From: a virus | Direction: 5' to 3' (one strand) | DNA length: 64,000 bases | Virus record (IMG/VR): IMGVR_UViG_3300045988_154140 | Coordinates: 1-64,000 of that record | Part shown: piece after piece, positions 1 to 64,000 of the stretch | How positions within the stretch are numbered: position 1 is the first letter of the stretch | How the letters are laid out: every line of letters starts with the position of its first letter | The notes under the pieces: generated by a model | Database searches by the model: none | The model's input: the letters and a program-made list of their open reading frames with translations, nothing else | Told to the model about the DNA's origin: nothing | Made by a program: the position numbers and the translations under genes

Positions 1-36
1 ATAACATGCTGGCATATTGTACGTTAGGTGTATTTT

Positions 37-372
37 GGACAAATGCGGCCAAAAAACTCTATAACTTAAGGATATATATATAGGTATAATTGTAATGTAC
101 ACATAGCAATATACGTATTTATAGAATTTTATATATGTTATTGTCCCATTGTCCATTATTTACCTACATAATAGGAATACAGATAATTATCACTTGGACA
201 ATAACAGTGACAATAGGTGGACAAATATAGGGACAACCGATTTTCGGCCTTAACAAGAGTTTTTCGGAGCAAGTTATTGTAGTTTTCGGGCTGAAATGAC
301 AAATTGCACATTTTGCACATTTTGTGCAGTTTTTCATCGGCAGAAGTGGGACAATAGAGAAGTGGGACAATA
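37..372. repeat. Iteron family 1: about 10 copies of (G)GGACAAT in both orientations
   Basis: Copies at 37-44, 140-147(rc), 148-154(rc), 196-203, 208-215, 219-226, 230-237. GAAGTGGGACAATA is duplicated at 343-356 and 359-372. TGCAC-N5-GTGCA palindrome near 313-327. Confidence 0.6.
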
Positions 373-556
373 CAATCACCAACTTCACACTGGTCAGAAA
401 CAAGGGTTACTCGGGACGCAAAAGTGTCTTCCCAGTACCTTTCAACCGACATTACAGCCATACATGGGAAGCAATTTGAACACAGACAAACCGCTTTGCC
501 GCCCCGCTCCCCCACAATTCTGGTATGCTAAACAAAGTGTAACGTATTCTTACCTC

Positions 557-897
557 ATAAAATAATTCATACGGCCTATATGGAGAGTCCTCGTATGGGA
601 CCCTACCTCCCCTATAAGCCCACCTCACAAAGTCGTAAAACGAACTCGCCCGCACACCCTACCAACCCGTAAAACGAGACATCCGAACGTACATCTCAGA
701 GCGGTAAAACGAACTCGCGCAAAGTCGCAAAACGAGCCATCAGCGTATATCTCAGAACAGGAAAACGAGCCATCCGAGCGTACCTCAGAGCGGTAAAACG
801 AACCACCCGCGTACAACGCGCTCGTCTCTCTTTCCCCTTATAATAATTCACGTTCGGCGATATGGAGAGTCCTCAGAGGGACCCTACCACCCCTAGG
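557..897. repeat. Pair of ~60-bp imperfect direct repeats bracketing the GTAAAACGA array
   Basis: 557-616 and 838-897 share ATAATTCA..N..ATATGGAGAGTCCTC..GGGACCCTACC.CCCCTA. Confidence 0.6.
635..803. repeat. Iteron family 2: six direct copies of G(T/C/G)AAAACGA(A/G)(C/A), spaced 23-35 bp
   Basis: Copies at 635, 669, 704, 727, 760, 793. Longer units are similar (AAAACGAG.CATCCGA.CGTAC..CTCAGAGCGGTAAAACGAAC x2). Inverted copies near 1290-1320 and 1543-1556. Confidence 0.65.
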
Positions 898-1454
898 GGT
901 CTGCCTGCGTGTGCGTGTCCGCGTGTGCGCCTGCCTGAGCAGATTGGACGTACCGAGCTGGGCAGAAAGACAGGAAGACAGGGAGACAGGGAGGACAGCC
1001 CGACACACCGAGCAGGACAGGTCGCACGCGGGCATCTCCTGACCTTGCCAGCCTTGCCCCGACTGCCCACCCTGCCCCGTTTCCCGCCTTTCCCGCGTGT
1101 GTCATATTGTCAACAGGAGCGTCACACGCGCACCCTGTAAAACGTCCTTTTGTCAAGCCATTTTACTATTCCTCAATTTATCAAAACATTACACACTGAT
1201 ACACAACGACTTACGTGCATACTAAACATAATTTCCATTATTTAAGGCCGCTTTACAGCCCCGAAACGCTGACATTTTGCTACCTCATGCCGTTTTTCCG
1301 CGTATTTCGCGTTTTCCGTGCCTGGCTGTGGGCAAAGGGCATACGATGGCATATAGTGCACACCGCAGGCAGCTGGGCGCGTGATACGCGATGCACGGGA
1401 GAGCGCAGGCAATGCGCGTATGTCGGGCGTGTCGTGTGCAGGACGTTCGAAGCA

Positions 1455-1503
1455 GGCAGGACAGCAGGACGAGCGGGACAGGCAGGACAGCAGGACGAGC
1501 GGG
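1455..1503. repeat. 23-bp perfect direct repeat (period 26) in a GC-rich purine-skewed tract
   Basis: GGCAGGACAGCAGGACGAGCGGG at 1455-1477 and 1481-1503. Confidence 0.8.
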
Positions 1504-1774
1504 GCGCGTATGGCTCGTTGTTCTATTTGTCTTTTCCAGATTGTCCGTTTTGCGAACACGACTTGCGTAAAAAGAACACTCTCTCACGCTTGCAAGGACG
1601 CTCCACCCCGCCGCGCGCGACCCGCAAGTAGGGGGTTGAATTTAACTTTTGTTACGATTTAGACCGATTTAACTTGTTATTTTGTCAATTATCCTGATGT
1701 TTCATGCTGGAAAAGCGATATTTACTAGAATAATCCACTACATTTGCAATGAAAAACAGAAAGACCCACCAGAC

Positions 1775-2257
1775 ATGCCGTTACCCAGAAGAAAACGATT
1801 AGACCCGAGAAACGCGCAAAACGAGTTTGTGCAGTTGACCGTGCGTGTGCAGCCCGCGGATGCCGATTTTTTGCTGGACGGTTTTACCTTTGCCAATCAG
1901 GCGGCTACCTTTTATTTGCATGCCATGCGCCTTTTGCTGTCAGACGCGCTGTGCGAGTTACAGGGATTTTTCAGCCCCCAGGAATGGGAGTTTTTGGCGC
2001 TCACGTTGAAGGGCATTGAGGGGTGGGACGAGTACAAGGATGTAGGAATCATGTTAAGCAAGTCTGACCTTTGCAGGGTTTTGCTACAGGCGCGCCACCT
2101 GCCCGCGCGTGCTACCTTATGTGAGGTCATCCCGTCCGAGTTAGTACGCAGGATCCGCGAGAACCTTTCTCCCTTGCATGTGTGGGCGATACGTAAAAGG
2201 GTGCGCGACTACTGGCGTACACCAGAGGCCGATATGTCGGTATGGGCTCGCTTTTAG
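1775..2257 (+). CDS. hypothetical protein
   Basis: ORF-track 1682-2257 trimmed to the first well-placed ATG (MPLPRRKRLDP...). Non-repetitive composition; convergent with the giant gene and shares its terminator hairpin. Confidence 0.4.
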   Translation: MPLPRRKRLDPRNAQNEFVQLTVRVQPADADFLLDGFTFANQAATFYLHAMRLLLSDALCELQGFFSPQEWEFLALTLKGIEGWDEYKDVGIMLSKSDLCRVLLQARHLPARATLCEVIPSELVRRIRENLSPLHVWAIRKRVRDYWRTPEADMSVWARF

Positions 2258-2382
2258 CGAATGTCCAAGATATGTCCAAGATATGTCCCAGACATATATA
2301 ATTCGCACGCGCGCGTGTACATGTGTTAAGTAAATCGGCCTTTCGTTAACACGTTTGCTGGATATGTTAAGTAAATATAGCA

Positions 2383-2412
2383 AGCCCCGTGAGCGGTTGA
2401 ACTCACGGGGCT
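2383..2412. terminator. Bidirectional intrinsic-terminator-like hairpin
   Basis: AGCCCCGTGAG-N8-CTCACGGGGCT (11-bp stem) lies between convergent genes; T-rich run follows on + strand. Confidence 0.6.
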
Positions 2413-2423
2413 TTCCTTTGTTA

Positions 2424-5400
2424 CTACTTCTCCACCTCCAGCAGCCTGCGGTTAGCCTCCTGCAAGGAGTCCACCACGTTATCGGGTAGGTCATTGTCCT
2501 TGTACAGGCGTAGCATGTAGTCTATATATCGCGTTATGCCACGCATGTCTCTGTAGGCCTTGAAGCGCTCGGATCCTTGCAGCGCGTCCAGCTTCTGCCG
2601 CTGTGTCTTCTTCGCCTCCTCGAAGTTGGCTTTAGCCGCCTCCAACGACTTTTCTGCTTTTGCTATAGCGAAGAGGTCGTGTGACTTCTTAGCCGCCTCC
2701 AGCTTCTCCTCCTTTGCGCGCACGTCCAACGCTGCGGGTCGGGGTATGCGCTTTATAAGGCTGAACTCGCTTTCCGTTGCGCCCATGAACGGTTTGACCG
2801 TCCGCATGTACTCGCCCTTTGCGCGTGCCGCGTTACGTTCCCCGCTGCCGCTTATCCAGAAGCGGCTGAGCACGGGTACGCCTCCTCTGTCAAACAGACC
2901 CTTTGCGCCTTTCCAATAGTCCTTTTCCGAGCCGCCGCCCTCAAGGTAGGGAGCGGCCAGCGCGTCAGACACGGCAAGCGCTGTGCTTGCCCATCCGCCT
3001 GCTATGCCTGTCAGCATCTCCTGCACGTAGCCTGGGGAGAAGTCCAGCACGTTGTCGGCAGAGCGCTCGTCATTGCCGCCGCCTACCTTGTTCAGCGCGC
3101 GTGACATCGCGGTGATGGTCGCGCTTGTGCTACGGGTAGCCTTGAGGTATTCGGGCTGGTAGCGGCTGAACATGTTGTCGTTGCGCAGTCGGGAGCCCTT
3201 GAAGTCGCGGTTTACGGCTATGTGGGATGCCCACTGCAAGCTGCTTGGAACAAGGCTCGATATAGCCGTGCCAGCGTCTGTAAAGTCCACGTTATTGGGT
3301 GCTACAAGCTCCATCAGACCCGCGAAGTCGGAAGCCTGCATATCGCGTTTGCCCGCGAAGGACGCGCCCGTCACATCGCCTACCTGGAACATCGCGCCTA
3401 ACTCTGGTGTAAGTGGTATCTTCAGCCAGCCGTGACCCTTGGGCAGACGCAGGCAGATATTATGCTGGCGCTCCCAGTCGGACAACTCATAGTAGTAGTC
3501 TCCCCAGTCATCGTCCCCGTCACCGCCTACAGCGCTGTATATTGCGGGCAGGAGCAAGTTATTGAAGAGTGGCAGAGCCACAGCAGCTGCCGTGACAGGA
3601 GCCGCGCCGAACGCGAAAGCGAACTTTGCGGGGTGCTCTTTAACAAGCCTGTAGAGCTGGTATGTGCCTTGTACATGTGCGTTGAAGAACACGATGAACG
3701 AACGGCCATACTGGCTGTAGTAGTTCAGTGCGTTGGATAGCCTGTACTTCGTGCCCTCCCGCTGCGTCAGGCTCTTGGCACCCGCTCCCTTGCGGTTGAA
3801 GTTCAGCGTAGCCTCCTTTGCATCATCTATACTGCGCTCTCTTGTGCGTCCCATCTCGCGGCTTGTCTCGTAAGCCACGAAACGGTTAACAAGTTCTGCG
3901 GCCTCGTTGAGGAACGAGAAGAACTCGAACATGCGCATGGGACTGAGCTTCCTGCGATTGATATTCTTGAGGTCACGCACCATGTCCACCATGAACTGCG
4001 TGCTCTCCTTCTGGTTGCGTATCATGGTGTAGCCAGTAGCACCACCACCGTCCATGAACTCCTTGAACATGCGCTCATGATACCCCGTCATTGGCTTGCC
4101 AGCCTCGTACTTGCGCAGCATGCCCACCATCCTTGCCCAGTTGGCCACGTTGCCAAGCAGAAGGTTCTGCTTCTTGGTCAGCGCCCACCAGTATGCGGGG
4201 CTCTCGCCTATAAACGCACGTAAGTTCGAGTGCGCTGTATCTCGTGCAAGGTTAGCTCCACCGAAGGACACGTTGTAGTTTGTAAACGCGCCTGCCATGA
4301 AGTTATTGAGCTTCCGCAGTATAGGCCAGCCGCTGTTTTCTGGGTTCAGCAGGCCGTTGAGTGCCATTGCCACACGTGGGTTGCCCACTATGGTGATGAC
4401 GCGGTTAGTGCCTCCTACGGAGAGGCGTATCTGGTGTGCGCGTGCGTGCTGCTGTGTCACTCTGTAAGGCGGCAGGGGCGTTCCCTTCTTCATCTGTATG
4501 GCCATACCCAGAGCGGCCTTCTCGCGCATATCAGCGTTGAACCTGTCCAGCTCTGCCTGCACCTCCTCCGCGCTCATCTCTCGCCCGCCTGTCATTGGGT
4601 CGGTGAGTTCTGGAGTGGCCAGCACCCAGTCTGGCGCGTCTTCTGTGCCTCTGTTCTCTACCCACATACTGTCTATGACAGCCAGGCCGTTGGTGTTGTG
4701 GGCGCTCACAAGGTTGTAGAAGTGTTGCAGAGCCATGTTCTTGTTACCGCTCGCGATGCTTCGGTATGCCACGCTCAGCAGGCCACCCAGCGGGTTGTCA
4801 GCCTCGCTCTTTCTGCCCTTTGCTGTCTTGACGGGGTTGCCCAGCTCGCTGCGCTGTCCGTCAAGGTAGTCGTACATCTCTTCTGCGGTCGGGTCAGCCC
4901 AGCCGCGCAAGGGTACGAAGAAGTCGTAGCGCCTGAGTTGATCATCCACGTACTTCTTTGTCGTCAGTCCGCTGCTTCTCTGCTTCTCCAGGCTGTACCC
5001 GCTCATCGCGCGTATAGCCTCCCAGAGGTCATCAGTGTAGTGTGTGTTTTCGTAGTTCTCTACACGCCTGTAGGCGGCTTCCGTGAAGTCCTCTTTCTCC
5101 TCAACGAGTGCCGACAGACCGCTGTAGTCTTCTGTCACGTCTGCCCCGAAGTCAGCGGCTCTTCGTGTCAGCTCTTCCTGCGTCTCCCTCCAAGTCCAGC
5201 CGTTCTCCTCTGCATACTCCTTGATGAAGGAAGCGGTGCGGTACCAGTTGTCCAGCTCGTCCTCGTAGAACTCGGCTTCAGTCTTCAACCCGTGTTTGTT
5301 TGGATGCTTCTTGATGCTGTCTATCTCTGCCTCTATTTGCTTCACACGAGCCTTGATAGCGGCTTCAGTACCCAGCGTGCTTTCCTCGCCAGCCGCTATG

Positions 5401-8400
5401 CGCGTCAGTTCGGCAAGCAGTTGTGTGCGTTCCTCCTTCAGCTCTGCGGTGGCCTCGTGTATCTGTTCCGCATAAGACTCATTAGCCTTCTCCTTCATCG
5501 CGGCGCGTATGGCCATGTCTCTGTTACGCTCTATGCCGTGTTTGGAGATGAGATACCAGGACAACTCAAGACCCTTGCCTTTCTTGAAGTCTTTGACAGC
5601 GCCTATGAGCCTGTACACGGCACGCTGTAGCGGGCGTGCAAACGCACTGTCAAAAAGCTTCATCTCGTTTGCGTTGCGGCTGCTCAGTTGCAGCATCGCC
5701 TTGTATGCGTTCTGCATGTCGCTCACCTTCTCTCCTGTAGCGCGTTCAACGAGCTTCTGGAACTCGTCAACGCTGGCAAGGTAGTCGAAGTAGCCCTCTT
5801 TGGCAAGGAAGGATGCTTTACTCATCACATCGTCCCATGCGCGTTGCATGGTCTCGCGGCTCCATCCTGCGCCCTCGCTGTCATTGTTCAGCGCACGGCT
5901 TATGTCATCCTCACGGAAGAGGTCTTCAGCCGCAGCGGACTCCTTGCCCTCGGTTTCGTACTGTCCTACTCCAAGTGTCTCCTGCATCTTCAAGTCCTCA
6001 GCCGTACCAAGGATGCTGCGGAACGAGCCAGGCTCTTCAAGGTTCTTGTAGCTTCTCCACAGGATATAGCGCAGTTCATTGTCGGTGAGTACGGGTCCCG
6101 CGTAGTCGAAGCCAAGCGTGTGCAGCATATCCAAGAAAGCCTCCTTGATAGCCGTCCAGAAGGTCGGGTCGGTTGTCTCGTAGTTCATATCCTCTGCAAG
6201 GCTCGCAAGATACTCCTCTGTGGCGGTACGCTGGTCGTAGCCCTTCTCCTCCATGAGCGCGTCTATCTTCTGCCGTATCTTGTAGTCGCAGCTCTCGTAC
6301 ACGTTATCAAGGAACTGGTCGAAGTGCTCACCGAACAACTGACGCAAGCCGTGGTGGGCTACCGCCTCATGCAGTATTGTCTTCTCCACATCTGCCATGC
6401 TGGTGTGGTTGCCTATAACTACGGTTATCTTGCCAGTAGTCTTGTTGTAGAATCCTTTTGCCTTCTGTCTCTTGCCCGTGAAGCCCGAACCATCGGCCAC
6501 TATCTCCACGTTGCTGAGATGCAGCTTCTCTGCCAGCTCCTGCGCGTGTGTGGTCATACGTTCCCGCATGTTCTCCGCGTATTCTACCTGTTGTCCTGCG
6601 CTGTATCGGCTCTTGCCTATCATCTTCGATACGGGGTCATTGGCAAGCGATACCTCCTCGTCTGTTGCTTGTCCTTCGCCTTCACGCTTGAGCCATTCGC
6701 CCCTGTATTCGCTGTTCAGAGCCTCTATGGCCGCATCGTCCATGTAGGCAGCGCCCTTATAGGCTTGCTGCTTCTCCTCGTCATCCACAACGCGGTAAAG
6801 GTCATCCTCAGAAACTTTTTCGTCAGAAACCTTTGGGTTCTCGAAATCTTGTATTACCTTTGCCGCAGAAGAAAGTTCTGCGTTATCTGAGGCTTCCGCG
6901 ATTGGTGCGGAGAGGTGCAGATAATTCAGGGCTTTCTTTTTATCTACAAACCTCATATAACCCTTGTTAATCCAAGCGGCAACGCTGTGTCCTTTCTTTC
7001 CGAACACGCTGCTCACAATATCAAAGTCGGCCTCTGTTCCTTTCCCTAAGTCTATTGCAACGAGGAAATTTCCATTCGCGGTTTTCAATTCCGTTAGCAC
7101 GGAGCGATTACCTTCTTTCCCTAAGTTGTCAAATACTGCGATAGGATTTGCCACGGCCTTTGGCAAGTCATGCAGCTCTTCAATGGAGAAGCCATGTTTT
7201 TTCATCTTCTTCGCAACCTTACTGCCATGAAGTCTTATCGGTTTATCAGCGACTCCCGCCGACAATAATTTTGCGGAGGGGCTTCCCAAATTGAAATTTA
7301 TTTTGTCGGAATTATCCTCCGTAAATTTTGCGAGTTGTTCATTGAACTTCTCGTTCACCCTCTCCAGGCTTTCCCCGTCATTCATCATGCGGGGATCCAC
7401 GCCGTCCAACAAATCCTTCATCACGCGGTCTGCCACTTCCTCGGCTGTGGTGTAGTGGATATGCAGGAAGTCAGCAACGCTCTTCCAGAACGTATCAAGC
7501 GCCTGCCGTATCTTCTGCATCGCGCTCATTGCTTCTGCCTTGTCGAAGATGCTTCCGTTCTTGGTAGCCTCCTCCATCTCCTTACGCAAGCGTTCCGCGC
7601 CTCTACGGCCTGAGTAGGTAGCCAGCACTTCATCTGCTATCTCGTCATCAGTCTTCAGCTCGGGGTAATGTTTCTTCACTTCCTCCCATACAGCGGTGTC
7701 CTTCATAAGGCCAACCACGTTTGCCCACTCTTTAGCGTTTGACTGTCTCAGAGCGCTTGCCCACAGGTGCGCATACTCATGCACAGGTGTTTCGCTGTTG
7801 GCTATCTTCGGGTCTATGTATATCTTCCCGTCAACGGTAAAGCCGTAAGCCTCACCATCGGCGGTGCGGAAGAAGCGTACATGGTCAGTTATCTTAGCAT
7901 CCTTCTCGTTGAAGATGACGTAGTTCGTATCGCCCTCTTTCGCGCCACCAAAGTTTCGCCCAGCCTTGTACCTGATGCCGACAAAGCCGAGGGAATACAA
8001 AAATTCGCTTGCGGCCTTATCGTCATTGAATGTTGCGTCATCATTAGGCATCCTAATTGACAAAGCCCTATACAAGTCGTTGCCGTCCAAAAATTTATAC
8101 CTCTTGTCGAGTTCGGGGTTTATCGGTCTTTTGCCTTGTTGCTCTAATTGCCTATTTACTTTGTTCAGCACTCTAGCACCAACCCTGGAATCCCAGTCAA
8201 GATAGTTCTTCCCGTTGTCATCGGTGATTTCCACCGTGTAGAGATGTCGGGAGGGTAAATCGTTCTCTTTTAGTTCACCAAGTTTCTCGTAGTCGTGGAT
8301 AAAATCGTTATACCCGCTACCCTTTTCCTTGGCTTTATTGTACATCTCAGAATGGCTGTCAAGAAGTCTTTGTTTTTCCGACTCGAAACTTCTGCCATTA

Positions 8401-11400
8401 TTTAATGCCTCGCGCAGCTTCTGGAGATAATAGTTTCCGAATTTACTTCTGAAAAGCTTATTATTTGCGTCCTCGGCATACGTTCTACCGATAGCCTTGC
8501 TGCTTGTCACATAAGTGCCCCAGCCAAAGGACTGACTCCCCTGACCCTCACCAATGTGGCTGTGGTCGAAAGCCTCAAATTCAGCACCAGAACCGTGCCA
8601 AACACGATTTTCACGAATGCCCGCAGAACTTTTTTCGCTCTCTTCAAGCAATTTTTTGCCTTTATCGTAGGACTTTTCAACTCCTTTTAGTAACTTTGCA
8701 AGCGGATAGGATGAATCAAGTCTTAATTGGTTCTGGCTACCCACACCATTAGGAGTGCTTGGCAATTCGTTGTCGAGCACTTCTATTTTTTGTACCTCGT
8801 ATGAGTGGATGCCATTATCTGTCGCCGCAGATTTTTCCTCGCGCATCAGCGTCATCACCCTGCAAGGCACACCGTCAATCACAACAGCACCATAAAACCT
8901 GTGCATAAGGGCAATCGGATTTATCCTTGCCCCGCGTTTCCCGTCCTTTCCTTTGATATAGTCGGGATGCTCTTCCACCTCAACGCTATGGTTTATCACT
9001 TCGTCAAGATGTTCTGCCAAAGCCAGATGGGCTCCCTTATTTCCGCTCTTAGCTTGGTGCTTCGGGCTTAGACAAATCTCTATCGCGTTACCAGAGATTG
9101 TATAGTCAAACTCTGTGCCGTTATTGTCGTAATGAAGAACCTTGGCCTTTCCGTCAGGAGCGTATTTCTCCTTTGCTTTTTGGATAGCCTGCTTCGTGGC
9201 CTCAGCTATATTTCCTGTATAGCTATGCCTTGGGATGCCATCGAGCACCTTAACTGACATGTCGTTTAAGCCTGGCATTACAATCCCTCGGTTTTCGACA
9301 GCCTGTTTCTGTCTTTCTGCAAAACTCTCTGGAGCGTCACCCATTTGGGTTCTTACCTTGCCGTTAGCCTCGTCCATCACACGCTGCCCTTCTTCCTCGT
9401 TTGTTATGACATCCATGCCATTCTCCCGCATTCTGTCTATCACGGCATCGCGCAAGATAGCTTCCTCCTTCGTAACAGGAGCAGCATCTTTTCCGCGCTG
9501 GTAGCGCTCATCAGCCTTGCGAGAGTTGAAACGCTTTGATGGTGGGATAATATTGCCCTTGTCATCGCGTGTTACTAAGTCGTTCTGCTTTCTGTTGTTC
9601 TTCACATTCTTATACCTGTAGCTCTTGCCGTTGTCGTAGCCCCACTCGTTCACGTCGTTGCTGTCCCACCAAAGGTCACCAGCTGGCACCTCGTCTTCAA
9701 TGATACGGTACTTACCCTCCAGACGGTTGTCGCCATGCAACTCAGCATACCTCCTCGAAGGAGTCACCCAATCACCATTGCGCAACTTGCCCTCCTTTAC
9801 AGTTGTAGGCACGGCGCGATACACCTTTATCCTCACATCCTTCTTGCCGTTCCGTATGTCGTCAATGGCTGTCTGTATCGCCTTGCCGCTCTCCTTGCTT
9901 GTTGGCAAGCCTTGCGAGTATTTATCAGGATGCTTAAAGATGTCTTCTGGTTGGTTGCTGTAGCCTGCTGCCATATCCTCCACATTGAGGTCTGGCGAGT
10001 CTTCACCAACGGCATTGCGTCTCGCTTCGTCCGTCTCATAATCAGGCTTTGAAGGTGCGCCCCAAGCACCTACGCCCTGGTAGTCGCTCTCGACATCACC
10101 ATACCCCTTACGTCTTGCAGCCTCGTCAAGCATCTCACGGGCAGTAGCCTCGTCACCTTTCGCCAAGGCATCCGCATAGCGTTCGTCTATCTCGTCTTCT
10201 GTGAGTAAAGACAACTCTTCCAAGTGCTGCTGCCTTTTGGCTTCTTCCTCTTCGGCTTTCTTGCGTGCAGCCTCCATCATGCCACGCTCTATCTCCGCTT
10301 GCTTTCTGCGCTCCTCGATAAGCACGTCCACGTCGCCATACTTCGCCTTAATCGCTTGCTCTACAGGCTCAAACAGACGCTTGTTAGCAAGAAGACCGCT
10401 CACTCTATCACGCTCCATCAACGCCTTCTTCTCCGCTATATGCTCACGCAGATATATAGCCTTTAGGTCATGAAGAGCCATTGCAGCCGCAGCTGAATTC
10501 CTTTCTCTCATACCCTCGGCATATCGGGAAAGCCACATACCATCCAAGCCATACTCCGCTGCAAACTCTGAATATTCGTCTGCTTTCTGGAGACGAGCGT
10601 GTGGTTTTTGCCCTGCGGCTTCTTCGGTGCGGATTATCTCCTTAATGATAGCGGCTTCATTCGGTGCAAGTAGAATTTTGCCTTGTTCGTAGGCATTCCA
10701 AGCCCCTATATAGCCGCTATACATTTTTACCGCTAATTCTATCTGTCCCGTTTCGGCTTTGGTGCTTCCGTATCGTATCTTGCCTATCTTCCATTCGGTA
10801 GCGTGGCTATCAGCATGCTTACTCGCTCCCGTCTTATACTTCTCGGGTGCGGGTGTTGCCTCCCACTTCGTACCTTTGATGACCTCTTCCGTCTTTTGAG
10901 GGCGCGTGTCCTTTGCGGCTTTAGCGGCTTTCTTGTATGCGGCTTCCACCGCTTTATCGGCTTCCTCGTATTCGGCGTTCGCCTTCTCACGCAACTCCTT
11001 CAGTACGGGGTCGGCCTTCATTGCCTCACGCTCTTTCTGCCCTTTTTCGGATGTTGTCTCCGCAGACAAAGTGGCTTGCGTTGGGTAGTGCTCAAAGAGG
11101 TAGTCCTGTATCTTCTCCTCCCATTTCTGCTCCACGTCACGCGCATGGTCATTCGCTTTTATGAAGTCTGGATTGTTCTCTACGAGGTGGCTTTCTATCT
11201 CTTCTTTCTGCCCCTTTTCTATAGGCAGTATGGAAGAATTATTAAACACAACAACCTCACCTCCATCAATCATATTATGTTCTACAGACCAAGCATTCAT
11301 ATAGTTAATGATGCCATCATATCCCTTACTCTTTAACAAGTTAGAGAACTGAACGGCTTCACTCTCGTTAAAGCCTGGATTACCAAGCATGTAGAATGGT

Positions 11401-14400
11401 TTGGATAGCTTTACATGTGCTTCAAATACCTGTCCATTATAGCCGTATTCTTCTGCAACGTCCTTGTTTGGAGTAAAGTACACACCACTACCTGCGAAAT
11501 CCGCACTTTCACCATCGGCGCGTTTGTGTCCTGCTTCAAGTTCTGACACACTGATAGATTTATCTAATGTACCATGGTAAAGAGTAATTGGGTTACCTGC
11601 ATTATCGGCAACGACACCTTCATCTGTCAAGTTTCTATGTTCCTGACTAATAGGTGTACATCCTCTCTCTCTCAATAGAGTTTGAATTTCCGAAGTGGTA
11701 TCTTCATCGGCAGGTGCGTTGATTTCCACAACGTCCTTCTTCACTGACGAGTACTCACCAAAAGGCTTAGTCTTACGCGTGCTTGACTCAATCCACTTCT
11801 CGAAGTCTTCGAGGTTCACAGCGGACACATCAATTCTGCGGCCATTCTCCCAGCCCTGCTCGTAATTGGCAAGGTAGTCGCTCTTAGCCTCGTCAGCATC
11901 ATTGAAGCCAAGCATAACCTTGTGCTCGTCAAAACTACCGTCAGGGTTGTACTGGTCAACGACGAACACCTTGCGTCCGTCCCAACCGTCAATATCATTG
12001 GAGAGGAACACGTCAATGTGGTCGCCGTCAACACCCACTGTACCACGAATGTAGCCGTAAGTGTTGTTCATCTTGCTTTCCCACTGCTTGCCGTCAGCAT
12101 CAGTGCCCCTACGCACGCTGCCCTGCGGCTGCTCAATGGTGATGTCGAACGTACCAACTTGTACATGCCCCTTCTTATAGTTGCCAGCTTCCTTCTGCGC
12201 CTCTGTCGGTTCGGTATTCACTTCGGCTGAGGCCGCTTCAATCTGGTTACCAACACTTTTTTCGTCATTTCCTTGCTCAGTTGAAGCCTTCTCTTTACCT
12301 TTGCCCTCAGAAGAGGTCGTTGGAGTTTCAGCGTTAATCGTTTCCTCACCGCCTTGTTGGGGATTCTGAGGCTTTGAAACATCTTCTGCGGTAGAAGATT
12401 GTGTCGGTTCGCTCGGCTCGTAGTCTTCTTGATTAGAGTTATTGGTTTGTGGCGCATCCGTGCCCTCTGTAGCGAGGTCGGACTTATTCCCTTGCGAAGA
12501 GTACAAGCCATCTGCCACGTCCGAGGCAGTCGAAACGTCATCGGCGCGTTTCCAAACCAATTTACCATTAAGAAGGAGGTCCAATATCTTGGACTTCCTT
12601 TTTTCTTGATTTGAAATCACGACCTCACGACCATCCTTGCGAACTGTTACAGATGTAAAATAATAGTATCGTGAGCCATCAGCCTTGTGGAATGTTTTTA
12701 CAAATACATAAGAGCTGCCACGTTCGGTAATATCTCCTTCTTTAGCCTCGCTCTTATCTTCGACTATAAAGTCAGGATTTTCAAGCGTAGGTTTAAGCAT
12801 ACCGAGTTTGCCATTACGTCCTTGCCGCATTAGCTTTGCAAACTGGTTCTCGCCCATCTTGACATCGCCAACTGGAGTTGGGATCTGCGTACCCTCATCA
12901 AATAGGGCATCCCAATTCTCTATTGTCAACTCAATTTGGGGAGCGACTTCTGCTCGCTCCTCCATCTGAGCAATGAGCGTAATAGCCTCTTCTCTGTTCA
13001 GTGTGCCTTCGCCTGCAATTTCTTCTTGGCTGCTTCCACTTCCTGTCGCACTTTGCGCTCCTCCAGCATTCTCTTGTGCAGCCTCTGGTTTACCAGCGCC
13101 TTCATCGCCAGCATCTTCTTCTGCTCTGGTGTCTGCGCGCTCTTCACCTCCTCGGGTGTCATCAGTCCGTTCGCCAGGTTGTACTTGATGGCTTCCACCA
13201 TCGCTCTGCTCTTCTCCTGCGGAGTCATTTCCTTCTGTTCCATTGCTCTGCTGTTTAGCTTGTTCTTCTCTTCTGCGTAAGTCCTCCTCTATCTCGTCTG
13301 CGTATAGCTTGGTGAACTCTTGCTCGTCAAAGTTACTATATCTTCTCAACATCTCGGGCATCTCCTGCTCGGTATATGCGATATAGTCCTCATAAGACAT
13401 GCCGTAGCGCTCGTTATAGTACGCATCGCGCTGCGCGTTGTACTGCTCCACAAACTCCTGCTCTTGGTCAGTCTTATCTCGTCCCGACTTGAGGAAGTCT
13501 ATAATGGCATCCCTTGCGGCAGCACTGTCACCGCCGAAGAAGCGGCCACCGTTCTCAGTGTTGTCAAGGTCAACCAACTTTTCGGACAGGCGTTCTATGC
13601 TGTCTCCCTCCTTCGCGATACGTCCTGCCCACTGCTTCTGCTCCAGCGTTCCGCCTCCAGTCTCTTTTCTGAAGGACTCAGGTGCTATCTTGGCACTTGC
13701 CATGAAGTCGGCGATGAACTCCTGCTGTGTGGGTATGCCGTTCTCGGCCTTTCGCTGTGCTCGGTAGGCCGTGCGTGCGTTATCATCGTTCAGTTCGCCC
13801 TCCCAGCCTTGCGCGTCTGCGGGTGTGGTTATTCTCTCCACTTCGGCTTTTACATCGTTCCAGTACTGAGCCTTGTGGCGGGCATCTTCCAGCTCGTCTT
13901 CCCACTTCTTCTTGCTGGCAAGGTACTTGGCCTTGTCAGTGCCTACCTTGGGCTTCCGCTTCTCCAGCTTCTTCACGTTCTTGTCGGCTTCCGCTATCTG
14001 TGCCTCTATGAACTCGCCCACCTCCTTGTCGTCAAGGGTACCGTCATACAGGTCTTCCACGGTGGCCTGCACAGGAGCCTTGTCGTACTGGGGTGCTCCG
14101 TCCTTATCCAGCGGTATCTTTGGAGTGGCCTTGCTCTCCACAGCGGGAGCGGCCTCACCCTCCACAACAGGAGCGGCTTCACCCTCCACTACAGCGGAAG
14201 ACCCGCCAGTTGGCCCCTCCTCGTCTGGTGCGTCCTTGCTATCCACGTAGTCATGCAGGAGTTGTTTCGTCTTGGCATCCCACTCAGACTCATCCACGAG
14301 GTCTATCCACTCATGGATTGTCTCGGCATCGTTCTCGTCACGCACCCAGCCGTCAACCATTGCGCGTGCGCTTCTTCCTTCCTCGGTAGCGTCCAACTGC

Positions 14401-17400
14401 GCGGCCACCTCGCTACGGGTAGGCACTGCTGTATCGGCAGGCGCGTCCTCCTCTGTAGCGGGAGTGCCCTCTATGACCACAGAAGAACCGTCAGTCGGTG
14501 TCTCCTCTGTTGCACCGCCCTCCGTAGTCTCCTCCACCGCGCTGCGCTCTGCATCGCGCTGCGCTGCGTCTTCCTGCTCATACACGTAGTCCTGGGAAGA
14601 CAGAAGCTCGTCAGCGGTGGCCTTGAAGGGTGTGCCGCTTATGGCTTCCTCCTCGCCTGCCTCGTTCATGCGTGTGGGCAGGAGATAGAAGTTACCCTCC
14701 TCATCCTCCTTCACGATGAGGAAGCGCTGTGTCTCGTTATCCTCGTCATCGCTCTTGCGCATGCTGATGCTGACCGTCTCACCCACGGCGGGCTGCACGG
14801 TCTTGTTATGGTGGTTGAGGTTCCAGCGTACTTCATCCTTCGCCTGCTCCCACAGCTGCTTGCGTCTGGCTTCTGTCTCCTCGCTGGCGTTGACGGCTGT
14901 CAGTTCTCCCGCCTCCTCACGCGGTATCATGCGCAGAGCGCCTGTCCCCATATCACGCACCACCAGCGTATTGCCTTCGTCAGACAGAGAAGAGGGTACG
15001 ACATATTCGTTCTCTCCAAGGTTAGAGCCGCGCCATGCGTTGCCCTCCTCGTCCGACATGAGGTTTAGCGTGTTGCCGTACTTGTCGGCTTCCTCGTCCA
15101 CGCGGTCATGCGCCCCTGCCATGATACCGCTCAGTCGGACGCTGGACAGATACACATCCGTAGCCGCCTTCTTCTGCTCCCAGTTCAGTGTCTTCAGTAT
15201 CTCCTGGAACTGCGGCAAGTCCATATCCCGCACGGCCATCACGAAGTCCTTGCCCAGCATTTCGGTAGCGGTTGCCGCTGCATTGTCAAACTCTACAGCG
15301 GCATTGTGGCGCTCGTCAACGGCCATCTCATGCCCCGCGTCAAACGCGCTCTTATAGCCACGCTGCACACGGTTTGCACTTATCTCCCCAGACATATCGC
15401 TTGTGTTTACGCTCTGGTAGGCCACCAGCTTACCAGCGTAGTCCATCAGCGCGCGCGCCTGCTCGCTGTCCTTCAGCCCGCCATCCTTGAGGACGGACAT
15501 ATACACGTCGCATATATCCTTGATGCTCTCTGCCTCGCGCATGCGGGTCATAAGAGGTACAGCGGTCTCCTCGCCCAACGACTTGCGCAGGGCATCGGCA
15601 GAGGTGTTCAGCTGGCGCTTGACGGTGTAGGAGTTGTAGCGCTTCTGGCCTTGCTCGATAGCGGCCATGGGCATAATCATCGCGGCCACCGACAAGAATG
15701 TCTCCAAGTTTGTCTCGGCGTTGAACATGGAGCCTTTCCAGTCGTTCACGGCTTTGTTGTAGTCCTCCTCGCTCTTGTAGTCCTCGCGCTTTGGCTCGAA
15801 GACACCTCCCGTCAGGTTCATGTCGCCTGTGAAAACCGCGTTCTCCAGGTTGTTTATCACTTCCTCTGCATACTCCCCGAAGAGGCCGCTTATGTGCGCT
15901 TTCTTGCGGAACTCGGCCAGCAGGGAAGCCTTCTGCTTCGGTGAGGATGCAATGAACCGCTCCACCATGCTGCGTGCCAAGGGCATATCCTTTGCGGCAA
16001 GGTTGGCAAAGTTCTTTATCGGGGAGAAGTATTCACCCACCAGCTCGGACTGGTTCTCGAAGTAGGAAGCCAAGCCCCCCTTGAGGTACGACTTAGCCCC
16101 TGTCTCTCTGTCCTCCACGCGGTCATACACTATGCGCCCGCTGTCATCCACACGGCCTATGAACGTACCCGTCTGCCTCTCGTTTATAGAGGCCATGGTA
16201 CGCGGCAGGCCAGTGGTGAGTGTTGTACCCAGTGCCTCCACTCCATCACCTATCACGCGCCCTGCGGTGTTCATCGCGCGCACGCCCCACTTGCCATATT
16301 TGTTCACGGCGGCTACGGTGAGGGCGCGCTGCATGCTCTGCTCGGCGGCGGTCATGGTAGGCGCGCCAGTCACGTTCTTCATCACCGTCTTACCCGCTGT
16401 CTTCATCGCGCCCTTCAGCACTTCCTTCACGCCTCCCTTGGCAGCGTTAGCCGCTACTTGCTTCTCCACAGCCGCACCCAGTCCGTTGAGCGGGTTGATG
16501 TAGATGCTAGCGGCAAAGCCCGCAGAGGCAGGCACGCTCTGTCCTACGCGGTAGGACATCGGCACGTGCTCACTGAAGTTAGCGTCCAGCGTGCTTGATA
16601 CCGCCATCGCGTCCAGCACTCTCTGCTCGGTTGCGGTCAGATGCTCCTCGGGTGTCTTGCCTGCCTCCTCGGCCTTGCGGATTCGCTCTGACTTATCTAC
16701 AAGCTCAGCCAGGTTACGGCTGTCTGCCCAGTCGTTGGCACCGAAGTCCCACGTGCGTATATCGCGGGTAGCGTCCCACGCGCCACGTGCCACGTTGAAG
16801 GCTGTGTTGTTGGAAAAGCCTTCGCGTGTAGCCTGCTTGATGGTGTTTTCTGTGTCCTCCAGTGCCTGCTCTGCGGCCTTGGCCTTGCCATACTCGGGGT
16901 CTGTCCACCTACGTATGTAAGAGGTCACGTTGGGGAACTGGCTCTCAGCGAACTCCATAAAGCCCGACTTCTCGCCTCGTCTCTCCTCTATGTCCTTCAA
17001 CGCGTTGGCCACCTCCTCCTTTGCAGCCTCGAGTTGTTCTCTGCCGCCTCCCAGCTCGTACTCGGCCTTCACATCGCGCCCGCGGTACTTCTTTTCTGCT
17101 GCGTCCCGCTGCTGCTGTAGGCGGTCTATGGCCTGCATGATATAGCCTTTGCGTGTCTCACTCGTCTGGTCGGTACCCTTAATGCGGTCATACTGCTCCC
17201 GCATGACGGTCAGCTGCTTGTCTATGCCTGCCAACTCCTCCTGCCGCTTGCGGTCTATCTCCTCTTGCGCGCGAGCCAGCTTACGCGCTTGCTCCTGCTG
17301 ATTGTCCAGAGCGGCCTGCTCACGCTCGGCAGAAGCCTGCGAGGTGTACTCGTTGCCGCTCTGTGTTATGTAGGTTCGCTCCTGCTTGCCTGTCTTGGCA

Positions 17401-17852
17401 TTGAACGTAGGAGCGGTGGCCACGGTACGACCCGACTTGCCAAGTCCAAGCTCTACCTTCGGCACGTTAAGCCCGAAGTTGGCCTTCTGCCACTCCTGCG
17501 CGTTCTCTGCCTGGTGCAGCACATCGCGCCCGCGTGCTACCGCCAGAGCGTTGTTCTTAGCCGCTCTTGCGTAGTCATCCGCGTTGGGCTGTGCCGCTCC
17601 ACCCTGCTCTTCGGCTGGATCCTCCTGCTTGGCTGGCTTCACGGCATGCAAGCCAAGGTTGGCAGCAAACTCCTCGTAGGTATTGCTCTCTACGGCGTTG
17701 TCCTGCTTCAGCGCAGTAAAGAGCGCGAGCCTGTTCTTGTAGCCTTCCTCACCAGGCGCAAGCATCTTAGCTCGGAAATTCTCTCTACCGCTTGTTACCG
17801 CGCCATCACGTTCCAGCGCATCGTATAGTATATCTAACTTATCTTGTGCCAT
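2424..17852 (-). CDS. Giant polyvalent multidomain protein (5142 aa), probable virion-packaged/ejected effector array
   Basis: Uninterrupted 15,429-nt ORF containing a DGDHIDV motif, two H-Y-E ART-like modules, two HExxH motifs, acidic/Pro-rich linkers and a hydrophobic C-terminal third. Architecture matches phage/ICE polyvalent proteins. Confidence 0.9.
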   Translation of the reverse strand: MAQDKLDILYDALERDGAVTSGRENFRAKMLAPGEEGYKNRLALFTALKQDNAVESNTYEEFAANLGLHAVKPAKQEDPAEEQGGAAQPNADDYARAAKNNALAVARGRDVLHQAENAQEWQKANFGLNVPKVELGLGKSGRTVATAPTFNAKTGKQERTYITQSGNEYTSQASAEREQAALDNQQEQARKLARAQEEIDRKRQEELAGIDKQLTVMREQYDRIKGTDQTSETRKGYIMQAIDRLQQQRDAAEKKYRGRDVKAEYELGGGREQLEAAKEEVANALKDIEERRGEKSGFMEFAESQFPNVTSYIRRWTDPEYGKAKAAEQALEDTENTIKQATREGFSNNTAFNVARGAWDATRDIRTWDFGANDWADSRNLAELVDKSERIRKAEEAGKTPEEHLTATEQRVLDAMAVSSTLDANFSEHVPMSYRVGQSVPASAGFAASIYINPLNGLGAAVEKQVAANAAKGGVKEVLKGAMKTAGKTVMKNVTGAPTMTAAEQSMQRALTVAAVNKYGKWGVRAMNTAGRVIGDGVEALGTTLTTGLPRTMASINERQTGTFIGRVDDSGRIVYDRVEDRETGAKSYLKGGLASYFENQSELVGEYFSPIKNFANLAAKDMPLARSMVERFIASSPKQKASLLAEFRKKAHISGLFGEYAEEVINNLENAVFTGDMNLTGGVFEPKREDYKSEEDYNKAVNDWKGSMFNAETNLETFLSVAAMIMPMAAIEQGQKRYNSYTVKRQLNTSADALRKSLGEETAVPLMTRMREAESIKDICDVYMSVLKDGGLKDSEQARALMDYAGKLVAYQSVNTSDMSGEISANRVQRGYKSAFDAGHEMAVDERHNAAVEFDNAAATATEMLGKDFVMAVRDMDLPQFQEILKTLNWEQKKAATDVYLSSVRLSGIMAGAHDRVDEEADKYGNTLNLMSDEEGNAWRGSNLGENEYVVPSSLSDEGNTLVVRDMGTGALRMIPREEAGELTAVNASEETEARRKQLWEQAKDEVRWNLNHHNKTVQPAVGETVSISMRKSDDEDNETQRFLIVKEDEEGNFYLLPTRMNEAGEEEAISGTPFKATADELLSSQDYVYEQEDAAQRDAERSAVEETTEGGATEETPTDGSSVVIEGTPATEEDAPADTAVPTRSEVAAQLDATEEGRSARAMVDGWVRDENDAETIHEWIDLVDESEWDAKTKQLLHDYVDSKDAPDEEGPTGGSSAVVEGEAAPVVEGEAAPAVESKATPKIPLDKDGAPQYDKAPVQATVEDLYDGTLDDKEVGEFIEAQIAEADKNVKKLEKRKPKVGTDKAKYLASKKKWEDELEDARHKAQYWNDVKAEVERITTPADAQGWEGELNDDNARTAYRAQRKAENGIPTQQEFIADFMASAKIAPESFRKETGGGTLEQKQWAGRIAKEGDSIERLSEKLVDLDNTENGGRFFGGDSAAARDAIIDFLKSGRDKTDQEQEFVEQYNAQRDAYYNERYGMSYEDYIAYTEQEMPEMLRRYSNFDEQEFTKLYADEIEEDLRRREEQAKQQSNGTEGNDSAGEEQSDGGSHQVQPGERTDDTRGGEERADTRAEEDAGDEGAGKPEAAQENAGGAQSATGSGSSQEEIAGEGTLNREEAITLIAQMEERAEVAPQIELTIENWDALFDEGTQIPTPVGDVKMGENQFAKLMRQGRNGKLGMLKPTLENPDFIVEDKSEAKEGDITERGSSYVFVKTFHKADGSRYYYFTSVTVRKDGREVVISNQEKRKSKILDLLLNGKLVWKRADDVSTASDVADGLYSSQGNKSDLATEGTDAPQTNNSNQEDYEPSEPTQSSTAEDVSKPQNPQQGGEETINAETPTTSSEGKGKEKASTEQGNDEKSVGNQIEAASAEVNTEPTEAQKEAGNYKKGHVQVGTFDITIEQPQGSVRRGTDADGKQWESKMNNTYGYIRGTVGVDGDHIDVFLSNDIDGWDGRKVFVVDQYNPDGSFDEHKVMLGFNDADEAKSDYLANYEQGWENGRRIDVSAVNLEDFEKWIESSTRKTKPFGEYSSVKKDVVEINAPADEDTTSEIQTLLRERGCTPISQEHRNLTDEGVVADNAGNPITLYHGTLDKSISVSELEAGHKRADGESADFAGSGVYFTPNKDVAEEYGYNGQVFEAHVKLSKPFYMLGNPGFNESEAVQFSNLLKSKGYDGIINYMNAWSVEHNMIDGGEVVVFNNSSILPIEKGQKEEIESHLVENNPDFIKANDHARDVEQKWEEKIQDYLFEHYPTQATLSAETTSEKGQKEREAMKADPVLKELREKANAEYEEADKAVEAAYKKAAKAAKDTRPQKTEEVIKGTKWEATPAPEKYKTGASKHADSHATEWKIGKIRYGSTKAETGQIELAVKMYSGYIGAWNAYEQGKILLAPNEAAIIKEIIRTEEAAGQKPHARLQKADEYSEFAAEYGLDGMWLSRYAEGMRERNSAAAAMALHDLKAIYLREHIAEKKALMERDRVSGLLANKRLFEPVEQAIKAKYGDVDVLIEERRKQAEIERGMMEAARKKAEEEEAKRQQHLEELSLLTEDEIDERYADALAKGDEATAREMLDEAARRKGYGDVESDYQGVGAWGAPSKPDYETDEARRNAVGEDSPDLNVEDMAAGYSNQPEDIFKHPDKYSQGLPTSKESGKAIQTAIDDIRNGKKDVRIKVYRAVPTTVKEGKLRNGDWVTPSRRYAELHGDNRLEGKYRIIEDEVPAGDLWWDSNDVNEWGYDNGKSYRYKNVKNNRKQNDLVTRDDKGNIIPPSKRFNSRKADERYQRGKDAAPVTKEEAILRDAVIDRMRENGMDVITNEEEGQRVMDEANGKVRTQMGDAPESFAERQKQAVENRGIVMPGLNDMSVKVLDGIPRHSYTGNIAEATKQAIQKAKEKYAPDGKAKVLHYDNNGTEFDYTISGNAIEICLSPKHQAKSGNKGAHLALAEHLDEVINHSVEVEEHPDYIKGKDGKRGARINPIALMHRFYGAVVIDGVPCRVMTLMREEKSAATDNGIHSYEVQKIEVLDNELPSTPNGVGSQNQLRLDSSYPLAKLLKGVEKSYDKGKKLLEESEKSSAGIRENRVWHGSGAEFEAFDHSHIGEGQGSQSFGWGTYVTSSKAIGRTYAEDANNKLFRSKFGNYYLQKLREALNNGRSFESEKQRLLDSHSEMYNKAKEKGSGYNDFIHDYEKLGELKENDLPSRHLYTVEITDDNGKNYLDWDSRVGARVLNKVNRQLEQQGKRPINPELDKRYKFLDGNDLYRALSIRMPNDDATFNDDKAASEFLYSLGFVGIRYKAGRNFGGAKEGDTNYVIFNEKDAKITDHVRFFRTADGEAYGFTVDGKIYIDPKIANSETPVHEYAHLWASALRQSNAKEWANVVGLMKDTAVWEEVKKHYPELKTDDEIADEVLATYSGRRGAERLRKEMEEATKNGSIFDKAEAMSAMQKIRQALDTFWKSVADFLHIHYTTAEEVADRVMKDLLDGVDPRMMNDGESLERVNEKFNEQLAKFTEDNSDKINFNLGSPSAKLLSAGVADKPIRLHGSKVAKKMKKHGFSIEELHDLPKAVANPIAVFDNLGKEGNRSVLTELKTANGNFLVAIDLGKGTEADFDIVSSVFGKKGHSVAAWINKGYMRFVDKKKALNYLHLSAPIAEASDNAELSSAAKVIQDFENPKVSDEKVSEDDLYRVVDDEEKQQAYKGAAYMDDAAIEALNSEYRGEWLKREGEGQATDEEVSLANDPVSKMIGKSRYSAGQQVEYAENMRERMTTHAQELAEKLHLSNVEIVADGSGFTGKRQKAKGFYNKTTGKITVVIGNHTSMADVEKTILHEAVAHHGLRQLFGEHFDQFLDNVYESCDYKIRQKIDALMEEKGYDQRTATEEYLASLAEDMNYETTDPTFWTAIKEAFLDMLHTLGFDYAGPVLTDNELRYILWRSYKNLEEPGSFRSILGTAEDLKMQETLGVGQYETEGKESAAAEDLFREDDISRALNNDSEGAGWSRETMQRAWDDVMSKASFLAKEGYFDYLASVDEFQKLVERATGEKVSDMQNAYKAMLQLSSRNANEMKLFDSAFARPLQRAVYRLIGAVKDFKKGKGLELSWYLISKHGIERNRDMAIRAAMKEKANESYAEQIHEATAELKEERTQLLAELTRIAAGEESTLGTEAAIKARVKQIEAEIDSIKKHPNKHGLKTEAEFYEDELDNWYRTASFIKEYAEENGWTWRETQEELTRRAADFGADVTEDYSGLSALVEEKEDFTEAAYRRVENYENTHYTDDLWEAIRAMSGYSLEKQRSSGLTTKKYVDDQLRRYDFFVPLRGWADPTAEEMYDYLDGQRSELGNPVKTAKGRKSEADNPLGGLLSVAYRSIASGNKNMALQHFYNLVSAHNTNGLAVIDSMWVENRGTEDAPDWVLATPELTDPMTGGREMSAEEVQAELDRFNADMREKAALGMAIQMKKGTPLPPYRVTQQHARAHQIRLSVGGTNRVITIVGNPRVAMALNGLLNPENSGWPILRKLNNFMAGAFTNYNVSFGGANLARDTAHSNLRAFIGESPAYWWALTKKQNLLLGNVANWARMVGMLRKYEAGKPMTGYHERMFKEFMDGGGATGYTMIRNQKESTQFMVDMVRDLKNINRRKLSPMRMFEFFSFLNEAAELVNRFVAYETSREMGRTRERSIDDAKEATLNFNRKGAGAKSLTQREGTKYRLSNALNYYSQYGRSFIVFFNAHVQGTYQLYRLVKEHPAKFAFAFGAAPVTAAAVALPLFNNLLLPAIYSAVGGDGDDDWGDYYYELSDWERQHNICLRLPKGHGWLKIPLTPELGAMFQVGDVTGASFAGKRDMQASDFAGLMELVAPNNVDFTDAGTAISSLVPSSLQWASHIAVNRDFKGSRLRNDNMFSRYQPEYLKATRSTSATITAMSRALNKVGGGNDERSADNVLDFSPGYVQEMLTGIAGGWASTALAVSDALAAPYLEGGGSEKDYWKGAKGLFDRGGVPVLSRFWISGSGERNAARAKGEYMRTVKPFMGATESEFSLIKRIPRPAALDVRAKEEKLEAAKKSHDLFAIAKAEKSLEAAKANFEEAKKTQRQKLDALQGSERFKAYRDMRGITRYIDYMLRLYKDNDLPDNVVDSLQEANRRLLEVEK
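6354..6371 (-). other. Zincin HExxH motif 2 (HEAVAH, aa 3828-3833)
   Basis: EKTILHEAVAHHGLRQLFG read directly from the reverse complement. Confidence 0.55.
7767..7781 (-). other. Zincin HExxH motif 1 (HEYAH, aa 3358-3362)
   Basis: ETPVHEYAHLWASAL read directly from the reverse complement. Confidence 0.55.
7905..8603 (-). other. ADP-ribosyltransferase-like module 2 (paralogous to module 1, large insert)
   Basis: VWHGSG (aa 3084-3089), FGWGTYVTS, GFVGIRYKAG, NYVIFNE (E3316). Confidence 0.5.
11238..11600 (-). other. ADP-ribosyltransferase-like module 1 (H-Y-E type)
   Basis: LYHGT (aa 2091-2095), GSGVYFTP, GYDGIINY, GGEVVVFNN (E2199). Confidence 0.55.
12009..12029 (-). other. Inorganic-pyrophosphatase-like DGDxxDV motif (aa 1942-1948 of giant protein)
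   Basis: VGVDGDHIDVFL is close to the family-I PPase signature D-x-D-x-x-D-x; surrounding NYKKGHVQVGTF...YGYIRGT. Confidence 0.4.
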
Positions 17853-17854
17853 AT

Positions 17855-19003
17855 TTATAAACCAAGTGCTCTTGTATGTGACATATTATTGTTCGGCTTC
17901 TTCCCTGTCTTGGCCTTCTTCTTGGCCTCTTCTGCGGCTTTGCGTTCCTCCTTCTTCTTCCGCGTAAGTTCTGCAAGCTTCTGCTCTCCCGATTTACCGC
18001 GCTCTATCTTGGTAGTGCTCTTGCCGCCGAACTCGTTAACGTGTTCGGTCTCTCTTGTGCGGCTATCGTCCCCCATCTCAAGCCCCATTTGGTGTATCGC
18101 CTCATTCGGGGTGATATACAATCTCTCTAATTCGCCAGTAAGGGAATTGGCGACGTCGTAAGGAACCCTGTATGCCCCACTACCACCGCTGCCAACGTGT
18201 CTTGCGCGTTGGTTATTCAGCCCTATCTGCGAGTCCATGAGCTGAAGCTTCTTCTGAGCAAGCGCCACGATGTTATCTGCTTCCTGCTCCAGCTTCTTTC
18301 TTGTGGCTTCGTCCTTTGCGGAAGCGGCCTGCATCGTCTTAATCTTGGCATCGGTAAGCATGTCTTGTATCTCCCAACGCTTATCCTCGGCGTTTACCTT
18401 ACGCACCAAGTCCGCTCTCTTCAGACCAAGCTCCTCTCCCTTCTGCTGGAGCGCACGGCCTTGCAGCAGGTTGTTAAGGTAAGCCTGCCTGCTCTTCTCC
18501 ACCTGTGTGCGGAATGCCTGCACGTCCTTGTTAGCGTCTGGCAGGTCGGGTAGCTTCTGGCTTGGAGCCACACCGCCTGTAAAGGCAAGGTTGCTGAACG
18601 CGCTGAGCACGTTGCCCAGCGCGCCCACGCTCTGAGCGGCAGCAGCCCCGCGCTCTCTGCGCTTCTGCTCCTCCTCGGTCATCGGTGCAGAGGTGTACTG
18701 CTTGACCAACTCGGAGAAGTTGTCGTAGTCACTGACTGGCGGTATATCCAGGGATGGCTTTTCCTCCTCCACAACGGGCGCTTCCGCTCTCTGCTCTTTC
18801 GGTGTCCACGGGGTCTGCGGTGTATAGTCTGCCGTTTTTCTCTGCAAGGCAGCTGGCACCTCATCCTTCACGGCAGGAGCATGGGCGGTCACAGCAGGGG
18901 CAGGAGTCGGGGTAGTAGCTACCGCTGGCTTAGGTGGGTAAGTCACACTCTTCTTCTCGTCATCGTCGAGAAAAGAATACATGTCTGATTCTGTTCTCTT
19001 CAT
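17855..19003 (-). CDS. hypothetical protein, co-operonic with giant protein (possible internal virion protein)
   Basis: 382-aa ORF with Pro/Ala-rich N-terminus and K/E coiled-coil C-terminus; its stop is 2 nt before the giant gene ATG. Confidence 0.65.
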   Translation of the reverse strand: MKRTESDMYSFLDDDEKKSVTYPPKPAVATTPTPAPAVTAHAPAVKDEVPAALQRKTADYTPQTPWTPKEQRAEAPVVEEEKPSLDIPPVSDYDNFSELVKQYTSAPMTEEEQKRRERGAAAAQSVGALGNVLSAFSNLAFTGGVAPSQKLPDLPDANKDVQAFRTQVEKSRQAYLNNLLQGRALQQKGEELGLKRADLVRKVNAEDKRWEIQDMLTDAKIKTMQAASAKDEATRKKLEQEADNIVALAQKKLQLMDSQIGLNNQRARHVGSGGSGAYRVPYDVANSLTGELERLYITPNEAIHQMGLEMGDDSRTRETEHVNEFGGKSTTKIERGKSGEQKLAELTRKKKEERKAAEEAKKKAKTGKKPNNNMSHTRALGL

Positions 19004-19005
19004 AT

Positions 19006-19617
19006 CTACTTCTTCTTAAACAGCCCCTCAAAGAGACCTTTACCGTTATTAAGTTTAGCCTGCATGTCTGCGCCCACTACGCCCATGCCTGCCTGCATGC
19101 CCGCAGAGGCGGCTGTCTGTGCGTTCTGTGCGGCCTGTGCGTAGTACTGCATATTACGCGCTGCGTTGGCGCTTATATTTTGTTGGTTCTGCTTATCCAC
19201 AGCGTCCTTGTAGGCTCCTGCCTGCGAGGCTATCTGTGCTGTAGCGTCAGCAAGCCCCGCATTAGCGGACTCCTGTGCCGCCATCACGCTCTCGTCTGTA
19301 CCGCCAGACACGGCTTGCCTGGCGCGGGCGCTGTTAATCTGCCTCTCTGCGGCCTCACGTGAGCTGTTGAGGAGGCGCTGCACATCAGCGCGCTGTGTGT
19401 AGTCCTCGTTCATGCGCTGGTTGTACCAGTCGTTCTGCTTCTTGTTTAGGTCGGCCATCTCCTTCCTGTACTTCTTCTCGGCTTTGTGGGCTTTAATGCC
19501 TCCATAGATGCTTGAACCTATCGAGGTGGCCGCGCCTAATATTGCTCCTATCATTGCAACGATTATTAAAAAGTTATGCCCACAAAGATAATCTCCGCGG
19601 GCATTCTCTCTTGACAA
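19006..19617 (-). CDS. hypothetical membrane-anchored Q/A/N-rich protein
   Basis: 203-aa ORF with one N-terminal hydrophobic helix (IIVAMIGAILGAATSIG). Alternative start at M22. Stop is 2 nt before the next gene. Confidence 0.6.
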   Translation of the reverse strand: MSRENARGDYLCGHNFLIIVAMIGAILGAATSIGSSIYGGIKAHKAEKKYRKEMADLNKKQNDWYNQRMNEDYTQRADVQRLLNSSREAAERQINSARARQAVSGGTDESVMAAQESANAGLADATAQIASQAGAYKDAVDKQNQQNISANAARNMQYYAQAAQNAQTAASAGMQAGMGVVGADMQAKLNNGKGLFEGLFKKK

Positions 19618-19625
19618 TTTATCAT

Positions 19626-20987
19626 CTACCTGTACGTCTGTACCAAGCGCTTGAGTGCGCCCATGAGCGCGTTCTGCTCGTTGGCCTTGCTCTGTATGGC
19701 CTGCCAGGCTCTCTCATCCACAGTGTCGGAACACAGCAGATGATAGACTTGCACGGGGTACTTCTGACCTTGCCTGTGCAGTCTCGCGCAGGCCTGCTGG
19801 TACAACTCAAGGTTGAACCCCACACCGAACCACACGATGACGTGTCCTCCTGCCTGCATGTTAAGGCCGTAGGCGCATGAGGCGGGATGGGCAAGCAGCA
19901 CCTCCACCTCTCCCTTGTTCCATGCGCGCAAGTCCTGCTCGTTCTCGTAGGCTCTCAGCTTGTAGTCCTTGCCGAGCGCGTCCTTGATACGTGCAAGGTC
20001 GTGCTTGTACTGGTAGAAGACGAGCACAGGAGACCCTGCGGCCTCTACTATCTCTCTGAGGGCTTCTATCTTCTCCTGATGTATCTCCTCCACCATGTGT
20101 TCGTCTGTATAGACAGCGCCGTTGGCATACTGAAGCAGCTTACCCATGAGGGCTGCGGCACTCGCGGCAGTGATAGCCTCTGTGTCGCTTATGCTCATCA
20201 CCATCTCACGCTCGAACTTGCGGTAGCGGCTCAGTATGCTGGCGGGCAGATGCACTCTCTTCACGATGTCCTGCCTCTCTGGCAGTGTCAGATAGTCTCC
20301 TGCCTGCATGGTGAGGCAGATGTCGGACAGCAGCGCGTCTATCTGTTCCTTGGATCCTTCCTTCAGCGTTGCCCTAAGCAGATAGCCCTGCGGACTTGTT
20401 GTCACGTTGAAGTAATTGCTCCTGTAGCGTGTCACGAACTTGCCAAGGCGCTGGCCTCCGTCTATGCAGAACACCTCTGCCCAGAGGTCAAGGTAGCCGT
20501 TAGGGGCTGGCGTGCCTGTAAGCCCTATGATATGGCTGAACTGGCTACGCACAAGCCGCATCGCCTTGAAGCGCTGGCTTGTGTTGCTCTTGAAGCTTGT
20601 CAACTCGTCTATGATGAGCATGTCAAACGGCATGCTGGCGTTGTAGTACTTGACCAGCCACACCCAGGAGTCGCGGCCAAGCACGTAGAGGTCGGCATCC
20701 TGCTCCAGAGCCTTTATGCGCTGCTTCTCTGTGCCTATGACGCGGCTCACGCGCAGACCCGACAGATGCTCCCATTTCTCTACCTCGTCTGACCATGTGG
20801 ATTCTGCCACCTTACGTGGGGCGATGACAAGCGCCTTGCTGACCTCCATGTCTGCAAGCATCCTGCCCAAGGCAGTAAGCGTTATAAGGCTCTTGCCCAA
20901 GCCCATCTCAAGCAGAAGCGCGCAGCGCGGCGTGTCTTCCACAAACCGAACCGCGCGCTTCTGGTAATCATGCAGGACTGCTTTCAT
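19626..20987 (-). CDS. SNF2-family helicase
   Basis: Walker A-like EMGLGKS, DExx box LIIDELTSF, LTGTPAPNG, C-terminal helicase motif RLHRQGQ. Confidence 0.85.
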   Translation of the reverse strand: MKAVLHDYQKRAVRFVEDTPRCALLLEMGLGKSLITLTALGRMLADMEVSKALVIAPRKVAESTWSDEVEKWEHLSGLRVSRVIGTEKQRIKALEQDADLYVLGRDSWVWLVKYYNASMPFDMLIIDELTSFKSNTSQRFKAMRLVRSQFSHIIGLTGTPAPNGYLDLWAEVFCIDGGQRLGKFVTRYRSNYFNVTTSPQGYLLRATLKEGSKEQIDALLSDICLTMQAGDYLTLPERQDIVKRVHLPASILSRYRKFEREMVMSISDTEAITAASAAALMGKLLQYANGAVYTDEHMVEEIHQEKIEALREIVEAAGSPVLVFYQYKHDLARIKDALGKDYKLRAYENEQDLRAWNKGEVEVLLAHPASCAYGLNMQAGGHVIVWFGVGFNLELYQQACARLHRQGQKYPVQVYHLLCSDTVDERAWQAIQSKANEQNALMGALKRLVQTYR

Positions 20988-21199
20988 CTCTCCGTCAACT
21001 TAGCGTTGAAGAGGATGCTGCGTGAGGCTTCCATCAGCTCGTCACGCTTGCGGAAGTAGTCTCGCGCGTTAGCGCGTACCTCTTCCTTACTCGCTCCCGA
21101 GCGTATGCTGCCAGTGTAGCACAGATGAGCGTCTATCATATCCATTGCCATCTTGGCAAGCTCCTCCCTACTCTTCAGATTGTTCTCCTGATACTCCAT
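20984..21199 (-). CDS. hypothetical protein
   Basis: 71-aa ORF with 4-nt overlap onto the SNF2 start. Confidence 0.5.
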   Translation of the reverse strand: MEYQENNLKSREELAKMAMDMIDAHLCYTGSIRSGASKEEVRANARDYFRKRDELMEASRSILFNAKLTER

Positions 21200-21638
21200 C
21201 TTTATTTACCTTTTGTTTGCGTTTTCGTTTTCTCAGACTTTCGCGTAGATGGGCAACTCGCTTTTCTTCTATTTCCTTGCTGAGCACTCTGCCCTTCTTG
21301 TAGCCGTGTGTCGGTACGTGTCCGCTCTTATAACAGCCAGGGTTTAGTCCCCTCCTCGTGCAGCTGTAAGCTATCCTCCTACACTCCTCTCTGTTCTTTG
21401 CCAGCCATTGCGGGTTCTTCTTTATACCCAGTTCCTTTGCCTTGCGTTCCAGCGTGCGCTTACACATCTGTAGCATGCCAGCCAGTTCCTCGCTGTGCAT
21501 GATGGGGAACCTAGCTCTCAGTTCCCGCAACATGTTCTCTGTCCACAGCAGGCGCTTGGACTTGCCGTTGTGCTCCCAGCATCGGCCTGTGGCGAAGTCG
21601 TAGAAGATGCCGTCTTCCTTCTTTCTATTCTTGCTCAT
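21168..21638 (-). CDS. putative DNA-binding protein (HTH)
   Basis: 156 aa with HTH-like SEELAGMLQMCKRTLERKAKELGI and a basic C-terminus. Confidence 0.5.
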   Translation of the reverse strand: MSKNRKKEDGIFYDFATGRCWEHNGKSKRLLWTENMLRELRARFPIMHSEELAGMLQMCKRTLERKAKELGIKKNPQWLAKNREECRRIAYSCTRRGLNPGCYKSGHVPTHGYKKGRVLSKEIEEKRVAHLRESLRKRKRKQKVNKDGVSGEQSEE

Positions 21639-21828
21639 CTTCCTCCTCCTCGTTAGGCTTGCAACAATCTGGGCAGTACCAATACTCTCCTTGCTTCTCC
21701 CAGCCTGACTCGCGTGCTACGAACTCAGCCGACTCCATATCTGTCCAGCCTGTTATGCTGTCATCTTCTGTGAGTCGTGTCCCGCAGCAATCGCAGAACA
21801 CCGCAAACATCTTTTCTTCTTTAATCAT
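21625..21828 (-). CDS. small zinc-ribbon protein
   Basis: CDCC..N40..CPDCC; acidic tail; overlaps neighbours. Confidence 0.5.
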   Translation of the reverse strand: MIKEEKMFAVFCDCCGTRLTEDDSITGWTDMESAEFVARESGWEKQGEYWYCPDCCKPNEEEEDEQE

Positions 21829-22040
21829 GTTTTTTGGCTGTTATTGTCATACTTCAACTTGCATTGCTCGCAGTAATGCTTGCCATTTCTTACCTTCCAG
21901 CCGAGTAGCCGTAGGTGGCGTTCTATGTCTTCCTTGCTGTCCATCGTTGCAATGAAAGACTCGTGTAGTATGCACAGGCATCCATCACAGTAAACATGTG
22001 TGTTTGGGTAGCCATCGCGGTGGTGTATAAAGTTAATCAT
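21825..22040 (-). CDS. small zinc-ribbon protein
   Basis: CDGC..N41..CEQC with a GW motif as in the neighbour; possible distant paralog. Confidence 0.5.
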   Translation of the reverse strand: MINFIHHRDGYPNTHVYCDGCLCILHESFIATMDSKEDIERHLRLLGWKVRNGKHYCEQCKLKYDNNSQKT

Positions 22041-22043
22041 ATT

Positions 22044-23276
22044 CTATAATTCCTCCCCAAAGTCGAATTTCATCTGTTGGAACTTCTCGGCATACCATCG
22101 TTTGTATGATTTACCCGAAATCCACCAGTCATAGATATTCTCCGCTATTTCGTTTTCTTGCTCCTCTGTCAAGCGGTCAGAAGAGGAGCTGGATGAAAAC
22201 CCCGATTGTCTCTCTCCACATTTCGTGCCATTCGATCGTTTGGTATCGCTCTCCAAATGTCCTTTTGGTAGGAATTGAGGCGTTTTGCCCCCTGTCCAAT
22301 GCCCTGGGTCGGGATGCTTGATGTAGCCCGCATCTGTTTTTCTGAGCAATCCTCTTACGTTGCTTGAAGGAACCTTGTCTTCGCGGATATTCCACCAGAC
22401 ATATTCCTCTTTGAACCCAGTATTCCTACGGATGGCCTTAATAGCCCTTATCCAACCTCGCTTGACGTGCGGATAGCGAGCGTTTTCGAGCATTTTCTGC
22501 TTGTATGAACTCATTGGGCAACTTATACAGCCTATGCGGTGCCAGCCTTCATCGTAGAGGGAGCAGTGCGGTACCTTCACCACATCGTTGAGAAATTCCC
22601 ACACGTCTTGCTCCGTCCAGTAAATGATGGGTGATACAAGTAGAGTCTCTTTGCCGTGGATGCAGCCTAATGTCTGTTCCTCGTCAGCATTGGTGATGTT
22701 CACTCCCTCCTTCTTCGACTTTCGCCTCAGGCGTTTAGCCTTCTGTTCCTGTCGGTACTTCTCCAGCTCGTCGAGGTCGCCACTAAACTTTCGGTTGCTC
22801 GTCTCAACCTCGTTGCGCTTGGCTCGGCGCGAACTCTCTGCCTTGCGGATGCCGATGAGCGTTACCTTTCCAGCGCCTGCCAGCTCCTTGTATTCGGCGC
22901 AACACCATCGCACACGCTTTGTGGGTAATATCCGTTTTTCGATGGCAATCTGAAAGATGCTCTTCTTCGGCTTTATGAGTTCAACTTCTGGATAGTTCCT
23001 CTTTACGAAGCGTATCACTTCGGGAGGGTCAACGCTCGTGAGATTCATGTGGCCTTGAAATTTCACTCCTGCTAACTGCGCCATGTGGTAGAGAGCCTGC
23101 GAGTCCTTGCCGCCGCTAAACGCAAGGTAATAGCCTTGCTCGGCATCATAGTTGAGCGCAATCTTCTCTGCCTTTTGCAGCAACTCAAACGAGTGAAGCA
23201 TCTTCTTTCGCAGTCGAGCCGAAGCACGGGCTAATGCCTCGTCAAGTAGAATTTTTGTATTCAAGTCTTTTAACAT
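22044..23276 (-). CDS. PP-loop ATP pyrophosphatase, PAPS-reductase/DndC/IbrA-like
   Basis: AFSGGKDSQA PP-loop, RWCCAEYK, GIRKAESSRR, RIGCISCP; its ATG overlaps the stop of the MTase-like gene. Confidence 0.8.
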   Translation of the reverse strand: MLKDLNTKILLDEALARASARLRKKMLHSFELLQKAEKIALNYDAEQGYYLAFSGGKDSQALYHMAQLAGVKFQGHMNLTSVDPPEVIRFVKRNYPEVELIKPKKSIFQIAIEKRILPTKRVRWCCAEYKELAGAGKVTLIGIRKAESSRRAKRNEVETSNRKFSGDLDELEKYRQEQKAKRLRRKSKKEGVNITNADEEQTLGCIHGKETLLVSPIIYWTEQDVWEFLNDVVKVPHCSLYDEGWHRIGCISCPMSSYKQKMLENARYPHVKRGWIRAIKAIRRNTGFKEEYVWWNIREDKVPSSNVRGLLRKTDAGYIKHPDPGHWTGGKTPQFLPKGHLESDTKRSNGTKCGERQSGFSSSSSSDRLTEEQENEIAENIYDWWISGKSYKRWYAEKFQQMKFDFGEEL

Positions 23277-24471
23277 TCTATAATTATATAAGGCGTAGTA
23301 TTACATAAGCCGTCTGCTTCGGTGAAGCCGTTTTTACCCGTAAACCTTGTAAGGGTATTGGCTATCTCCTTGCGTGGTCTCTTGATCACGTTTCCATGGC
23401 TGTCTCTCACCCAGCCGATGTAATACTTGTCAGTCATACTCTCATCCTTCTTCATCTTCATATTCTCCTTGAACATCTTATAGAAACCACGCCAATACTC
23501 TACATCCATTTTCTTAGGGTTCTCCTTGAACTTTTCGTAGAGATGGGCGATGGCAGGGCGATGATAGCTCAGCTCCTTTTCGTTCCATTCTACGCCCTTG
23601 TCCCATCCATCGTGGCGTTCCATGAATATCTGAAGCACGGTCTTTATGAACATTGCGGCCTCGTGTGTCGTCGGCAGGTCGAACTGCATGAAGAGGGCGT
23701 TGTCGGAATCGTTTGCCTTGAAGAACTTGCTCACGGCATCGTCCTTGAGGAAGTACCGCTCTTCTGCCTCGTCCAGCAGCACATCCTCCAACCGCTTGTC
23801 CAAGGCGATAGTCTCTGGAAACTGGAAGTCAAAGGCCACATCGCTCCGCATGGACAGACAGAATACCCTGTCTCTGTTCTGTGGCACGCCGTAGTTCTTT
23901 GCGTTGAGCCGCTGCCACCTCGATACGTAGCCAAGCCGCCACAACTTATTGAGCCACGCCTGGAAGTCGGGAAGGAAGTTCTTGTTTACCAGCGCCGCCA
24001 CGTTCTCCCACAAGAGGAACTTAGGGCGCAAAACTCCCACCGCGTCTGCTACATGCCACAGCAGGGACGAGCGCGTACCGCTGCCCTCCTTCATGCCCAT
24101 CTGCTTGCCAGCGTTGCTGTGGTTTGGCATTTCGGGCAGCTCTTCGTCTGGGAAGAGGCTCATCTGTCCGCTTGGTTCGCGGTGTTTAGGGTACCACAGC
24201 TGCTCGTAGATATAGGCAAGCACATCAACGACAATGCTGTTTCCTGCTTGTCTGTACTGCTGTGCTGCTGTGCTGCTGACACCGCCATTTCGTCCTTCTT
24301 GCCCTTTGGTTTGAAGCCTGCTATACGCTTCTCTGCCTGTGCGTTCGTGCTCTGCATCGTGTGTATCACATCATCGCGCACGCCCATCAGCCTGAAACAC
24401 TCAAAGGGTGTAAGCTTGCGCATCGCGTAGGACTTAATGCTTCGGTCCCTGTAGTTCAGTTTCAATATCAT
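23270..24471 (-). pseudogene. Permuted, degenerate, frameshifted C5-cytosine methyltransferase-like gene
   Basis: Motif order is IX (RKLTPFECFRLMG), X (QAGNSIVV, other frame), IV-like PNHSNAGK (no Cys), VI LWENV, VIII QNRDRVF. No FxGxG motif found. Two ORF-track pieces (24160-24471, 23270-24223). Confidence 0.7.
24254..24277. repeat. Three tandem 8-mers causing the MTase-like frameshift
   Basis: + strand GTACTGCT GTGCTGCT GTGCTGCT. Removing one unit fuses ...VSAAQQ to YRQAGNSIVV in frame. Confidence 0.85.
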
Positions 24472-24817
24472 CGTGTAGTTGCTTTAGCACCCTCCTTTGA
24501 TTACATGTTCCGTGCATCTTTATTAGTTGCCACAGAAATTCCTCTGTTTTGAAACGTACTCGGTATTTTATCTCCCGATAGGAAATTATGTTTTTATCTG
24601 GAAAACCAGGTTTAATGTGGTCCCATCTTTCGAGGACGTTTAGGTAGGAGAAATACCCCTTATCTATCTCAACGGTTAGTTCTGTGTAAGCATCCGAGTC
24701 CTCTAACGAATCTGGCCAATCTTCCAAATCTACTTCCATAAAGAAGTATTTATCTCGGTTCGAGTCTGTTTTGAAACCAAGTTCTAATAGGGTCTTTCTT
24801 ATCTTCTCTTTATCCAT
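24434..24817 (-). CDS. hypothetical protein
   Basis: 127-aa ORF, AT-richer than its neighbours, tightly packed. Confidence 0.55.
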   Translation of the reverse strand: MDKEKIRKTLLELGFKTDSNRDKYFFMEVDLEDWPDSLEDSDAYTELTVEIDKGYFSYLNVLERWDHIKPGFPDKNIISYREIKYRVRFKTEEFLWQLIKMHGTCNQRRVLKQLHDDIETELQGPKH

Positions 24818-24818
24818 A

Positions 24819-25625
24819 TCACTTACCCGTTAGCATCTTCTTTACTCTCTGCCACAAAGAGGGCTTGCGGTCTCTCTTAATCTGCTCTACGTACTTTACC
24901 ACTCTTTCATATTCTCTCCCGCTCACATTGCTGTCCTTGTAGGCTTTAGCAATTAGCTCCTTGCCCGTGCCATAGAAGCATCCAACGCGCCACATGTCAT
25001 TGCTGCGTGTCCATGTAAAGTACCTACCCGATGTCCACCAATTCTTAAAGACAATATAGTCGTAGTTGGATTCTATCACCGCGTCACCGCCAATTTTGGC
25101 CCAACCACTTATGCCCAAGGTCTGAGGATTTCTTTGTCTTATAACAGCAAAATCGTAAATCGCAGCGCTACCACATATACATACCCAGCCACGAACAGAA
25201 GCAGAATCCTCAACAGTAGCTTTTTCGGCAATAACCGCACTATTGCTTACGCAAGCCATGCCAGAAACGCGCGCACGTTGGCTAACAATTGCGCCATTAT
25301 AAACCTTAGCCTCGTCAGCTACCCAAGCGTGGTCTCTAACAATTGCGCCATTATAAACCTTAGCCTCGTCAGCTACCCAAGCGTGGTCGCGTAGGTTTTC
25401 ATAGCTTTCAACAAAACCGCCCAGAGTGCCTTTCGTTATATTCGGGAAATCCTCTGTACATCTTATGCGGTGCAGCGTATGCCCGTCAAACTCAATGGTC
25501 TCATCGGTCAACTCATAATGCCTATTTTCTTTCATAATTTTATCTTTCATAATTTTATTATAACCCCGAATTGTGTCACATATTCTATTGATAAGTCCAT
25601 ACAGGCTTGCTCTCTCGTTCTCCAT
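24819..25625 (-). CDS. beta-helix repeat protein, YdcK-like (paralog A)
   Basis: HRIRCTEDFPNITKGTLGGFVESYENL followed by hexapeptide-like repeats; resembles the E. coli YdcK N-terminus from memory. Confidence 0.6.
   Translation of the reverse strand: MENERASLYGLINRICDTIRGYNKIMKDKIMKENRHYELTDETIEFDGHTLHRIRCTEDFPNITKGTLGGFVESYENLRDHAWVADEAKVYNGAIVRDHAWVADEAKVYNGAIVSQRARVSGMACVSNSAVIAEKATVEDSASVRGWVCICGSAAIYDFAVIRQRNPQTLGISGWAKIGGDAVIESNYDYIVFKNWWTSGRYFTWTRSNDMWRVGCFYGTGKELIAKAYKDSNVSGREYERVVKYVEQIKRDRKPSLWQRVKKMLTGK
25282..25389. repeat. 54-bp near-perfect tandem duplication inside paralog A
   Basis: CTAACAATTGCGCCATTATAAACCTTAGCCTCGTCAGCTACCCAAGCGTGGTC x2 duplicates the 18 aa RDHAWVADEAKVYNGAIV. 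Confidence 0.9.
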
Positions 25626-26593
25626 CAGCCAAGCTCCTTAATACTTTCTACATACTTCACGAGCAGCTCTCGGTTCTTGCCGTGTAGCTCTCCCTTCTCG
25701 TAGCCCTTCTTGATGAACTCCTCTGCTGGGCAGGGGCTGTTTATGCTAAGACCGTCGCAATGCCACATGTCGTTGCTGCGTGTCCAAACAATCTCGTACC
25801 CCTCATGGAGCCAATCGGTGAACACCACATAGTCCCTGCTACTTATCACCTTCGCATCCCCGCATATACGGAAGGTTCCCTTTATAGGGATAAACACCTT
25901 TTTAGGCCCTGGAAGCCCCTCACATCTGACCTCTGCTTCGTCTGTAACGTAAAGAGCGCCCATAGAATATGTCATGCCACCTACAACGGCATACCCGTCC
26001 ACCATTGTATTGCCCATAAGCCAGGCGTGGTCACATACCAAAGCACAGCCGCCCACATGAGCGCACTCCCCTAAATTGGCATGGTCACAGACACGTGCGT
26101 CCATGCCTACACAGGCATATTCTGTCACCCTTGCATGGCCTTCTATCCTTGCATTGTCTGTTATTTCCGCGTTGTCTTTAACAACAGCGTGGTCTGTGAC
26201 AACGCAGTTACCCTTGACCTCGGTGCAGTCGCCAACACCTGCGTTACCGCTTACCTCTGCATCCATGACGAAAGCATGGTCGCCTACATAAGCGTTACCG
26301 CTTATCGTGGCCGTTCCGCAGACCTTTGCAAAGCCAAATACCATCGCAGTCTCCTTGATGATTGCGGATCCTTTTACCTTTGCGTACTCACATACAACTG
26401 CTTCATCCTCCACCCAGGCCTGTTCACTTAGGTTCTTGTAGTCTTCTATCCAACCACCGACATCCCCTGCCTTGTAATCGCGGAAGTCCTTTGTGCATCT
26501 GATACGGTGTACTACGCGGTTATAAAACTTCTTGGTTTCGCCCGTAAACTCGTAATATCTCTCTTCTTCCATATCTCTATTCTGTTTAACCAT
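25625..26593 (-). CDS. beta-helix repeat protein, YdcK-like (paralog B)
   Basis: HRIRCTKDFRDYKAGDVGGWIEDYKNL plus about 10 hexapeptide-like turns. The second ATG (MEEERYY) may be the real start. Confidence 0.6.
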   Translation of the reverse strand: MVKQNRDMEEERYYEFTGETKKFYNRVVHRIRCTKDFRDYKAGDVGGWIEDYKNLSEQAWVEDEAVVCEYAKVKGSAIIKETAMVFGFAKVCGTATISGNAYVGDHAFVMDAEVSGNAGVGDCTEVKGNCVVTDHAVVKDNAEITDNARIEGHARVTEYACVGMDARVCDHANLGECAHVGGCALVCDHAWLMGNTMVDGYAVVGGMTYSMGALYVTDEAEVRCEGLPGPKKVFIPIKGTFRICGDAKVISSRDYVVFTDWLHEGYEIVWTRSNDMWHCDGLSINSPCPAEEFIKKGYEKGELHGKNRELLVKYVESIKELG

Positions 26594-27174
26594 TATAGGA
26601 ACACCTTGTTGTAAAGGTCGGCGAATTGCTTGCCAAATTGTTCAGCTCGCTCCTGAGTCTTAAAGCAAAGCCGAGAACCTATATTTGCAAACGCACTCGC
26701 AGGCGTGTAAACCGTACTCGAAAAGACGAACCTCTCAGTAGCCTTCTCATAGGTGAACCAAGGGAACCATTTTTCTTGCCCGCGATTCGAGAAATCAGGT
26801 ACAAATCCGTCCATAATATTCCACGCCTGCGCGATTGTGAACAACTTGTTCAGCGCATCCAAAGCTTCAAAGTGCTTCGGATTGAGGCTCCCCAAAAAAT
26901 CACATGGGCGTATTTCCTTATGCAGTAAGTCTCTTGCTTGTAGAAACGCTATGGCGCTCACAAAGTCGGGAATACACTCGCACGCGTCATCCTCTTCTAC
27001 TTTTTCAACCATGTAATCTACGAGAAGTCCTACGCTGCAATCATCCTTCCCGTCTTCAACACTCTCGGTTGCGTAGCGCAAGATAGTCAGCATTGCCTCC
27101 TTGCGGGTATCGTGGGCAGCAGGCATTACATTCTGCTCGCTTCCATCCGCATTTTTGATGACATACTTTTTCAT
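26593..27174 (-). CDS. hypothetical protein (tandem paralog 1)
   Basis: MKKYVIKNADGSEQNVMPAAH... and ...CFKTQERAEQFGKQFADLYNKVFL match the next gene. Confidence 0.6.
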   Translation of the reverse strand: MKKYVIKNADGSEQNVMPAAHDTRKEAMLTILRYATESVEDGKDDCSVGLLVDYMVEKVEEDDACECIPDFVSAIAFLQARDLLHKEIRPCDFLGSLNPKHFEALDALNKLFTIAQAWNIMDGFVPDFSNRGQEKWFPWFTYEKATERFVFSSTVYTPASAFANIGSRLCFKTQERAEQFGKQFADLYNKVFL

Positions 27175-27193
27175 ATCTATTCTTGTTTAGTTG

Positions 27194-27727
27194 TTATAGG
27201 AACACCTTGTTGTAAAGGTCGATGAACTGTTCACAAAATTGTTTCGCGCGCTTTGATGTCTTAAAGCAAATCCGAGGACTGAGATACGCACGTGCATTCG
27301 CAGTTATGCTAAACGTACCCGCATACACGAACCCCGCGGCATCCTGGTCATACCTAATCCAAGGAGACCACTTGGCTTGTTTCGGATTCGAGAAATCGGG
27401 GACGAATCCATCTTCCTTATTCCAGGCTTCGGCCATAGCAACCAACTTATTCAAGGTAAGCTGCGCTTCAATGCGCTTTGGATTGATGTCTTCTACAAGT
27501 CTTGCGACACCCTCAAACGGAAGGTTGCTTTCGGAAATTTTTTCCTTCTCATCCACCTCCTCGATAGCGTAGTTGAAAGGGTCTTCCATGCTGTCATCAT
27601 CCATATCTTCGGCTACTCCTGTAAGGTAGTGCGAGAGAGTCAGCAGCGCATCCTTGAGCGTGTTGTGAACGGCAGGCATCACATGCTGCTCACTGCCATC
27701 TTTCATCTTGATAATGTACTTACTCAT
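27194..27727 (-). CDS. hypothetical protein (tandem paralog 2)
   Basis: MSKYIIKMKDGSEQHVMPAVH... and ...CFKTSKRAKQFCEQFIDLYNKVFL. Confidence 0.6.
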   Translation of the reverse strand: MSKYIIKMKDGSEQHVMPAVHNTLKDALLTLSHYLTGVAEDMDDDSMEDPFNYAIEEVDEKEKISESNLPFEGVARLVEDINPKRIEAQLTLNKLVAMAEAWNKEDGFVPDFSNPKQAKWSPWIRYDQDAAGFVYAGTFSITANARAYLSPRICFKTSKRAKQFCEQFIDLYNKVFL

Positions 27728-27739
27728 TTTTGTTCTTGT

Positions 27740-28030
27740 TTAGTTGTCGGTATTCTCTTTCTTTTCAGGCTCCAGTAACTTGCTTACGTCATGCAGTAAT
27801 CTGCACAGCTCTTCCACCATCTTCTTCCTGTCGTTAGGAGAGACCACCTCGAAACTGGCCACTATGCCCAGCGACAGCCCAGCCAAGAGCTCGTCCGTGT
27901 ATATACCGCCCGTCTGGCATGCCTTTTCAATAGCCTGTGCTACATCCTCGCTCAGCATCTTCACTTTTGCGATATCTTTTTTGGGGTTTTTAGTTTGAAG
28001 CTTCAACCAAAATTCATCATAGCCACTCAT
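27740..28030 (-). CDS. hypothetical protein
   Basis: 96-aa ORF preceded by the CAACTAAACA motif. Confidence 0.5.
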   Translation of the reverse strand: MSGYDEFWLKLQTKNPKKDIAKVKMLSEDVAQAIEKACQTGGIYTDELLAGLSLGIVASFEVVSPNDRKKMVEELCRLLHDVSKLLEPEKKENTDN

Positions 28031-28048
28031 CTCAATTCTGTTTAGTTG

Positions 28049-28450
28049 TTAATTTTCTCTTTCTTTCTCACTCTTGATAATCTCAAGCCGCATCTCAAGG
28101 ATTCTGACGTATGCGCGCAGCATATCATGCTGTAATCTCCACAGGTTCTCCTCATTCGGCTTTGGAACTGGCTCGTCGAAAAGCATCCACGACTGGATAC
28201 GGCGCTGGACTTCTGTAATCTCTACGCGCAGTCTGTCTTCCGAACTATTGAATTGCGTGTAGCAGCGGTTGAACGTGTCTTCATCCACCCAATACTCAAG
28301 AACTCTCCCGTTTGGGACAGGCTGTGTTATCTTGTAGCCAGCTTTGAGTACATGCCCGTCTTCTGACTTGGGATGTATGCCTGCCGCAATAGCCTCGTAC
28401 TCCGTCATAGGATGTGCCCATACCTCTCTTGGGCCGATATACTTATTCAT
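28049..28450 (-). CDS. hypothetical protein sharing its N-domain with the Tad2-like fusion
   Basis: Start trimmed to MNKYIGPREVWAHPMTEYEA...GYKITQP..., which parallels MKTYVGTKTVKAMPMNELAA...GYHVQYT of 29511-30218. Confidence 0.6.
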   Translation of the reverse strand: MNKYIGPREVWAHPMTEYEAIAAGIHPKSEDGHVLKAGYKITQPVPNGRVLEYWVDEDTFNRCYTQFNSSEDRLRVEITEVQRRIQSWMLFDEPVPKPNEENLWRLQHDMLRAYVRILEMRLEIIKSEKEREN

Positions 28451-28491
28451 ATCTTTGGTTTGTTTAGTTGTCACTCCGTCCAATTCGCGTC

Positions 28492-29064
28492 TCAGTACAT
28501 CTTTCCGTTAAGCCGTGGCCGCTGCCCGTTGTATGCCATTTTCTCGTGTATATGCCACTCGATGTCTATACCGTTGCGCTCGGCATAGGAAAGCAGCATG
28601 TTTAGAGCCTTTTGGCAGGCGTATATCTCTCCGTGCGGAGCCATCAGAGCCTCTGTTACTCGGAAGCAGAACTCGCACAACGGCTTGTCAAGGTCGGAAG
28701 TAAACGTATTGTCACGAATGAAGGAAATCTTGTAGTAGCCCATCATGTCCATGAGGCGTATGCAGGCATCGGCCAGCTCGTCCTCCACGGTGTCCTTGAT
28801 GTAATCCTTGAATGCCGTCTTGCGTCCCTTGATACGGTCATCAAGGGTTATTATATATTTACCCACGAAGGCACACCCCATCTCATATTCATCCGTATCG
28901 GCGTGTCTGTCGTGTCTGTCCGCGTCTATCGCCTCACTGAGTTCGGTGATGACGAGCATGGCCAGATGCTCGTAGTTTGGGGTGTCATCCCAGAAGCCGT
29001 GCTCCACGGCTGTCTTGTGCGCGAGGCTTATCACCTCGTCCCAGTTAAATTCCTTGTTGTTCAT
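28492..29064 (-). CDS. MazG-like nucleotide pyrophosphohydrolase
   Basis: ITELSEAIDADR and EDELADACIRLMD helices, typical of all-alpha NTP-PPases. Confidence 0.6.
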   Translation of the reverse strand: MNNKEFNWDEVISLAHKTAVEHGFWDDTPNYEHLAMLVITELSEAIDADRHDRHADTDEYEMGCAFVGKYIITLDDRIKGRKTAFKDYIKDTVEDELADACIRLMDMMGYYKISFIRDNTFTSDLDKPLCEFCFRVTEALMAPHGEIYACQKALNMLLSYAERNGIDIEWHIHEKMAYNGQRPRLNGKMY

Positions 29065-29085
29065 ATCGTCTCGTTACGGTGTCTG

Positions 29086-29274
29086 TCACTCCATCCAGTT
29101 AGCGTCTCTATACTTTGACCGCGTACGTGCGGTGCTGAAGCCTCGTCTCACGTATGCCTTGCACCCCCCGCTCTGACTGCTCATCGTGCATGGTCGGTCG
29201 TAATACTCTCTGTTAAGCGCCTCGTTGGTGTACTCGTCATCGTGGCAGCTATATGATTGGTTGTCCCGTTTCAT
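29086..29274 (-). CDS. hypothetical small protein
   Basis: ORF trimmed to MKRDNQSYSC...; Cys/Arg-rich. Confidence 0.35.
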   Translation of the reverse strand: MKRDNQSYSCHDDEYTNEALNREYYDRPCTMSSQSGGCKAYVRRGFSTARTRSKYRDANWME

Positions 29275-29488
29275 TTCTCCCCTCCTTCCTCTCACTAAGA
29301 ATACGCATTGCGGCGCGTGTCTCCTTCAACTCTTTCTGAAGCAGCACAATCTCTTCCTCCTTGTCGGAGAGGTGTGCCGTCCAGCGCGCGTTGGTCTCCT
29401 GTTCTCCCCTCGTGTAGCCGTAGTTGGCTCCTGCGACACCCGCTATAAGCGCCACAGCGATAAATGCAATACAAATTCCCATCGTCAT
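29249..29488 (-). CDS. small membrane protein
   Basis: Trimmed to MTMGICIAFIAVALIAGVAG (one TM) followed by a coiled coil. Confidence 0.45.
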   Translation of the reverse strand: MTMGICIAFIAVALIAGVAGANYGYTRGEQETNARWTAHLSDKEEEIVLLQKELKETRAAMRILSERKEGRNETGQPII

Positions 29489-29510
29489 TTCTTTATTTTT
29501 AGAATCCTTA

Positions 29511-30218
29511 TTACTCTGTAACCAGTTCCCAGTCCTCCGCAAATACATCGCTGGACGATGGAACCCATGAATCAGCGCGTCCGTCTTGGTTAATGATGAG
29601 CATCTGGTTTATGTATTTCAGGCATGGTTTCTGACGCTTCATCAGGATGTCCTTCGCAATCTGAGGCAGCGACTGCATATTAGGGATGGTCTCGCTTATA
29701 ATATGAGCGGGAACTTGCTTAATAACAAACATACCCTTGCCATTCCAGCCAGCTCTACGGATAGCACCACCCGCTTTAAGGAACTTGATAGCCGTACCGA
29801 AGTCATAGTTGTTGAGAGATTCCTTCCCATCAGACATCCGTTCGAGTCTATCATTCAACAGATAGGAATACTCCCTCTCTGTTTCAACCTGTGCTGAAAG
29901 AAGTGCCTTCGTGGGGTGTATGAGGGCATAACCTTCGTTTGCCAAAAACTCCATTCCCTTCGCAAAGCGCGTATTCAATTCTTCAAGCTGAATCTTAATA
30001 TGGTCAGCAGGAGCCTCAGCAACTCTATAGGCTTTCTCAAAAACAGACTTTGGAGACCAAGAGTCGTAGATGCTACCGTCTGGGTTGGTGTACTGCACAT
30101 GATAGCCTTCACGCCATTCGTGGTTGTCCTCGTTCTTGCGGGCGTAACCTTTCTCTACTGCGGCCAATTCGTTCATCGGCATGGCCTTTACCGTTTTTGT
30201 TCCTACATAAGTTTTCAT
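29511..30218 (-). CDS. Two-domain protein: small phage N-domain + DUF2829/Tad2-like C-domain
   Basis: C-terminal FGTAIKFLKAGGAIRRAGWNGKGMFV...SWVPSSSDVFAEDWELV matches DUF2829 hallmarks (GWNGKG, D.LAEDWE). Confidence 0.7.
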   Translation of the reverse strand: MKTYVGTKTVKAMPMNELAAVEKGYARKNEDNHEWREGYHVQYTNPDGSIYDSWSPKSVFEKAYRVAEAPADHIKIQLEELNTRFAKGMEFLANEGYALIHPTKALLSAQVETEREYSYLLNDRLERMSDGKESLNNYDFGTAIKFLKAGGAIRRAGWNGKGMFVIKQVPAHIISETIPNMQSLPQIAKDILMKRQKPCLKYINQMLIINQDGRADSWVPSSSDVFAEDWELVTE

Positions 30219-30238
30219 AGCTTCTCTTATATTTTTAG

Positions 30239-30547
30239 TTAAACATTATCTATCATCCTCTCTATCTCGTCTCTTGAACTCACCACATACACGGCCTGCC
30301 CAAGCTTGTGCAGCTGCTGGATCCTCGCTTGCTGTACCGCCCTCGGCTTCTTGCCTCTGGACTTCAGCTCGCACCATGCTGCCCTGCCGCCTGGCAGGAG
30401 AAGCAGTCTGTCGGGGAAGCCTGTGCATGTCGGGTTGCTGTACTTGAGGGCGACGCCACCGAGCATCTTCACCCGTTTCACCAGGTAGGCCTCCAACGCT
30501 TTTTCGCTCAGCAGAGAGTGGCCTGCTATCTCGTCTATCCTTCTCAT
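30239..30547 (-). CDS. VRR-NUC nuclease
   Basis: GFPDRLLLLPGGRAAWCELKSRGKKP (D...ExK) in a 102-aa protein. Confidence 0.75.
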   Translation of the reverse strand: MRRIDEIAGHSLLSEKALEAYLVKRVKMLGGVALKYSNPTCTGFPDRLLLLPGGRAAWCELKSRGKKPRAVQQARIQQLHKLGQAVYVVSSRDEIERMIDNV

Positions 30548-32958
30548 AAGTCATCATCCGTTAGTATCTCGTCCTGACTGCTGCGCACCCATAGGCGCTG
30601 CCTGCCGTAGCCAGATATTATCTTTCTATCTCCTTTCTCCCAGCCTGGAATCCACTCGAAGAGCGCGTTTATCTCTCGGGACTTATAGCGCAACTTCTCG
30701 TCCAACGACTCACCGAACAGCTCGTATAATATCTCCACCGTGCTAACCTCCGTGCGGGTGAGAACCCCCTCGGCCTCAAGCGGGTCTGTCTGCTTGAAGT
30801 AGGCTCTGCGTCTCTCCAGGCTTCTTGTCTCCCAGTCGGCAGGAAGTGGCGTGTCGAGGTATCGCTGTATGAGTCCTATGCGCTCATCCTTGGCAACGTC
30901 GTTAAACTCCTTCTGCATCTTACGCGCCTGCATCTCCAGGTCTCGGGACAGGAACAGCGGCTCTCCTTGCTCGTATCGCGTCTTGGCTTCTGCCCATACT
31001 TGGTCTCTATATTCGCTGTTAAGTTCTGTCCATATCGTCTTGGTCGGCACCTCTACGCCAGCCTCCACTACCCAGAAGCGTCTGTTACCGTTTGCGCCCT
31101 TGAGGAAGTTCGTCTCGTTGGTTGTGCCGAAGAACACGCACTGCCTCGGGTACTCCTCTTCTCTGCGTCCGTAGGCGGGTCTGTACTTGTCAACGCTGCG
31201 TGAGAGGTACTGCTTCACAGCCTCCACCTCACTGCGCTTGATGCCTGCCAGCTCGCCCAACTCTATGAGCCAGGCCTTGCGCAGGCTTGCCATGCCTTCC
31301 TTGCCTTCCACCGTCACCACACTGTCACTGAACCACTCACCGCCCATCCTTGCCAGCAGGGTGCTCTTGCCTATACCTTCGGGTCCTGTGATGACCAGCG
31401 TGTAGTCGTACTTACAGCCTGGTCTTGTCGCGCGTGCCACAGCGGCAGTGAACTGCTTGCGTGTCTGCGCTCTTGTCAGTTCTGTGTCTCTTGCGCCGAG
31501 GAAGTCTATCAGCAGGGTGTCAAGGCGCTCTGTACCGTCCCAGTGCAGGCCGTTCAGATACTCTCTCACGGGATGCTTCCTCCTGCTGTTGAAGACAGCT
31601 GTCAGCGCGTCTGTTATGCGGTCTTTACCCGTAATGCCATACCGCTCCTCCAGGAAGCAGCGCAGGCAGCAGTCGTCCGAGTTCGTCCAGATGCCGAGTG
31701 GCCGTCCAACCGTCCAAGGCAGCTTGCCTTCGTAGCAGTCCATGCCGCTAAAGTCGTTCCTCCAAAGCTTGCCCTTGAAGCACTGGCCATTCTCCAGCAC
31801 AAGGCGTATGTTCTTGATGGTGCTTGCCACAAGCCCCGCCCTTGTGAAGTCCATGAGTTTCACCCATCCTTCATCCTCCGCGCCTGCCCCTACATTCTTG
31901 AAGTCTCCTTCGGCCGAGGCGTTGCGCTCCTCCATCAGCGCGAGGCGCACCTGAGCGTCCGAGGCGGCAAACTCGCTCATCTTCTTGTAGGAGGGAAGCG
32001 AGGTGATGGAAGTACCCTCTTGGGCGTGCTCGTCATCCTTGCCGAATTTATGCAGCCTCACAAGGTCAAAGGAATTGACCAGATGCTGCGAGCAGGGGTC
32101 GGTGGCGTTATGGCTGTAGGCAAACAGGCCTCCCTCATATACCACCAGTCCAGCTGCTACGCTTCCCTGTGTATAGGTGTAGCGCTCTGTGTCCCCGCAT
32201 TGCTCATATACGTCAGACAGGAAGGTCGCTATGGCCTCGTGTATGTTGTAGCAGCGGCAGAACGCGCCCACGATACCCTTCTTCTCTGTCGGGTCTCCCT
32301 GCTTCTTGGAGGAGGTGTGTATGCAGGCGGCTACGCGGCTGCTGTAAGGCCACTCGCTCACATCGCGCCAGTTATGGTAGGTGGCAAGCACCTCGTCAGG
32401 ATCCAGGGCTTCACCCTCTGTATGCTTGAAGTAATACTCTACATCACGGGGGCTGCTCGGCCAGTACATCAGCCGCTCGGCCTCGTAGGTTGTATCATCG
32501 AAGAGGTCTATGCCTATCCGTGCGGCCAGCGCTCTGCCTACGGCCTCGTACTCCTCGCTTGTCACGCTGCGGCTCAGCAGTACCACAAGCCTCATGCGGG
32601 GTGCTTCGGGTGTGTAGGTGTGCGTTCCATACACAAACGCCTCATTGCCGTACAACAGACAGTACTGCTCCCAGGTATCGGCCTTCGCGTAGTCTATGTC
32701 CAGCGTTAGCACATCGCGGAACTTCACGCTGCCTTTCCTGCGTTGCCCTTCTATGAGGTAGCCACCCACGAAGCCTCCCACGTCCTTACGCTGACTTTGG
32801 TCGGGCTTGCTCATTGCCTTGTACTCCGCAAGGCTCTCGCCTGTCTGGGCGGTCTGTGAGCAACGCTTCACCAGCTTCTTCCAGTGCGTCTGTTTATTGC
32901 TCCAGCGCGTTGCGGTTCGCTTGGGCGCTGTGGCTATATATATTTGTCGGTCTGCCAT
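30544..32958 (-). CDS. Primase-helicase (VirE/BT4734-like N-domain + P-loop NTPase)
   Basis: LTLDIDYAK...VYGTHTYTP N-domain; Walker A ITGPEGIGKST; Walker B-like WLIELGEL. Confidence 0.8.
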   Translation of the reverse strand: MADRQIYIATAPKRTATRWSNKQTHWKKLVKRCSQTAQTGESLAEYKAMSKPDQSQRKDVGGFVGGYLIEGQRRKGSVKFRDVLTLDIDYAKADTWEQYCLLYGNEAFVYGTHTYTPEAPRMRLVVLLSRSVTSEEYEAVGRALAARIGIDLFDDTTYEAERLMYWPSSPRDVEYYFKHTEGEALDPDEVLATYHNWRDVSEWPYSSRVAACIHTSSKKQGDPTEKKGIVGAFCRCYNIHEAIATFLSDVYEQCGDTERYTYTQGSVAAGLVVYEGGLFAYSHNATDPCSQHLVNSFDLVRLHKFGKDDEHAQEGTSITSLPSYKKMSEFAASDAQVRLALMEERNASAEGDFKNVGAGAEDEGWVKLMDFTRAGLVASTIKNIRLVLENGQCFKGKLWRNDFSGMDCYEGKLPWTVGRPLGIWTNSDDCCLRCFLEERYGITGKDRITDALTAVFNSRRKHPVREYLNGLHWDGTERLDTLLIDFLGARDTELTRAQTRKQFTAAVARATRPGCKYDYTLVITGPEGIGKSTLLARMGGEWFSDSVVTVEGKEGMASLRKAWLIELGELAGIKRSEVEAVKQYLSRSVDKYRPAYGRREEEYPRQCVFFGTTNETNFLKGANGNRRFWVVEAGVEVPTKTIWTELNSEYRDQVWAEAKTRYEQGEPLFLSRDLEMQARKMQKEFNDVAKDERIGLIQRYLDTPLPADWETRSLERRRAYFKQTDPLEAEGVLTRTEVSTVEILYELFGESLDEKLRYKSREINALFEWIPGWEKGDRKIISGYGRQRLWVRSSQDEILTDDDL

Positions 32959-32975
32959 TATATCGTGTATAAATC

Positions 32976-34907
32976 TTAGTCCTTCATATAGTAGGGTGTC
33001 GTATAGCCTGCGCCTTTAAGCGGCAGTCCAGGGCACCAGTCTATCGGTTCTGCGAACAGAGCCTCTATCTCTGCAAGCGCGTTGGGGCGCTGTGAGTCCA
33101 CGATTATCTCGTCATGTACGTGGAACACTATCTTATGCCCCTGCTTCTCGGCCTTGAGCATCACGTGGCAGAGGATGTCACGCGCGATTGCCTGCACGAT
33201 GTTCTCCACAAGCTTGCCTCCCCAAGTGTCTGCGGTCTCCCACTTCTTCGTTGTCTGGTTCTGACGCTCGTAGGTGATACGCATGCCCTTGAAGGTCTCT
33301 GTAGCATCCACTCTCGGGTAGGCAATGCGCCTGCCGCTGGGCAGGGTGACGAACAGCATGCCGTACTGCTTCTGCATACGTATGCCTCTGTTGATGGCTA
33401 TCACGCGTCCCGTCTGTATGGCTGCAATGGCTGCACGCTCCACCACACTCCACAGGTTTACGGTGTGAGGGTTAGCGCGTCTCCACTGGCGCACGTAGGT
33501 TTCCTTCTCCTTGTCAGTGAAGTTCAGTCCGTAGTTCCTTGCCATACTGTCGAAGGCAGCGGGGCCACCGCCATAACCGCAGGCAAGCACGGCCACCTTG
33601 CCTGGCTGTCTGAGGTCTCCATGGGGGCCATGCTTGGTAACCTCCACGCCGAACATCCTGCTGGCTGTCACGCAGTAGATGTCTCCTCCCTTGGCAAAGG
33701 TGTCCAGCACCCACTGCTCACCGCTCACCCATGCCGTTACTCTCGCCTCGATGGCTGAGAAGTCACACACGTGCAGCACTCCTCCCTCTGAGGGGATGAA
33801 GGCTGTCCTTATGAGCTGTGACAGGGTATCGGGTATGCTGTCGTAGCAGAGAGACATCATCTCGTAGTCACCGCCTCGCAGTATCTCACGCGCAAGGCTA
33901 AGGTCACTGAGGTGGTTCTGCGGCAGGTTCTGTGTCTGCACACCCCGTCCGCTGAAGCGCCCTGTAAAGGTGCCGTAGTACTGCGTGAGGCCGTGGGCGC
34001 GACCGTCCTTGCAACGCCACTGAAGCATGGTCTCGTACTTCTTCACACTTGTCTTGCCAAGGTCAAGCCGTATCTCCAGCATCCTGCGTACTCGTTCGGG
34101 CAGATAGGGGTTCTTAAGCAACTCCTTCACAACAGACTTGTCAAGGGCTTCTGTCTTCACTCCCCAACTGGCAAGCCAAGGCCGCAACTGGGCGATGCTA
34201 CTTGGGTTCTCAAGGCCTGTTATCTTCTTTGCTTCCTCGCTAAGCTCCGCAGAGCATCGTTCCCAGAAGCGCAAGGCGTTACGTGCTAGTGTAGCATCCA
34301 CAGCCACACCGCGCTGGTTGATACGGAAGTCAAGCAGCTGCACCTCACGCTCCCAACGTGGTTGCCAAGCTTTATCCACAAGCCTGCGGCCTATCTCCAC
34401 CTCGCTATCTACATCACGGCGGCAGTACTGCTTGAAGAGTTCCCAGCGCTCCTTGTGTTGCTCACGTGTCCTCCTCGCACCTTTATAGGGCTTGCAGAAG
34501 AACGTGATGAGCGCCTTGCCTTCTCTCATCTTCTGCTTGTCCTCTGCCAGCCCAAGGACTTCTCCCAGCTGGCCAAGGGCAAGGGGCAGGCCAAGGTACG
34601 CGCCCATGATCATGGTGTCGTACCACTGCGTCTCGTCCATCTTCTGACCGAAGTGCTTGCTGAGGCACACTATCTCGAACGACATGTTATGTGCCAACTT
34701 CTTTACTGAGGGGTCAAGCAGCGCGTGCCTGACCTCGGCAGGCAACTCCTCGCCAGCCTCGAAGTCAACTATCTCAGCGGGAGTGCCGTCTATGCTGTAG
34801 CTGAAGAGCAATACCTTGAAGTTGTCACTCTCCACGTACTTATACAGACCGCAGGCACTCAAGTCCACGTCCGAGTATGTCTCTATATCTATCAGTAATG
34901 AAGTCAT
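32976..34907 (-). CDS. Family-A DNA polymerase with 3'-5' exonuclease
   Basis: Exo I LIDIETYS, Exo II AHNMSFE, motif A DFSAIEARV, motif B RQPGKVAVLACGYGGG, motif C HVHDEIIV. Start moved to MTSLLIDIE because the upstream 24 codons run through a tRNA-like element. Confidence 0.85.
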   Translation of the reverse strand: MTSLLIDIETYSDVDLSACGLYKYVESDNFKVLLFSYSIDGTPAEIVDFEAGEELPAEVRHALLDPSVKKLAHNMSFEIVCLSKHFGQKMDETQWYDTMIMGAYLGLPLALGQLGEVLGLAEDKQKMREGKALITFFCKPYKGARRTREQHKERWELFKQYCRRDVDSEVEIGRRLVDKAWQPRWEREVQLLDFRINQRGVAVDATLARNALRFWERCSAELSEEAKKITGLENPSSIAQLRPWLASWGVKTEALDKSVVKELLKNPYLPERVRRMLEIRLDLGKTSVKKYETMLQWRCKDGRAHGLTQYYGTFTGRFSGRGVQTQNLPQNHLSDLSLAREILRGGDYEMMSLCYDSIPDTLSQLIRTAFIPSEGGVLHVCDFSAIEARVTAWVSGEQWVLDTFAKGGDIYCVTASRMFGVEVTKHGPHGDLRQPGKVAVLACGYGGGPAAFDSMARNYGLNFTDKEKETYVRQWRRANPHTVNLWSVVERAAIAAIQTGRVIAINRGIRMQKQYGMLFVTLPSGRRIAYPRVDATETFKGMRITYERQNQTTKKWETADTWGGKLVENIVQAIARDILCHVMLKAEKQGHKIVFHVHDEIIVDSQRPNALAEIEALFAEPIDWCPGLPLKGAGYTTPYYMKD

Positions 34908-34908
34908 G

Positions 34909-35006
34909 TGAGGCTCTGTGGAATCGAACCACAGAAGCAGGCCATACGCCGCACTCGCAACCACAAAGGAGTGCTCCAATCCTGCTTTGACTGACCAGTC
35001 AGCCCC
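34909..35006 (-). ncRNA. tRNA-like RNA 2 (cloverleaf with an oversized anticodon-arm equivalent)
   Basis: Acceptor GGGGCT/AGCCTC, D-like hairpin GACT-GGTC-AGTC, helix AAGCAGG/CCTGCTT enclosing 39 nt, canonical T-arm TGTGG-TTCGATT-CCACA. Confidence 0.55.
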
Positions 35007-35161
35007 GTGTGGCCAGCTCTATATCCTCGCGGACAGTGGGCTTGGCCTCCATTGTCTATAAAAAGAAATTTCCAATGTGCGAGGCAGGCTTGCCCTCACG
35101 GGATTGCCTACCTAAGTAAAAATAGTAATGAATCTAAAACAATGTACATTAAAGAGTCTTG

Positions 35162-35219
35162 CTCCCGCGGGGTGAGTCGAACACCCAGACATCAAGATAA
35201 GACCATCCGTGGCGCGGGA
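35162..35219 (-). ncRNA. tRNA-like RNA 1 (acceptor + T-arm mini-element)
   Basis: TCCCGCG/CGCGGGA acceptor stem and T-arm GGGTG-TTCGACT-CACCC, with only 26 nt between them. Preceded by hairpin GGAGT-N10-ACTCC (35221-35240). Confidence 0.45.
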
Positions 35220-35240
35220 GGGAGTTACTGGGACTACTCC

Positions 35241-35810
35241 TTATAAATCGTCATCGTAGGCGGGTATGTTCACCCCTGCGAAGTCTGCGGCGGCATCCGT
35301 CTTGGCATTACCCAGAGGCTCACCGTCTCTTGACTTCATCAGATTGTTCAGATACACGCTGATGCCCATCTTGCCGTTGTTGAGGTAACCTCTGAAGGCG
35401 ATGCTCGCGTAGCCGTAGCAGCCGCTATACATCTCGTCAGGGTTAAGTATGGGCTGCTTGTTGCGGTCTATGATGCCTGGCTGGCTCTTGCCCTTAGAGT
35501 TGAGGAACCAGTGGTTCTCGTAGGCTTCTCCTCTGTCTGTGCCGTCATTCTTAGGCTCGTCACCGTCATGCAGAGGGGTCACGTTCTTCAGAGGAGGACG
35601 CTTGCCGCCCCATATCTCAGTGACTGCTGACTCGTATGCCTGCTTGATAGCCTTGTCTATAAGTGCGTTCAGCTGCGCGTTGTCCTTCGGGATGAGCAAT
35701 GTTGCCGTGTAGTTCTTGTTGGCTCCTTCCTCTGCCGCCCAAGGCTCAAACACATGGAGGTAACTGAAGCGTACCTCGCCGATAACTAAAGAAATTGCTT
35801 TTGTTGCCAT
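35241..35810 (-). CDS. ssDNA-binding protein, T7 gp2.5-like (DUF2815)
   Basis: GEVRFSYLHVFEPW N-terminus and acidic C-terminal tail PAYDDDL; sits in a DUF2800/PolA module. Confidence 0.7.
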   Translation of the reverse strand: MATKAISLVIGEVRFSYLHVFEPWAAEEGANKNYTATLLIPKDNAQLNALIDKAIKQAYESAVTEIWGGKRPPLKNVTPLHDGDEPKNDGTDRGEAYENHWFLNSKGKSQPGIIDRNKQPILNPDEMYSGCYGYASIAFRGYLNNGKMGISVYLNNLMKSRDGEPLGNAKTDAAADFAGVNIPAYDDDL

Positions 35811-35843
35811 CTTGTTTACTCGTTTAATCGTTAATAATCTTGT

Positions 35844-37034
35844 TTACTCGTCTATCTCAATCTTCTCAAAATCCTTCTGCGCGCTGCTGTAGTCATTGCA
35901 CTCCTCTCTGTCATCCGATGAAGGAGCAAGCGTAGGTTTACCTTTAGGCTTAACAACGCAATTGGGTGACATCGCGGTGAACTTTTTTTTACCCACCATC
36001 TTTTCCAGTTCTCCTATACCCTTCAACTCCTGCGGCTTGTATATGTCTGTAGCACCAGCCTCCAGCAGTCGCTCGATAAGAAGATTTTGGTTGATAATGG
36101 TACGGTTGCTTTTACCTTCCACCACTTTCCAGCCCTTATACTTTGTTCCCTCTATTGCCTTAGCAAGCGCATACTCCTCTACAGCAGTGCACCACTTCTT
36201 GATGGTGGGTATCACCTCCAGGATAGCGGGCATCTGCTCGGCAGTTATCAAGCCCTTGTCCTTGTGCTCGGAGTGTACCGATAGGGCTTGCTCGGCCAGC
36301 TTGGCACACTGAGCCTGCACCTTGCAGAACCTGCACCACTCACCTGGCTTCTGCTCGCCCTCGCCCTTGTTGGCCTTGCGGGCAGCGGGCGTAAGCTTCT
36401 CCTCCTGCCACTTGGCCAGTTCCTCCACCGACAGCTCGTATTCGCTTATGTTCTGCTTGCGGGGCTGTATGATGGTCATGCGCACACACCGTATGTCGTA
36501 CTCCCAGGAGTAAGCGTCCAGCGCGCCAAGCGCGTATATCATCATCTGTGTGTTTTCGGTAGCGCTCACCTCCACACCTTTGCCATACTTGAAGTCTATC
36601 ACCTCCATCATCCCATCGGCTATGATGATGGCATCAGCCGTGCCGAAGGAGTCGGGGATATACTTGGTAAAGTCAAGCCGCTTCTCCACGAACAGCTGGG
36701 CATCAGCGGTACTCTTCAGCGCGTCCCTGTACTTTTCCCACACCACACTCACGTAGAGGTCGGTCGCTTCCTTCATCTCATCGGTAGAGTACTTCTCGCG
36801 ACCTTGCTCGAACTCATCCCTCGCGGCTTTCAAAGCCTGCTCGTACTTACCGCCTGTCTCCACGTTGAGATAGTGCAGAAGCTTGGACTCGCACAAGGCA
36901 TGCGCGCAGGATCCTTCTTCGGCATATACGCTTCCCTTGTCTGGCACTCTCTCCTCCAGCCTGGCAGAGGGAGTGCAGTTTATCCATCTATGGCTGCTGC
37001 TCGGTGAAAGCAGCGCGTGTCCTGTAGCCGACAT
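35844..37034 (-). CDS. PD-(D/E)XK nuclease, DUF2800/Cas4-like
   Basis: LSPSSSHRWINCTPS N-terminus, DAIIIADG..IDFKYGKG core, C-terminal CRFCKVQAQC cluster. Confidence 0.75.
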   Translation of the reverse strand: MSATGHALLSPSSSHRWINCTPSARLEERVPDKGSVYAEEGSCAHALCESKLLHYLNVETGGKYEQALKAARDEFEQGREKYSTDEMKEATDLYVSVVWEKYRDALKSTADAQLFVEKRLDFTKYIPDSFGTADAIIIADGMMEVIDFKYGKGVEVSATENTQMMIYALGALDAYSWEYDIRCVRMTIIQPRKQNISEYELSVEELAKWQEEKLTPAARKANKGEGEQKPGEWCRFCKVQAQCAKLAEQALSVHSEHKDKGLITAEQMPAILEVIPTIKKWCTAVEEYALAKAIEGTKYKGWKVVEGKSNRTIINQNLLIERLLEAGATDIYKPQELKGIGELEKMVGKKKFTAMSPNCVVKPKGKPTLAPSSDDREECNDYSSAQKDFEKIEIDE

Positions 37035-37037
37035 AAC

Positions 37038-37715
37038 TTAGAATGGTATAGGGCCTTCAAAATCCGTATGGTCTGCGTTCCATGTGAGGTTCATCATCTC
37101 GTTATGGACAAACTCATACAACTTATCTCCAGGCAGAGTGCTCGGCTTGGTAGTGCCGTACAGATGGTTGCAGCGTGCGCTTATGGTACGCGACAGCTGT
37201 AATGCTTGGGGAGTCTCCATTTCCACACCAAGCTGCGCTCTCAGCTCCACAAGCTTCTGACGGAACTCAGCGGCTGTCATGGTAGGCACAGTAGGCTGTG
37301 GTGCGGGCTCTGGCTGTGGCACTGGCGCGGTTTCGGGCTTTGGCTCTGGCTTGTTCTCCTCTCCTTCAGCAAAGGGCAGGTCGGACTGCTCCTGCTCGGT
37401 CTGCGGGGCTTCACCTTTTCCCTCGCTATCAGCGGGGGACTCGGCAGACAGGGCTGGCTCGGCCTCCTTCCTCTCCGTCTTAGTGCTCTTACGTGGCTTG
37501 CGTGCCTTGGGCTGAACCACTAAGGGCTTCTCTTCTACGGGTGCAACAGCTTCCGCGCTCACCTCTTCAAGAGCATCGCCCTCAGCCGCTGGCTCGCTCG
37601 TCACGTCTTCACTGCTAAGATGGTTCAACAGACAGCGCGACATGGCTGTCATCGCGCCTTCAAGCATGCGGCAGTCCAATTCCTGCCCAGTGCTAAATTC
37701 GAGTGTAATCTTCAT
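37038..37715 (-). CDS. hypothetical acidic/Pro-rich protein
   Basis: 225-aa ORF with a central E/P/A low-complexity linker between two folded ends. Confidence 0.6.
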   Translation of the reverse strand: MKITLEFSTGQELDCRMLEGAMTAMSRCLLNHLSSEDVTSEPAAEGDALEEVSAEAVAPVEEKPLVVQPKARKPRKSTKTERKEAEPALSAESPADSEGKGEAPQTEQEQSDLPFAEGEENKPEPKPETAPVPQPEPAPQPTVPTMTAAEFRQKLVELRAQLGVEMETPQALQLSRTISARCNHLYGTTKPSTLPGDKLYEFVHNEMMNLTWNADHTDFEGPIPF

Positions 37716-37733
37716 TTTAAGTAGTATTATGGA

Positions 37734-37931
37734 TTATAAGCAAAACTTGCGGTAGCGTATAAGAGCGGCGCCAAGGAACAGCATGTGGCCTTTCGGGCTG
37801 GTAAGGAAATCTACTATACCACTCCTGGCATCCTTACGCAGCGTGTTGGCACTTATGCCCAACAACTCAGCGGCTTCTCCTATCCTGTAGGACATATCCG
37901 CGTCTATCTCGTGGTATTCCCTCCGTCTCAT
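37734..37931 (-). CDS. MerR/excisionase-type HTH protein
   Basis: YRIGEAAELLGISANTLRKDARSG. Confidence 0.55.
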   Translation of the reverse strand: MRRREYHEIDADMSYRIGEAAELLGISANTLRKDARSGIVDFLTSPKGHMLFLGAALIRYRKFCL

Positions 37932-38161
37932 AAGCCCTCCTTCTGTATGTAGTAGTCGGCTACTTCTGAGCGTGTAGCCATTCGGCCTATGCTGTCACTC
38001 ACATGCTGCTTGATAGCGAAATAGGTATTCTCGTCCATACCGCGCAACACGTATTCCCTGCGGTCGCACCGCTGCTCAAGCGTTCCGACCACTCCAAGGA
38101 GGAATACCAGCACCACGACTCCCAGTGTCGTAGTGATAAAATTCTTTGTTCTCTTATTCAT
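37928..38161 (-). CDS. small membrane protein
   Basis: 77 aa with one TM (FITTTLGVVVLVFLLGVVG). Confidence 0.5.
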   Translation of the reverse strand: MNKRTKNFITTTLGVVVLVFLLGVVGTLEQRCDRREYVLRGMDENTYFAIKQHVSDSIGRMATRSEVADYYIQKEGL

Positions 38162-38181
38162 ATCTTGATTCTTTTAAGTTG

Positions 38182-38391
38182 TTAATCCTCGTAGATTTTC
38201 ACATGCACCTTCAGATTGAGTTTCTTGAACTCCTCGCTGATGCAGTTGGCAAGCTCGGGCTTTCTCGTCTTCACCCGAATGAAATCCTTGCTGTAGTAAA
38301 AGGCCAGGTGCATCTCCATCAGCACGGCAGTGGCCTTAACGAGGCTGTCCCTTCTACCCCGCCCATAAACCAGCTTCACCGACTGCTTCAT
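38182..38391 (-). CDS. hypothetical protein
   Basis: 69-aa ORF with 4-nt overlap onto the upstream gene. Confidence 0.5.
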   Translation of the reverse strand: MKQSVKLVYGRGRRDSLVKATAVLMEMHLAFYYSKDFIRVKTRKPELANCISEEFKKLNLKVHVKIYED

Positions 38392-38624
38392 TCGTCCTCC
38401 TTCTTGTCTGGGTTCTCAATGCCAAGCATCTCACAAGCCTTCTCGCGGATGGCAAGGAAGTTGCCAAGATAGGGGCTGAACTCGCTGAACTCCCCAGCAA
38501 TCGCTCTCGATACCGTCATTCGGCTGTAGGGCTTGCCAATCTCGCGTGCCAAGGCAGTGATGAAGCCGTAGGGCTTCACAGGAATTGCCTGGTAACGCTT
38601 TCTCTTAGTCCTCTCTTCTGTCAT
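38388..38624 (-). CDS. Cro-like early HTH regulator
   Basis: First gene of the leftward operon, divergent from the repressor; GFITALAREIGKPYSRMTVSRAIAG. Confidence 0.55.
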   Translation of the reverse strand: MTEERTKRKRYQAIPVKPYGFITALAREIGKPYSRMTVSRAIAGEFSEFSPYLGNFLAIREKACEMLGIENPDKKEDE

Positions 38625-38641
38625 ATCACATCTTCAATTAA

Positions 38642-38736
38642 GAAGAGCCAGCCGCGCGTACCAGAGTATTAAATCTAAAAGGTGATACGCCAAAACTAGT
38701 CTATTAACAAGCATTCTTGCACGGCCAGCTCTTCTA
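38642..38736. promoter_or_regulatory. 14-bp inverted repeat bracketing the leftward promoter (candidate operator pair)
   Basis: AGAAGAGCCAGCCG (38642-38655) versus CGGCCAGCTCTTCT (38723-38736), 12/14 complementary. Confidence 0.45.
38692..38699 (-). promoter_or_regulatory. Bacteroides-type -7 box (early leftward promoter)
   Basis: Reverse complement reads TAGTTTTG = TAnnTTTG, 67 nt upstream of the cro-like ATG. Confidence 0.45.
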
Positions 38737-38740
38737 TATT

Positions 38741-38806
38741 TTTTTCTTATCTTTTACTATCTTTTATCGTCTTTTCTTATCTTTTATCAACTTTTACTAT
38801 CTTCTG
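38741..38806. repeat. Phased T-tract array 1 (exact 10-bp period, 7 tracts)
   Basis: TTTTTTCTTA TCTTTTACTA TCTTTTATCG TCTTTTCTTA TCTTTTATCA ACTTTTACTA TCTTCT. Confidence 0.85.
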
Positions 38807-38977
38807 TATCTCAAAAAGTTGGCTACGCAGGAACACTCATAATAAAAAAAAGCTACCAACAATTTAGTTAAATGAAAAATTCACCTGCGCAACCAAACTT
38901 TTTTAATACCTTTGTCGAACCAACGATTTATAAAGATGAGAAGTTATAAGAACAAGCACTCGTATATACAAGTGCAA

Positions 38978-39157
38978 TTAACTATTCGTACCCGATACGT
39001 ACAACTCCGAGTTCGTTCCTTCATCTGTCTCAGGAGGATCCTGCTCTTCGTGTAGTCGGTCACCATATTCATGCGGGAGATTCTGTCCAGCCTTTAGGCG
39101 GTCTCCCTCATATCTCCGCGAGATGTTTTGCTCCTCGTGTGGCCTGTTCTCCATCAT
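38978..39157 (-). CDS. possible 59-aa ORF in switch region
   Basis: MMENRPHEEQNISRRYEGDRLKAGQNLPHEYGDRLHEEQDPPE... with an internal repeat; just below the ORF-track cutoff. Coding status uncertain. Confidence 0.25.
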   Translation of the reverse strand: MMENRPHEEQNISRRYEGDRLKAGQNLPHEYGDRLHEEQDPPETDEGTNSELYVSGTNS

Positions 39158-39159
39158 AT

Positions 39160-39227
39160 CTTTTTCCTATCTTTTATTAACTTTTATCCGTTTTTATCAT
39201 GTTTTACCATCTTTTTCCTTAACTTTG
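39160..39227. repeat. Phased T-tract array 2 (10-bp period, 7 tracts)
   Basis: CTTTTTCCTAT CTTTTATTAA CTTTTATCCG TTTTTATCAT GTTTTACCAT CTTTTTCCTT AACTTTG. Confidence 0.85.
39220..39227 (+). promoter_or_regulatory. Bacteroides-type -7 box (repressor operon promoter)
   Basis: TAACTTTG = TAnnTTTG. Followed by hairpin GCGGCA-N17-TGCCGC (39236-39264) in the leader. Confidence 0.45.
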
Positions 39228-39355
39228 CGGTTGAGGCGGCAGATGTCTGAGCAACTGATGCCGCAAAGATAAATACTTTCATAGGAACAATACAAATGTT
39301 TTCATGGATTTTACGAGTTAATTAACAAGTTTTAACTTTACGCGTCAATACTTCT

Positions 39356-39736
39356 ATGACTGGAAAGGAATTAAAGGACAAACTATCTACTTGCGGTATT
39401 TCGCAAGCGGAAATCGCAAGGCGATTAGGAATGTCAACTCAAAGTATGTCGCAAGCGCTTAATGTTGCGGACATAAAAACAGGCTTTCTTGAGAAGATTG
39501 CAAACGTTCTTGGTGTGCCTATGTCAAGGTTTTACCCAAACGATGCCGCTACCATCACCAACGAGAGTAGCGAGCTACACGTGCGCAACAATAGCGGCGT
39601 TGTATCGGGTACAAACAATGGCAGCATCAGCGCAGTGCAGGACGCGCAGAGACTTGTAGAGATACTGGTCGAGGCAAATGCCAAGAAAGACCAACAGATA
39701 GATAAACTGATAGCCTTACTATCTAAACAACAATAA
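39356..39736 (+). CDS. XRE-family HTH repressor (CI-like)
   Basis: ISQAEIARRLGMSTQSMSQALN; divergent from the early operon; first gene of the integrase-side operon. Confidence 0.75.
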   Translation: MTGKELKDKLSTCGISQAEIARRLGMSTQSMSQALNVADIKTGFLEKIANVLGVPMSRFYPNDAATITNESSELHVRNNSGVVSGTNNGSISAVQDAQRLVEILVEANAKKDQQIDKLIALLSKQQ

Positions 39737-39738
39737 CT

Positions 39739-40137
39739 ATGGAAGCGAAGTTTTATATCATCTTCGGTACGTTCTTCCTGCTGTCCGTACTGCTTATGAT
39801 ACACGTCAACTCACGCCTTATGCGACATGCCGACAAGCGCCTGGAGTCCGTGCATAAGATGGTGGACAGAATGGCAGGAAGTGCCGACAAACTCGCAGAG
39901 AGCATCTGCCGCATGAAGGACATCATATCTGAGATGAAGGAGGAGGACAACAGCCGTATCAAGCAGCTCATCAAAAACCGCGATGACTTCCGAGAGGCCT
40001 ACAACAAGCTGCTTCAGACCTACAAGGTGGAGAGGACGAAGAAGGAAGAACTCTACAACTCCTACATCACCGCCCTCAAAGACCTTGCCTCCCGACCGAC
40101 AATAAATAACACGCACAGCACAACGGAGATAGTATAA
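39739..40137 (+). CDS. membrane-anchored coiled-coil protein
   Basis: N-terminal TM YIIFGTFFLLSVLLMI followed by a K/E coiled coil; ATG is 2 nt after the repressor stop. Confidence 0.6.
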   Translation: MEAKFYIIFGTFFLLSVLLMIHVNSRLMRHADKRLESVHKMVDRMAGSADKLAESICRMKDIISEMKEEDNSRIKQLIKNRDDFREAYNKLLQTYKVERTKKEELYNSYITALKDLASRPTINNTHSTTEIV

Positions 40138-40139
40138 AA

Positions 40140-40394
40140 ATGTCTAACTTTGCAGAGAAGCGTATGAGACGGGAGAAACAGGAGAAGCATGACAGCGAAC
40201 GCAGGACAGCCCTGAGCAAGTTCCTCTACAACCTTGCCCTGGCCTGCTTCACCATAATGGTTCTGAGTAACGATGCCCCGCTCATCAACGAAGACACCAA
40301 AGAGTACAACACCTATAACGCGATTGCTATAGCAATGGGGTTAGTCTCCACAATAGTACTCGCGTATTTGGCAAACAATATAATGCGTAAATAA
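40140..40394 (+). CDS. two-TM membrane protein
   Basis: LALACFTIMVL and AIAIAMGLVSTIVLAYL; ATG is 2 nt after the previous stop. Confidence 0.6.
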   Translation: MSNFAEKRMRREKQEKHDSERRTALSKFLYNLALACFTIMVLSNDAPLINEDTKEYNTYNAIAIAMGLVSTIVLAYLANNIMRK

Positions 40395-40395
40395 C

Positions 40396-40494
40396 ATGGC
40401 ACTATTCACCTACACACTCATCACCGTTATAGGCATAGCCTTCGCGATTTGGCTCCACACAAAGAGCGGAAAGAGATGGCTGGACAACCTATAG
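40396..40494 (+). CDS. 32-aa single-TM micropeptide
   Basis: MALFTYTLITVIGIAFAIWLHTKSGKRWLDNL; ATG is 1 nt after the previous stop. Too short to appear in the ORF track. Confidence 0.45.
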   Translation: MALFTYTLITVIGIAFAIWLHTKSGKRWLDNL

Positions 40495-40527
40495 CCCTCA
40501 GTATTGGTAAACGGAAATAGCATAAAT

Positions 40528-41049
40528 ATGAAGAAGCTGCTTATCATTATAATGGTGCTCACCATGAGCATCAGCCTACACGCACAGCAATTTGCGGGTG
40601 TGTCATTTGGCATGCCCTACGACAAATGCAAAATCATCCTGGACAGAAGGTTCAATGATGGAGTGGAAAGCGAGCAACTTGAAAAAGGCCTCCTCATATA
40701 CCCAGATGTAAACTTCGCGGGTAGATATTTTAGCGCTGCGGCTTTCTTTTTCAAACAAACAACAGTTGGCCGTTGTTTACATTGTGCATCCTTCACATGC
40801 GCAATGGGCAGCGCGAATAAAGAAGGAAACCTACGTAAGGCGCGGCAAGGGCTAAACGAACTTTACGAAAAATATGTAGCAAAAAAGCCAAACTACTACC
40901 CCATCAAAGAAAACGATGGGTCATTTACAATGTATGACGAGGAGGACAATCCGCAGATCGAGGGCTGTATAATGAGGAGTGACGGCAAGATATACTTGGT
41001 TCTTAGCTATGGCCCCGTAAAGATTGCAGGAGAAGATGACGACATATAG
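40528..41049 (+). CDS. secreted protein (signal peptide)
   Basis: Trimmed to MKKLLIIIMVLTMSISLHAQQ (cleavable-signal-like). Confidence 0.65.
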   Translation: MKKLLIIIMVLTMSISLHAQQFAGVSFGMPYDKCKIILDRRFNDGVESEQLEKGLLIYPDVNFAGRYFSAAAFFFKQTTVGRCLHCASFTCAMGSANKEGNLRKARQGLNELYEKYVAKKPNYYPIKENDGSFTMYDEEDNPQIEGCIMRSDGKIYLVLSYGPVKIAGEDDDI

Positions 41050-41138
41050 ACACGTGCGCAAAAAGCAAAACAATGCTCAAAACCGTGCAACAACGAAATT
41101 AGAATAATCACATAAAGAGTTATATAACAAAGAGTTAC

Positions 41139-41157
41139 AAGGTGTTATGCACACCTT
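41139..41157 (+). terminator. hairpin after the lysogeny-side operon
   Basis: AAGGTGT-TATGC-ACACCTT followed by TGT; weak T-tail. Confidence 0.35.
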
Positions 41158-41256
41158 TGTAGCGGGACTGTATGCCAAAAGCGGCAACAAACTTAAAAAC
41201 TCACTGAGCAGCAGCACAATGCGCACACAACAGCATAAACCTCAATAAGATAAAGA

Positions 41257-41296
41257 ATGAGAAAACATAATAAAAGATGAGAAAACATAATAAAAG
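41257..41296. repeat. 20-bp perfect tandem repeat x2 (10-bp phased A-tracts) upstream of int
   Basis: ATGAGAAAACATAATAAAAG x2. It contains ATAAAAGAT, the reverse complement of the ATCTTTTAT seen in the switch arrays. Confidence 0.85.
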
Positions 41297-41389
41297 ATAG
41301 CAATAAATCCATGCGCTATTGCACGAAAATTGGGGTAAACCGTGCTCAAAACCGTGCATAAATACATGCTCATTTTCTTATACCTTGAT

Positions 41390-42622
41390 ATGGCAACCAT
41401 AAAACTATACTTAGACGCAAGAGTGATTAACAAGAATGGCAGCGCGCCGTTAAAGTTAGCCGTGAGAAATAAGAACGAAGTAGCGTATCTCTCACTCGGA
41501 ATTAGTGTGCCTCCCTCATGCTGGAAGAATGGAAAAGTATATGCGGGGAAAGATGCTCCACGCCTTACGCATCCACCCAAAATATTAAACCAAAGGATTG
41601 CCAACATATTGGCAAAATGCGAACTTGCGTTTGAAAAGGAGTGTGGGCTTCGCACAAACATCAGTGCAAGAGTACTGCGTGACAAGATACTAATCCTGCT
41701 AAAGGGAGAAGAGCAACCCGAAGAGATACGTACACTGGAAAGCCTGTTCAAAGAGGTTGCCGATAACTCTGGCTCTACCGAAAAAACAAAGCGAAGATAT
41801 ATGACCGCATACAAGAAGCTTCTTTCCCTCATTCCAGGCACTAAAGCAATGCCACCCGACCTTGTGGACACTAAATATGTGGAAAAGTTCTATGAGGGAA
41901 TGCGCAAAGAGGGGCTACGTGACACGACCATCTCGCTATATCTGCAACAGCTGCGAACGGTGTATAACTATGCAGTCCAAAAAAGGTTATGCCACCCAAC
42001 CGAAAACCCATTCAAAAGCAAGAAGTTGAAGACAAGTTATTCCGTTGTCCACCGAAACATCCTTATCGATGATTTCCGTATAATATGGAATACACGCGTG
42101 CGGGACCTTAATATATCAAGACCAACATCCGTGGCAAAGGTGGCTATGGCGCTTGACATCTTCAAGCTCATGTTTTGTTTGTGTGGGCTAAATCTAAAAG
42201 ACCTTGTTAGACTTACAGACAAAGACATAATCAATGGCCGCATCGAAACGTACAGAGCAAAGACCAATACGCGCATATCAATTAAACTGGAGCCAGAGGC
42301 TCTTGAGCTGATAAAAAGACTGCGCAAAGGAGAGCGACTTATCGGTAAGGCCTTAAGCCACAAATCGTATGACTCATTTATTGGATTGATGAATAAAAGG
42401 CTGTCTCTTATAAGTCCAGAGCTGACCACCTACTACGCGAGGCACACATGGGCTACGCTGGCCTTCGACCTCGACATACCAGACCACGTTATAGCAATGG
42501 GGCTGTCGCATTCCTATCAGACGAGGAACGCAAACATGTTTTATATCAACAACGACTACAAGAAGCTGGATGTGGCAAACAGGAAGATACTGGACTATGT
42601 GAAGGGCGAGATAGAACTGTAG
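41390..42622 (+). CDS. int: Tyrosine recombinase (phage integrase)
   Basis: MATIKLYLDARV start is typical of Bacteroidota integrases. C-terminal ARHTWATLAF, GLSH and a Y-containing tail. ORF-track start trimmed. Confidence 0.85.
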   Translation: MATIKLYLDARVINKNGSAPLKLAVRNKNEVAYLSLGISVPPSCWKNGKVYAGKDAPRLTHPPKILNQRIANILAKCELAFEKECGLRTNISARVLRDKILILLKGEEQPEEIRTLESLFKEVADNSGSTEKTKRRYMTAYKKLLSLIPGTKAMPPDLVDTKYVEKFYEGMRKEGLRDTTISLYLQQLRTVYNYAVQKRLCHPTENPFKSKKLKTSYSVVHRNILIDDFRIIWNTRVRDLNISRPTSVAKVAMALDIFKLMFCLCGLNLKDLVRLTDKDIINGRIETYRAKTNTRISIKLEPEALELIKRLRKGERLIGKALSHKSYDSFIGLMNKRLSLISPELTTYYARHTWATLAFDLDIPDHVIAMGLSHSYQTRNANMFYINNDYKKLDVANRKILDYVKGEIEL

Positions 42623-42639
42623 CCTATCCCGCCCTACTG

Positions 42640-45600
42640 TCAGTGCATCTTGTCACCGAAGCGCTCCACGTACTGAAGAACAACACCGTTCAGCGCGTCC
42701 AGCTCGTTGAAGTTAGTGACCACAAGTATGCGATACCACTTCGCCGAGAAAGCCTTGAGCGAGGTGAGCCTATACCAGTTCACACGGTCATTGCTTGCGA
42801 AGACTGCCACACGCAGCACGCTCGTTGCACTTGTCTTCTGCGCGAGCGTGCGTAGGTCATATATCATCTTACGCGCAGTCGGGTCATCCAAGGACAGCGG
42901 CCTTGTGAGTGCGTAGCCTATGCTGTGCTCCTCCAGCTGCTTCTGCGTGCTCGTAACGTCCTCATACCCGTAGAGTGTAGCATCACCACCCTGCATAAGC
43001 ATGCTTGGGTAGTCAGACACGATGCTTGCAACAGAGAAGGGAAGCGTCTGCATTGCCCACTCACCCGACTTCACATCCATCACGTAGTGCCACTTCTCAC
43101 CGTCTATGAACACATGCAGGAGATTACGTGGGTAGTCGTAGGCTATACGTGCTGTCTGCAACCGCTCCACAAACACCTTCTCATCCTGTACTGAGGGTGC
43201 CGTACCGCTGAACTCTGTAGCAATGGACTGCACCGCGGGCTGTATGTCGGGGTTGCTCTCTGATACGTTGAAGCCGTTAAGTTCGTCTCCCACTGACCGC
43301 ACGCCCTGCCCGCTCAGCATCTTCAGACCAGATGCCGTGACGAACGCCACAGAGCCGTCAAGCATGGTGACAGAGGAGACGTTAGTCAACACATCACGGC
43401 TTGTCGGGTTCTTGCAGAGATAGCGCCCCGTATCGGCCACCTCAAGTTCCCAGATGCCATCTGTGCAGAACGCCTGCACAGCATTACGGCCGTAGGTGTT
43501 CTGCGAGAATGCCACAGCCGTTGTGGCAAGCGCGAGGATAGTGCCGTTTCCTACGCTTATACGCTGTGTGGTGGGAAACAGCACTGGATTGTCTGTCTCT
43601 GACACGTACAACTTGTTTGGCAGATGAAGCGAGTTATCTGCCACGCTTGCCGTTGCCTCCTCCTCGGTGCAGGACTCGTAGGCAGGGCTATTGTAGTCAT
43701 TGAACCAATACGCGCCCTCCAGGAACTTGTGGGCAGTAAGAGGCAGCTTGCATTTGTCATAAACGTAGGATCCGTCTCCAAGCGGTGTGCGCGTATAGAC
43801 TACCGCCTCACGCGCATCAGCGTCTGGGTAGAAGAGCCATGCTACATCCAAGCCCGCTATCTCGTCGCCCCAGCCGCTATCCGCATATACAGCCATGCCG
43901 TTCTTGACAAGAGACACCACCACGCGCGCAGCGTGAGTCCAGATGTCCGCTTCCTCATTCCTGCCCCTATCCTCGGCATACCCCGTCATCAGCTCAAGCA
44001 CAGAACCTCCCCAGACGCGCTCTGTCACATCCGCAAGGTGAAGCTTGGAGTTATACGAGAACAAGACAGACGCGGCCAACTTATTGTGGGAGTGGTTATC
44101 GTCCTCAACGCGCTCAAGACTCGGTATGCTGAACAAGTCCTTACCCTCAGTATCTACGGTTGTCCACCCAGCCTTAATCTCCTCAATGGGGTACTCACCT
44201 ATAACGTGGAAGTTACTCTGTTCAACTATATTGCTCCTTGTTGTCTTGTCATCGAAGCGTGGGAGCGCTATCTGCATGAGATACGCACCATCCGACTTAA
44301 ACTCTCCTGAGCGCGCAAGAAGCCCACCGATGGGCTGCTTGAGATAGCCCGCATATTGCGCCTTGGTGACGTAGAACGAACCTTTGCTGAGGTTGCCATA
44401 CATATCTTCCCCACCTACGCAATACGTTCCATCCTCTTCCACCGTGTATGTACGCTTGCTCTCTGCCGTGCTGATGTAGTCCTTGCGCACGATGTTGCCG
44501 TTCGCCTCCTTCTTGAAGATGATAATATCACCTGGTTCACTGCTTCCGTGCGTCAGCACGTCACCTTTGGACAAGTCCAGCATCACGCTGCTGTCATACC
44601 ATCCACCTGCTGACGGGGCTTCGTTAGACACCTCGTAGGTCATTGCCTGGCCAAGCGAGGCTATCTTAGATGCCGTAAATGGGTCATCAGTCAGCCCAGA
44701 AGCATACTCCCCGTCTATGTAGATGGTATTACTCTCCAACTTGGTCTTGTCCTTATCGAACGTATAGCCCTCATTGTAGCGGTAAATGGCAGGAGTGACC
44801 GCCACAACGACGGACTGTATCAAGTCCTTCCAGGCGTTGAGGTTCTGCACGTCAGTATCGGACAGATAGAACTGAAGACGACAGCGGCAACCAAACACAT
44901 TGCTCGGGTATTCGCCTGCATTGGAGCCTTGTACAAGGAAGTAGGGTGCGCACCCTGAGTTAGGGGTGAGCAAGGCTGGGCAGGACAGATGGGTTATCGA
45001 GCCATCGAAGAGACGCAAGCCTACGCGCGCAAAGAAGGGAAGCACGAACTTGCCAGCATCCTTCATCGCATCGGAGAGGAACTTGTTAGCCGCTCCCATG
45101 ATAGCCTGTAGGTTGTCGCTTGTATTGTCGGGCGCAATGCCCGTCTTGCCATCAACGCTGTTGGCGTACACCTTCACGTTACAGAAGAAAGTCTCTCCAT
45201 TGGAATGGCTGGCGTTGCTTCTGTAATAGAGCGCAGAGGTGTTCATTGGTATCTTTATATCCTTATAAGCGTTCTTACGCAGGACGTACTCATACGCAAA
45301 CTGCCCGGAAACGTCAAGACGGATATACACGTCATATTTGGAATAGTTGAAGAACCGATATGTCTTGCCCCTCTGTAGTGTCTCCTTAGCCGCGAGTGTC
45401 TTCTTCTTTCCCTTATAAGACCCGTCCATGCTGTTCCAATAGGCAGGAGCCGCAGGGTCGCTGATGGTAAAATGCAGCGTGCTGTAGTCGGCGATGGAGC
45501 CCGCTGTAACCATCTTCACAATAGTGCTGCCTTGATCAATGTAGAACTCTCCGTCCAAAGCCACCTGTGCATCTATCTCGGGTATAGCGCCACCAAGGTT

Positions 45601-46329
45601 GATATACTTGCCGTCCTTCCACAGCAGATAGCGCACCTCGTCCTCAAACTTTACAACAAGCATGTTGCCGAACGGCAGCACCTGTAGAATGCGTGAAGAG
45701 TCCGACAGTATCTCCTGCCGCTCCATATCAACCTCGGTGAACCACATCAGAGAGTAATGGGCTATCCTCGTAGGGGAGCCTGAATAAACATACGGTTCCT
45801 GCCTGCTATCTACAACCTCTATGCTCACGGTGTCCCATTTGCTGCCTATGCCTGCTATCTCTGCGCCAGTAACCACGTGCGAGCGCATGTAGTTCTTAGA
45901 CCTTACACGCGCCACATTACCCGTCATCGTGACAGGCAACACCTCTTTTGCACCGTTGTCGAAAGTAAGGGTAAGGGTAAGCTCTCTGCCCTGGAAAGAG
46001 TAGTTGCAGTAAAGCTGGAGCAGCCAGAACTGCTGCATCACAACCTTAAACTCAAAACTCATGTTAGGACGGCGCACACCCCAGTTGTCCATGATGCTTA
46101 TGTAGTGCTTCTCTGTCTGCACCATGTGTATGCAGGCAAGGCTCTCCTTCTTCTTGTTGCTCTCAAAGGAGATACCTGTACTCACGGGCTGCGGCAGTCC
46201 TGTAAGCTCCTCGCCCCTTGGCCAGAGGTTTACACACTCGCTCAGCTCTCCCTCCTGTGGTGTAGAGGGGCTTCTGTGCATGCCCTTACCAAAGGGTATG
46301 ATGCTGCGCTGTAGATTCTTCGTTGCCAT
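42640..46329 (-). CDS. large structural protein (1229 aa) downstream of portal
   Basis: Uninterrupted ORF whose ATG is 3 nt after the portal stop; no motif recognised. Confidence 0.7.
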   Translation of the reverse strand: MATKNLQRSIIPFGKGMHRSPSTPQEGELSECVNLWPRGEELTGLPQPVSTGISFESNKKKESLACIHMVQTEKHYISIMDNWGVRRPNMSFEFKVVMQQFWLLQLYCNYSFQGRELTLTLTFDNGAKEVLPVTMTGNVARVRSKNYMRSHVVTGAEIAGIGSKWDTVSIEVVDSRQEPYVYSGSPTRIAHYSLMWFTEVDMERQEILSDSSRILQVLPFGNMLVVKFEDEVRYLLWKDGKYINLGGAIPEIDAQVALDGEFYIDQGSTIVKMVTAGSIADYSTLHFTISDPAAPAYWNSMDGSYKGKKKTLAAKETLQRGKTYRFFNYSKYDVYIRLDVSGQFAYEYVLRKNAYKDIKIPMNTSALYYRSNASHSNGETFFCNVKVYANSVDGKTGIAPDNTSDNLQAIMGAANKFLSDAMKDAGKFVLPFFARVGLRLFDGSITHLSCPALLTPNSGCAPYFLVQGSNAGEYPSNVFGCRCRLQFYLSDTDVQNLNAWKDLIQSVVVAVTPAIYRYNEGYTFDKDKTKLESNTIYIDGEYASGLTDDPFTASKIASLGQAMTYEVSNEAPSAGGWYDSSVMLDLSKGDVLTHGSSEPGDIIIFKKEANGNIVRKDYISTAESKRTYTVEEDGTYCVGGEDMYGNLSKGSFYVTKAQYAGYLKQPIGGLLARSGEFKSDGAYLMQIALPRFDDKTTRSNIVEQSNFHVIGEYPIEEIKAGWTTVDTEGKDLFSIPSLERVEDDNHSHNKLAASVLFSYNSKLHLADVTERVWGGSVLELMTGYAEDRGRNEEADIWTHAARVVVSLVKNGMAVYADSGWGDEIAGLDVAWLFYPDADAREAVVYTRTPLGDGSYVYDKCKLPLTAHKFLEGAYWFNDYNSPAYESCTEEEATASVADNSLHLPNKLYVSETDNPVLFPTTQRISVGNGTILALATTAVAFSQNTYGRNAVQAFCTDGIWELEVADTGRYLCKNPTSRDVLTNVSSVTMLDGSVAFVTASGLKMLSGQGVRSVGDELNGFNVSESNPDIQPAVQSIATEFSGTAPSVQDEKVFVERLQTARIAYDYPRNLLHVFIDGEKWHYVMDVKSGEWAMQTLPFSVASIVSDYPSMLMQGGDATLYGYEDVTSTQKQLEEHSIGYALTRPLSLDDPTARKMIYDLRTLAQKTSATSVLRVAVFASNDRVNWYRLTSLKAFSAKWYRILVVTNFNELDALNGVVLQYVERFGDKMH

Positions 46330-46332
46330 TAC

Positions 46333-48234
46333 TTACTCCTGTGTTTGTGGTTGTGTCTCCTGTTGGCTTCTCTGCTGCATTGCGGCCATCGCCTGCTCAA
46401 GCTGCTTCCTCACCGTACTGCTTGCGGGGAGATAACTCATCTGAAGCATCTGCGCGGCATCCACCGCTCCTGCCTGCCACATCTGCGAAACAAGGTCGTT
46501 CATCGCCATGCGGAACACTGGGTTCTCAGGTGACATGAGGATACGCACACCGAACTTCACATCCTGCACCTCCACTGGGTCATACTTGGTGACCTCGCTC
46601 ATGCCGTTGGAGCGCATCACACTTATGTTCCCCTCTCGGTAGTACTGATGTATGACCTGCATCTTCTTCTCTGCCACTTGCTGCTCAAACGAGCCGAACT
46701 TCAGCAGGAGTGCGCTCACGCTCGTAGTGCTGTTCTGCGACTCCAGCGCGTAGCGGCTTGCCGATGTCCCGCTCTTGGCAGTCTTACCTTGCAGCGCCTC
46801 GCTCACACTCGTTATGTCGGGGATGAAGCCAAGCTGCAACTGGAGCATATCGGTGATACCCGTCATGTTGGTGTTGCTAACCACCACCTCGGGCTTGTTC
46901 ATACTGCGGCCTTCCTTGTCATCGTAGAATATGAAGTTGCCCGTCTCGCGTATGCTTCGCGCAAACTCTGCCTCGGTCATGTTGCTAGGCACGCAAGACT
47001 TCGGTATCATGGTTATGCCCTTCGCGCTTGCCTGTATGACAATATCGAACAGCGTCACCAGTCTGTTGATGTAACGCTGCTGGTCAATGACAGGACTCAT
47101 GTAGGGTATCACATCACCGTTGACATACTCATATATCTTGAACGTGTAGGGGTACGAACCGTGCTCGTAGGGGCTGTCGTACTCCTCCAGTATAAGGCCA
47201 CCTGGGGCGAGCGCCTGGTAGTGCCAGTATGTGTCAAAGACGGGCGTGTACTCGATAAGAGGCACGTCCTCGCGTGCCATGCCAGCGGCCTCTGCCTGTG
47301 CAAGCCTTGCCTCGTTCTCTGCTGTAACGAGAGGCAGCTGCTCTGGTTCTATGCGGTAGAGCGGCTGGTCAAAGTCCATGATGTCCTTGCATCTGTACCT
47401 CAGCTTATGCTCCTTAGTCCAGACATGATACACCCTGCACATATCCCTATCCGATACATCCCAGTACGGATCCTTCAGCTTGTCTGTCTGCTGTCCGTTG
47501 GGGAGGATAGACTGCTGACGCGCTATATAGGGTGCGTAGATGTACTCCAGCTGCTTGTAGTCATACTTGCTGCGCGCGAATCTTGCTGCCAACGCTCCAA
47601 GGCTGTAGTCCTCGAAGTGGCCTATGAGCTCCACATCCCTGTGCAGCGGGTCTATGCCCGCACTCTCGAAGTAGAAGTGGCTCGGCTCGATGACGAACGT
47701 GTAGGCATCCTCAACACCGTTGATGGTTGTCCACTCCTCCATGACCACAGACATACCTCCATACAGCATCTCCTCCATCTCACTCACGAGTATGTCGGGC
47801 ATCATGTTGTTCTGCCAGTTGGCTTGCAGGGCGTTCGTCATCACGTCAGCCTTCTCATCGCAGTTAGGACTACGTGCAAAGCACACAGGCTCGGTGCTCT
47901 GCTTGCTGTAGAGTCCGCTCAAGGAGTGAACTATCTTGATGAGGTGGTTGTTCTGCAAGGCTACACCGCCTGTACGCTTGGCTATACGCGAGCTCTCGCG
48001 CACCAGTTTGCCCTTCTCGTCATACACCCAGTCGCTCCACTGGTCGATGAAGCAGTAGTTGATATTGCGCTCTCTACGCTTACGCAAGTCATACAGAGCC
48101 TGCCACGCATTCTCTGCGCGCGTAAGCAGTTGTAGGTTGGTCTTGTCTGCGCCCTTCTGCCGCAAGCGCGCCTTAACGCTGTCACTGTTGTCCTTCTTAC
48201 CGCGGAAACGGGACACGGGTATGAGTCTCTTCAT
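46333..48234 (-). CDS. portal protein
   Basis: 633 aa; N-terminal RRERNINYCFIDQWSDWVYDEKG resembles podovirus/crAss-type portals. Position at the head of the structural operon. Confidence 0.65.
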   Translation of the reverse strand: MKRLIPVSRFRGKKDNSDSVKARLRQKGADKTNLQLLTRAENAWQALYDLRKRRERNINYCFIDQWSDWVYDEKGKLVRESSRIAKRTGGVALQNNHLIKIVHSLSGLYSKQSTEPVCFARSPNCDEKADVMTNALQANWQNNMMPDILVSEMEEMLYGGMSVVMEEWTTINGVEDAYTFVIEPSHFYFESAGIDPLHRDVELIGHFEDYSLGALAARFARSKYDYKQLEYIYAPYIARQQSILPNGQQTDKLKDPYWDVSDRDMCRVYHVWTKEHKLRYRCKDIMDFDQPLYRIEPEQLPLVTAENEARLAQAEAAGMAREDVPLIEYTPVFDTYWHYQALAPGGLILEEYDSPYEHGSYPYTFKIYEYVNGDVIPYMSPVIDQQRYINRLVTLFDIVIQASAKGITMIPKSCVPSNMTEAEFARSIRETGNFIFYDDKEGRSMNKPEVVVSNTNMTGITDMLQLQLGFIPDITSVSEALQGKTAKSGTSASRYALESQNSTTSVSALLLKFGSFEQQVAEKKMQVIHQYYREGNISVMRSNGMSEVTKYDPVEVQDVKFGVRILMSPENPVFRMAMNDLVSQMWQAGAVDAAQMLQMSYLPASSTVRKQLEQAMAAMQQRSQQETQPQTQE

Positions 48235-48257
48235 GCTATCTTATATATGTACAAGCG

Positions 48258-48265
48258 CAAAGATA
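48258..48265 (-). promoter_or_regulatory. Bacteroides-type -7 box (portal operon)
   Basis: Reverse complement TATCTTTG, 23 nt before the portal ATG. Confidence 0.45.
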
Positions 48266-48320
48266 GACTGCCGTGTAACTCGTTTTTGATAATTTGTCAT
48301 TTTGGGCGCGTAACTGAGGC

Positions 48321-48328
48321 TACCTTTG
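48321..48328 (+). promoter_or_regulatory. Bacteroides-type -7 box (rightward 5-gene operon)
   Basis: TACCTTTG, 19 nt before the ATG at 48348. Confidence 0.45.
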
Positions 48329-48347
48329 CCCTTGTACATAAGACGCA

Positions 48348-48749
48348 ATGATGGATATAGAATTTGACAGCATGTTTACAAGATGCCAGGAGTTGTCTTC
48401 CTTCGAGGGGAGAAGGCTTACTGACGGGCAGGGCAACAGCATGTACGAGCAAGCGCACATCACTGACCAAGACAAACCCCTCATACAGGGCATGGTGCGC
48501 AAAGCAGTTGAGATGGCAAACAGCCGCCTCAGCAGCTCAGTGGGTGAGATAGGCTTCAGCCTTACACCCTCACAGCAAGTACAGACTGGTGCGCTGAAGC
48601 TGCTTGAAGAGATAGTCGCCGCATACGTCATGTACCTGTGGCTGGAGGACAAGTCCAAGGAACGCAGCGACTGCTATCTGGCTATGACAGAACAGATGGT
48701 GTCGGCATTCCGTTCGCGTGTCCGACCGACACTCATGGATGATTACTGA
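48348..48749 (+). CDS. hypothetical virion-module protein (paralog set member 1)
   Basis: 133 aa; C-terminal ..IVAAYVMYLWLED.. motif shared with the next three genes. Confidence 0.6.
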   Translation: MMDIEFDSMFTRCQELSSFEGRRLTDGQGNSMYEQAHITDQDKPLIQGMVRKAVEMANSRLSSSVGEIGFSLTPSQQVQTGALKLLEEIVAAYVMYLWLEDKSKERSDCYLAMTEQMVSAFRSRVRPTLMDDY

Positions 48750-48762
48750 TATATAAGTACGC

Positions 48763-49248
48763 ATGGATATAACGATTTACAGAAACCAGCTCAAGTTAGA
48801 TGCCGACATCGAAACAAGAAAGGCGGGCATGTTCCAAATCAACAAAGACCGCCCCGAAGAACTCAACGAGGCTCAGATGGGTATGGAGGAGAGCGACCTT
48901 AGCTATTTCGAGCGTCAGTGCCAGCAGGGAGTTGATGACCTTCTCACCGTGCTGCACCGCTTCGTGACTGGATGCACAGGAGAGACGCCTATGGGGGAAG
49001 CGGGTAACAACAAGCTGGAGAACACAAAGCAGTGGGTCATATCGCTCTCGTTCGACTCAAGGCGCAACGTCATCGCGCGTGCGCTGGCTGGAGCATGCCA
49101 CCGCTTCGTGCTTATGACAGCGCTGCACGCATGGGCTGTAATGACTATGCCTGCAATGGCAGAGCAATATCTTGCACGCAGGAATGATGCTGCCGCTGCC
49201 ATTAGGGAAATGATATACCGCAAGGAACCACCAACACTGCAAGAATGA
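48763..49248 (+). CDS. hypothetical virion-module protein (paralog 2)
   Basis: 161 aa; ..CHRFVLMTALHAWAVM.. Confidence 0.6.
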   Translation: MDITIYRNQLKLDADIETRKAGMFQINKDRPEELNEAQMGMEESDLSYFERQCQQGVDDLLTVLHRFVTGCTGETPMGEAGNNKLENTKQWVISLSFDSRRNVIARALAGACHRFVLMTALHAWAVMTMPAMAEQYLARRNDAAAAIREMIYRKEPPTLQE

Positions 49249-49751
49249 TTATAGAACTGCTGTATAAATACCTCGACCATGATGCTAGGCAGCTTACCAC
49301 GCGCTACGCGGAAGCAAGGACTAACGACCCAGAGCTGAGAGACCTGTCACAACTGGGGGACGGAACAAGCGACCAACAGCTTATAAGGAGGCTCATCGTC
49401 ACTGGTGTTGGCAAGCTCCGTGCTGTTCTCAGGAACAAACTGGTAAACAGCACCGAGAATGCCGATGACAAGCTGCCCGTAGTCACCTCCTGGGAGTTCA
49501 ACTTCAAGGAGGCCGATGCTGACAGTCGGGCGCTTGCTGAACTCATGCACTGGTTCATCGTGAGAGCGGCCATCGTGGAGTGGTGCAGGATGTTCTCACC
49601 AAGCGACCTGTCAGAGGTGAAGTCGGCGGTAGAGGATGCAGCAGACGAGCTGGACGAGTTGCTGTCTAGCTCGGGCATGCCTACGAAGGAGAGACGCACG
49701 CTCATAAGCGAGGACGGCCCCGCTGAAGTCAAATTCACATACATACCATAA
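49245..49751 (+). CDS. hypothetical virion-module protein (paralog 3)
   Basis: 168 aa; ..MHWFIVRAAIVEWCRM..; 4-nt overlap. Confidence 0.6.
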   Translation: MIIELLYKYLDHDARQLTTRYAEARTNDPELRDLSQLGDGTSDQQLIRRLIVTGVGKLRAVLRNKLVNSTENADDKLPVVTSWEFNFKEADADSRALAELMHWFIVRAAIVEWCRMFSPSDLSEVKSAVEDAADELDELLSSSGMPTKERRTLISEDGPAEVKFTYIP

Positions 49752-50248
49752 TGGACGCATCGGTTAAGCTTCTCCTCAGTGAGATAAAATATGAAGTGAA
49801 GTTCGACTCCTGGTTGAAGAACAGGGTGACGAATGCAGAGCAACGCAATGCCAACAAGAAGGCGTACAAGTCTGTCGAGTATGCCTTCAAGGACGACAAG
49901 GCAGAGGACTGGCTTGTGCGTCAGATACAGGATGCCGTGGATAGCGTGTACGGACGGCTTCGCTGGTGCCTACATGATGACAGCCGTATGCAGTCAGATG
50001 AGATATGGAAGAACCCTACAGAGTGGTCGCTGCACTTCCGCTTCTCTGAGATGTGGCGGGGCAGTGTACGCTCACTGAAAGCGCATATACACCGCTATGT
50101 ATGCGACTACGTTATATCGCAGTGGTATCGTGCCATGAATGACGAGCGCGCGCAACAAAACTATACTATATCCGCAGAAAACCACCTTGCGAAGGCTTAC
50201 AATGAAGCGCGCTCTGAGGTGGTTCGGATTGAACCCTGGAGGTTATGA
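49751..50248 (+). CDS. hypothetical virion-module protein (paralog 4)
   Basis: 165 aa; ..IHRYVCDYVISQWYRAM..; 1-nt overlap. Confidence 0.6.
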   Translation: MDASVKLLLSEIKYEVKFDSWLKNRVTNAEQRNANKKAYKSVEYAFKDDKAEDWLVRQIQDAVDSVYGRLRWCLHDDSRMQSDEIWKNPTEWSLHFRFSEMWRGSVRSLKAHIHRYVCDYVISQWYRAMNDERAQQNYTISAENHLAKAYNEARSEVVRIEPWRL

Positions 50249-50550
50249 GCAAGAAGACAGCGGACAAAAGCACAAAGACTTCAGTAGTCAAGGAGAAGAT
50301 ACGCGACTATCTGGACAAGAACTGGGAGAAGCTTATCAAGGATATAGATTCCCTCGACCCGAAGGAGCGTGTAGATAGACGCATGAAACTCTTGGAGTAT
50401 GTCATGCCGAAAGCCGCCGCTGCAAAGACAGAGGAGAAGGCACCGCAGTCAATAGCACAGATAATACTCAGCAAGGAAGCCCAATTCGATGACTACGTGG
50501 AAGAGGAAGACTTGCAGGAGAAAGAAATAATAAGGGATGAAGACTTGTAG
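50245..50550 (+). CDS. hypothetical K/E-rich protein
   Basis: 101 aa with 4-nt overlap; KERVDRRMKLLEYVMPK motif. Confidence 0.55.
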   Translation: MSKKTADKSTKTSVVKEKIRDYLDKNWEKLIKDIDSLDPKERVDRRMKLLEYVMPKAAAAKTEEKAPQSIAQIILSKEAQFDDYVEEEDLQEKEIIRDEDL

Positions 50551-50623
50551 TTTAAGGTTTGTTTAGTGAGATTAGTGAGAAAGGTTACACACTCATTTGT
50601 TTTTTGTTAGTTTTCATGGTTTA

Positions 50624-50653
50624 AGCCCCGCCGTCCGTGAGGATAGCGGGGCT
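50624..50653. terminator. hairpin between convergent operons
   Basis: AGCCCCGC-N14-GCGGGGCT. Confidence 0.55.
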
Positions 50654-50658
50654 TGTCA

Positions 50659-51078
50659 TTACAGCAGGTCTTCCCAGTCAACGGGTATTCCACGGGCTAC
50701 CATCTTGGCATACCAGCAACGCATTACCTCTCCGTCCCCTGCATCCGCATCATCAAGAATATCTCTGATAATCTTAGCCAGATGCACCTCGTCAGAGATG
50801 CTGCTGCCCAGGTAGTCGCTCCTGCACATGGTAGCGACATACACCATATCGTAGCCCACATCATTCTCTATCTGCACTCCTGTACGACTCAAAAGCTCAT
50901 CCACCTGTTCGCGTGTCAGTGCAGTAGTACGTTCCAAGGATCCAGACTCCGCGCGTCTGTACATGTGCCTTGCGGCAAACTCACAAGCCTTACGGTTGAA
51001 GTGCCACCCGTAGTTGCGCAAGTACGAACGCATGCCGTCGGGCATCCTGTCATAAGTATCAAGGCTTGTCCGTCTCAT
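50659..51078 (-). CDS. hypothetical protein
   Basis: 139 aa; MPDGMRSYLRNYGWHFNRKACEFA. Confidence 0.6.
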   Translation of the reverse strand: MRRTSLDTYDRMPDGMRSYLRNYGWHFNRKACEFAARHMYRRAESGSLERTTALTREQVDELLSRTGVQIENDVGYDMVYVATMCRSDYLGSSISDEVHLAKIIRDILDDADAGDGEVMRCWYAKMVARGIPVDWEDLL

Positions 51079-51082
51079 AAGG

Positions 51083-51319
51083 CTACCTCATATAACGGCC
51101 AGAGTGCTTCTGCTTCCTCGCACCCATACGGCCGTAGCGTCCGTAATCATCTTCCTCCTCGTACTCGTTATCGTCCCAGTCGTCCCTGTCTCCACCTCTC
51201 TGGTTGCCCTCGAGGTCTTCAAGGCACTGCATGAGCTTACCGCCTGCACTGAGCATCTTTTCGCAAAGCTCCGACATCTTATTGCGCTTGTCTTCGCTTA
51301 TCTGTACCATATATCCCAT
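51083..51319 (-). CDS. hypothetical acidic protein
   Basis: 78 aa; D/E-rich centre. Confidence 0.5.
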   Translation of the reverse strand: MGYMVQISEDKRNKMSELCEKMLSAGGKLMQCLEDLEGNQRGGDRDDWDDNEYEEEDDYGRYGRMGARKQKHSGRYMR

Positions 51320-51325
51320 AATCTT

Positions 51326-51838
51326 CTACTTTTTATTTGCTTCTGACATGGAGAGCAACAAGCCCTTAATATCCGAGAGGTCTGTGCGCATGCCGTTCAT
51401 CTCCTTCTCCAGATTCTGTATCTTCTGCTCCTGCTCACGCTCCTTGGCTATCTGTGGGTTGAGGAGGGCAAGGAACTCACCGCAGCGACCGACTACCTGC
51501 TGGTTATGCTCCATGCTGTCAAGGATGGACTGACTCGCCCTTCTCATGCTCTCCACCTCGGCGCTCATCGCGTCACGGCTCTCGCTTATCACCACATTGC
51601 CTGTGCCGAAGTTGGCTATACTAAGGTTTGCTGGCACCTGCTTGAACTCCAAGGACTCGTCACCGCACTTGGCAGTAATATCCACTATCATCTCCTGACC
51701 GAAGTTAGGAGTGAAGTTGCCTGTCTGGAACTTCGGTGTAGGCGCACTCACAGATGACACCTCTGCTATCTTCAGCTTGATGTCGCTGCCCTTCTCCAGT
51801 ATATAGAAGGGGCTTCCTGCTCTCAATGTCTGAAACAT
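51326..51838 (-). CDS. hypothetical protein (possible scaffold-like, coiled-coil C-terminus)
   Basis: 170 aa; C-terminal EREQEQKIQNLEKEMNGM. Confidence 0.55.
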   Translation of the reverse strand: MFQTLRAGSPFYILEKGSDIKLKIAEVSSVSAPTPKFQTGNFTPNFGQEMIVDITAKCGDESLEFKQVPANLSIANFGTGNVVISESRDAMSAEVESMRRASQSILDSMEHNQQVVGRCGEFLALLNPQIAKEREQEQKIQNLEKEMNGMRTDLSDIKGLLLSMSEANKK

Positions 51839-51868
51839 AATTCTACCTTTTAATTCTTACTCTCTTCT

Positions 51869-52207
51869 TCACGCTACTGGACTCATCAGAGTAAGCGTGT
51901 TGGCGCTCTTGTTGAACAGCACCTCTATGTAGGTCACGCCCACAAGGGAGGCCGCAGTCACGGCTGCGCCTGTCACACTCACCAGAGGAAGACTTGCCCC
52001 GTTCGTGCTCACAAGGACGGGCAGCGTGCCTGTAGTCCCTGTGGGTATAACGGGAGTGGCCTCCACGATGATTATGCCCTTGGCTCCGAGAAAACGGAAC
52101 ACGTGGTTGGGAAGGTCAATAGTCACGTCGGCCGTCCCTACCGTAGCGGGGGCAGTCACAATAGGTGTGCCACCCCTGTTCGCAATGAACACGCTCCTGT
52201 TAGTCAT
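51869..52207 (-). CDS. hypothetical beta-rich protein
   Basis: 112 aa; T/V/P-rich. Confidence 0.55.
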   Translation of the reverse strand: MTNRSVFIANRGGTPIVTAPATVGTADVTIDLPNHVFRFLGAKGIIIVEATPVIPTGTTGTLPVLVSTNGASLPLVSVTGAAVTAASLVGVTYIEVLFNKSANTLTLMSPVA

Positions 52208-52225
52208 ACCACGTTCTCCTATCCG

Positions 52226-53122
52226 TTATCCCCAGAATCCGTTTTGCTGCCCAATGCCATACTGCCATGCCACACAAGAGGGCATCAGCACACCCTGCGG
52301 GTTAGGCACAGTCACGGTAGCGGGCATCGCGGACTTGATGGCATTCAGCTCGCTCTGCATGGGAGCCAGCATGGACGCAAAGGTTGCGTTCTGATGCTCC
52401 TGGCTTATCTGTGCCTTCAAGGTGGCTATCTCGCAGGCCTGTCCCGCAATCTTGTCCTGCATTGCTGCGTTCTCCATTGCGTCAAGCTTGGCGATTATGG
52501 CCTGTGTGTTGGCATTACCAGTGTCCTTCAGAGTCTGCACGCCGTTGGCCATACCCTGCTGGATAGCACAAGTCTGAGCCTGCGTTTCGTAGGCAACATT
52601 ACTGAAGCCTCTCTCCTGCCCAGTGGCTACATAGTTGATAGCGTTCTGAAGGGTGTTGGTCTGATTGCAGATGGCAAGTTGGTTGTCGCAGCAACACTTG
52701 CTCAACTGGCTTGCAAGACTGGTGTTGCCTGCCTGTATGGCATTGATGACCTGCTGGCCAGTAAGGCCAACCTGATTGCCCACTCCCTGTATGGCACTCT
52801 GCACGCTGCATATAGCAGTTCGGATGCTGTTTGCATCACAGTTCAGAGTCGTTGCCAGCTGACTGATGGCATTGCCGTTGCCCTGTATAGCACTCATCAG
52901 AAGCTCACGCTCTGCCGTGCCTGCTACAGAACCACCGCCGTTACCGCCAAACAGACCGTTGCGGTTCCATCCATAAAGGAAGAAAAGGAAGATTACCCAA
53001 ATCCAGTTTCCGTTTGCACCGAAACCGCCTCCATTGTTCATCATCGCAAGCAGTGCGTTCGGGTCAAGGCCACCGCTACGGGTTCCCGAGTCAGGGAACA
53101 TGAAAGTCTTTACATCACTCAT
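52226..53122 (-). CDS. Gly/Asn-flanked TM protein with AIQxGN repeats
   Basis: Trimmed to MSDVKTF...; TM NWIWVIFLFFLYGW; five or more AIQ-x-GN-type repeats; KCCCDNQLAIC cluster. Confidence 0.6.
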   Translation of the reverse strand: MSDVKTFMFPDSGTRSGGLDPNALLAMMNNGGGFGANGNWIWVIFLFFLYGWNRNGLFGGNGGGSVAGTAERELLMSAIQGNGNAISQLATTLNCDANSIRTAICSVQSAIQGVGNQVGLTGQQVINAIQAGNTSLASQLSKCCCDNQLAICNQTNTLQNAINYVATGQERGFSNVAYETQAQTCAIQQGMANGVQTLKDTGNANTQAIIAKLDAMENAAMQDKIAGQACEIATLKAQISQEHQNATFASMLAPMQSELNAIKSAMPATVTVPNPQGVLMPSCVAWQYGIGQQNGFWG

Positions 53123-53198
53123 GATATAGATTTTTAAGGCTTGTTTCGTTCCACTATTGGAACTTGTTGCAAAGTTCAACCGATTTATTATATGACGC

Positions 53199-53235
53199 AA
53201 AAAGGTGGCAATGGTAATACGTACCAAATGCCACC
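53199..53235 (-). terminator. strong intrinsic terminator closing the moron island
   Basis: Minus strand GGTGGCA-TT-TGGTA-CGTAT-TACCA-T-TGCCACC followed by TTTTT. Confidence 0.7.
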
Positions 53236-53272
53236 TATTATGCTTTCACGTTGTTTTCTAATTACTTACTCA

Positions 53273-53677
53273 TTAGCCAAGAAAGTTCTTCTTGTCTTTT
53301 GGCTTGAACAATTTTGAGTGCCTTGCCAGCTGCAAAATCTCATTCACATGCTCCTCTTTCATTAAGGCTTTGAAGATAGTTTGCCCTTTCTCCATATCGC
53401 TCTCTATCTTGCTTATGGGTATCTTCAGCAATTCCTGAGCAGCAAGAAAAGAGTCATACCGTAGGAAGCCATAATCTGCCTTTCGCATAGGGTACTGCAT
53501 CGCAAGCATTTCTTCCTTTCCTTGGATCCACTTGTTGATTCCTGAATTGATGAAGAAGAAACCCGCTACCTCACCATGAGAAACACCCATTATGACAAAG
53601 AACTTTCCGTGGTCAACGAAGTCAAAAGTCTCAGAGTGAAGTATCGCTCCCCTCTTTATCAAGTCTCTATTTGCCAT
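53273..53677 (-). CDS. candidate toxin partner of Panacea-domain protein
   Basis: 134 aa; its ATG shares one nt with the upstream stop (TGATG). No family recognised. Confidence 0.5.
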   Translation of the reverse strand: MANRDLIKRGAILHSETFDFVDHGKFFVIMGVSHGEVAGFFFINSGINKWIQGKEEMLAMQYPMRKADYGFLRYDSFLAAQELLKIPISKIESDMEKGQTIFKALMKEEHVNEILQLARHSKLFKPKDKKNFLG

Positions 53678-54231
53678 CAGTAGCCACAAAGTACTTCCTC
53701 GTACTTCAGTTTTTGGGATATATAATTGGCATACTCCTCTGTGTCCCCAGCCTCGCAGAGTATATCCTTAACCGAAATTTCCCTGTCTGGTCGGGTGTTA
53801 TTATAGGCCAGACCATGAGACATTTCTGTAAGTTCTATAAAACTTTTATCGCGGCATTTCGCAATAGCATTATCAAGGCATTCCTTATCGGAATCGGAGA
53901 GGCTGTCTGGGTCGTAGTCAGCCGCAGCACAGATAATAAACCTATTTGCAAAATGGAATAACTCCTTCAATTCGTTTGCATTTTCTGACTGAGAGAAATA
54001 GCTATCACCCTTTACAGCCTTTGTAATATCATATATCATAGACGGCACGGGGCCATACTGCATAGCAATGTAAGTGTCACCTGTTATTGAACGGCCATAC
54101 TTACTCAGATGCTCCTGGTCTGCAAAATAGAGAGTCTTGTAAACCTTGTGCATGTCGGCCTGTCCTCCAAACGCAGAAAGGATATAGAGGATAGCATTAA
54201 CAGATGCGTCCTTGTCAAACAGGTTATTCAT
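53677..54231 (-). CDS. Panacea/DUF4065 (SocA-like) antitoxin-domain protein
   Basis: VNAILYILSAFGGQADMHKVYKTLYFADQEHL...YIAMQYGPVPSMIYD. Confidence 0.65.
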   Translation of the reverse strand: MNNLFDKDASVNAILYILSAFGGQADMHKVYKTLYFADQEHLSKYGRSITGDTYIAMQYGPVPSMIYDITKAVKGDSYFSQSENANELKELFHFANRFIICAAADYDPDSLSDSDKECLDNAIAKCRDKSFIELTEMSHGLAYNNTRPDREISVKDILCEAGDTEEYANYISQKLKYEEVLCGY

Positions 54232-54256
54232 ATTACTTACATTTCGGTTTCGCCTG

Positions 54257-54264
54257 CAAAGTTA
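54257..54264 (-). promoter_or_regulatory. Bacteroides-type -7 box (Panacea pair)
   Basis: Reverse complement TAACTTTG, 25 nt before the ATG at 54231. Confidence 0.45.
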
Positions 54265-54333
54265 TGAATAAATACTCAGTTGTAGCACCAAATGTGGCTA
54301 CAAGTTTTACGTATGACTCGTAAAAAGAGCTTT

Positions 54334-54675
54334 TTATACCCCGCTTGGCTCAAAATTCCTGCACAGAAGCACGGCTTCTGCCTCTGCTATCCTATAGGCT
54401 CTTGAGGTTCTGTGGTACTGATAACCGAGTTCCTGCAAGTGCCGTATGGCCTGCGGGGTACGGCCTAAGAGCTGTGCGGCTGTGGTCACGCTATACCCCG
54501 CACCAGATATTTCGCCTACCAGTATGCAGCGCGCCATAAGCACGTTCTCTGCCCTACTCTTGCCAAGCACATCCTCCGCCGTGAGGTTCACGTGACCCTC
54601 CGCATCTATCTGTGTGGCGCAACAGCTAACCACACTATCTACTATTCTGTACAACTCTGTCTCCTTGTCGTTCAT
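54334..54675 (-). CDS. DnaA C-terminal-like HTH protein
   Basis: Trimmed to MNDKETELY...; GKSRAENVLMARCILVGEISGAGYSVTTAAQLLGRTPQAIRH. Confidence 0.5.
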   Translation of the reverse strand: MNDKETELYRIVDSVVSCCATQIDAEGHVNLTAEDVLGKSRAENVLMARCILVGEISGAGYSVTTAAQLLGRTPQAIRHLQELGYQYHRTSRAYRIAEAEAVLLCRNFEPSGV

Positions 54676-54688
54676 GGTATTTGTTGTA

Positions 54689-55261
54689 TTATAAGAAGTC
54701 CACAAACGTGAACCTCTCTTCGTTGAACTTATGCGGCCTCTTATAGAGCCTGTCCCACAGCCAGGGGATAGGAAGATAGGTATGCCAGCTTCTACCGTCA
54801 AGCGGCAAGAAGCCCTGCACACCTCCACTGTAGCCTACCTCTGCGGGCAGAACAGACACGTAATCCACCTTAACGCTGGCATACTTGGCATACTTACAGC
54901 AGGCGCTTCCCCATATTATCCACTGAAACCAATGCCGTAAGTTGGTTGCGAACTGACGGAAGTCTTCTATGTTCTCACTCGTCCCCTCGTAGGTCAGGCA
55001 TACCTGGCATCTGTCGGGGAAACGGTCTATCATGCCAAGAATGTCATCTGCGCTCCGCTCGCTCTCCCACAGCCCATGCGCGCATACGTAGCCCTTGCGT
55101 CTCCCACGCGCAGGCCGCACACGTATGTCGAAACTCCTGCACCCAGCGGCATACTGCTCCGCTATGGTCTTGCTCTGTGTCTTCGCAAAAGGCGTGACCA
55201 GCCAAGAGAGGAGACCATGCCCTCTCTCGCCAGTCGCGCTGTCATGTGTCGCTATCTTCAT
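54689..55261 (-). CDS. PI-PLC X-domain-like phosphodiesterase
   Basis: ATHDSATGE (first catalytic His), GCRSFDIRVR, CAHGLW (second His), in the order seen in bacterial PI-PLC. Confidence 0.55.
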   Translation of the reverse strand: MKIATHDSATGERGHGLLSWLVTPFAKTQSKTIAEQYAAGCRSFDIRVRPARGRRKGYVCAHGLWESERSADDILGMIDRFPDRCQVCLTYEGTSENIEDFRQFATNLRHWFQWIIWGSACCKYAKYASVKVDYVSVLPAEVGYSGGVQGFLPLDGRSWHTYLPIPWLWDRLYKRPHKFNEERFTFVDFL

Positions 55262-55280
55262 TATTATCTATATATATATT

Positions 55281-55297
55281 AAAGGGGCGACAGCCCC
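55281..55297 (-). terminator. short terminator hairpin after the HTH gene
   Basis: Minus strand GGGGC-TGTC-GCCCC followed by TTTAATATATATA. Confidence 0.5.
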
Positions 55298-55354
55298 ATT
55301 CGTTCATTGCCGTGGAACTGCCGCCCCTTCAGTAGGGCATTGGCTTCGGTTTGC

Positions 55355-55621
55355 CTATATCTTACCGACTACATCCTCGTCCAGTGCTGACGATATTAGC
55401 GCGAGCGTTGACAAGGTGAAATTGTGTGTACCACCAAGCCAGCGGGAAACCTCCGCGCGGGAGCGCCCCATAAGCCTGGCCAGGTCGGCCTGGTTCATTC
55501 CCCTCCGCTCCAGAATCACCGCGAGCCTGTCAGATATGGCCATGGACATCTCCACCTGCCTGCGTGTGCTGTCTGGTACAGAGGCAAGAGCCTGTGCAAA
55601 GAATGGTTCTGAATGTGTCAT
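55355..55621 (-). CDS. XRE-family HTH antitoxin-like protein (HigA-like)
   Basis: MNQADLARLMGRSRAEVSRWLGG; 4-nt overlap with the upstream gene. Confidence 0.65.
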   Translation of the reverse strand: MTHSEPFFAQALASVPDSTRRQVEMSMAISDRLAVILERRGMNQADLARLMGRSRAEVSRWLGGTHNFTLSTLALISSALDEDVVGKI

Positions 55622-56091
55622 AGGCTAAAATCTTTTGTCTCAATTCCTTTTACCGAGCGTTCCTCTATGATGACTTCACCCTTTCTTATGGCCAGCCTTA
55701 ATGCGTCATCAAGTTTTTGAAGGGTGAGTACGTAACCGTTTAGTTCATCACAATCTTCGTATCGTCTTACCGACTTCACGCCTCCGTTGCCCGCTATTAG
55801 AACGCTGTCGCTCAAACGAAGGCAATAAAGCCGAAGCCTTCCAGACTCTATGGGCAGGGCGCACACATTGTCTCTGAATTTTCCTTCAGGTCGGAAATAC
55901 CGTTCAAGAAAACCACCCGCGTTCATCATGTGCTGTATGGCAGTCAATATTACTCCCAGGTCTTTACTATAGTCATCCCTGTGCTCCTCAATGAACTTTT
56001 GGAATTCAGTGAAGCTATCACCCTCAAAGCATATTGAGAATAACCCCGCGCGCTCCGTTTGAGCTACCGATTGTATTTTAACGTTTGGCAT
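55618..56091 (-). CDS. candidate RelE/HigB-superfamily-like toxin
   Basis: 157 aa upstream of and overlapping the HTH gene (toxin-first order). RLRLYCLRLSDSVLIAGNGGVK resembles Gp49/HigB-type cores; weak. Confidence 0.4.
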   Translation of the reverse strand: MPNVKIQSVAQTERAGLFSICFEGDSFTEFQKFIEEHRDDYSKDLGVILTAIQHMMNAGGFLERYFRPEGKFRDNVCALPIESGRLRLYCLRLSDSVLIAGNGGVKSVRRYEDCDELNGYVLTLQKLDDALRLAIRKGEVIIEERSVKGIETKDFSL

Positions 56092-56113
56092 AAGTCTATG
56101 TAGGTTTGCATCG

Positions 56114-56121
56114 CAAAGATA
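56114..56121 (-). promoter_or_regulatory. Bacteroides-type -7 box (HigBA-like pair)
   Basis: Reverse complement TATCTTTG, 22 nt before the ATG at 56091. Confidence 0.45.
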
Positions 56122-56313
56122 CTACAAACTACCGTCTTTGTGTAGCCTTTTAAGGTAACATTTTCCAAGCGTTAACAACTTTTAGCCTTTTTGCCTCTTT
56201 TAGTTGTCAGTTCCACAAATAAAGTCAAAGTTCACTTTTGCCTTACTGGCGTTTTTACATGCCTCCTCAGTGCAGTACAACTCAGAGTACTTGCGATTGC
56301 AAGGCACGTCAGG

Positions 56314-56574
56314 TCATACTACATATAATATAACCAGCCCTATGGTCGCCGCAGCACCGCCTATCGCGGTGGCCAGCAAGTCCTTCCAATCAAAGCGCTC
56401 GTCAAACAGTTCTTTAACAACTCCAGCCACTATAGATAGACCGAAACCTGTCGCGAGGGATGCCGCTTCTGTCGCGCCAGCCATGCAGGCAACAAGGTAG
56501 GCCATGACGGCTACCAGTGCGCCTGCGAGGAAGTGCGTCACCTTGTCGAGCCCCCACTTGTCAACGGCCTTCAT
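56314..56574 (-). CDS. small multi-TM membrane protein
   Basis: 86 aa with three hydrophobic helices. Confidence 0.55.
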   Translation of the reverse strand: MKAVDKWGLDKVTHFLAGALVAVMAYLVACMAGATEAASLATGFGLSIVAGVVKELFDERFDWKDLLATAIGGAAATIGLVILYVV

Positions 56575-56845
56575 CGCGCACCTCCTCTCCTGCTGGATCC
56601 CGCCACATCATCTCGTCATCCTCCACTTCGGTAGTGGCGATAATGTTCCCCTCCGCCTCCAGCGTGTTGTACTCCTCACGCGCTGCCTCGTAGGCTGTGT
56701 ATTCCTCTGGGTACTCCTCTCTGAAGGTGAGCCCCATCTTGATACATTTTGCTGCATGTGCGTCACTCTCGGCCATGATGGCCTGCAAGGCCATCTTGCG
56801 CTCTGCTATACGCTGCAGGGCGCTTTGCTTATCTTCTCTTGTCAT
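56561..56845 (-). CDS. hypothetical protein
   Basis: Trimmed to MTREDKQSALQRIAERK...; 94 aa. Confidence 0.5.
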   Translation of the reverse strand: MTREDKQSALQRIAERKMALQAIMAESDAHAAKCIKMGLTFREEYPEEYTAYEAAREEYNTLEAEGNIIATTEVEDDEMMWRDPAGEEVRDEGR

Positions 56846-56855
56846 GCTCTGTGTG

Positions 56856-58100
56856 TTAATCAAAGGTGAGTGTTTGTTGAGAGACCCGGGAAGCCACAAG
56901 CCAGGAGATGCACACGGGCGTGGCGTACAGGCAGCCGTACATGCCGCGGCAATTCCAAGCGTTGCTGGGATTGCCGCGCACACACGTCCACTGCGTAGAA
57001 CCGTTACTTATAGCCTGGCCTCCCGCTGCTATCATAGTTCGACTAAACACGTCAGGCGTTCCCGTTCCTTGCGTTATATCTCTCATAAGCTCTACAAGTT
57101 CCTTGGGTGTAGGAATATGCCATGAACCAGCTGGCAGGCAGGAGGTTGAGAAGTTGGCACACCATCCGCTTGCAGGGAACATGTATTTCGGTTTGGCCAC
57201 CTTGCGCGAGGTGTAGGTGAAGGACGAGAGCCGCTTGCTCATCTCTATACCGTCGTACATCATGATGCCACCATCAGTGTCGGTGACAGACATACAGCTG
57301 TGCATGAATCGAAGCCAGCCCTCCTCGCCCTCGCCGTACACATCGCGCAATGCCTTGCAGAAGTCGCCTGGATTCTTGGCTGATGTTCCGAGCCAAGTAG
57401 GCAAGTTAATTGGCCATACCTGATTGATGCTCGTCTGTTCAGCCGTGCGCCCGCCTTGCTCTATCGAAGTGCCGTTGTCGTTACGGTAGTAGGCCAGCGA
57501 ACTATGCCAAGAGCAGATGCCGCCGATTTGCGTCGCCTGTCCGCTCTTACGCCTTAGACGTGTGCATTGCTTGAACTCGGGCATACTGTTGGTCTTTGTG
57601 ATACCTGATTTGGCAATGAAGTTGTAGTTCTGCCATGCGGCGAACACATAATGCACGCGGACGCGCCCGTCAGCCGTGAGGTCGGCATACCAGTCCTGGT
57701 CGGTGAAGTCGGCATCCGCTTCAAAAGCGGCATTGAGCGCACTGATGAACTCCTCTACGGTGTTTGCCGTGTAGGTGATTGTCTTTTCCACACTCTTATC
57801 CCAGTTTGCCTTGGTGGGTATAGCCAGCACTATGGTGTGCTCCGCGCCGTCCAGCGTATAGCCGCTCAGATAGTACCACACACGGTCGCAGAATGCGATG
57901 GGACCCGAATTGTCCAGCCCGACAATAGTGACCTTCTTGCCTTCTCGATGAGACACCACACCCTGCACCTCCCACTCGCTCTTGTCCAGCTCGGACAAGA
58001 CGAGCGTGTCACCCTTGATGTAAAATAGCTTCTTGTCGGAGAGCCGCCCTACGCATGCGTCCCCGCGTTCTGGTATCTTAACGAATACATTATTTGCCAT
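56856..58100 (-). CDS. tail-fibre/receptor-binding candidate with DUF1566-like C-terminus
   Basis: 414 aa; C-terminal SWHIPTPKELVELM ... QWTCVRGNPSNAW resembles the W.LPT..EL lectin-like module. Confidence 0.5.
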   Translation of the reverse strand: MANNVFVKIPERGDACVGRLSDKKLFYIKGDTLVLSELDKSEWEVQGVVSHREGKKVTIVGLDNSGPIAFCDRVWYYLSGYTLDGAEHTIVLAIPTKANWDKSVEKTITYTANTVEEFISALNAAFEADADFTDQDWYADLTADGRVRVHYVFAAWQNYNFIAKSGITKTNSMPEFKQCTRLRRKSGQATQIGGICSWHSSLAYYRNDNGTSIEQGGRTAEQTSINQVWPINLPTWLGTSAKNPGDFCKALRDVYGEGEEGWLRFMHSCMSVTDTDGGIMMYDGIEMSKRLSSFTYTSRKVAKPKYMFPASGWCANFSTSCLPAGSWHIPTPKELVELMRDITQGTGTPDVFSRTMIAAGGQAISNGSTQWTCVRGNPSNAWNCRGMYGCLYATPVCISWLVASRVSQQTLTFD

Positions 58101-58111
58101 ATCATTCTATC

Positions 58112-58585
58112 TTAAAAGTTCTTCCACACAAGCGAGCCTTCCTCGCGGCCGCGCACAGCGATGTAGCGCCCGCCTGTAGTCGCGGTCGTGTTGATGTACT
58201 GCTGCCCGATGGCTGACGGTTCTCCATTCCAGTTGTAACCCTCCCCTGTGTCGGAATCAAACTGCTTCCAGTTGTCGGGTACGATGGCCTCCTGTGGGGT
58301 GCCTGCCCCGAACAGGATGCTGGGCTGGCCGCACAACAGGGGGAGCTCGCTGAAGTCGGTACTGGTGGCATCCTTGGCAAGCGCGTTGATGTCGTGCTCG
58401 GTAGCCTCCTTATGTGCATCCACTATCCCTTGCAATTCAGTCAGCAGTCCTTGCAGATTGGTCAGGCCTATCAGCAACACGTCCAGCTTTTCATATATGG
58501 GGCGCAGGTCAGCAGACGAGCCAGAACCACTGCCACTGCCTCCTCCAGCCTGCATGCCTATGACGGGCAAGTTTATCTTATCCAT
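58112..58585 (-). CDS. hypothetical tail-associated protein
   Basis: 157 aa; GGGSGSGSGSS linker followed by a coiled coil. Confidence 0.55.
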   Translation of the reverse strand: MDKINLPVIGMQAGGGSGSGSGSSADLRPIYEKLDVLLIGLTNLQGLLTELQGIVDAHKEATEHDINALAKDATSTDFSELPLLCGQPSILFGAGTPQEAIVPDNWKQFDSDTGEGYNWNGEPSAIGQQYINTTATTGGRYIAVRGREEGSLVWKNF

Positions 58586-58597
58586 ATCCGCTCCTCC

Positions 58598-58879
58598 TTA
58601 CTCTACACCGTCCTGGCACAGCACGCAGGACTCTACTTCTGTTTCACTCTCCATGCGCAGCGTCACACCCACGGGAAGATAGCCCGTCAGAAACGCGGTT
58701 ACCCTCTGTTGGGTAACATGCACAGTCACTGGCTTCTTGCCTGCCGCGTAGGCATACACACGCAGCCAGCCCATTTCCTTACGCTCTACCTGCACGTATG
58801 CCATGTTTGGTGATACTACCTCATCGCTTTGCCAGCAAGCCTTATCCTTGTTGTAGGTGAATTTTATATCCTTTACCAT
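58598..58879 (-). CDS. hypothetical protein
   Basis: 93-aa ORF, tightly packed. Confidence 0.5.
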   Translation of the reverse strand: MVKDIKFTYNKDKACWQSDEVVSPNMAYVQVERKEMGWLRVYAYAAGKKPVTVHVTQQRVTAFLTGYLPVGVTLRMESETEVESCVLCQDGVE

Positions 58880-58891
58880 AATCTCCTATAA

Positions 58892-59788
58892 TTATGCCAT
58901 ACTACTATTCTCCAGCGCCGAAAGTCTATTCTTTATGCTCTCCAGCATATCTACGGTAGCAATCTCCTTAGTACCGACCTTAGCCTTATAGCCAGGGCCA
59001 GGCAAAAGCACAATATCGTCGAGTCCGCTCTTCACCACCACTTTATAGCCCTCGAGTTGGAGACATTTGCCGCTTCCCTCGGCATACACGCGAATGCTGT
59101 CGGCATGTATCTCGACAGAACCGTCTCCCTCCGTATAATAGCGGAGAGAGGTTCGTTTCTTCTCAGCCGCCTGCCGCGCATTCTCGTTCTGCTGTCTTAC
59201 AATCTCTGAGCTGACACGCTTGCCCTCTGCGGACGAGCGGGATGCCTCTGCTGTCTGCCTCAGGGTCTCTGCGCTCTCAATCTCACTGATACGCTCGTTA
59301 AGCTCGGTGATGTTGGACACCCACTCGCTCTGACGCAGTGCGGTCTGCCCGCTTATAACGGCTATCTCGTATGCGGACAAGCCATCATACCCATACGTAG
59401 CCACCATGCTGCGCACTTCGATATTGACAGCGCTTGACTCTGAGTAGTCGGCCTCGTTAGACACAGCAGTGATGCCAAACAGATCATCAACCTGTGAACG
59501 GCTCATCCTGCCAAGAGGCGGCAAGCTGGCATCGTTTCCTCCCTCAAAGGGATTGCAGGCCGACTTGAACCACACGGCAAGCAGGCCATACACTCCTTCT
59601 GGTAACCCAGTAGGAAGCGTTGTCGTTATGACGTTCTCACTCAGCGTATAGTTGAGTGGTATCTGCTCGTTGTTACTCGTCAGGAACACAAACAGAGACG
59701 AACGCCTAAAATCCTCCTTGACCTTAGACGCGCCTCTGCTTATTGTCCATGACAGATTTATTCTCTGATTACTGCCTACATACTTCAT
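58892..59788 (-). CDS. tail-fibre-like protein
   Basis: GYDGLSAYEIAVISGQTALRQSEW motif common in phage fibres, then a coiled coil. Confidence 0.55.
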   Translation of the reverse strand: MKYVGSNQRINLSWTISRGASKVKEDFRRSSLFVFLTSNNEQIPLNYTLSENVITTTLPTGLPEGVYGLLAVWFKSACNPFEGGNDASLPPLGRMSRSQVDDLFGITAVSNEADYSESSAVNIEVRSMVATYGYDGLSAYEIAVISGQTALRQSEWVSNITELNERISEIESAETLRQTAEASRSSAEGKRVSSEIVRQQNENARQAAEKKRTSLRYYTEGDGSVEIHADSIRVYAEGSGKCLQLEGYKVVVKSGLDDIVLLPGPGYKAKVGTKEIATVDMLESIKNRLSALENSSMA

Positions 59789-59846
59789 ATCGTAATGTTA
59801 TATGCCGCAAAGTTAATCCGCACAGCCATAAGGGTTTGACGAATTA

Positions 59847-60230
59847 TCAAATCTTCCTTCGCAAGACGAGCACAACAGCCGCGCCTGCCACAAGCATCGC
59901 CCAGCCGCCCCAGTCTTGCTTGGTACGCTGCCACCGCGTAAGCGTGCGCTCCACGGGGTAGGGCTTGGGGATGCTGTCGGTCTTGTTGATATAGAGGGTG
60001 TCGCATGTCTTATGCCGTTCCACACGCACATGCCATCTGTCCATCCACACCGTATCACGCCCCTCACGCACGTGTACGCTGTCATACATCCACACGCTAT
60101 CCACACGCTCCTTGTATTGTATAAGCGTGTCTGAGCGTGTCTGCATGATGGGAACATACTCTGTGCGTACAGAGCGGCAGGAACACAGACAGAGAGCGCA
60201 GAGGAGCGCTATCAGACAGCCCCTGCCCAT
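59847..60230 (-). CDS. unimolecular-spanin-like lipoprotein
   Basis: MGRGCLIALLCALCLCSC lipobox-like signal plus C-terminal TM WAMLVAGAAVVLVL; overlaps the lysozyme 3' end. Confidence 0.5.
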   Translation of the reverse strand: MGRGCLIALLCALCLCSCRSVRTEYVPIMQTRSDTLIQYKERVDSVWMYDSVHVREGRDTVWMDRWHVRVERHKTCDTLYINKTDSIPKPYPVERTLTRWQRTKQDWGGWAMLVAGAAVVLVLRRKI

Positions 60231-60649
60231 CGTGCAGCCTCCCATGCTCTGCGTCTCACAAGGCCAGGCAGCTTCTTGTTGCCCGCCTTCACCCATCTTC
60301 CGAACTCATGGTAAATGGTTGGATTAGCAGGATTGGCAAGTATCTTCTTGGCCATCGTGCTGCGCTTGAAATTACCGATGCCCACGTTATAGGCAAAGCT
60401 TACTATGGCATCCCACTGGTTATCGGTCAGTTTCACGTCTCCCAAGAACCTGCCCAATGCCTCCTCCTCAAGTTCGATGAACTCCTCAAGGTCTTTGTCA
60501 GCCTGCTCTTGCGTGATGGTCATACCCATCTCCACCCCGCGAGTCCTCCCGTAGCCTATGGTTGGAATACCCACGGCATCGCGGTATGCCTTAAGCTTGC
60601 AACCCTCAAAGGTCTTCATCTTCTCAAGTGCTTCTCTTGTAAACCTCAT
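60212..60649 (-). CDS. GH24 lysozyme (endolysin)
   Basis: FEGCKLKAYRDAVGIPTIGYGRT catalytic E-D-T pattern. Confidence 0.85.
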   Translation of the reverse strand: MRFTREALEKMKTFEGCKLKAYRDAVGIPTIGYGRTRGVEMGMTITQEQADKDLEEFIELEEEALGRFLGDVKLTDNQWDAIVSFAYNVGIGNFKRSTMAKKILANPANPTIYHEFGRWVKAGNKKLPGLVRRRAWEAARWAGAV

Positions 60650-61152
60650 TCGCTCTCCCCCTCTTTCTTCTTATAAATCTTATTACGTCTGTCATTGGTG
60701 AGATACTGCACTATAGCCTGAGCTATCTCCTCGGGATCCGCGCGATGCTTGGCTATCTCACTTGCAAGATGCGCCACTTGCTTCATCTCCTTCTTCTCCT
60801 TGTCGCTGGCAGGCTCCATGATGCTCTTGACCTCAATGACACCAACGAAGAACGCACCAGCAAAGGTGAACCAGGGAAACAGCGGCCAATGCCAGTCCGC
60901 GTAGTTGTTCAGATACCACAAGCCTATTATCTGCATCCCGTCCATGAGGAGCAGTGCAAACAGCATGTTGTAGTATCTGCCTATCTTAGCCACCGTCCGC
61001 TGCCATCCGTTGCTTGTTATGACCTCACCGCGCTGCCTGGCCTTGCGTATGCCCGCCCAGAAGTCGGACGCAACGAACAAGAGTGGAAGCAGCATGATAA
61101 GGCACTCCACGAAAAGCATCGCCACCAAGGGCTCTGTATTACTCGCCATCAT
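60646..61152 (-). CDS. holin (phage_holin_4-like)
   Basis: Three or four TM helices and an IEVKSIMEP motif; 4-nt overlap with the lysozyme gene. Confidence 0.65.
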   Translation of the reverse strand: MMASNTEPLVAMLFVECLIMLLPLLFVASDFWAGIRKARQRGEVITSNGWQRTVAKIGRYYNMLFALLLMDGMQIIGLWYLNNYADWHWPLFPWFTFAGAFFVGVIEVKSIMEPASDKEKKEMKQVAHLASEIAKHRADPEEIAQAIVQYLTNDRRNKIYKKKEGESE

Positions 61153-61823
61153 ACTCCTCCTTTCTCTTGCTTCTCCTGCGCGCTAACACCCATGAGAGCC
61201 ATCGCAAGGTTAAACATATCATCAGCATGCTGGTCGTTGAGTACGGTAAGCACAAGGCCTGACAGATAGTAGATATAAGCATCCTCAAGTTTCGCGCTGA
61301 CATCTATGCCGTCATCAGCCCCTGTGTCCTCGACAAAGGTCATATACTCCACGCGCACGCTTGAGTCTATCTTCGGCAGGCTGTACAACTCAATCTGCCG
61401 CTCGCCGTTCTCAAGATTGACCGAGAGGAAAGCGGAAGGACGCTCAGGCGTTCCGCAAGCGTAAGGGTCGGACTGCTTGGCATACTCGTCCTCCTCATCG
61501 CTCTGCATCTCTGTCAAAGCCTTTGACCACCCTTGCACGCGGAGACTCTTCAGCCTCAGATAGCCAGGAACGGCCACCACACCCACGAAGTAACTGCCAA
61601 GTTCCCTCGTTCCTGTCACATGCGTTGCAGTCTCGCCTGCGTCCAGCAAGTCGGGGTCAGCCGTACCATGCACGAAGTTCAACGCCTCAAGGACATGCGC
61701 AGCGATGATGCTGTCAAGCTCTGCCTCGTCTGCCCCCGTGTAGAACTCCGAGTCGTTCACTCGTGCCTCGTTGATTGTCCTGCGCACACGAGACACTATA
61801 TCCGCTCCCGTCAGGTGTGTCAT
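61149..61823 (-). CDS. hypothetical head-completion/adaptor candidate
   Basis: 224 aa between the capsid gene and the lysis cassette. Confidence 0.5.
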   Translation of the reverse strand: MTHLTGADIVSRVRRTINEARVNDSEFYTGADEAELDSIIAAHVLEALNFVHGTADPDLLDAGETATHVTGTRELGSYFVGVVAVPGYLRLKSLRVQGWSKALTEMQSDEEDEYAKQSDPYACGTPERPSAFLSVNLENGERQIELYSLPKIDSSVRVEYMTFVEDTGADDGIDVSAKLEDAYIYYLSGLVLTVLNDQHADDMFNLAMALMGVSAQEKQEKGGV

Positions 61824-61830
61824 ACCGTTC

Positions 61831-62223
61831 TCAGTATCTCAGGTTAGGGAACTCAACGTTATACTGCTCCATCAGTGTCTTCAGGTCTCCCTCGCCTGTC
61901 ACGTTGGCTCCAAGCTGGGTGAAGTAAAGCAGGGCATCGTTGACGCTCTTCACCTTGGTTATCTTGCGGGTCTTGGTTTTCTCGTTGGCAATCCTTGCCT
62001 CCACATCCTTAGTGCTGTCTGAATAGCTCTTCTTCAGGATGTAGAGACTACCAAAACGCGGGTCATGCTCCAGAGCGTCCTGCACGAACAGGCTGTCTGT
62101 CACAAGGCGGGCGCGGTTGCGTCTCTGGTCTCCTCCCTTGAAAGAAGCCATGATTACCTGGCCGCAGTATGAAATGCGAAGGGTCATCGCATCGAAACGA
62201 GAAAGTTCATATATTTTCAGCAT
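61831..62223 (-). CDS. hypothetical protein
   Basis: 130-aa ORF after the capsid terminator hairpin. Confidence 0.5.
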   Translation of the reverse strand: MLKIYELSRFDAMTLRISYCGQVIMASFKGGDQRRNRARLVTDSLFVQDALEHDPRFGSLYILKKSYSDSTKDVEARIANEKTKTRKITKVKSVNDALLYFTQLGANVTGEGDLKTLMEQYNVEFPNLRY

Positions 62224-62251
62224 ACTTTCTTGAATTATTGTTAAGATTGAA

Positions 62252-62286
62252 GAATGCCCGCCCCGTAGTTAGCGAGACGGGCATTC
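62252..62286 (-). terminator. hairpin immediately after the capsid gene
   Basis: GAATGCCCG-N17-CGGGCATTC (9-bp stem). Confidence 0.55.
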
Positions 62287-62316
62287 AGGCTATTATACTA
62301 ATCCCCTTAGAACTTG

Positions 62317-63981
62317 TCAGCCTACGAAGATGCTCTTGCCAGAGTAGGGCTTCCACTCAGTACCGCTGTACTCGTACAGACCCATGGGCTTGCCAGACTC
62401 GTCGTTGATGAGATAGACAATATCCCCAGCAGCAGGAGCCGTCACGTCGGACAGAGTGTTCACGCTCTTCAGCACGGCATCCAAAGCGCTCAGCTTATAG
62501 CCTCCTACCAGAGTGGTGGGACCTACAATCATGCTGTTGAAGGTGTCGAGCTTCACGCAGTCATCCTTGATGTAGTACTGAGACTTGGCCTCGCGTACTT
62601 CGCCGCCCTCTCCCTTCTCGTGGTTGATGTTGATGGTCTTGCCCGACTGATAGTAGAAGTGCTTGGCCTCCTCAACAGAGAAGATGATGGCGCACTCGCT
62701 GTAGCCGATGTCGTTCAGGCCGTACTCATGGACGAAGTTGAACTTGCCGAAGTTACTCTCAAACGAGGTAATCTTAATCTTCGTGCTCTCGTCCGTGTAG
62801 TTGCGCACCGTATATTCCTTATGCTTGGAGAAGTCGATGTTCAGCAGGCGCTGGATGAACTTGGTACCGCAGTAGGCAGTCAGCTCGTTGGGCGTGTCGT
62901 ACTTGCCGCACAGCATAGCCTGTATGCCTATCAAGTCCTCAAAGTCTATCTGGCCATCGCTCAACTCGTAGCCAAGGCGCAGCTGACGCATGATACCATT
63001 CTCCGTGTAGGCGGTCTCAGTACCTGTACGCTCGTTGTGCTTGTAGAACTTGGCGGGAGCGCTGATGAGCATACTACGGGTACACTCTCTGCGGAACATC
63101 TCAAGGTTCCAGTCCTTAATGTCCTGCACGTTCCACTGAGCCTTCTTCTTGATACGCTCGAACAGCTCGGTATAGGTGATGGCGCATACCTTCTTCTGCA
63201 AGTAGCACTGGGTCTCGATGGGCAGAGCGTTGTTGGGCTCCACCTCCACCTCGCTCTCACTCAAGGCGGGAGCCATGGGGAAGAAGGTCGTGCCAGCTGC
63301 TATCTCAGGAACGGTGGTAGTGGGGTCGCTGGCGCTCTTGCTGGGTCCGTTCAGCGCGCGAACGGTGATACCAGTAGTGCTCTTGTCAACAACGAACAGC
63401 ACCAGAGGGGTGTTGTCCTTCACCTGTCCCTTGTAGCCAAGGGGAGCGCCTACCATGATGGTAGCGTTGCGGCGGATGAGTTTCCAGTCATTCTTGGCAA
63501 TCTCGGTAGAGGTAAGGGTAACCTCCTCTTCACCGCCAGTAATCTTGCCGATGCTGGTAAACTCCATGACGGCCTCGCCTACCTCCCAGTTCGTGGGCTC
63601 CTTGGTGTCAACCTTGATTTGCCTTGCCTTACGCAGAATGTCGGTGTGCAAGGGAAATCGGTACGCGCGAAACTTCGACACATAGTCATCGATGTGGTTT
63701 TCAGTCACGCCTGCCTGGTCAAGAGCACTGCCTGTAGCGGCGGCACTCTGCTGGTCAAGTCCCTTCTGTGGGCTGTCGGGGGTAGCACCCTCCAGCGGGG
63801 TATCCGCGTTGGGGTCGTTCTTCACCGCCTCATCAGTGCCGTCAGGATCCGCGGTGGTGCGGCCTACATCATCAAGGCCGACTGCTGCCATAGCCATGCC
63901 GCCGCTGGCGAAGGAAGCCAGAACACTAAGCACCAGCACAAGGAAGTGAAGGGGCTTGAACTCTCTCAGAATTTGCTTCAT
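62317..63981 (-). CDS. putative major capsid protein with unusual hydrophobic N-terminus
   Basis: 554 aa followed by a strong hairpin; position in the head module. Family not verified. N-terminal LHFLVLVLSVLASFASGGMAMAAV. Confidence 0.5.
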   Translation of the reverse strand: MKQILREFKPLHFLVLVLSVLASFASGGMAMAAVGLDDVGRTTADPDGTDEAVKNDPNADTPLEGATPDSPQKGLDQQSAAATGSALDQAGVTENHIDDYVSKFRAYRFPLHTDILRKARQIKVDTKEPTNWEVGEAVMEFTSIGKITGGEEEVTLTSTEIAKNDWKLIRRNATIMVGAPLGYKGQVKDNTPLVLFVVDKSTTGITVRALNGPSKSASDPTTTVPEIAAGTTFFPMAPALSESEVEVEPNNALPIETQCYLQKKVCAITYTELFERIKKKAQWNVQDIKDWNLEMFRRECTRSMLISAPAKFYKHNERTGTETAYTENGIMRQLRLGYELSDGQIDFEDLIGIQAMLCGKYDTPNELTAYCGTKFIQRLLNIDFSKHKEYTVRNYTDESTKIKITSFESNFGKFNFVHEYGLNDIGYSECAIIFSVEEAKHFYYQSGKTININHEKGEGGEVREAKSQYYIKDDCVKLDTFNSMIVGPTTLVGGYKLSALDAVLKSVNTLSDVTAPAAGDIVYLINDESGKPMGLYEYSGTEWKPYSGKSIFVG

Positions 63982-64000
63982 ACTTCTAACTTATCAAATT

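Follow-up and report, generated by a model that had tools for sequence, protein, structure and literature searches.

Phage polyvalent proteins, often longer than 2000 aa, link unrelated domains in one chain and are carried by phages with a portal-terminase system or by conjugative elements. To our knowledge, there is almost no experimental knowledge of how their enzyme modules act, or of how a protein of 300-600 kDa fits into a capsid and leaves it. Among the closest described systems are JC1 gp69 and Bcep22 gp75, from Bcep22-like Burkholderia podophages, both annotated as 'DarB-like antirestriction protein'. MS detected JC1 gp69 in virions, along with the products of the two genes that immediately precede its own, and the GP4-like Ralstonia phages have been called similar and syntenic to JC1 (PMC9144972). 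The gp47 protein of Stx phage phi24B is abundant in virions, is absent from the cryo-EM map, and was proposed by its authors to be an encapsidated ejection protein (bioRxiv 10.64898/2026.04.10.717836). Two of the domain types discussed below, InPase and LPD38, have been described as virion-linked, and knock-down of PTXU04 gp25 strongly lowers plating. In orthologues of the Helicobacter prophage protein jhp1044, PBECR, ParB, RelA-SpoT and LPD3 domains are duplicated or rearranged in up to 50 combinations, which the authors read as rapid conflict-driven mosaicism (Iyer et al. 2017).

The locus described here lies in a window of 64,000 nucleotides (IMG/VR record IMGVR_UViG_3300045988_154140, positions 1 to 64,000), part of a complete gut phage genome of 68,554 bp with direct terminal repeats (DTR). 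Phage genes in the genome include those for a portal (phrog_156), an SU10-like capsid protein (weak match), a DNA polymerase and a primase-helicase. The single uninterrupted 5142-aa frame reported by the initial annotation was confirmed, and it takes up 24.1% of the window and 22.5% of the genome. Over 100 independent assemblies contain intact orthologues, 3542-5353 aa long; given these, the long frame is no assembly accident. The giant gene and its immediate neighbours are as follows.

2424..17852, minus strand: giant ORF of the putative polyvalent protein, 5142 aa, ATG start, stop included
17855..19003, minus strand: gene B, 382 aa, with a Pro/Ala-rich N-terminus and a charged helical C-terminus
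19006..19554, minus strand: gene A, 182 aa from the ATG at 19554, Q/A-rich with a Gly-rich hydrophobic N-terminus
19583..19590, minus strand: TATCTTTG, which fits the consensus of the Bacteroidetes -7 promoter box (TAnnTTTG) and lies ~30 nt upstream of the gene A ATG

The stop codon of gene B lies 2 nt before the ATG of the giant gene, and its position is conserved in relatives (370-391 aa). Gene B matched no family and none of 50,697 phage records. A 182-aa orthologue of gene A occupies the same place in relatives, and the TTG start listed for gene A at 19617 is probably wrong. By its match to the consensus, TATCTTTG is a candidate promoter of the three-gene unit; the late-promoter palindrome TTTGA-N7-TCAAA has one match in the window, not near the giant gene. 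Upstream, at 19626-20987, there is a separate SNF2 helicase gene. The gene order is PAPS reductase, two small genes, giant gene; the giant gene has the same orientation as the replication and helicase genes and follows directly after them, and the head genes lie elsewhere.

Comparison with 106 relatives divides the protein into three parts. The N-module and C-module are common to these relatives at 95-99% identity, and the region between them varies.

13083..17852, minus strand: N-module, aa 1-1590, found only in this lineage and constant in it, with an acidic low-complexity linker at its end
15813..15938, minus strand: LPD14 match, aa 639-680 (Pfam PF18827, 39.1 bits against a cut-off of 27)
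14122..14194, minus strand: tandem repeat of 24 nt x 3 encoding (V)VEGEAAP units in the acidic linker (Tandem Repeats Finder score 90)
6693..13082, minus strand: variable array of effector cassettes, aa 1591-3720, with conserved anchor islands and recombination breakpoints at fixed positions
2427..6692, minus strand: C-module, aa 3721-5142, constant, at or near the C-terminus throughout a large phage family

The N-module is at least 90% identical in 98% of the relatives and about 35% identical in the clade P0108-P0113. Among 5.8 billion proteins searched it has only 7 homologues, all shorter; it matched no PHROG, and LPD14 is its sole Pfam match. Of the coiled coil proposed earlier for the N-terminus, just a charge-rich stretch was seen, at residues 201-300 (E/K/R/Q fraction 0.46). 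The short tandem repeats noticed earlier in acidic linkers correspond to the array at 14122-14194, read as GEAAPVVE and GEAAPAVE at aa 1224 and 1232. The AT-richer stretches are also real, with windowed GC of 0.45 at 6801-7400, 0.45-0.47 at 8001-9000 and 0.417 at 11201-11800, flanked by GC of 0.56-0.61. This mosaic composition arises because the variable cassettes have low GC3 (0.35-0.51, versus 0.69-0.70 in the constant modules).

The following modules and landmarks were found in the array, in order from its N-terminal side.

12549..12878, minus strand: PBECR2, a BECR-fold RNase-like cassette, aa 1659-1768 (PF18810, 48.7 bits against 27.1)
11787..12203, minus strand: InPase, a type I pyrophosphatase-like OB fold with DGDHIDV, aa 1884-2022 (PF18823)
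11238..11606, minus strand: ART copy 1, aa 2083-2205, with H2093, Y2125 and D2196/E2199 (Pfam ART-PolyVal)
9624..10013, minus strand: match to phrog_2579 ('ParB C-terminal domain'), aa 2614-2743 (PHROG E 1.6e-21)
9369..9419, minus strand: junction motif GMDVITNEEEGQRVMDE, aa 2812-2828, at a recurrent breakpoint
8832..9179, minus strand: marginal LPD3-like cassette, aa 2892-3007 (PF18798, 26.1 bits against 27)
7905..8615, minus strand: ART copy 2, a divergent ART-PolyVal with large inserts, aa 3080-3316
7359..7904, minus strand: HEYAH module, a candidate zincin-like metallopeptidase, aa 3317-3498, a constant island
6930..7214, minus strand: MuF_C cassette, aa 3547-3641 (PF18819, 63.6 bits)

InPase occurs in 66% of the relatives and matches its family at full length (E 5.6e-54, profile positions 1-135 of 135), with the acidic metal-binding residues kept in DGDHIDV at aa 1942. 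It also matches the C-terminal extension of the portal protein gp19 (PDB 9b41, E 5e-26); this portal-fused InPase was all that PDB sequence searches with the four quarters of the giant protein returned. The PBECR2 slot is at least 90% identical in just 24% of the relatives. MuF_C is present in all of them as several alleles, and its slot forms 8 allele clusters. The phrog_2579-like domain sits in a semi-constant block (aa 2431-2829), with no Pfam match in that region. Scanning the unassigned regions, gene A and gene B with NCBIfam returned noise only. The motif positions given in the initial annotation were exact (DGDHIDV 1942, LYHGT 2091, GVYFT 2123, VWHGS 3084, GTYVT 3112, HEYAH 3358). A 'DarB-like antirestriction' label, suggested by phrog_10089, was rejected. 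Proteins of the P1 DarB type combine N6-adenine methylase and SNF2/DExH helicase domains; no methylase or helicase family was matched anywhere in the 5142 aa by Pfam or PHROG, and the phrog_10089 match is confined to the InPase region.

The two ART modules had been called paralogous and of H-Y-E type. Neither description held: the copies share no pairwise similarity (BLASTP E 2.3), so that judged by sequence they are not recent paralogues, and the family is described as H-Y-D. ART-PolyVal belongs to the Tox-ART-HYD2 clade, whose active site has His on strand 1, Tyr on strand 2 and Asp on strand 5. The ART-PolyVal HMM matches end before strand 5. Candidates for the third, acidic residue in copy 1 are D2196 and E2199. 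Copy 1 scores 40.9-49.7 bits, above the gathering cut-off of 31.2 for PF18760, has a GC3 of 0.35, and is common to just 8% of the relatives at an identity of 90% or above. For copy 2 the score is 26.8-28.2 bits (E 4e-6), below that cut-off, with DUF3990 weakly matched too, and its homologues score at or below the cut-off (18.6-31.0 bits). In copy 2, H3086 and Y3114 are invariant in diverse homologues and E3316 and D3318 are conserved; an invariant N3310 stands where copy 1 has E2199, as read by eye from the sequences. The alleles of copy 2 form a sub-domain mosaic. Together with the HEYAH module, copy 2 makes up a dyad that is conserved in 7,866 representative proteins. A profile of this dyad found nothing in the PDB, and its AF2 model (9-sequence alignment, pLDDT 48.7) was too poor for use or for a fold search.

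Two HExxH zincin motifs had been proposed as well. The motif at aa 3358 is HExxH, the only one in the protein, but that at aa 3828 is HEAVAH, an HExxxH motif that lies in the C-module.

6354..6371, minus strand: HEAVAH (HExxxH) motif, aa 3828-3833, on a helix after a predicted three-stranded sheet

The HEYAH module is at least 90% identical in 99% of the relatives, and 17 diverse homologues all have H3358, E3359, H3362 and E3408. HEAVAH is kept in 30 of 32 aligned homologues, with an invariant Glu at aa 3880, giving H3828, E3829, H3833 and E3880 as candidate zincin residues. The pattern of a zincin-like MPTase runs from a first helix through a sheet of three strands to a helix with HExxH or HExxxH and then one that bears a Glu ligand. 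The predicted strand-strand-strand-helix order in both modules would fit this pattern; for HEYAH, a low-confidence model places three strands before the motif helix. No zincin similarity was detected by Pfam, NCBIfam, PDB sequence searches or Foldseek, and hhalign of the two module profiles gave a probability of 0.5%, i.e. unrelated. We treat both modules as candidate zincins, on the basis of the motif, the downstream Glu and the predicted secondary structure.

The role of the giant protein in ejection could be mainly structural or mechanical, that of a trans-envelope conduit such as has been suggested for phi24B gp47, with the cassettes being largely inactive spacers or length-setting filler. 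The N- and C-modules are indeed strongly conserved, with a middle that tolerates the loss of more than 1500 aa (relatives span 3542-5353 aa), ART copy 2 has an atypical residue at the position read as catalytic, and neither zincin was verified by searches. We nevertheless find filler improbable. InPase matches its family end to end and keeps the metal-binding DGDxxDV motif, diverse homologues of both ARTs keep the H and Y without exception, and the ART2-HEYAH dyad is maintained across its thousands of representatives; motifs kept in all three disfavor the filler reading.

Between the N- and C-modules of the 106 relatives, we found 34 x 14 x 8 slot alleles in 78 combinations, with fixed breakpoints that are common across loci whose flanks are 95-97% identical at the nucleotide level. 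The homology blocks on the N-terminal side of GMDVITNEEEGQRVMDE start at nt 9364 or 9369 in all six loci compared, and of 391 collected proteins, 163 contain the motif once and 4 contain it twice. The central enzyme modules are thus swapped like cassettes between otherwise near-identical phages. This is new here, and we found no publication describing such a pattern. The compositional mosaic coincides exactly with the cassettes exchanged among relatives, in line with the domain accretion proposed earlier. The cassettes appear to be of foreign origin, given their lower GC3 and their closer similarity to distant lineages (52-73%, against 35-38% for the backbone). No allele of a relative and no part of the protein matched elsewhere within the window; with no silent cassettes in the window, exchange must be between genomes. 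A polymorphic-toxin-like system with cassettes stored beside the main gene was rejected, as the window holds no such cassettes.

All of the data are metagenome assemblies, and the anchors (470-570 nt and longer) exceed short reads, which would allow an assembly to switch from one strain to another; some of the cassette combinations may be chimeras joined at conserved anchors. Taken further, mis-assembly of co-occurring phage strains might have made both the long frame and the mosaic, with the true genes being shorter. This we regard as very improbable. One open frame recurs in more than 100 independent assemblies from different studies, the exact same protein is present on 2 contigs, and the 24 variants seen on at least 2 contigs still give 22 combinations. 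The cultured phage BF1-TP2 also has a single orthologous CDS of 3633 aa.

The C-module is 97-99% identical in more than 100 clusters and 29-51% identical in Bacteroides and other phages, and it matches phrog_14770 (E 3e-223). It lies at or near the C-terminus in all homologues compared. The tblastn matches include Ralstonia, Stx and Bacteroides phages: identity is 21-22% to the C-modules of GP4-like Ralstonia phages, about 25% to Stx-phage proteins over 46% of the 1025-residue query, and 30-38% to Bacteroides temperate phages over 70-82% of the query (38% for BF1-TP2 gp68). A fold search with the AF2 model (pLDDT 70.9) gave 69 BFVD matches at E<=1e-3, the best at E 2.2e-36, with PTXU04 at E 1.6e-16 and Ralstonia phage Alix proteins also among them; Foldseek against the PDB gave nothing significant (best E 0.04, TM <0.1). 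Two further features stand out.

3528..3620, minus strand: sole strongly hydrophobic segment, aa 4745-4775 (Kyte-Doolittle 19-residue mean 1.82)
2955..3497, minus strand: LPD38 domain, aa 4786-4966 (PF18857, 76.7-80.8 bits against 27)

The LPD38 HMM match, together with homology and fold similarity across the ~1300-aa module, places it among LPD38-type C-terminal modules. Hydrophobic C-terminal helices had been noted previously. Long helices are predicted, but only the segment at aa 4745-4775 is strongly hydrophobic; it lies within long predicted helices (AF2 model positions 1009-1060) and, from its sequence, is a candidate membrane-inserting element. Relatives close to the C-module were absent from GTDB species genomes, so no host came from that search, and IMG/VR holds only 2 close relatives of the module. 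An exact look-up of an integrase-like ORF matched no record.

The domain content supports reading the giant protein, from its sequence, as a putative phage polyvalent protein sensu Iyer et al. 2017, built by domain accretion, as first suggested. In its 5142 aa, six Pfam families score above threshold (InPase, ART-PolyVal copy 1, PBECR2, MuF_C, LPD14 and LPD38) and two fall just under it (ART copy 2 and LPD3), and the carrier is a complete DTR virus with a portal. We think it probable that this is a virion-packaged ejection protein that delivers anti-host enzymes, organized as N-module, cassette array and C-module. The cargo or ejection role raised in the initial annotation is probably right, by analogy with phi24B gp47 and JC1 gp69, which share the C-module or LPD38 and are found in virions. 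The sequences show the domain homologies, the three-part pattern of conservation and the exchange of cassettes at fixed anchors among near-identical phages; for packaging, ejection, proteolytic processing and every enzymatic activity we reason from relatives and the literature. We hypothesize that the giant protein would be co-produced with the small proteins of the two preceding genes and enclosed in the capsid, and that at infection it would be ejected with the DNA through portal and tail, with the C-module serving ejection and envelope crossing. In the first minutes after that, the cassettes would weaken host defence from within the cytoplasm: they would cleave RNA of the host, ADP-ribosylate its targets and remove signals in the form of pyrophosphate or nucleotides. 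Cleavage of the polyprotein into working units may be the task of the HExxH and HExxxH modules.

The neighborhood of the gene could be taken differently. The giant gene comes last in a long run of genes with one orientation (exonuclease, DNA polymerase, primase-helicase, PAPS reductase, SNF2 helicase) far from the portal and capsid genes, as would be expected of an early-expressed anti-defence polyprotein that is made with the replication, helicase and methylase genes, stays cytoplasmic and never enters the virion. We consider this unlikely. Proteins sharing the C-module or LPD38 were detected in virions of two unrelated phages, and InPase and LPD38 both carry published links to the virion. 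A promoter-like TAnnTTTG box also separates the three-gene unit from the helicase gene, and a 15-kb gene is a slow route to an early-acting factor.

No new principle follows from this example. It does provide a clean anatomy in three parts, of which the N-module is lineage-specific, the array is exchangeable, and the C-module is common to phi24B, PTXU04, GP4-like and Bacteroides phages and has no solved structure. More than 100 natural variants, differing mainly in their cassettes, could link cassettes to host-range or defence phenotypes in Bacteroidales, and the series could reveal the minimal ejection-competent core (the shortest variant has 3542 aa). More tentatively, and with odds we place slightly short of even, we speculate that this uncultured lineage of gut phages maintains its injected effectors as a natural combinatorial library. 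A fixed backbone (95-97% identical) with its N- and C-modules would have at least three slots between anchors, which recombination would restock with foreign cassettes of lower GC, in the ART even at the level of sub-domain inserts. This would be a phage counterpart of polymorphic toxins without stored silent cassettes, in which the anchors (GMDVITNEEEGQRVMDE and the HEYAH island) double as recombination, perhaps processing, sites. If true, the near-isogenic variants would be a ready-made map pairing each effector with the host defence it defeats.

How unusual is the locus? Its size and doubled ART and zincin modules had been singled out as notable, but precedents for size, genome share, doubled ART and doubled peptidase are published (JC1 gp69, Bcep22 gp75, phi24B gp47, Iyer 2017): a protein of 4515 aa, one protein with 12 ARTs, and up to five MPTases in one protein. 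That 4515-aa protein is JC1 gp69, whose gene takes up about 22% (22.1%) of a genome of about 61 kb, is preceded by two smaller genes and has a PAPS reductase nearby. The order gp65, gp67, gp68, gp69 is mirrored here, with a likeness of genes A and B to gp67 and gp68 that is positional. JC1 and Bcep22 differ in having Proteobacteria hosts and very distant sequences, and gp69 is likened here by description rather than by direct alignment; it has a conserved-domain match to the HepA (helicase) superfamily, whereas the window protein has no detected helicase or methylase. Of the domains of phi24B gp47 (2811 aa; LPD5, LPD1, LPD38, MuF-C), LPD38 and MuF-C are also found here, but gp47 is about half the size, has other N-terminal modules, and no ART or InPase is reported in it. 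The closest cultured relatives are the Bacteroides temperate phages BF1-TP2 (gp68, 3633 aa), BKO1-TP3 and BS-TP4, in whose records the giant protein is labeled 'hypothetical' or 'DarB-like'. BF1-TP2 also has a 68-kb genome in which two small genes are followed by the giant gene, but its N-module is almost unrelated, matching at aa 1244-1506 only (28% identity).

P1 DarB and DdrB and T4 Alt resemble the proposed system as head-packaged enzymes that are injected with the DNA and act before phage gene expression, and P1 DdrB, which undergoes processing, contains an MPTase. T4 Alt is itself an ART, but of the R-S-E clade as opposed to the H-Y-D clade here; P1 DarB is a methylase-helicase, and neither domain is found in the window protein; and all of these are separate proteins, in contrast to one polyprotein here. 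Compared with jhp1044, the variation here lies between two long constant modules, with sharp shared breakpoints and flanks that are 95-97% identical, and the cassettes also differ in base composition.

The giant gene occupies window 2424-17852 on the minus strand as a single open frame of 5142 codons with an ATG start, as read from the ORF listing and its translation. The source genome, recorded in IMG/VR as a virus, is 68,554 bp long, has direct terminal repeats and is rated 100% complete; the gene accounts for 22.5% of it and for 24% of the window. The frame cannot be an accident of a single assembly: among 5.8 billion proteins searched, more than 100 distinct orthologues (clustered at 90%) came from many independent assemblies, every one of them intact and 3542-5353 aa in length. 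Motif positions in the initial annotation were exact throughout, save for the second HExxH, and the short tandem repeats described in an acidic linker are a 24-nt, three-copy array at 14122-14194. To describe the domain content, Pfam was run on four overlapping segments of the protein, and PHROGs added two further families.

Domain matches in the giant protein (all encoded on the minus strand; bit scores with the Pfam cut-off)
aa 639-680, LPD14, 39.1 bits, cut-off 27
aa 1659-1768, PBECR2, 48.7 bits, cut-off 27.1
aa 1884-2022, InPase, full length, E 5.6e-54, cut-off 26.8
aa 2083-2155, ART-PolyVal copy 1 (ART1), 40.9 bits, cut-off 31.2
aa 2614-2743, 'ParB C-terminal domain' family, PHROGs
aa 2892-3007, LPD3, 26.1 bits, below the cut-off of 27
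aa 3083-3186, ART-PolyVal copy 2 (ART2), 26.8 bits, below the cut-off of 31.2
aa 3547-3641, MuF_C, 63.6 bits, cut-off 27.6
aa 3714-4963, phrog_14770, E 3e-223, PHROGs
aa 4786-4966, LPD38, 76.7 bits, cut-off 27

Among PDB sequences, the InPase domain matches the extension that a portal protein of known structure carries at its C-terminus (9b41, E 5e-26), which fits a virion location for this domain. A 'DarB-like antirestriction' PHROG label, which rests on the InPase stretch only, is inapplicable because neither methylase nor helicase is detectable in the giant protein.

With BLASTP we compared the protein to 106 close orthologues, and found a three-part pattern in which a constant N-module and a constant C-module enclose a variable middle.

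Share of the 106 relatives with at least 90% identity to each segment
aa 1-1590, N-module, 98%
aa 1591-1873, PBECR2 slot, 24%
aa 2032-2216, ART1, 8%
aa 2830-3060, LPD3, 23%
aa 3061-3308, ART2, 2%
aa 3309-3498, HEYAH island (the HExxH-bearing part after ART2), 99%
aa 3499-3690, MuF_C, 16%
aa 3691-5142, C-module, 100%

At the DNA level, identity between the window and six related loci is 95-97% in the flanks and constant parts, and in each locus homology breaks off at the same coordinates: 13058, 12233/11761, 9364-9369, 7929, 7339-7360 and 6741-6782. The three slots between conserved islands hold 34, 14 and 8 allele clusters, which occur in 78 combinations in 107 proteins. As 22 combinations remain among the 24 variants present on at least two contigs, assembly chimeras cannot account for the exchange pattern. 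The mosaic extends into ART2, where inserts are swapped between alleles, and cassettes found in the slots of relatives include PBECR1, PBECR3 and LPD13. No silent cassettes were found elsewhere in the window. Exactly at a recurrent breakpoint lies a short conserved motif, GMDVITNEEEGQRVMDE (G[ML][DE]V[IV]..EGQRV[LM]D; window 9369-9419, aa 2812-2828). Of the 391 proteins collected, 163 contain one copy and 4 contain two. The four are large proteins (P0243-P0246) whose two copies are identical or nearly so. This motif could serve as a recombination anchor, a small adaptor or a processing site.

The mosaic base composition noted initially follows the same boundaries, with the AT-rich stretches being the cassettes: by segment, the N- and C-modules have a GC3 of 0.69-0.70, the conserved islands 0.64-0.67 and the variable cassettes 0.35-0.51. 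Identity to distant lineages reaches 65% for PBECR2, 55-73% for InPase, 65% for HEYAH and 52% for MuF_C, against 35-38% for the C-module of the same proteins. Together, the low cassette GC3 and the greater closeness of cassettes than backbone to distant lineages point to cassettes being imported from a common pool through recombination at the conserved anchors, which bears out the proposed domain accretion and makes it more precise.

The two ART modules had been called paralogous and of H-Y-E type, and neither description held. Pairwise similarity is absent (BLASTP E 2.3); judged by sequence, the copies are two divergent members of one superfamily, and recent paralogy is rejected. Polyvalent ARTs are moreover described as an H-Y-D family, the Tox-ART-HYD2 clade (Iyer et al. 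2017). H3086 and Y3114 are invariant in ART2 and 16 diverse homologues. Matches of ART2 homologues to ART-PolyVal are likewise at or below threshold only. Read by eye, the position matching E2199 of ART1 is an invariant Asn (N3310) in ART2 and its homologues, followed by conserved E3316 and D3318. ART2 and the HEYAH module form a conserved dyad (window 7359-8672, minus strand; aa 3061-3498) that matched 7,866 proteins at E<=1e-3 in a full HMMER scan of 1.84 billion representatives. In many of them the match runs unbroken through both halves, and the proteins reach lengths of up to 7,387 aa. In none of ten homologues scanned did a Pfam model cover the HEYAH half.

Of the two HExxH zincin motifs proposed, HEYAH at aa 3358 stands, but aa 3828 reads HEAVAH, an HExxxH, and HExxH thus occurs only once. 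Across 17 homologues, H3358, E3359 and H3362 do not vary, nor does E3408 further downstream; for the C-module, 30/32 homologues keep HExxxH, and the Glu at aa 3880 is invariant. AF2 models place each motif in a predicted helix after three short strands, although the HEYAH-region model is poor (pLDDT 48.7). This layout is that of the MPTase core, for which Iyer et al. (2017) explicitly mention an HExxxH variant. Searches of Pfam, NCBIfam, PDB sequences and Foldseek gave no zincin support, and profile-profile comparison found the two modules unrelated. A zincin identity is plausible for both but unconfirmed.

The C-module is the C-terminal end of a large family that includes proteins of the Bacteroides temperate phages BF1-TP2, BKO1-TP3 and BS-TP4 (30-38% identity), GP4-like Ralstonia phages, Stx phages and many metagenomic proteins, two of them assigned to Bacteroides ovatus by their source records. 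Its AF2 model (34 sequences, pLDDT 70.9) is mainly helical with two small sheets. Foldseek found no PDB counterpart, and 69 predicted viral structures matched at E<=1e-3. E. coli phage PTXU04 and Ralstonia phage Alix are among their sources, and some of the matched proteins also bear lytic transglycosylase, RelA/SpoT or methylase domains. The sole strongly hydrophobic segment of the giant protein, aa 4745-4775, lies in this module. The N-module is rare, with seven shorter homologues in the whole protein collection and one weak match in 50,697 phage records.

Two genes precede the giant gene without gaps: gene A (182 aa), whose N-terminus is hydrophobic and rich in Gly, and gene B (382 aa), which has no match in the phage collection. 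Their position is conserved in relatives and BF1-TP2. The 182-aa gene of relatives fits ATG 19554 as the start of gene A, and TTG 19617, the start given in the ORF list, is probably wrong. About 30 nt upstream of ATG 19554, TATCTTTG at 19590-19583 matches the Bacteroidetes -7 box by consensus only. Judged by cultured relatives and this box, the phage probably infects a member of the Bacteroidales. A 426-aa ORF at 41342-42622 on the plus strand has a sub-threshold Phage_integrase (tyrosine recombinase) match (20.4 bits, E 1.5e-5), which suggests a temperate lifestyle like that of BF1-TP2, whose record carries Tyr-recombinase and repressor genes; an exact-sequence look-up of the ORF returned no record. 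Several orthologues lie on contigs of 120-296 kb (including loci L008 and L009), much longer than the 68.5-kb phage, and these may be either integrated prophages or concatemer assemblies.

Variation also reaches beyond the giant gene. Two genes that directly follow the giant gene in relatives, one for a 151-aa HTH protein and one for a 543-aa LPD29-domain protein (L007 25181-27366; L009 21972-24158), are missing from the window, whose first 2.4 kb (1-2423) is just 76-82% identical to relatives. By this comparison, 1-2423 is a second variable locus. The 4699-aa protein P0081 is identical in L009 and L010, assemblies from different sample records, while its upstream gene pair differs (207/391 aa vs 182/384 aa); recombination therefore also takes place immediately beyond the giant gene.

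Just upstream of the three-gene unit lie a SNF2-type helicase, a PAPS-reductase-like gene and a methyltransferase remnant (window 19626-24223); some relatives encode methylase and PAPS reductase as a single fusion protein of 731 aa (L009 1416-3611). Placement behind replication genes is the sole point for the main rival suggested, an early cytoplasmic polyprotein. By analogy, the best-supported reading is a capsid-packaged ejection and effector polyprotein. In Burkholderia phage JC1, gp65, gp67, gp68 and gp69 follow the same order as the PAPS reductase, two small genes and giant gene here, and gp67, gp68 and the 4515-aa gp69 were detected by MS in purified virions (PMC9144972); the likeness of gp67/gp68 to genes A and B is one of gene order. 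The phi24B protein gp47 (LPD38, MuF-C) is abundant in virions yet invisible in the cryo-EM map, and its authors propose an encapsidated ejection protein (bioRxiv 10.64898/2026.04.10.717836). Knock-down of PTXU04 gp25 strongly reduced plating. By the same analogy, the giant protein is probably packaged with the products of genes A and B and leaves the capsid with the DNA; the C-module would have a membrane or conduit role, and the cassettes would act early in the cytoplasm, with possible processing by the HExxH and HExxxH modules.

Size and the doubled ART and zincin had been singled out as notable, yet each has precedents: proteins of 4515-4602 aa in Bcep22-like phages and 12,242 aa in a plasmid, the 5,000-7,387 aa proteins among the dyad matches, a genome share of 22.1% for JC1 gp69 (PMC9144972), and 12 ARTs or up to five MPTases in one protein. 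For Helicobacter jhp1044, Iyer et al. (2017) had already described mosaicism among orthologous polyvalent proteins. With precedents for size, genome share, domain multiplicity and mosaicism, the giant protein belongs to a known kind. We found no published description of a sharply bounded cassette array of foreign composition between two constant modules, and this arrangement, documented in over 100 near-identical phages, is the result to retain.

Follow-up and report, generated by a model that had tools for sequence, protein, structure and literature searches.

The multispecific C5-methyltransferases of the Bacillus phages SPR, phi3T, and rho11s carry modular TRDs of ~40 to 60 amino acids, and M.AquI and M.EcoHK31I are naturally split C5-methyltransferases. 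Enzymes of this class have been described as "bisected naturally," and natural circularly permuted members include M.BssHII, M.Alw26I, M2.Eco31I, M.Esp3I, and M2.BsaI (PMC5944983). The PAPS-reductase-domain proteins DndC, SspD, and BrxP also modify DNA, and phosphorothioation requires a P-loop NTPase partner of the DndD/SspC/BrxC type (PMC12914056).

We analyzed a locus at positions 22,044 to 24,471 of a 64-kb stretch of viral DNA from sample SAMEA4545294 (IMG/VR record IMGVR_UViG_3300045988_154140, positions 1 to 64,000; this whole stretch is referred to as the window). On the minus strand, the order of elements is motif IX of a C5-methyltransferase, an array of three 8-mers, motif X, the sequence PNHSNAGK, motif VI, motif VIII, and a TRD tail, with a PP-loop gene downstream. 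Based on comparisons with relatives, we conclude that the locus is very probably a recently decayed pseudogene of a permuted phage C5-methyltransferase that lies beside an accessory-gene slot, and that ordinary decay produced it. A sequence-only reading of this DNA had listed most of these elements, and all of them were found at the positions it gave or within a few bases. The features are as follows.

24160 to 24471, minus strand: 5' fragment of the putative methylase pseudogene, a 103-amino-acid ORF (PF00145 profile positions 270 to 306)
24382 to 24420, minus strand: motif IX, RKLTPFECFRLMG (sequence check)
24252 to 24278, minus strand: 8-bp tandem array, AGCAGCAC AGCAGCAC AGCAGTAC, with exact units at 24254 to 24277 (TRF, pattern search, and alignments)
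23270 to 24259, minus strand: 3' fragment of the putative methylase pseudogene (PF00145 profile positions 74 to 227, 94.5 bits)
24227 to 24250, minus strand: motif X, QAGNSIVV
24104 to 24127, minus strand: PNHSNAGK, deletion scar plus motif IV tail
24116 to 24119, minus strand: deletion junction, shared CAGC (DNA and protein alignments; identical in contig L106)
23999 to 24013, minus strand: motif VI, LWENV
23861 to 23881, minus strand: motif VIII, QNRDRVF
23270 to 23276, minus strand: ATGTTAA stop/start overlap at the cassette junction (TAA at 23270 to 23272, PP-loop ATG at 23274 to 23276)
22044 to 23276, minus strand: intact PP-loop gene, 410 amino acids (PF01507, phrog_424)

Motif VIII itself had been identified correctly, but the range first given for it (23867 to 23881) spanned QNRDR only. 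A scan for promoters and terminators found none on the coding strand, and a megablast search of the region against GenBank phages gave no match.

The close relatives of the methylase (81 to 85% identity, 479 to 491 amino acids) are intact, give good Pfam and TIGR00675 dcm scores, and contain every motif in a permuted order, which is IX-X-linker-I(TTFSGYDSQ)-IV(SSPCQDLSNAGK)-VI-VIII-TRD. Motifs IX and X are upstream of motifs I to VIII within an intact ORF in 18 aligned relatives, with a linker of ~40 amino acids between motifs X and I, and the core motifs and the C-terminal position of the TRD are conserved across 20 aligned family members. In the window copy, motifs IX and X likewise precede motifs IV to VIII, with motif I deleted. 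The permutation point is in the variable/TRD region, 16 amino acids before motif IX, and the old termini are joined by the linker. The sequence-only reading had proposed a circular permutation in which the C-terminal tail would normally continue into motif IX, and both points hold: the 18 aligned intact relatives share the permutation, and in the relative P0265 the tail that is C-terminal in the window copy has an N-terminal homolog that runs straight into RRLTPRE and motif IX. As judged from these alignments, the permutation is a trait of the methylase family, of a type already known from M.BssHII and other enzymes.

The intact relatives follow the same permuted logic as the M.BssHII-type enzymes. 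In contrast with those enzymes, the phage family starts 16 residues before motif IX with its TRD at the C terminus ("type J"-like), and the window copy is both deleted and frameshifted. Compared with canonical dcm-type enzymes (M.HhaI, M.HaeIII, and M.MpeI; PF00145 and TIGR00675), the motif order of the family is permuted, and the window copy further lacks motifs I to III and the Pro-Cys of motif IV. Among the best 150 clusters at 50% identity, most have the canonical order and ~40 to 55% identity over the core. The catalytic core is shared: over motifs III to VIII, the relative P0003 can be aligned with both M.MpeI (8c56, E = 5e-30) and M.HhaI (E = 8e-21). An AlphaFold2 prediction for P0003 made with the 20-sequence alignment had a mean pLDDT of 35.6 and a pTM of 0.23, and the structural statements made here are drawn from alignments of its sequence with those of M.HhaI and M.MpeI.

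Profile searches place the window copy in the same family. The 317-amino-acid ORF matches PF00145 over profile positions 74 to 227 of 324 (E = 1e-26, 94.5 bits; cutoff, 22). The sequence-only reading had proposed searching the repaired gene with PF00145 and PF01507, and when this was done, the repaired translation matched PF00145 in two stretches with 122 bits and the downstream ORF matched PF01507 (E = 4e-19). Motifs VI (ENV), VIII (QxRxR), IX, and X are all retained in the window copy, as WENV, QNRDRVF, RKLTPFECFRLMG, and QAGNSIVV. Profile positions 1 to 73 are absent, and both the profile and the alignments show that the FxGxG-type AdoMet loop of motif I and motifs II and III are absent as well.

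In DNA alignments, 279 bp (93 codons, including TTFSGYDSQ) that are present in relatives are missing from the window copy; they encode motifs I to III and the motif IV Pro-Cys-Gln. The corresponding columns of the protein alignment, 116 to 208, are missing solely in the window copy. The lack of motif I that had been noted from the sequence is therefore real. Residues 157 to 334 of P0003 align to residues 42 to 208 of M.HhaI, so the deleted residues, 117 to 208, include the segment that matches M.HhaI residues 42 to ~86, which we take to span motif IV with the catalytic Cys81. The deletion is flanked by the imperfect direct repeats TGCCA-GACCACAGCGA and TGCCAAGACCTCAGCAA. PNHSNAGK, which had been read as a degenerate motif IV with its Cys replaced by Asn, is instead the scar of this deletion: "MPN/DHS" derives from the linker that precedes motif I, and "SNAGK" is what is left of the end of motif IV, so that MPNHSNAGK in the window copy stands where relatives have SSPCQDLSNAGK, with PCQ inside the deletion. 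The absence of the Cys and of motif I thus reflects one haplotype-specific deletion rather than a new kind of protein, and TTFSGYDSQ and SSPCQ are kept in 18 of 18 aligned relatives. A tblastn search of the 64-kb window for the motif I to III segment found no copy (best E = 0.89), which rules out translocation of the segment to another part of the window.

The gene does not have an uninterrupted reading frame, because an 8-bp insertion relative to its relatives splits it into ORFs of 103 and 317 amino acids. TRF reports the array as period 8 with 3.4 copies, 94% matches, and a score of 47, and the array pattern did not occur in any of 100 shuffles. Counting of the 8-mers in related phages, another suggestion of the sequence-only reading, gave two units in each of the three aligned relatives (L002, L004, and L088, the last of which reads CAGCAGCACAGCAGTAC) and three units in contig L106, as in the window; in the protein alignment, a further 18 relatives stay in frame. 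The extra 8-bp unit puts motifs IX and X in different frames, and removing one unit restores the canonical ...SAAQQYRQAGNSIVV junction that is present in all relatives, as had been predicted. Residues 1 to ~66 of the 103-amino-acid ORF are homologous to relatives (95% identity to P0003 residues 1 to 69), and past the extra 8-mer this ORF is out of frame until the stop at 24160 to 24162. The 3' fragment was listed as an ORF from a GTG (23270 to 24223, 317 amino acids), and gene callers start it at the ATG at 24163 (297 amino acids). It contains motif X, the linker, the deletion scar, the motif IV tail, motifs VI and VIII, a helical insert, and a TRD tail ending in PYIIIEC*.

Taken together, these data are best fitted by an ancestor that would have been a naturally permuted C5-cytosine methyltransferase with the order IX-X-I-II-III-IV-VI-VIII-TRD and that was probably inactivated in the window haplotype by two independent lesions. 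One would be the in-frame loss of 279 bp flanked by short direct repeats that match imperfectly, a pattern that replication slippage or illegitimate recombination would leave, and the other an 8-bp tandem duplication that took two units to three. The window product is expected to have lost both AdoMet binding and the covalent Cys-C6 intermediate, and with them any methylation activity. Loss of the methylase may have been neutral or favored, for example in hosts that restrict m5C DNA. The alternative of a decaying dcm-type gene, offered in the sequence-only reading, is the one that the comparison with relatives favors. For the window, this is a clean negative result: the permutation of the family plus two lesions can account for the unusual arrangement of the motifs, for the absent Cys, and for the frameshift. 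The methylase has been deleted more than once in these phages. Contigs L107 to L109 (P0040) carry a third independent in-frame deletion (258 bp between 13-nt repeats, GTGATAYGCACGA) and no PP-loop gene, and L008, L110, and L111 carry a different methylase deletion with the PP-loop gene adjoining, which makes three alleles with independent repeat-mediated deletions in one syntenic lineage. This recurrence is consistent with such methylases being anti-restriction cargo that is dispensable or selected against.

The PP-loop protein matches PF01507 over profile positions 3 to 173 of 175 (69.6 bits; cutoff, 22.5) and has its SGGKDS loop at 23100 to 23117 (residues 54 to 59), a Lys/Arg-rich insert, and a CC...CxxC cysteine pattern that presumably resembles that of Fe-S APS reductases. 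Its best PHROG is phrog_424, "PAPS reductase." It thus shares the PF01507 domain and SGGKDS with CysH, DndC, SspD, and BrxP, but its matches to BrxP (38.7 bits over 77 of 779 profile positions) and SspD (E = 6e-4) are weak and partial, and it has no full-length match to a DndC, SspD, or BrxP family model. It falls below every NCBIfam curated cutoff, and its PDB matches are weak. PF01507 is its sole Pfam match at E ≤ 0.1, with no DUF3440, and a scan of seven window proteins, three of them from the five downstream ORFs, found no ParB-like (IbrB) partner. The proposal that it is PAPS-reductase/DndC/IbrA-like therefore stands for the PAPS-reductase PP-loop and is not supported for the DndC and IbrA types. 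The genes immediately around it encode small proteins and an SNF2 helicase. By its sequence, the gene is a stand-alone phage accessory gene with a predicted PAPS-reductase domain.

The methylase stop does overlap the PP-loop ATG, in ATGTTAA, as had been noted. However, the reading of this overlap as a special translational coupling does not survive comparison with L088 and L002, where a similar start/stop overlap joins the methylase to a different downstream gene, which makes it usual in this operon. In L002 and L088 the methylase is intact, there is no PP-loop gene, and the slot is empty; in L004 to L006 an intact methylase is followed by a radical-SAM gene in the slot. Relatives end in ...IIIEYD*, and the window copy ends in ...IIIEC* at the cassette junction. 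The L008 haplotype, which is the sole other adjacency found when metagenome and viral contigs were scanned for the junction, has a window-type junction plus one extra T, which in L008, L110, and L111 fuses the remnant in frame with the PP-loop ORF (731 amino acids, PF00145 plus PF01507). No C5-methylase match was found in the flanks examined (up to 5 kb) of 75 of 80 viral PP-loop loci; four others have weak matches to an unrelated methylase, leaving L008 alone with the window-type methylase. The best 120 of 1,509 PP-loop homologs are all stand-alone proteins of 402 to 450 amino acids, none fused to a methylase. The idea of a recruited methylase/PP-loop pair is not supported here, since the pair is conserved neither across syntenic phages nor across the 80 loci. 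The sequence-only reading had itself named two findings that would tell against it, a pair not conserved together and relatives with an ordinary motif I-X gene: the first is what we see, and the relatives are complete, as in the second, but not ordinary in order. These comparisons indicate that the PP-loop gene occupies a hypervariable accessory slot at the methylase 3' end, as a swappable and unrelated gene. The start/stop overlap would be an ordinary junction of a tightly packed operon with no functional link, and the association with the methylase an accident of the slot.

Both haplotypes in which the PP-loop gene adjoins the methylase have independently lost the AdoMet half, and an IV-VIII-TRD frame of ~290 codons is still open; this counts as counter-evidence and could hint that the remnant is being retained. 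By haplotype, the methylase has been lost in 2 of 2 with the PP-loop gene and in 1 of 4 without it, a difference that is not significant.

The remnant could have gained a new function, with the AdoMet-less IV-VIII-TRD part serving as a DNA-recognition or base-flipping module for an Fe-S PP-loop enzyme in a non-methyl DNA modification, which was the second proposal of the sequence-only reading. The two-part enzyme, coupled in the window and fused in L008 and L110, would adenylate and then derivatize a flipped cytosine, or would thiolate DNA, and we regard this chemistry as improbable. In its favor are the two independent deletions that remove the AdoMet half and leave ~290 codons open, the in-frame 731-amino-acid fusion in L008, L110, and L111, and the fact that DndC, SspD, and BrxP modify DNA (PMC12914056). 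A dN/dS of 0.25 for the remnant between the window and L008 also favors it, but intact copies give 0.19 to 0.28, and the differences are clustered, mosaic, and shared with intact alleles, so they probably predate inactivation and the low value can be attributed to recombination with intact alleles. Window-specific substitutions (10 synonymous and 7 nonsynonymous) are not clearly neutral, and because of the mosaic pattern neither measure bears on selection after the deletion. The window remnant deviates at 5 sites that are invariant in 19 relatives (the median of the other sequences is 1), and among these changes, taken as signs of relaxed constraint, a Q-to-W substitution beside the ENV of motif VI (Q245W) is unique among 20 sequences. 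The comparison with other loci also argues against a recruited scaffold: the adjacency occurs in just two haplotypes across the collections searched, no fusion appears among the best 120 of the 1,509 homologs, and the deletion is haplotype specific. The two N-terminal regions differ, the window copy being without Cys and L008 having kept CQ but lost motif X and the Pro. Judging from the M.HhaI fold, the remnant is unlikely to fold independently, because the loss of motifs I to III takes away half of the Rossmann sheet. The third deletion allele, P0040, has no PP-loop gene, which shows that the methylase is simply prone to decay. No DndD/SspC/BrxC-type partner was noticed nearby (the neighbors were not scanned for one), and the BrxP and SspD matches are weak and partial. 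We therefore consider a new function for the remnant very unlikely.

Decay also accounts better for the array than does a phase-variable switch, in which slipped-strand mispairing of the 8-mer would toggle the methylase in the phage population. The tandem repeat is real (TRF), and the extra sequence is exactly one unit whose removal restores the frame. However, the window haplotype has no functional ON state because motifs I to IV are gone; the array has two imperfect units in the three aligned relatives, the protein sequences of 18 others are in frame, and the three-unit allele is fixed in contigs of two samples, with no copy number variation seen. Known contingency loci have tracts far longer than two to three 8-mer copies. 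At the contig level, neither the varying copy number nor the one functional state of a contingency gene is observed, and the on/off switch suggested earlier is extremely unlikely. It is also very unlikely that the deletion or the extra 8-mer, or both, are short-read misassemblies of an intact gene. Repeat-flanked deletions and miscounted tandem units are known assembler failure modes, and one study and pipeline are behind all the contigs concerned. Yet both lesions, the deletion junction and the three 8-mer units, are identical in contig L106, which was assembled independently from another sample (SAMEA4545319) and is not a copy of the window assembly because it has a 50-bp deletion elsewhere. 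The repeats flanking the deletion are ~17 nt, imperfect, and far shorter than the reads, and the exact fragments recur, that of 297 amino acids on 3 contigs and that of 103 amino acids on 4 contigs.

The intact relatives document a natural family of permuted C5-methylases in human-gut-type phage contigs. In a host/prophage scan of genome contigs, the sole match was a relative with 39% identity from a Clostridium MAG, from which we infer no host. Long multi-TRD enzymes contain TRD modules that match the window C-terminal tail and the mini-ORFs of related phages. As in SPR, phi3T, and rho11s, these TRDs are modular, but in related phages they are separate small ORFs after the permuted core rather than tandem domains, and the window lineage has a single TRD module fused to the core. 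For a group I or II intron in the gap after the 441-amino-acid core ORF of some relatives, there was no Rfam match at the gathering score or at E ≤ 1. The gap holds small TRD-like ORFs that precede a distant, exon-like C-terminal piece, and relatives with such detached TRD mini-genes would be of interest to engineers of split or permuted methyltransferases.

The methylase locus of the window appears, from its alignments, to be a pseudogene beside an accessory-gene slot. A decaying dcm-type gene was one of two explanations offered by the sequence-only reading, and it is the correct one: compared with complete relatives, the gene carries a 279-bp deletion and an 8-bp duplication. The coordinates in that reading are all right to within a few bases.

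Features of the methylase locus
24471-24160, minus strand: methylase 5' ORF, 103 aa, starting MILKLNYRDRSIKSYAMRKLTPFECFRLMG (motif IX)
24254-24277: three tandem 8-mer units between the two frames (TRF: period 8, 3.4 copies, score 47)
24223-23270, minus strand: methylase 3' ORF, 317 aa from a GTG, or 297 aa from the ATG at 24163
TAA 23270-23272 and ATG 23274-23276, minus strand: overlap of the methylase stop with the start of the 410-aa PP-loop ORF

Motif X (QAGNSIVVDVL) is in the frame of the 317-aa ORF, directly upstream of its start, and within the ORF come PNHSNAGK, GSGTRSSLLW, LWENV (motif VI), QNRDRVF (motif VIII), and a long tail ending ...ANTLTRFTGKNGFTEADGLCNTTPYIIIEC. Pfam places PF00145 on this ORF at profile positions 74 to 227 of 324 (E=1e-26) and on the 103-aa ORF at positions 270 to 306, so the out-of-order arrangement noticed earlier, IX-X and then IV-VIII, is real and is confirmed by both motif positions and Pfam. 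The 8-mer triplet pattern occurred in 0 of 100 shuffles, and taking out one unit gives a frame of 397 codons. The only other threefold tandem 8-mer array found in the window by a script scan is at 967-990 on the plus strand (AAGACAGG AAGACAGG GAGACAGG).

When the repaired translation (one 8-mer unit removed) was run against 5.8 billion proteins, its close relatives proved to be 479 to 491 aa long, with 65 to 85% identity, and to cover only 71% of the query. The 18 that we aligned are complete enzymes with a permuted motif order.

Motif order in the relatives, from the sequences and the alignment of 18
1st: motif IX, RKLTPFECFRLMG
2nd: motif X, QAGNSIVV
3rd: linker of ~40 residues, ...PKHREPSGQMSLFPDEELPAMPDHSDDEKV
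4th: motif I, TTFSGYDSQ
5th: motif IV, SSPCQDLSNAGK
6th: motif VI, QENV
7th: motif VIII, QNRDRVF
Last: helical insert and C-terminal TRD tail, ending ...NTTPYIIIEYD

One close intact relative, P0003, scores 159 bits against TIGR00675 dcm, and its alignments with M.MpeI and with M.HhaI residues 42 to 208 have E=5e-30 and E=8e-21, respectively; the predicted model of the intact enzyme is unusable (pLDDT 35.6). In an exhaustive HMMER search, the nearest 50%-identity clusters are mostly of canonical order (query 122-350 matching protein 4-225, plus another stretch covering IX-X) and only a few are collinear with the permuted query, so the family is a permuted branch of the ordinary dcm enzymes of phages. 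The expectation that the C terminus should continue into the N terminus was borne out by P0265, in which the homologous tail is N-terminal and runs straight into motif IX (...MANTAPYILIDDNGKKSIRRLTPREVYRLMG; E=7e-12). M.BssHII, M.Alw26I, M2.Eco31I, M.Esp3I, M2.BsaI, and a further 22 REBASE entries are natural circularly permuted C5-methyltransferases; in all of them the permutation falls within the variable region, and most have the TRD first ("type H") (PMC5944983). The phage family has it last ("type J"-like). The permutation is real, but its arrangement is of a known kind and common to the whole family.

The lesions were read from DNA alignments with the syntenic phages L002, L004, and L088, relative to which the window methylase lacks 279 bp (93 codons). 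The breakpoints lie in imperfect direct repeats, ...TGCCAGACCACAGCGA... and ...TGCCAAGACCTCAGCAA..., and the window reads TGCCAAACCACAGCAACGC; PNHS|NAGK is thus a deletion scar that joins linker sequence ("MPD/NHS") to the last part of motif IV ("SNAGK"). The catalytic Cys had been described as replaced by Asn, but the alignments contain no such substitution: Pro-Cys-Gln itself was deleted, together with all of motifs I-III. The deleted residues, 117 to 208, take in the part aligning to HhaI residues 42 to ~86, which we take to include motif IV with Cys81. The lost motif I-III segment was not found elsewhere in the window by tblastn (best E=0.89). At the 8-mer site, relatives have two units, GTGT-CAGCA(A/G)CACAGCAGT(A/T)C, and the window carries one further, exact AGCAGCAC. 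The remnant also deviates at five positions invariant in 19 relatives (E236G, Q245W beside ENV, D265N, P311T, and Y493C), compared with a median of one such deviation among the other sequences, which is a mild sign of relaxed constraint.

The window comes from a phage genome and itself encodes a portal protein, DNA polymerase, primase-helicase, exonuclease, SNF2 helicase, and Tad2-like protein. Its syntenic lineage has the order a322-b268-c127-MT-[slot]-f67-g156-h71-SNF2, in which MT is the methylase and the content of the slot directly after it varies.

Methylase state and slot content
L002, L088: methylase intact; nothing in the slot
L004, L005, L006: methylase intact; 340-aa radical-SAM gene (phrog_9298)
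L107 (4537-5739), L108, L109 (allele P0040): 258-bp in-frame deletion between 13-nt direct repeats, GTGATAYGCACGA; PP-loop gene absent
Window: 279-bp deletion and 8-bp duplication; PP-loop gene
L008, L110, L111: another deletion, of greater extent (~60 nt of filler in place of P0003 residues 48-199); PP-loop gene

The P0040 deletion, seen in three samples from different studies, takes out motif X and the linker and is a third independent deletion of the same methylase, a gene prone to decay whether or not the PP-loop gene accompanies it. The L008 remnant keeps CQDLSNAGK. Its junction with the PP-loop gene is the same as in the window except for one extra T, by which the remnant and the PP-loop ORF become one fused reading frame (4092-6287, identical in L110 and L111; 731 aa, PF00145 plus PF01507). 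The common junction points to a single PP-loop insertion followed by independent methylase decay in the two haplotypes.

The 410-aa PP-loop protein (SGGKDS; PF01507 PAPS_reduct, E=4e-19) is intact and full-length compared with its family, and matches phrog_424 ("PAPS reductase," moron/AMG category). Its cysteines form a CC...CxxC pattern like that of Fe-S APS reductases, and it carries a Lys/Arg-rich insert. It falls below the cut-off of every NCBIfam model, its PDB matches (FAD synthase, PAPS reductase) are weak, and it matches BrxP and SspD weakly and in part. Phosphorothioation systems require a PAPS-reductase-domain protein and a P-loop NTPase (PMC12914056). No NTPase of this type was noted next to the PP-loop gene. 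We treat the PP-loop gene provisionally as an independent accessory gene. The best 120 of 1,509 homologues are all stand-alone proteins of 402 to 450 aa with PF01507 only. Among 80 viral PP-loop loci with flanks of up to 5 kb, this methylase occurs in just one (L008), and four more have weak matches to an unrelated methylase. The phrog_9298 radical-SAM gene adjoins the PP-loop gene, on either side, in 22 of the 80 (L011-13, L024-26, L031, L044, L052, L056, L058-59, L070, L073, L076-81, L083-84), so that the two look like a mobile two-gene accessory cassette, of which the window has the PP-loop half alone. The radical-SAM gene stands alone after the intact methylase in L004-6 (L004 7461-8483).

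The methylase/PP-loop pair, which had been read as translationally coupled, is not conserved: beside intact copies the slot is empty or holds the radical-SAM gene, and when metagenome and viral collections were scanned with a junction-specific pattern, only the L008 haplotype matched besides the window. Genes of this operon normally start within the stop of the preceding one, as f67 does with its ATG at the methylase stop in L088, and a scan of the coding strand found no promoter or terminator candidates. It is improbable, then, that the remnant is kept as a scaffold for the PP-loop enzyme. In favour of a scaffold, both PP-loop-linked methylases lack the AdoMet half with the IV-VIII-TRD frame still open, one of the two is fused (L008), and the remnant dN/dS between window and L008 is 0.25. 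However, the differences behind that value are clustered and common to intact alleles, which indicates a mosaic history; the two remnants keep different parts, half of the Rossmann sheet would be absent, and the arrangement is limited to two haplotypes.

Still less probable is an assembly error. Both lesions are identical in contig L106 from a second sample (SAMEA4545319; the window's source contig is from SAMEA4545294), which differs by a 50-bp deletion elsewhere and is thus an independent observation, and 3 and 4 contigs have the two fragment proteins in exactly this form, making an artefact unlikely. The 50-bp deletion (L106 400-450) would frameshift the 127-aa gene that precedes the methylase (window 24434-24817, minus strand), and it again indicates continuing decay and microdiversity in the accessory region. 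The suggestion that 8-mer copy number turns the methylase on and off has the repeat array in its favour but no ON state, and we consider it the least probable of the three.

Elsewhere in the window, 2424-17852 (minus strand) is a single ORF of 5,142 aa; on the source contig the identical gene is annotated with PBECR2, InPase, ART-PolyVal, MuF_C, and LPD38 domains, and the product is a "polyvalent protein" such as phages and conjugative elements inject. A 235-aa protein (29511-30218, minus strand) carries at its C terminus a Tad2-like (Thoeris anti-defence 2) domain (PF11195, E=1e-18), pointing to anti-defence cargo in the replication-module region. Adjacent paralogous genes at 24819-25625 and 25625-26593 (minus strand; 27% identity) have hexapeptide/left-handed beta-helix-like repeats, the first with an exact internal duplication (DHAWVADEAKVYNGAIV twice), and their copy content differs among relatives.

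The by-product of greatest interest comes from phages other than that of the window. More distant relatives encode the permuted methylase core as a 441-aa ORF, and behind it stand 2 to 5 conserved mini-ORFs of 38 to 63 aa in tandem (L007 7587-8200; L089 5584-6197; L093 5319-7489; L094 5940-6736; L104 1743-2608; other loci L090-L103), each of which ends in (I/V)LIEY(D/E)*, KVL(I/V)EL*, or VEL*, frequently with ATGA-type stop/start overlaps. Long canonical multi-TRD C5-methylases contain TRD modules in their variable region that the mini-ORFs match (up to 34 hits, best E=2e-7), and the mini-ORFs may act as specificity subunits that can be detached. The window lineage has one such module (MTDKYYIGW...) fused to the methylase core.

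What the first reader, a model, noticed from the sequence alone, without database searches (positions are those of the whole stretch)
34908..35240. Two non-canonical tRNA-like RNAs fill the SSB-polymerase gap; the second ends 2 nt before the polymerase ATG
The 333-nt gap between the SSB stop (35241) and the best polymerase start (34907) has no plausible ORF. Read on the coding (minus) strand it is densely structured.

Element 2 (35006 to 34909) has these parts:
- Acceptor-like stem GGGGCT/AGCCTC (6 bp, one G-U).
- Hairpin GACT-GGTC-AGTC, whose GG loop mimics a D-loop.
- A 7-bp helix AAGCAGG/CCTGCTT. Instead of a 7-nt anticodon loop it closes a 39-nt insert with an inner 6-bp hairpin GCACTC/GAGTGC.
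- A textbook T-arm TGTGG-TTCGATT-CCACA with G53-C61 and a T54-psi55-C56 equivalent.

Element 1 (35219 to 35162) has a 7-8 bp GC acceptor stem TCCCGCG/CGCGGGA and T-arm GGGTG-TTCGACT-CACCC. Only 26 nt stand where the D and anticodon arms should be.

Two GNRA-capped hairpins lie between the elements: CCC-GTGA-GGG at 35093-35102 and TCC-GCGA-GGA at 35024-35033.

The ORF-track polymerase start (34979) reads straight through element 2. The conserved exo motif begins right after the internal Met (MTSLLIDIETYS).

Inference: the elements could be RNase P/Z punctuation that releases a near-leaderless polymerase mRNA, decoys for anticodon nucleases, or a new phage RNA class.
Basis: partly seen in the sequence, partly recalled or inferred. 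Interest (0 to 1): 0.72.

Follow-up and report, generated by a model that had tools for sequence, protein, structure and literature searches.

The report
tRNA-like punctuation elements in a phage
The gap between a gut phage's SSB and DNA polymerase genes holds two conserved RNA elements that mimic only the top half of a tRNA. They belong to an undescribed family that probably lets the host's tRNA-processing enzymes cut the phage operon mRNA exactly at gene borders.

Summary
On the coding (minus) strand, 35219-35162 and 35006-34909 each form an acceptor stem stacked on a perfect T-arm. ARAGORN and Rfam call no tRNA or tmRNA. These are the only two such motifs in 128 kb of window, and shuffles give 0.05 per strand.

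Relatives with 57-100% identical polymerase carry 1-6 such elements in the same operon, all on the coding strand. Across 27 elements, 11 of 12 stem pairs covary and a 12-bp coaxial stack is kept in 26. G53-C61 is invariant, a GG follows the acceptor strand, G-U outnumbers A-C 12 to 1, and the trailer starts with CA, never CCA. The interior varies from 9 to 80 nt and has no anticodon loop.

The first element starts 9-34 nt after the SSB stop. The last ends 1-4 nt (close relatives) or 12-19 A-rich nt (distant ones) before the polymerase ATG. Conserved GNRA-capped hairpins often sit 4-5 nt upstream. Firmicutes-prophage relatives have no gap.

Best reading (inferred, about 0.55): phage counterparts of plant-mitochondrial t-elements and mascRNA, that is, RNase P/RNase Z punctuation in an SD-less Bacteroidota host. 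I found no phage precedent. The polymerase starts at 34907, not 34979.

The parts
35241..35810 (-). Upstream gene: Enc34/gp2.5-type ssDNA-binding protein (stop TAA at 35243-35241)
   Evidence: Pfam PF10991 E=2.5e-51, PHROG 112
35221..35240 (-). Hairpin GGAGU-(AGUCCCAGUA)-ACUCC directly after the SSB stop, 1 nt before element 1. It would be the 3'-terminal hairpin of a processed SSB mRNA
   Evidence: Sequence. L060 has a different stem (CUGAGUAA/UUAUUCAG) around the same UCCCAG loop
35162..35219 (-). tRNA-like element 1: acceptor TCCCGCG/CGCGGGA (7 bp), 26-nt interior with GG motifs, T-arm GGGTG-UUCGACU-CACCC, discriminator G, trailer CAA
   Evidence: Positional orthologs in L060, L062, L134 and L137 have T stems GGGCG/CGCCC, AGGGG/CCCCT, CGTGG/CCACG and TGCGG/CCGCA, and an acceptor pair 6-67 change from C-G to A-U
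35114..35161 (-). A+T-rich spacer with UUUUAGAUU motif and a TACTA unit (35127-35123) whose copy number varies from 1 to 3 among near-identical relatives
   Evidence: alignment. No sigma-70-like promoter or terminator is called on this strand inside the gap
35082..35113 (-). Two-tier hairpin AGGUAGGC-AAU-CCC-GUGA-GGG-CAA-GCCUGCCU (GNRA cap)
   Evidence: Fold -19 kcal/mol, z=-2.15. The 10-mer CCCGTGAGGG recurs twice in L127 upstream of tRNA-like elements, on the coding strand only
35011..35047 (-). Two-tier hairpin GGCC...GUCC-GCGA-GGAU...GGCC ending 4 nt upstream of element 2
   Evidence: Fold z=-3.0. The 10-mer TCCGCGAGGA recurs in L060, L135 and L161 on the coding strand only, upstream of tRNA-like elements (4-5 nt in L060 and L161, about 70 nt in L135)
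34909..35006 (-). tRNA-like element 2: acceptor GGGGCU/AGCCUC (6 bp, G2-U71), CUGG-containing linker, long central arm AAGCAGG/CCUGCUU with inner hairpin, T-arm CUGUGG-UUCGAUU-CCACAG (6 bp), discriminator A
   Evidence: Ortholog L133:3488-3595 keeps the architecture with acceptor GGGAGA/UCUCUC and central helix GAUAGGC/GCCUAUC, which are compensatory changes
32976..34907 (-). Downstream gene: family A DNA polymerase. Its ATG (34907-34905) is separated from the discriminator of element 2 by a single C (34908)
   Evidence: Pfam PF00476, PHROG 17. N-terminus confirmed by relatives

Best explanation
The gap encodes two members of an undescribed family of phage 't-elements'. These are RNAs co-transcribed with the SSB-polymerase operon that keep only the top half of a tRNA: a 12-bp acceptor/T coaxial stack, a canonical T-loop with G53-C61, a GG that can close the elbow, a discriminator and C74.

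Proposed mechanism (inferred):
- Host RNase P cuts at the 5' end of each element. Host RNase Z, which is not blocked because CCA is absent, cuts after the discriminator.
- Element 1 thereby ends the SSB mRNA about 20 nt after its stop, just after a small hairpin.
- Element 2 removes a structured leader and releases a polymerase mRNA whose AUG lies 1 nt from the new 5' end.
- The roughly 155-nt spacer with two GNRA hairpins and the two tRNA-like RNAs are by-products or small RNAs.

In an SD-less Bacteroidota host, which needs an unstructured A-rich leader, this would uncouple the abundance and translation of SSB (needed in bulk) from polymerase (needed in small amounts).

Shown: the structure, its conservation and covariation, its strand, its positions and the true pol start. 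Inferred: transcription as one unit, the cleavages, and the effect on translation.
For: 1. Specificity. These are the only two T-arm motifs in 128 kb of window, against 0.05 per strand in shuffles. Across 16 non-redundant loci (184 kb), 32 T-arm motifs lie on the coding strand, 31 of them with an acceptor; two of those 31 are the genuine tRNAs of L102 and one is a likely chance hit inside a pol gene. The opposite strand has 1 T-arm motif and none with an acceptor. All 28 hits of the covariance model lie on the coding strand.
2. Covariation. 93.8-96.6% of cells pair, 11 of 12 pairs change on both sides, and the covariation score is 0.96-1.0 against about 0.2 for shuffled or slid controls. Position 66 pairs either with position 7 or with the base before the T stem, so a 12-bp stack is kept in 26 of 27 elements. 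My scanner did not select for that alternative pair.
3. RNA level. Stems hold 12 G-U against 1 A-C.
4. Only processing-enzyme determinants are conserved. G53-C61 is invariant in 27/27. GG follows the acceptor in 27/28. N74 is C in 23/28 and N75 is A in 22/28, never CCA. The interior ranges from 9 to 80 nt without an anticodon loop.
5. Placement. Element 1 begins 9-34 nt after the SSB stop. The last element ends 1 nt (window, L062, L134, L137), 4 nt (L060, L133) or 12-19 A-rich nt (L140, L141, L162, L067) before the next ATG.
6. The leader of pol is GC-rich and structured, unlike the A/T-rich, SD-less leaders of the other genes.
7. The gap is a lineage-specific insertion. Firmicutes-prophage relatives have 0-40 nt between SSB and pol. 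One distant relative has genuine tRNA-Gln and tRNA-Thr at this site.
8. A precedent for the mechanism exists: plant-mitochondrial t-elements, found through the same GGTTCRANYCC motif, whose ends coincide with mRNA ends (PMC1920247).
9. The best Rfam near-hit of a relative's element is mascRNA/menRNA, at 28.2 bits.
Against: - No RNA ends, cleavage or expression data exist for this phage.
- Arrays of 4-6 elements (L134, L137) exceed what two gene borders need.
- Some near-identical relatives carry pair-breaking substitutions at stem ends (L056, L057/L065, L064).
- Folding z-scores of single elements are modest.
- A 1-4-nt leader is not a true leaderless mRNA, and its translatability in Bacteroidota is unknown to me.
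- The percentage-paired statistic is partly circular, because the elements were collected with a pairing filter.
- The host assignment is indirect: protein names of 52-53% relatives, absence of SD, and TAnnTTTG motifs.
Confidence: 0.55

Rival explanations
1. The released tRNA-like RNAs, and/or the GNRA-hairpin spacers between them, are the functional products. They would be stable small RNAs acting in trans, for example as sponges or decoys for host factors that read the acceptor/T domain or elbow: acceptor-end-modifying toxins, the CCA-adding enzyme, RNase P/Z, or T-loop modifiers. Processing would then be only their biogenesis route, as in the MHV68 tRNA-miRNA transcripts.
For: - Copy number expands to 3, 4 and 6 tandem elements in relatives with 79-82% pol identity. 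This includes recent duplications of a two-element unit, which suggests a dosage effect.
- Exact GNRA-hairpin 10-mers are conserved across distant relatives, 11 on the coding strand and 0 on the other.
- An anti-defence gene (Tad2-like) lies in the same module.
Against: - Nothing beyond the generic tRNA top half is conserved within the elements.
- Interiors are free to vary from 9 to 80 nt, which argues against a specific partner.
- No anticodon loop is present, so anticodon nucleases are not the target.
- The tight abutment to stop and start codons is not needed for a trans-acting RNA.
Confidence: 0.2
2. The elements act in cis as a translational operator or attenuator without cleavage. The stable tRNA-like fold ending 1 nt before the AUG limits, or makes regulatable, ribosome access to the polymerase start. 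A tRNA-binding protein or the polymerase itself might bind it, by analogy with the thrS operator or T4 gp43 (from memory).
For: - Element 2 ends 1 nt before the ATG.
- The leader is the only GC-rich, structured one among more than 30 genes.
- The abutment is conserved in relatives.
Against: - Element 1 and the internal array members are not next to any start codon.
- More distant relatives leave 12-19 nt of free A-rich leader.
- T-loop and N73/C74 conservation is unexplained by simple occlusion.
Confidence: 0.12
3. The elements are decaying phage tRNA genes (pseudogenes) or selfish tRNA-derived repeats with no function, persisting where tRNA genes once sat.
For: - A 42% relative has true tRNA-Gln and tRNA-Thr at the equivalent site.
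- Copy number turns over quickly.
- A few pair-breaking substitutions occur in close relatives.
Against: - Compensatory changes maintain the stems in orthologs while the interiors diverge.
- None of the 28 collected elements is called a tRNA or retains an anticodon arm, yet 27 of 28 have an intact T-arm (one has a single T-loop substitution); the L162 element, found later and not counted, has an 8-nt T-loop.
- Strict strand bias and a G-U:A-C ratio of 12:1.
- A conserved CA trailer and fixed position relative to ORFs.
Confidence: 0.06
4. The elements are a DNA-level feature: an attP-like tRNA fragment or a single-strand replication-origin structure in the replication module.
For: The location is inside the replication module, next to an A+T-rich tract with variable TACTA repeats.
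Against: - Both acceptor strands are present, there are multiple copies, and no integrase lies adjacent.
- The G-U bias and tRNA-specific T-loop conservation point to RNA.
- Relatives without the gap have the same replication genes.
Confidence: 0.04

Closest known systems
Plant-mitochondrial t-elements (wheat, Arabidopsis, Brassica; Forner et al. 2007, PMC1920247)
   Same: - Non-canonical tRNA-like folds embedded in mRNA precursors.
- A perfectly conserved T-arm (GGTTCRANYCC) plus an acceptor stem, with D and anticodon parts aberrant.
- Located just after or just before ORFs.
- Their ends coincide with mRNA 3' and 5' ends through RNase P and RNase Z, including an rps4 5' end at +2.
   Different: - Organellar rather than viral.
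- Single dispersed copies, not tandem arrays.
- No associated GNRA hairpin module.
- Cleavage there is partly shown by experiment; here it is not tested.
- No sequence homology is claimed.
mascRNA / MEN-beta tRNA-like RNAs at the 3' ends of MALAT1 and NEAT1 (Rfam RF01684)
   Same: - About 55-60 nt tRNA-like RNA with a reduced D region and a short central hairpin.
- RNase P cleavage makes the 3' end of the upstream RNA, which ends in a protective structure; RNase Z releases the small RNA (mechanism from memory, plus PMC8457004 title and abstract).
- L137:3294-3349 is the top Rfam near-hit, at 28.2 bits, E=0.059.
   Different: - Vertebrate nuclear lncRNAs.
- The score is below the gathering threshold (42.5), and the window's own elements do not hit the model at E<=10.
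- This is an analogy, not membership.
Mitochondrial tRNA punctuation, and tRNA-mRNA operons in bacteria
   Same: tRNA-shaped units at gene borders are excised by RNase P/Z, leaving mRNAs with 0-3-nt leaders (from memory). A relative (L102) has real tRNAs at this very position.
   Different: Here the units are not functional tRNAs: there is no anticodon arm and no ARAGORN or Rfam tRNA call.
Murid herpesvirus 68 tRNA-miRNA (TMER) transcripts; synthetic polycistronic tRNA-gRNA arrays
   Same: A virus-encoded tRNA-like structure is used as an RNase Z/P handle to release adjacent hairpin RNAs, in a tandem arrangement (from memory).
   Different: TMERs are Pol III units in a eukaryotic virus, with full cloverleaf-like vtRNAs. 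A function for the phage spacers is unknown.
tRNA-like domain of tmRNA; bacterial Y RNA (YrlA)
   Same: An acceptor plus T-arm, with a D-loop lacking a stem and a long helix replacing the anticodon arm (element 2 and L133_2).
   Different: - No tag ORF or pseudoknots.
- G3-U70 is absent in the window's elements.
- ARAGORN and Rfam tmRNA/YrlA models give no significant hit.
- No Ro60 gene was noticed.

Membership tests
Canonical tRNA (Rfam RF00005 / ARAGORN) | Cloverleaf with D-arm and a 5-bp anticodon stem closing a 7-nt loop; detectable by tRNA models | tested here: not met
   ARAGORN finds 0 genes in the window and in all close relatives. There is no RF00005 hit even at E<=10 in the gap or at E<=1-5 in relatives. 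Interiors are 9-80 nt. The positive control L102 tRNAs score 49-62 bits.
Canonical tRNA (Rfam RF00005 / ARAGORN) | 12-bp acceptor/T coaxial stack, 7-nt T-loop UUCRANY, G53-C61 | tested here: met
   the stack is kept in 26 of 27 elements (as 7+5 or 6+6) and G53-C61 in 27/27.
tmRNA | tRNA-like domain with G3-U70, plus an mRNA-like tag reading frame and pseudoknots | tested here: not met
   ARAGORN tmRNA search is negative. The only Rfam tmRNA hits are chance-level, 14-21 bits at E>1 in L133. Element 2 has G2-U71, not G3-U70. The 39-nt insert has no stop-terminated tag frame.
t-elements (organellar tRNA-like processing signals) | Non-canonical tRNA-like fold with a conserved T-arm motif and acceptor stem inside an mRNA precursor | tested here: met
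   The definition comes from PMC1920247.
t-elements (organellar tRNA-like processing signals) | Element ends coincide with mapped mRNA 5'/3' ends; cleavage by RNase P and RNase Z | not testable with these tools
   Only the positions relative to ORFs could be checked: 21 nt after the SSB stop and 1 nt before the pol ATG, with the same pattern in relatives. No transcript-end data are available.
mascRNA-menRNA (RF01684) | Score at or above the Rfam gathering threshold (42.5 bits) | tested here: not met
   The best hit is 28.2 bits, for L137:3294-3349. The window elements give no hit at E<=10.
attP-type tRNA gene fragment | Only the 3' part of a host tRNA gene, single copy, next to an integrase | tested here: not met
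   Both acceptor strands are present, there are two to six copies, and the flanking genes are SSB and PolA. Identity to a host tRNA was not tested.
Bacterial Y RNA (YrlA) | Ro60/Rsr-binding stem plus a tRNA-like module, encoded near rsr | tested here: inconclusive
   There is no Rfam hit. No Ro60/TROVE domain appears among the 19 window proteins scanned, but not all ORFs were scanned.

The most novel reading that the evidence does not exclude
The tRNA-like units and the conserved GNRA-capped hairpins together form a natural 'polycistronic tRNA-like array'. Host RNase P/Z would dice one phage transcript into a hairpin-protected SSB mRNA, a near-leaderless polymerase mRNA, and a dosage-tunable set (1-6 copies) of small tRNA-top-half and hairpin RNAs. 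Those small RNAs would act in trans on host tRNA-recognising machinery or defence systems. This would be a phage-wide gene-expression and counter-defence strategy specific to SD-less Bacteroidota hosts.
Probability: 0.15. Interest if true: 0.9.

Novelty: new variant of a known kind. Interest (0 to 1): 0.74.

Why it matters
If cleavage is confirmed, this would be the first case known to me of tRNA-punctuation or t-element logic in a bacteriophage. That strategy is so far associated with organelles, vertebrate lncRNAs and a herpesvirus.

- **Gene expression in the host.** It would show how phages of abundant gut Bacteroidales handle expression in hosts that lack Shine-Dalgarno-guided initiation.
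- **Annotation.** Gene callers extend the polymerase by 9-73 residues through the element, and tRNA finders miss the elements.
- **An RNA family to model.** It defines a compact family of 41-108 nt that can be built as a covariance model and searched for in viromes.
- **A possible tool.** It offers natural minimal RNase P/Z substrates as processing parts for Bacteroides synthetic biology.

The hypothesis can be tested directly by end-mapping and in-vitro cleavage.

Tried and rejected
- **Standard detectors.** ARAGORN on the window and about 90 loci, and Rfam at gathering and E-value thresholds, gave no tRNA, tmRNA or YrlA call for the elements.
- **GenBank phages.** blastn of the region found no match.
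- **IMG/VR pattern scan.** An exact or IUPAC pattern for element 1 returned only the two near-identical contigs.
- **GTDB genome scan with PolA.** It found only Clostridia prophages at <=46% identity, without the gap. This gave no host or prophage for the window clade.
- **MAFFT on whole elements.** It failed to keep the 5' acceptor strands in register. I used fixed-length cores instead.
- **Covariance model R1.** Built from the cores, it cannot span long interiors and mispairs the 5' strand. I used it only for strand bias and built no refined model.
- **boxA/boxB (nut-like) reading.** I considered GACUCUUUAAU plus the GTGA hairpin. I rejected it because the boxA-like string is not conserved in L060, L062 or L134.
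- **Short archaeal-type intron in tRNA-Pro(UGG).** I considered this for element 2's 39-nt insert. I rejected it because the host is bacterial, the D-arm is non-canonical, and the ortholog L133 has an unrelated insert.
- **Antisense 79-aa ORF and the TTG-34979 pol extension.** Both rejected.
- **Promoter in the A+T-rich spacer.** There is no sigma-70-like site inside the gap and only an imperfect Bacteroidota-type -7 motif by eye, so this stays undecided.
- **Literature.** Seven searches found no phage precedent.
Full report
**What is in the window**

The window is a phage genome of about 60 kb. Near-identical IMG/VR contigs are 60.6 and 63.5 kb. Its minus-strand replication module runs as follows:
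- DUF2800/PD-(D/E)XK exonuclease, 35844-37034
- Enc34/gp2.5-type SSB, 35241-35810
- family A DNA polymerase, 32976-34907
- VapE-type primase-helicase, 30544-32958

- Element 1 (35219-35162) is TCCCGCG / 26 nt / GGGTG-UUCGACU-CACCC / CGCGGGA / G.
- Element 2 (35006-34909) is GGGGCU(G) / CUGG-containing linker / long arm AAGCAGG...CCUGCUU with an inner hairpin / (C)UGUGG-UUCGAUU-CCACA(G) / AGCCUC / A. One C and the AUG follow.
- Two GNRA-capped two-tier hairpins (35113-35082 with a GUGA loop, 35047-35011 with a GCGA loop) and an A+T-rich tract lie between the elements.

MFE folding recovers all of these.

**Is it more than chance?**

ARAGORN and Rfam do not call anything here. However, a 5-bp stem closing a UUCRANN loop occurs only twice in the 128 kb of both strands, and both copies lie in this gap on the coding strand. 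When a 6-bp acceptor is also required, dinucleotide shuffles give 0.05 hits per strand.

Nothing in the gap is coding.
- The antisense 79-aa ORF is interrupted in a 92% relative and has no conserved translation.
- The TTG-34979 extension of the polymerase is frameshifted by a 1-nt indel in near-identical relatives.
- Gene callers give that extension arbitrary lengths, 643-716 aa.
- Relatives align from residue 1-4 of MTSLLIDIE.
- In distant relatives the SSB stop lies 0-40 nt from that start.

The polymerase therefore starts at 34907.

**Comparative evidence**

I collected relatives through PolA from IMG/VR, metagenomes, GTDB genomes and the protein collection. The Firmicutes-prophage clade (<=46% identity) has no gap and no elements.

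The clade of the window (57-100% identity) carries such elements in the same operon. Names attached to 52-53% relatives are Muribaculaceae and uncultured Bacteroides. Counts per locus:
- two in the 92-100% group and in L133
- three in L060
- four in L134
- six in L137
- one or two in L062, L135, L136, L140, L141, L161, L162 and L067
- four T-arm sites in L127, two of them with a complete 7-bp acceptor

In 184 kb of non-redundant loci, 32 T-arm motifs lie on the coding strand, and 31 of them have an acceptor stem (two of these are the genuine tRNAs of L102 and one is a likely chance hit inside a pol gene). The other strand has 1 motif and none with an acceptor.

Positional orthologs of element 1 have T stems GGGUG/CACCC, GGGCG/CGCCC, AGGGG/CCCCU, UGCGG/CCGCA and CGUGG/CCACG. 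They also show a C-G to A-U swap in the acceptor, while their interiors share little beyond a UGG. The ortholog of element 2 in L133 has a different acceptor (GGGAGA/UCUCUC) and a different long helix (GAUAGGC/GCCUAUC) in the same architecture.

I made a fixed-length core alignment of 27 elements (A3). On it:
- 93.8% of cells pair in the 7+5 model and 96.6% in a 6+6 model.
- 11 of 12 pairs change on both sides.
- The covariation score is 0.96-1.0, against about 0.2 for shuffled or slid controls.

The percentage paired is partly circular because my scanner required pairing. Three things were not selected for: the variety of pair types, the register specificity, and the alternative pair between position 66 and the base before the T stem (20 of 27, four pair types).

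**What is conserved and what is not**

Conserved:
- a 12-bp coaxial acceptor/T stack, in 26 of 27 elements
- the T-loop, and G53-C61 in 27/27
- a GG within a few nucleotides of the acceptor 5' strand, in 27/28
- a trailer beginning with C (23/28) then A (22/28), never CCA

G-U pairs outnumber A-C 12 to 1, so the structure is read on the coding-strand RNA.

Not conserved: everything between the acceptor and the T-arm. This interior ranges from 9 to 80 nt and has no anticodon loop. The D-like hairpin of element 2 is not kept in its ortholog.

From established knowledge of tRNA processing (my own recall), the conserved set is what RNase P, RNase Z and the CCA-adding enzyme recognise. An encoded CCA is an anti-determinant for RNase Z, and C74 contacts the P15 loop of type A RNase P RNA.

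**Placement**

Element 1 orthologs start 9-34 nt after the SSB stop. In the window the distance is 21 nt, of which 20 form a small hairpin. The stem of that hairpin differs in L060 but its UCCCAG loop is the same.

The last element ends:
- 1 nt before the polymerase ATG in the window, L062, L134 and L137
- 4 nt before it in L060 and L133
- 12-19 A-rich nt before the next start in L140, L141, L162 and L067

The last elements are not all orthologous, so position rather than descent is what is kept.

Most genes of this phage have A/T-rich leaders without a Shine-Dalgarno sequence, and TAnnTTTG motifs are present. This fits a Bacteroidota host (interpretation from my knowledge of Bacteroidota promoters and SD-independent initiation). 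The polymerase is the exception: its 35 upstream bases are the T-arm and acceptor strand of element 2.

No terminator-like site is called on this strand in the gap.

**Partner modules**

The exact 10-mers UCCGCGAGGA, GUCGUGAGAC and CCCGUGAGGG occur 11 times in these intergenic regions and never on the opposite strand. Each caps a two-tier hairpin, and many end 4-5 nt upstream of a tRNA-like element. After an RNase P cut, such a hairpin would be the 3' end of the upstream fragment. This resembles the protective structure upstream of mascRNA in MALAT1 (from memory).

**Most likely mechanism**

These are phage t-elements, that is, tRNA top-half mimics that recruit host RNase P and RNase Z to cut the operon transcript at gene borders. 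Cutting would separate a hairpin-ended SSB mRNA from a polymerase mRNA that has lost its occluding leader.

The closest documented analogue is the plant-mitochondrial t-element. It was discovered with the same GGTTCRANYCC motif, and its ends coincide with mRNA ends, including one at +2 of a start codon (PMC1920247). The best sub-threshold Rfam match of a relative's element is mascRNA/menRNA, at 28.2 bits against a gathering score of 42.5. A distant relative has genuine tRNA-Gln and tRNA-Thr at the same site. This suggests an origin from, or functional replacement of, tRNA genes.

I put this reading at about 0.55. Structure, conservation, strand and placement are shown; every cleavage step is inferred.

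**Rivals**

- **Trans-acting small RNAs or decoys, about 0.2.** Arrays of up to six elements favour this. The lack of any specific conserved interior argues against it. Anticodon-nuclease decoys in particular are excluded by the absence of anticodon loops.
- **Uncleaved translational operator, about 0.12.** This does not explain element 1 or the array members.
- **Decaying tRNA genes, about 0.06.** Covariation, strand bias and the conserved trailer contradict this.
- **DNA-level attP or origin feature, about 0.04.**

**Novelty**

Seven full-text searches found no description of such elements in phages, and no Rfam family matches. The principle is known from organelles, vertebrate lncRNAs and a herpesvirus. 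I therefore rate this a new variant of a known kind: a new RNA family in a new biological setting.

Noticed in passing
window 2424-17852 (-): A single 5142-aa ORF with MuF-C, LPD14, LPD38, ART-PolyVal, InPase and DUF3990 domains. It looks like a giant 'polyvalent protein' of the kind thought to be delivered with phage or conjugative DNA.
   Followed up: partly
window 29511-30218 (-): The ORF has a C-terminal Tad2-like (Thoeris anti-defence 2) domain, E=1.3e-18, just downstream of the replication genes. A Tad2-like gene also lies upstream of the exonuclease in L140.
   Followed up: no
window 35123-35127 (-), and L054, L056, L059: A TACTA unit in the A+T-rich spacer varies between 1 and 3 tandem copies among relatives with 92-100% identical polymerase. 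Its meaning is unknown (slippage hotspot, promoter spacing or binding site).
   Followed up: no
L102 2743-2815 and 3026-3102: A 42% relative carries genuine tRNA-Gln(UUG) and tRNA-Thr(UGU) on the coding strand upstream of its polymerase, in the region where the window clade has tRNA-like elements.
   Followed up: partly
Proteins P0001-P0007: Automatic gene calls extend this polymerase by 9-73 residues at the N-terminus (652-716 aa against 643) by reading through the tRNA-like element. This is a systematic annotation artefact in public collections.
   Followed up: yes
window 34946-34957 (-); L133 about 3527-3541: The inner loop of the long arm of element 2 (UUUGUGGUUGCG) is conserved in sequence in the L133 ortholog, although the surrounding helices differ. 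It could be a binding or pairing site.
   Followed up: no
L060 3887-3928: Two direct repeats of about 19 nt (TAAGGATAATTATCCAGTC and TAAGGGCAATTATCCAGTC) lie between the second and third tRNA-like elements. They could be a protein-binding site or an iteron.
   Followed up: no
L137 3208-3433: A two-element unit (tRNA-like, then spacer CAAGAUUGAUGAGGU..GGAAACC, then tRNA-like) is tandemly duplicated, giving three near-identical AGAGG-UUCGAUU-CCUCU elements. This shows recent array expansion.
   Followed up: partly
window 22044-23276 (-) and 19626-20987 (-): A PAPS-reductase-domain protein and an SNF2-family helicase lie downstream of the replication module. The former may relate to DNA or nucleotide modification.
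   Followed up: no
window upstream of 48234, 54231, 56091, 59788 (-): TAnnTTTG-type motifs (TATCTTTGCG, TAACTTTGCAGG, TATCTTTGCG, TAACTTTGCGG) lie 15-25 nt upstream of several starts, and most genes lack a Shine-Dalgarno sequence. This fits Bacteroidota-type promoters and initiation.
   Followed up: partly
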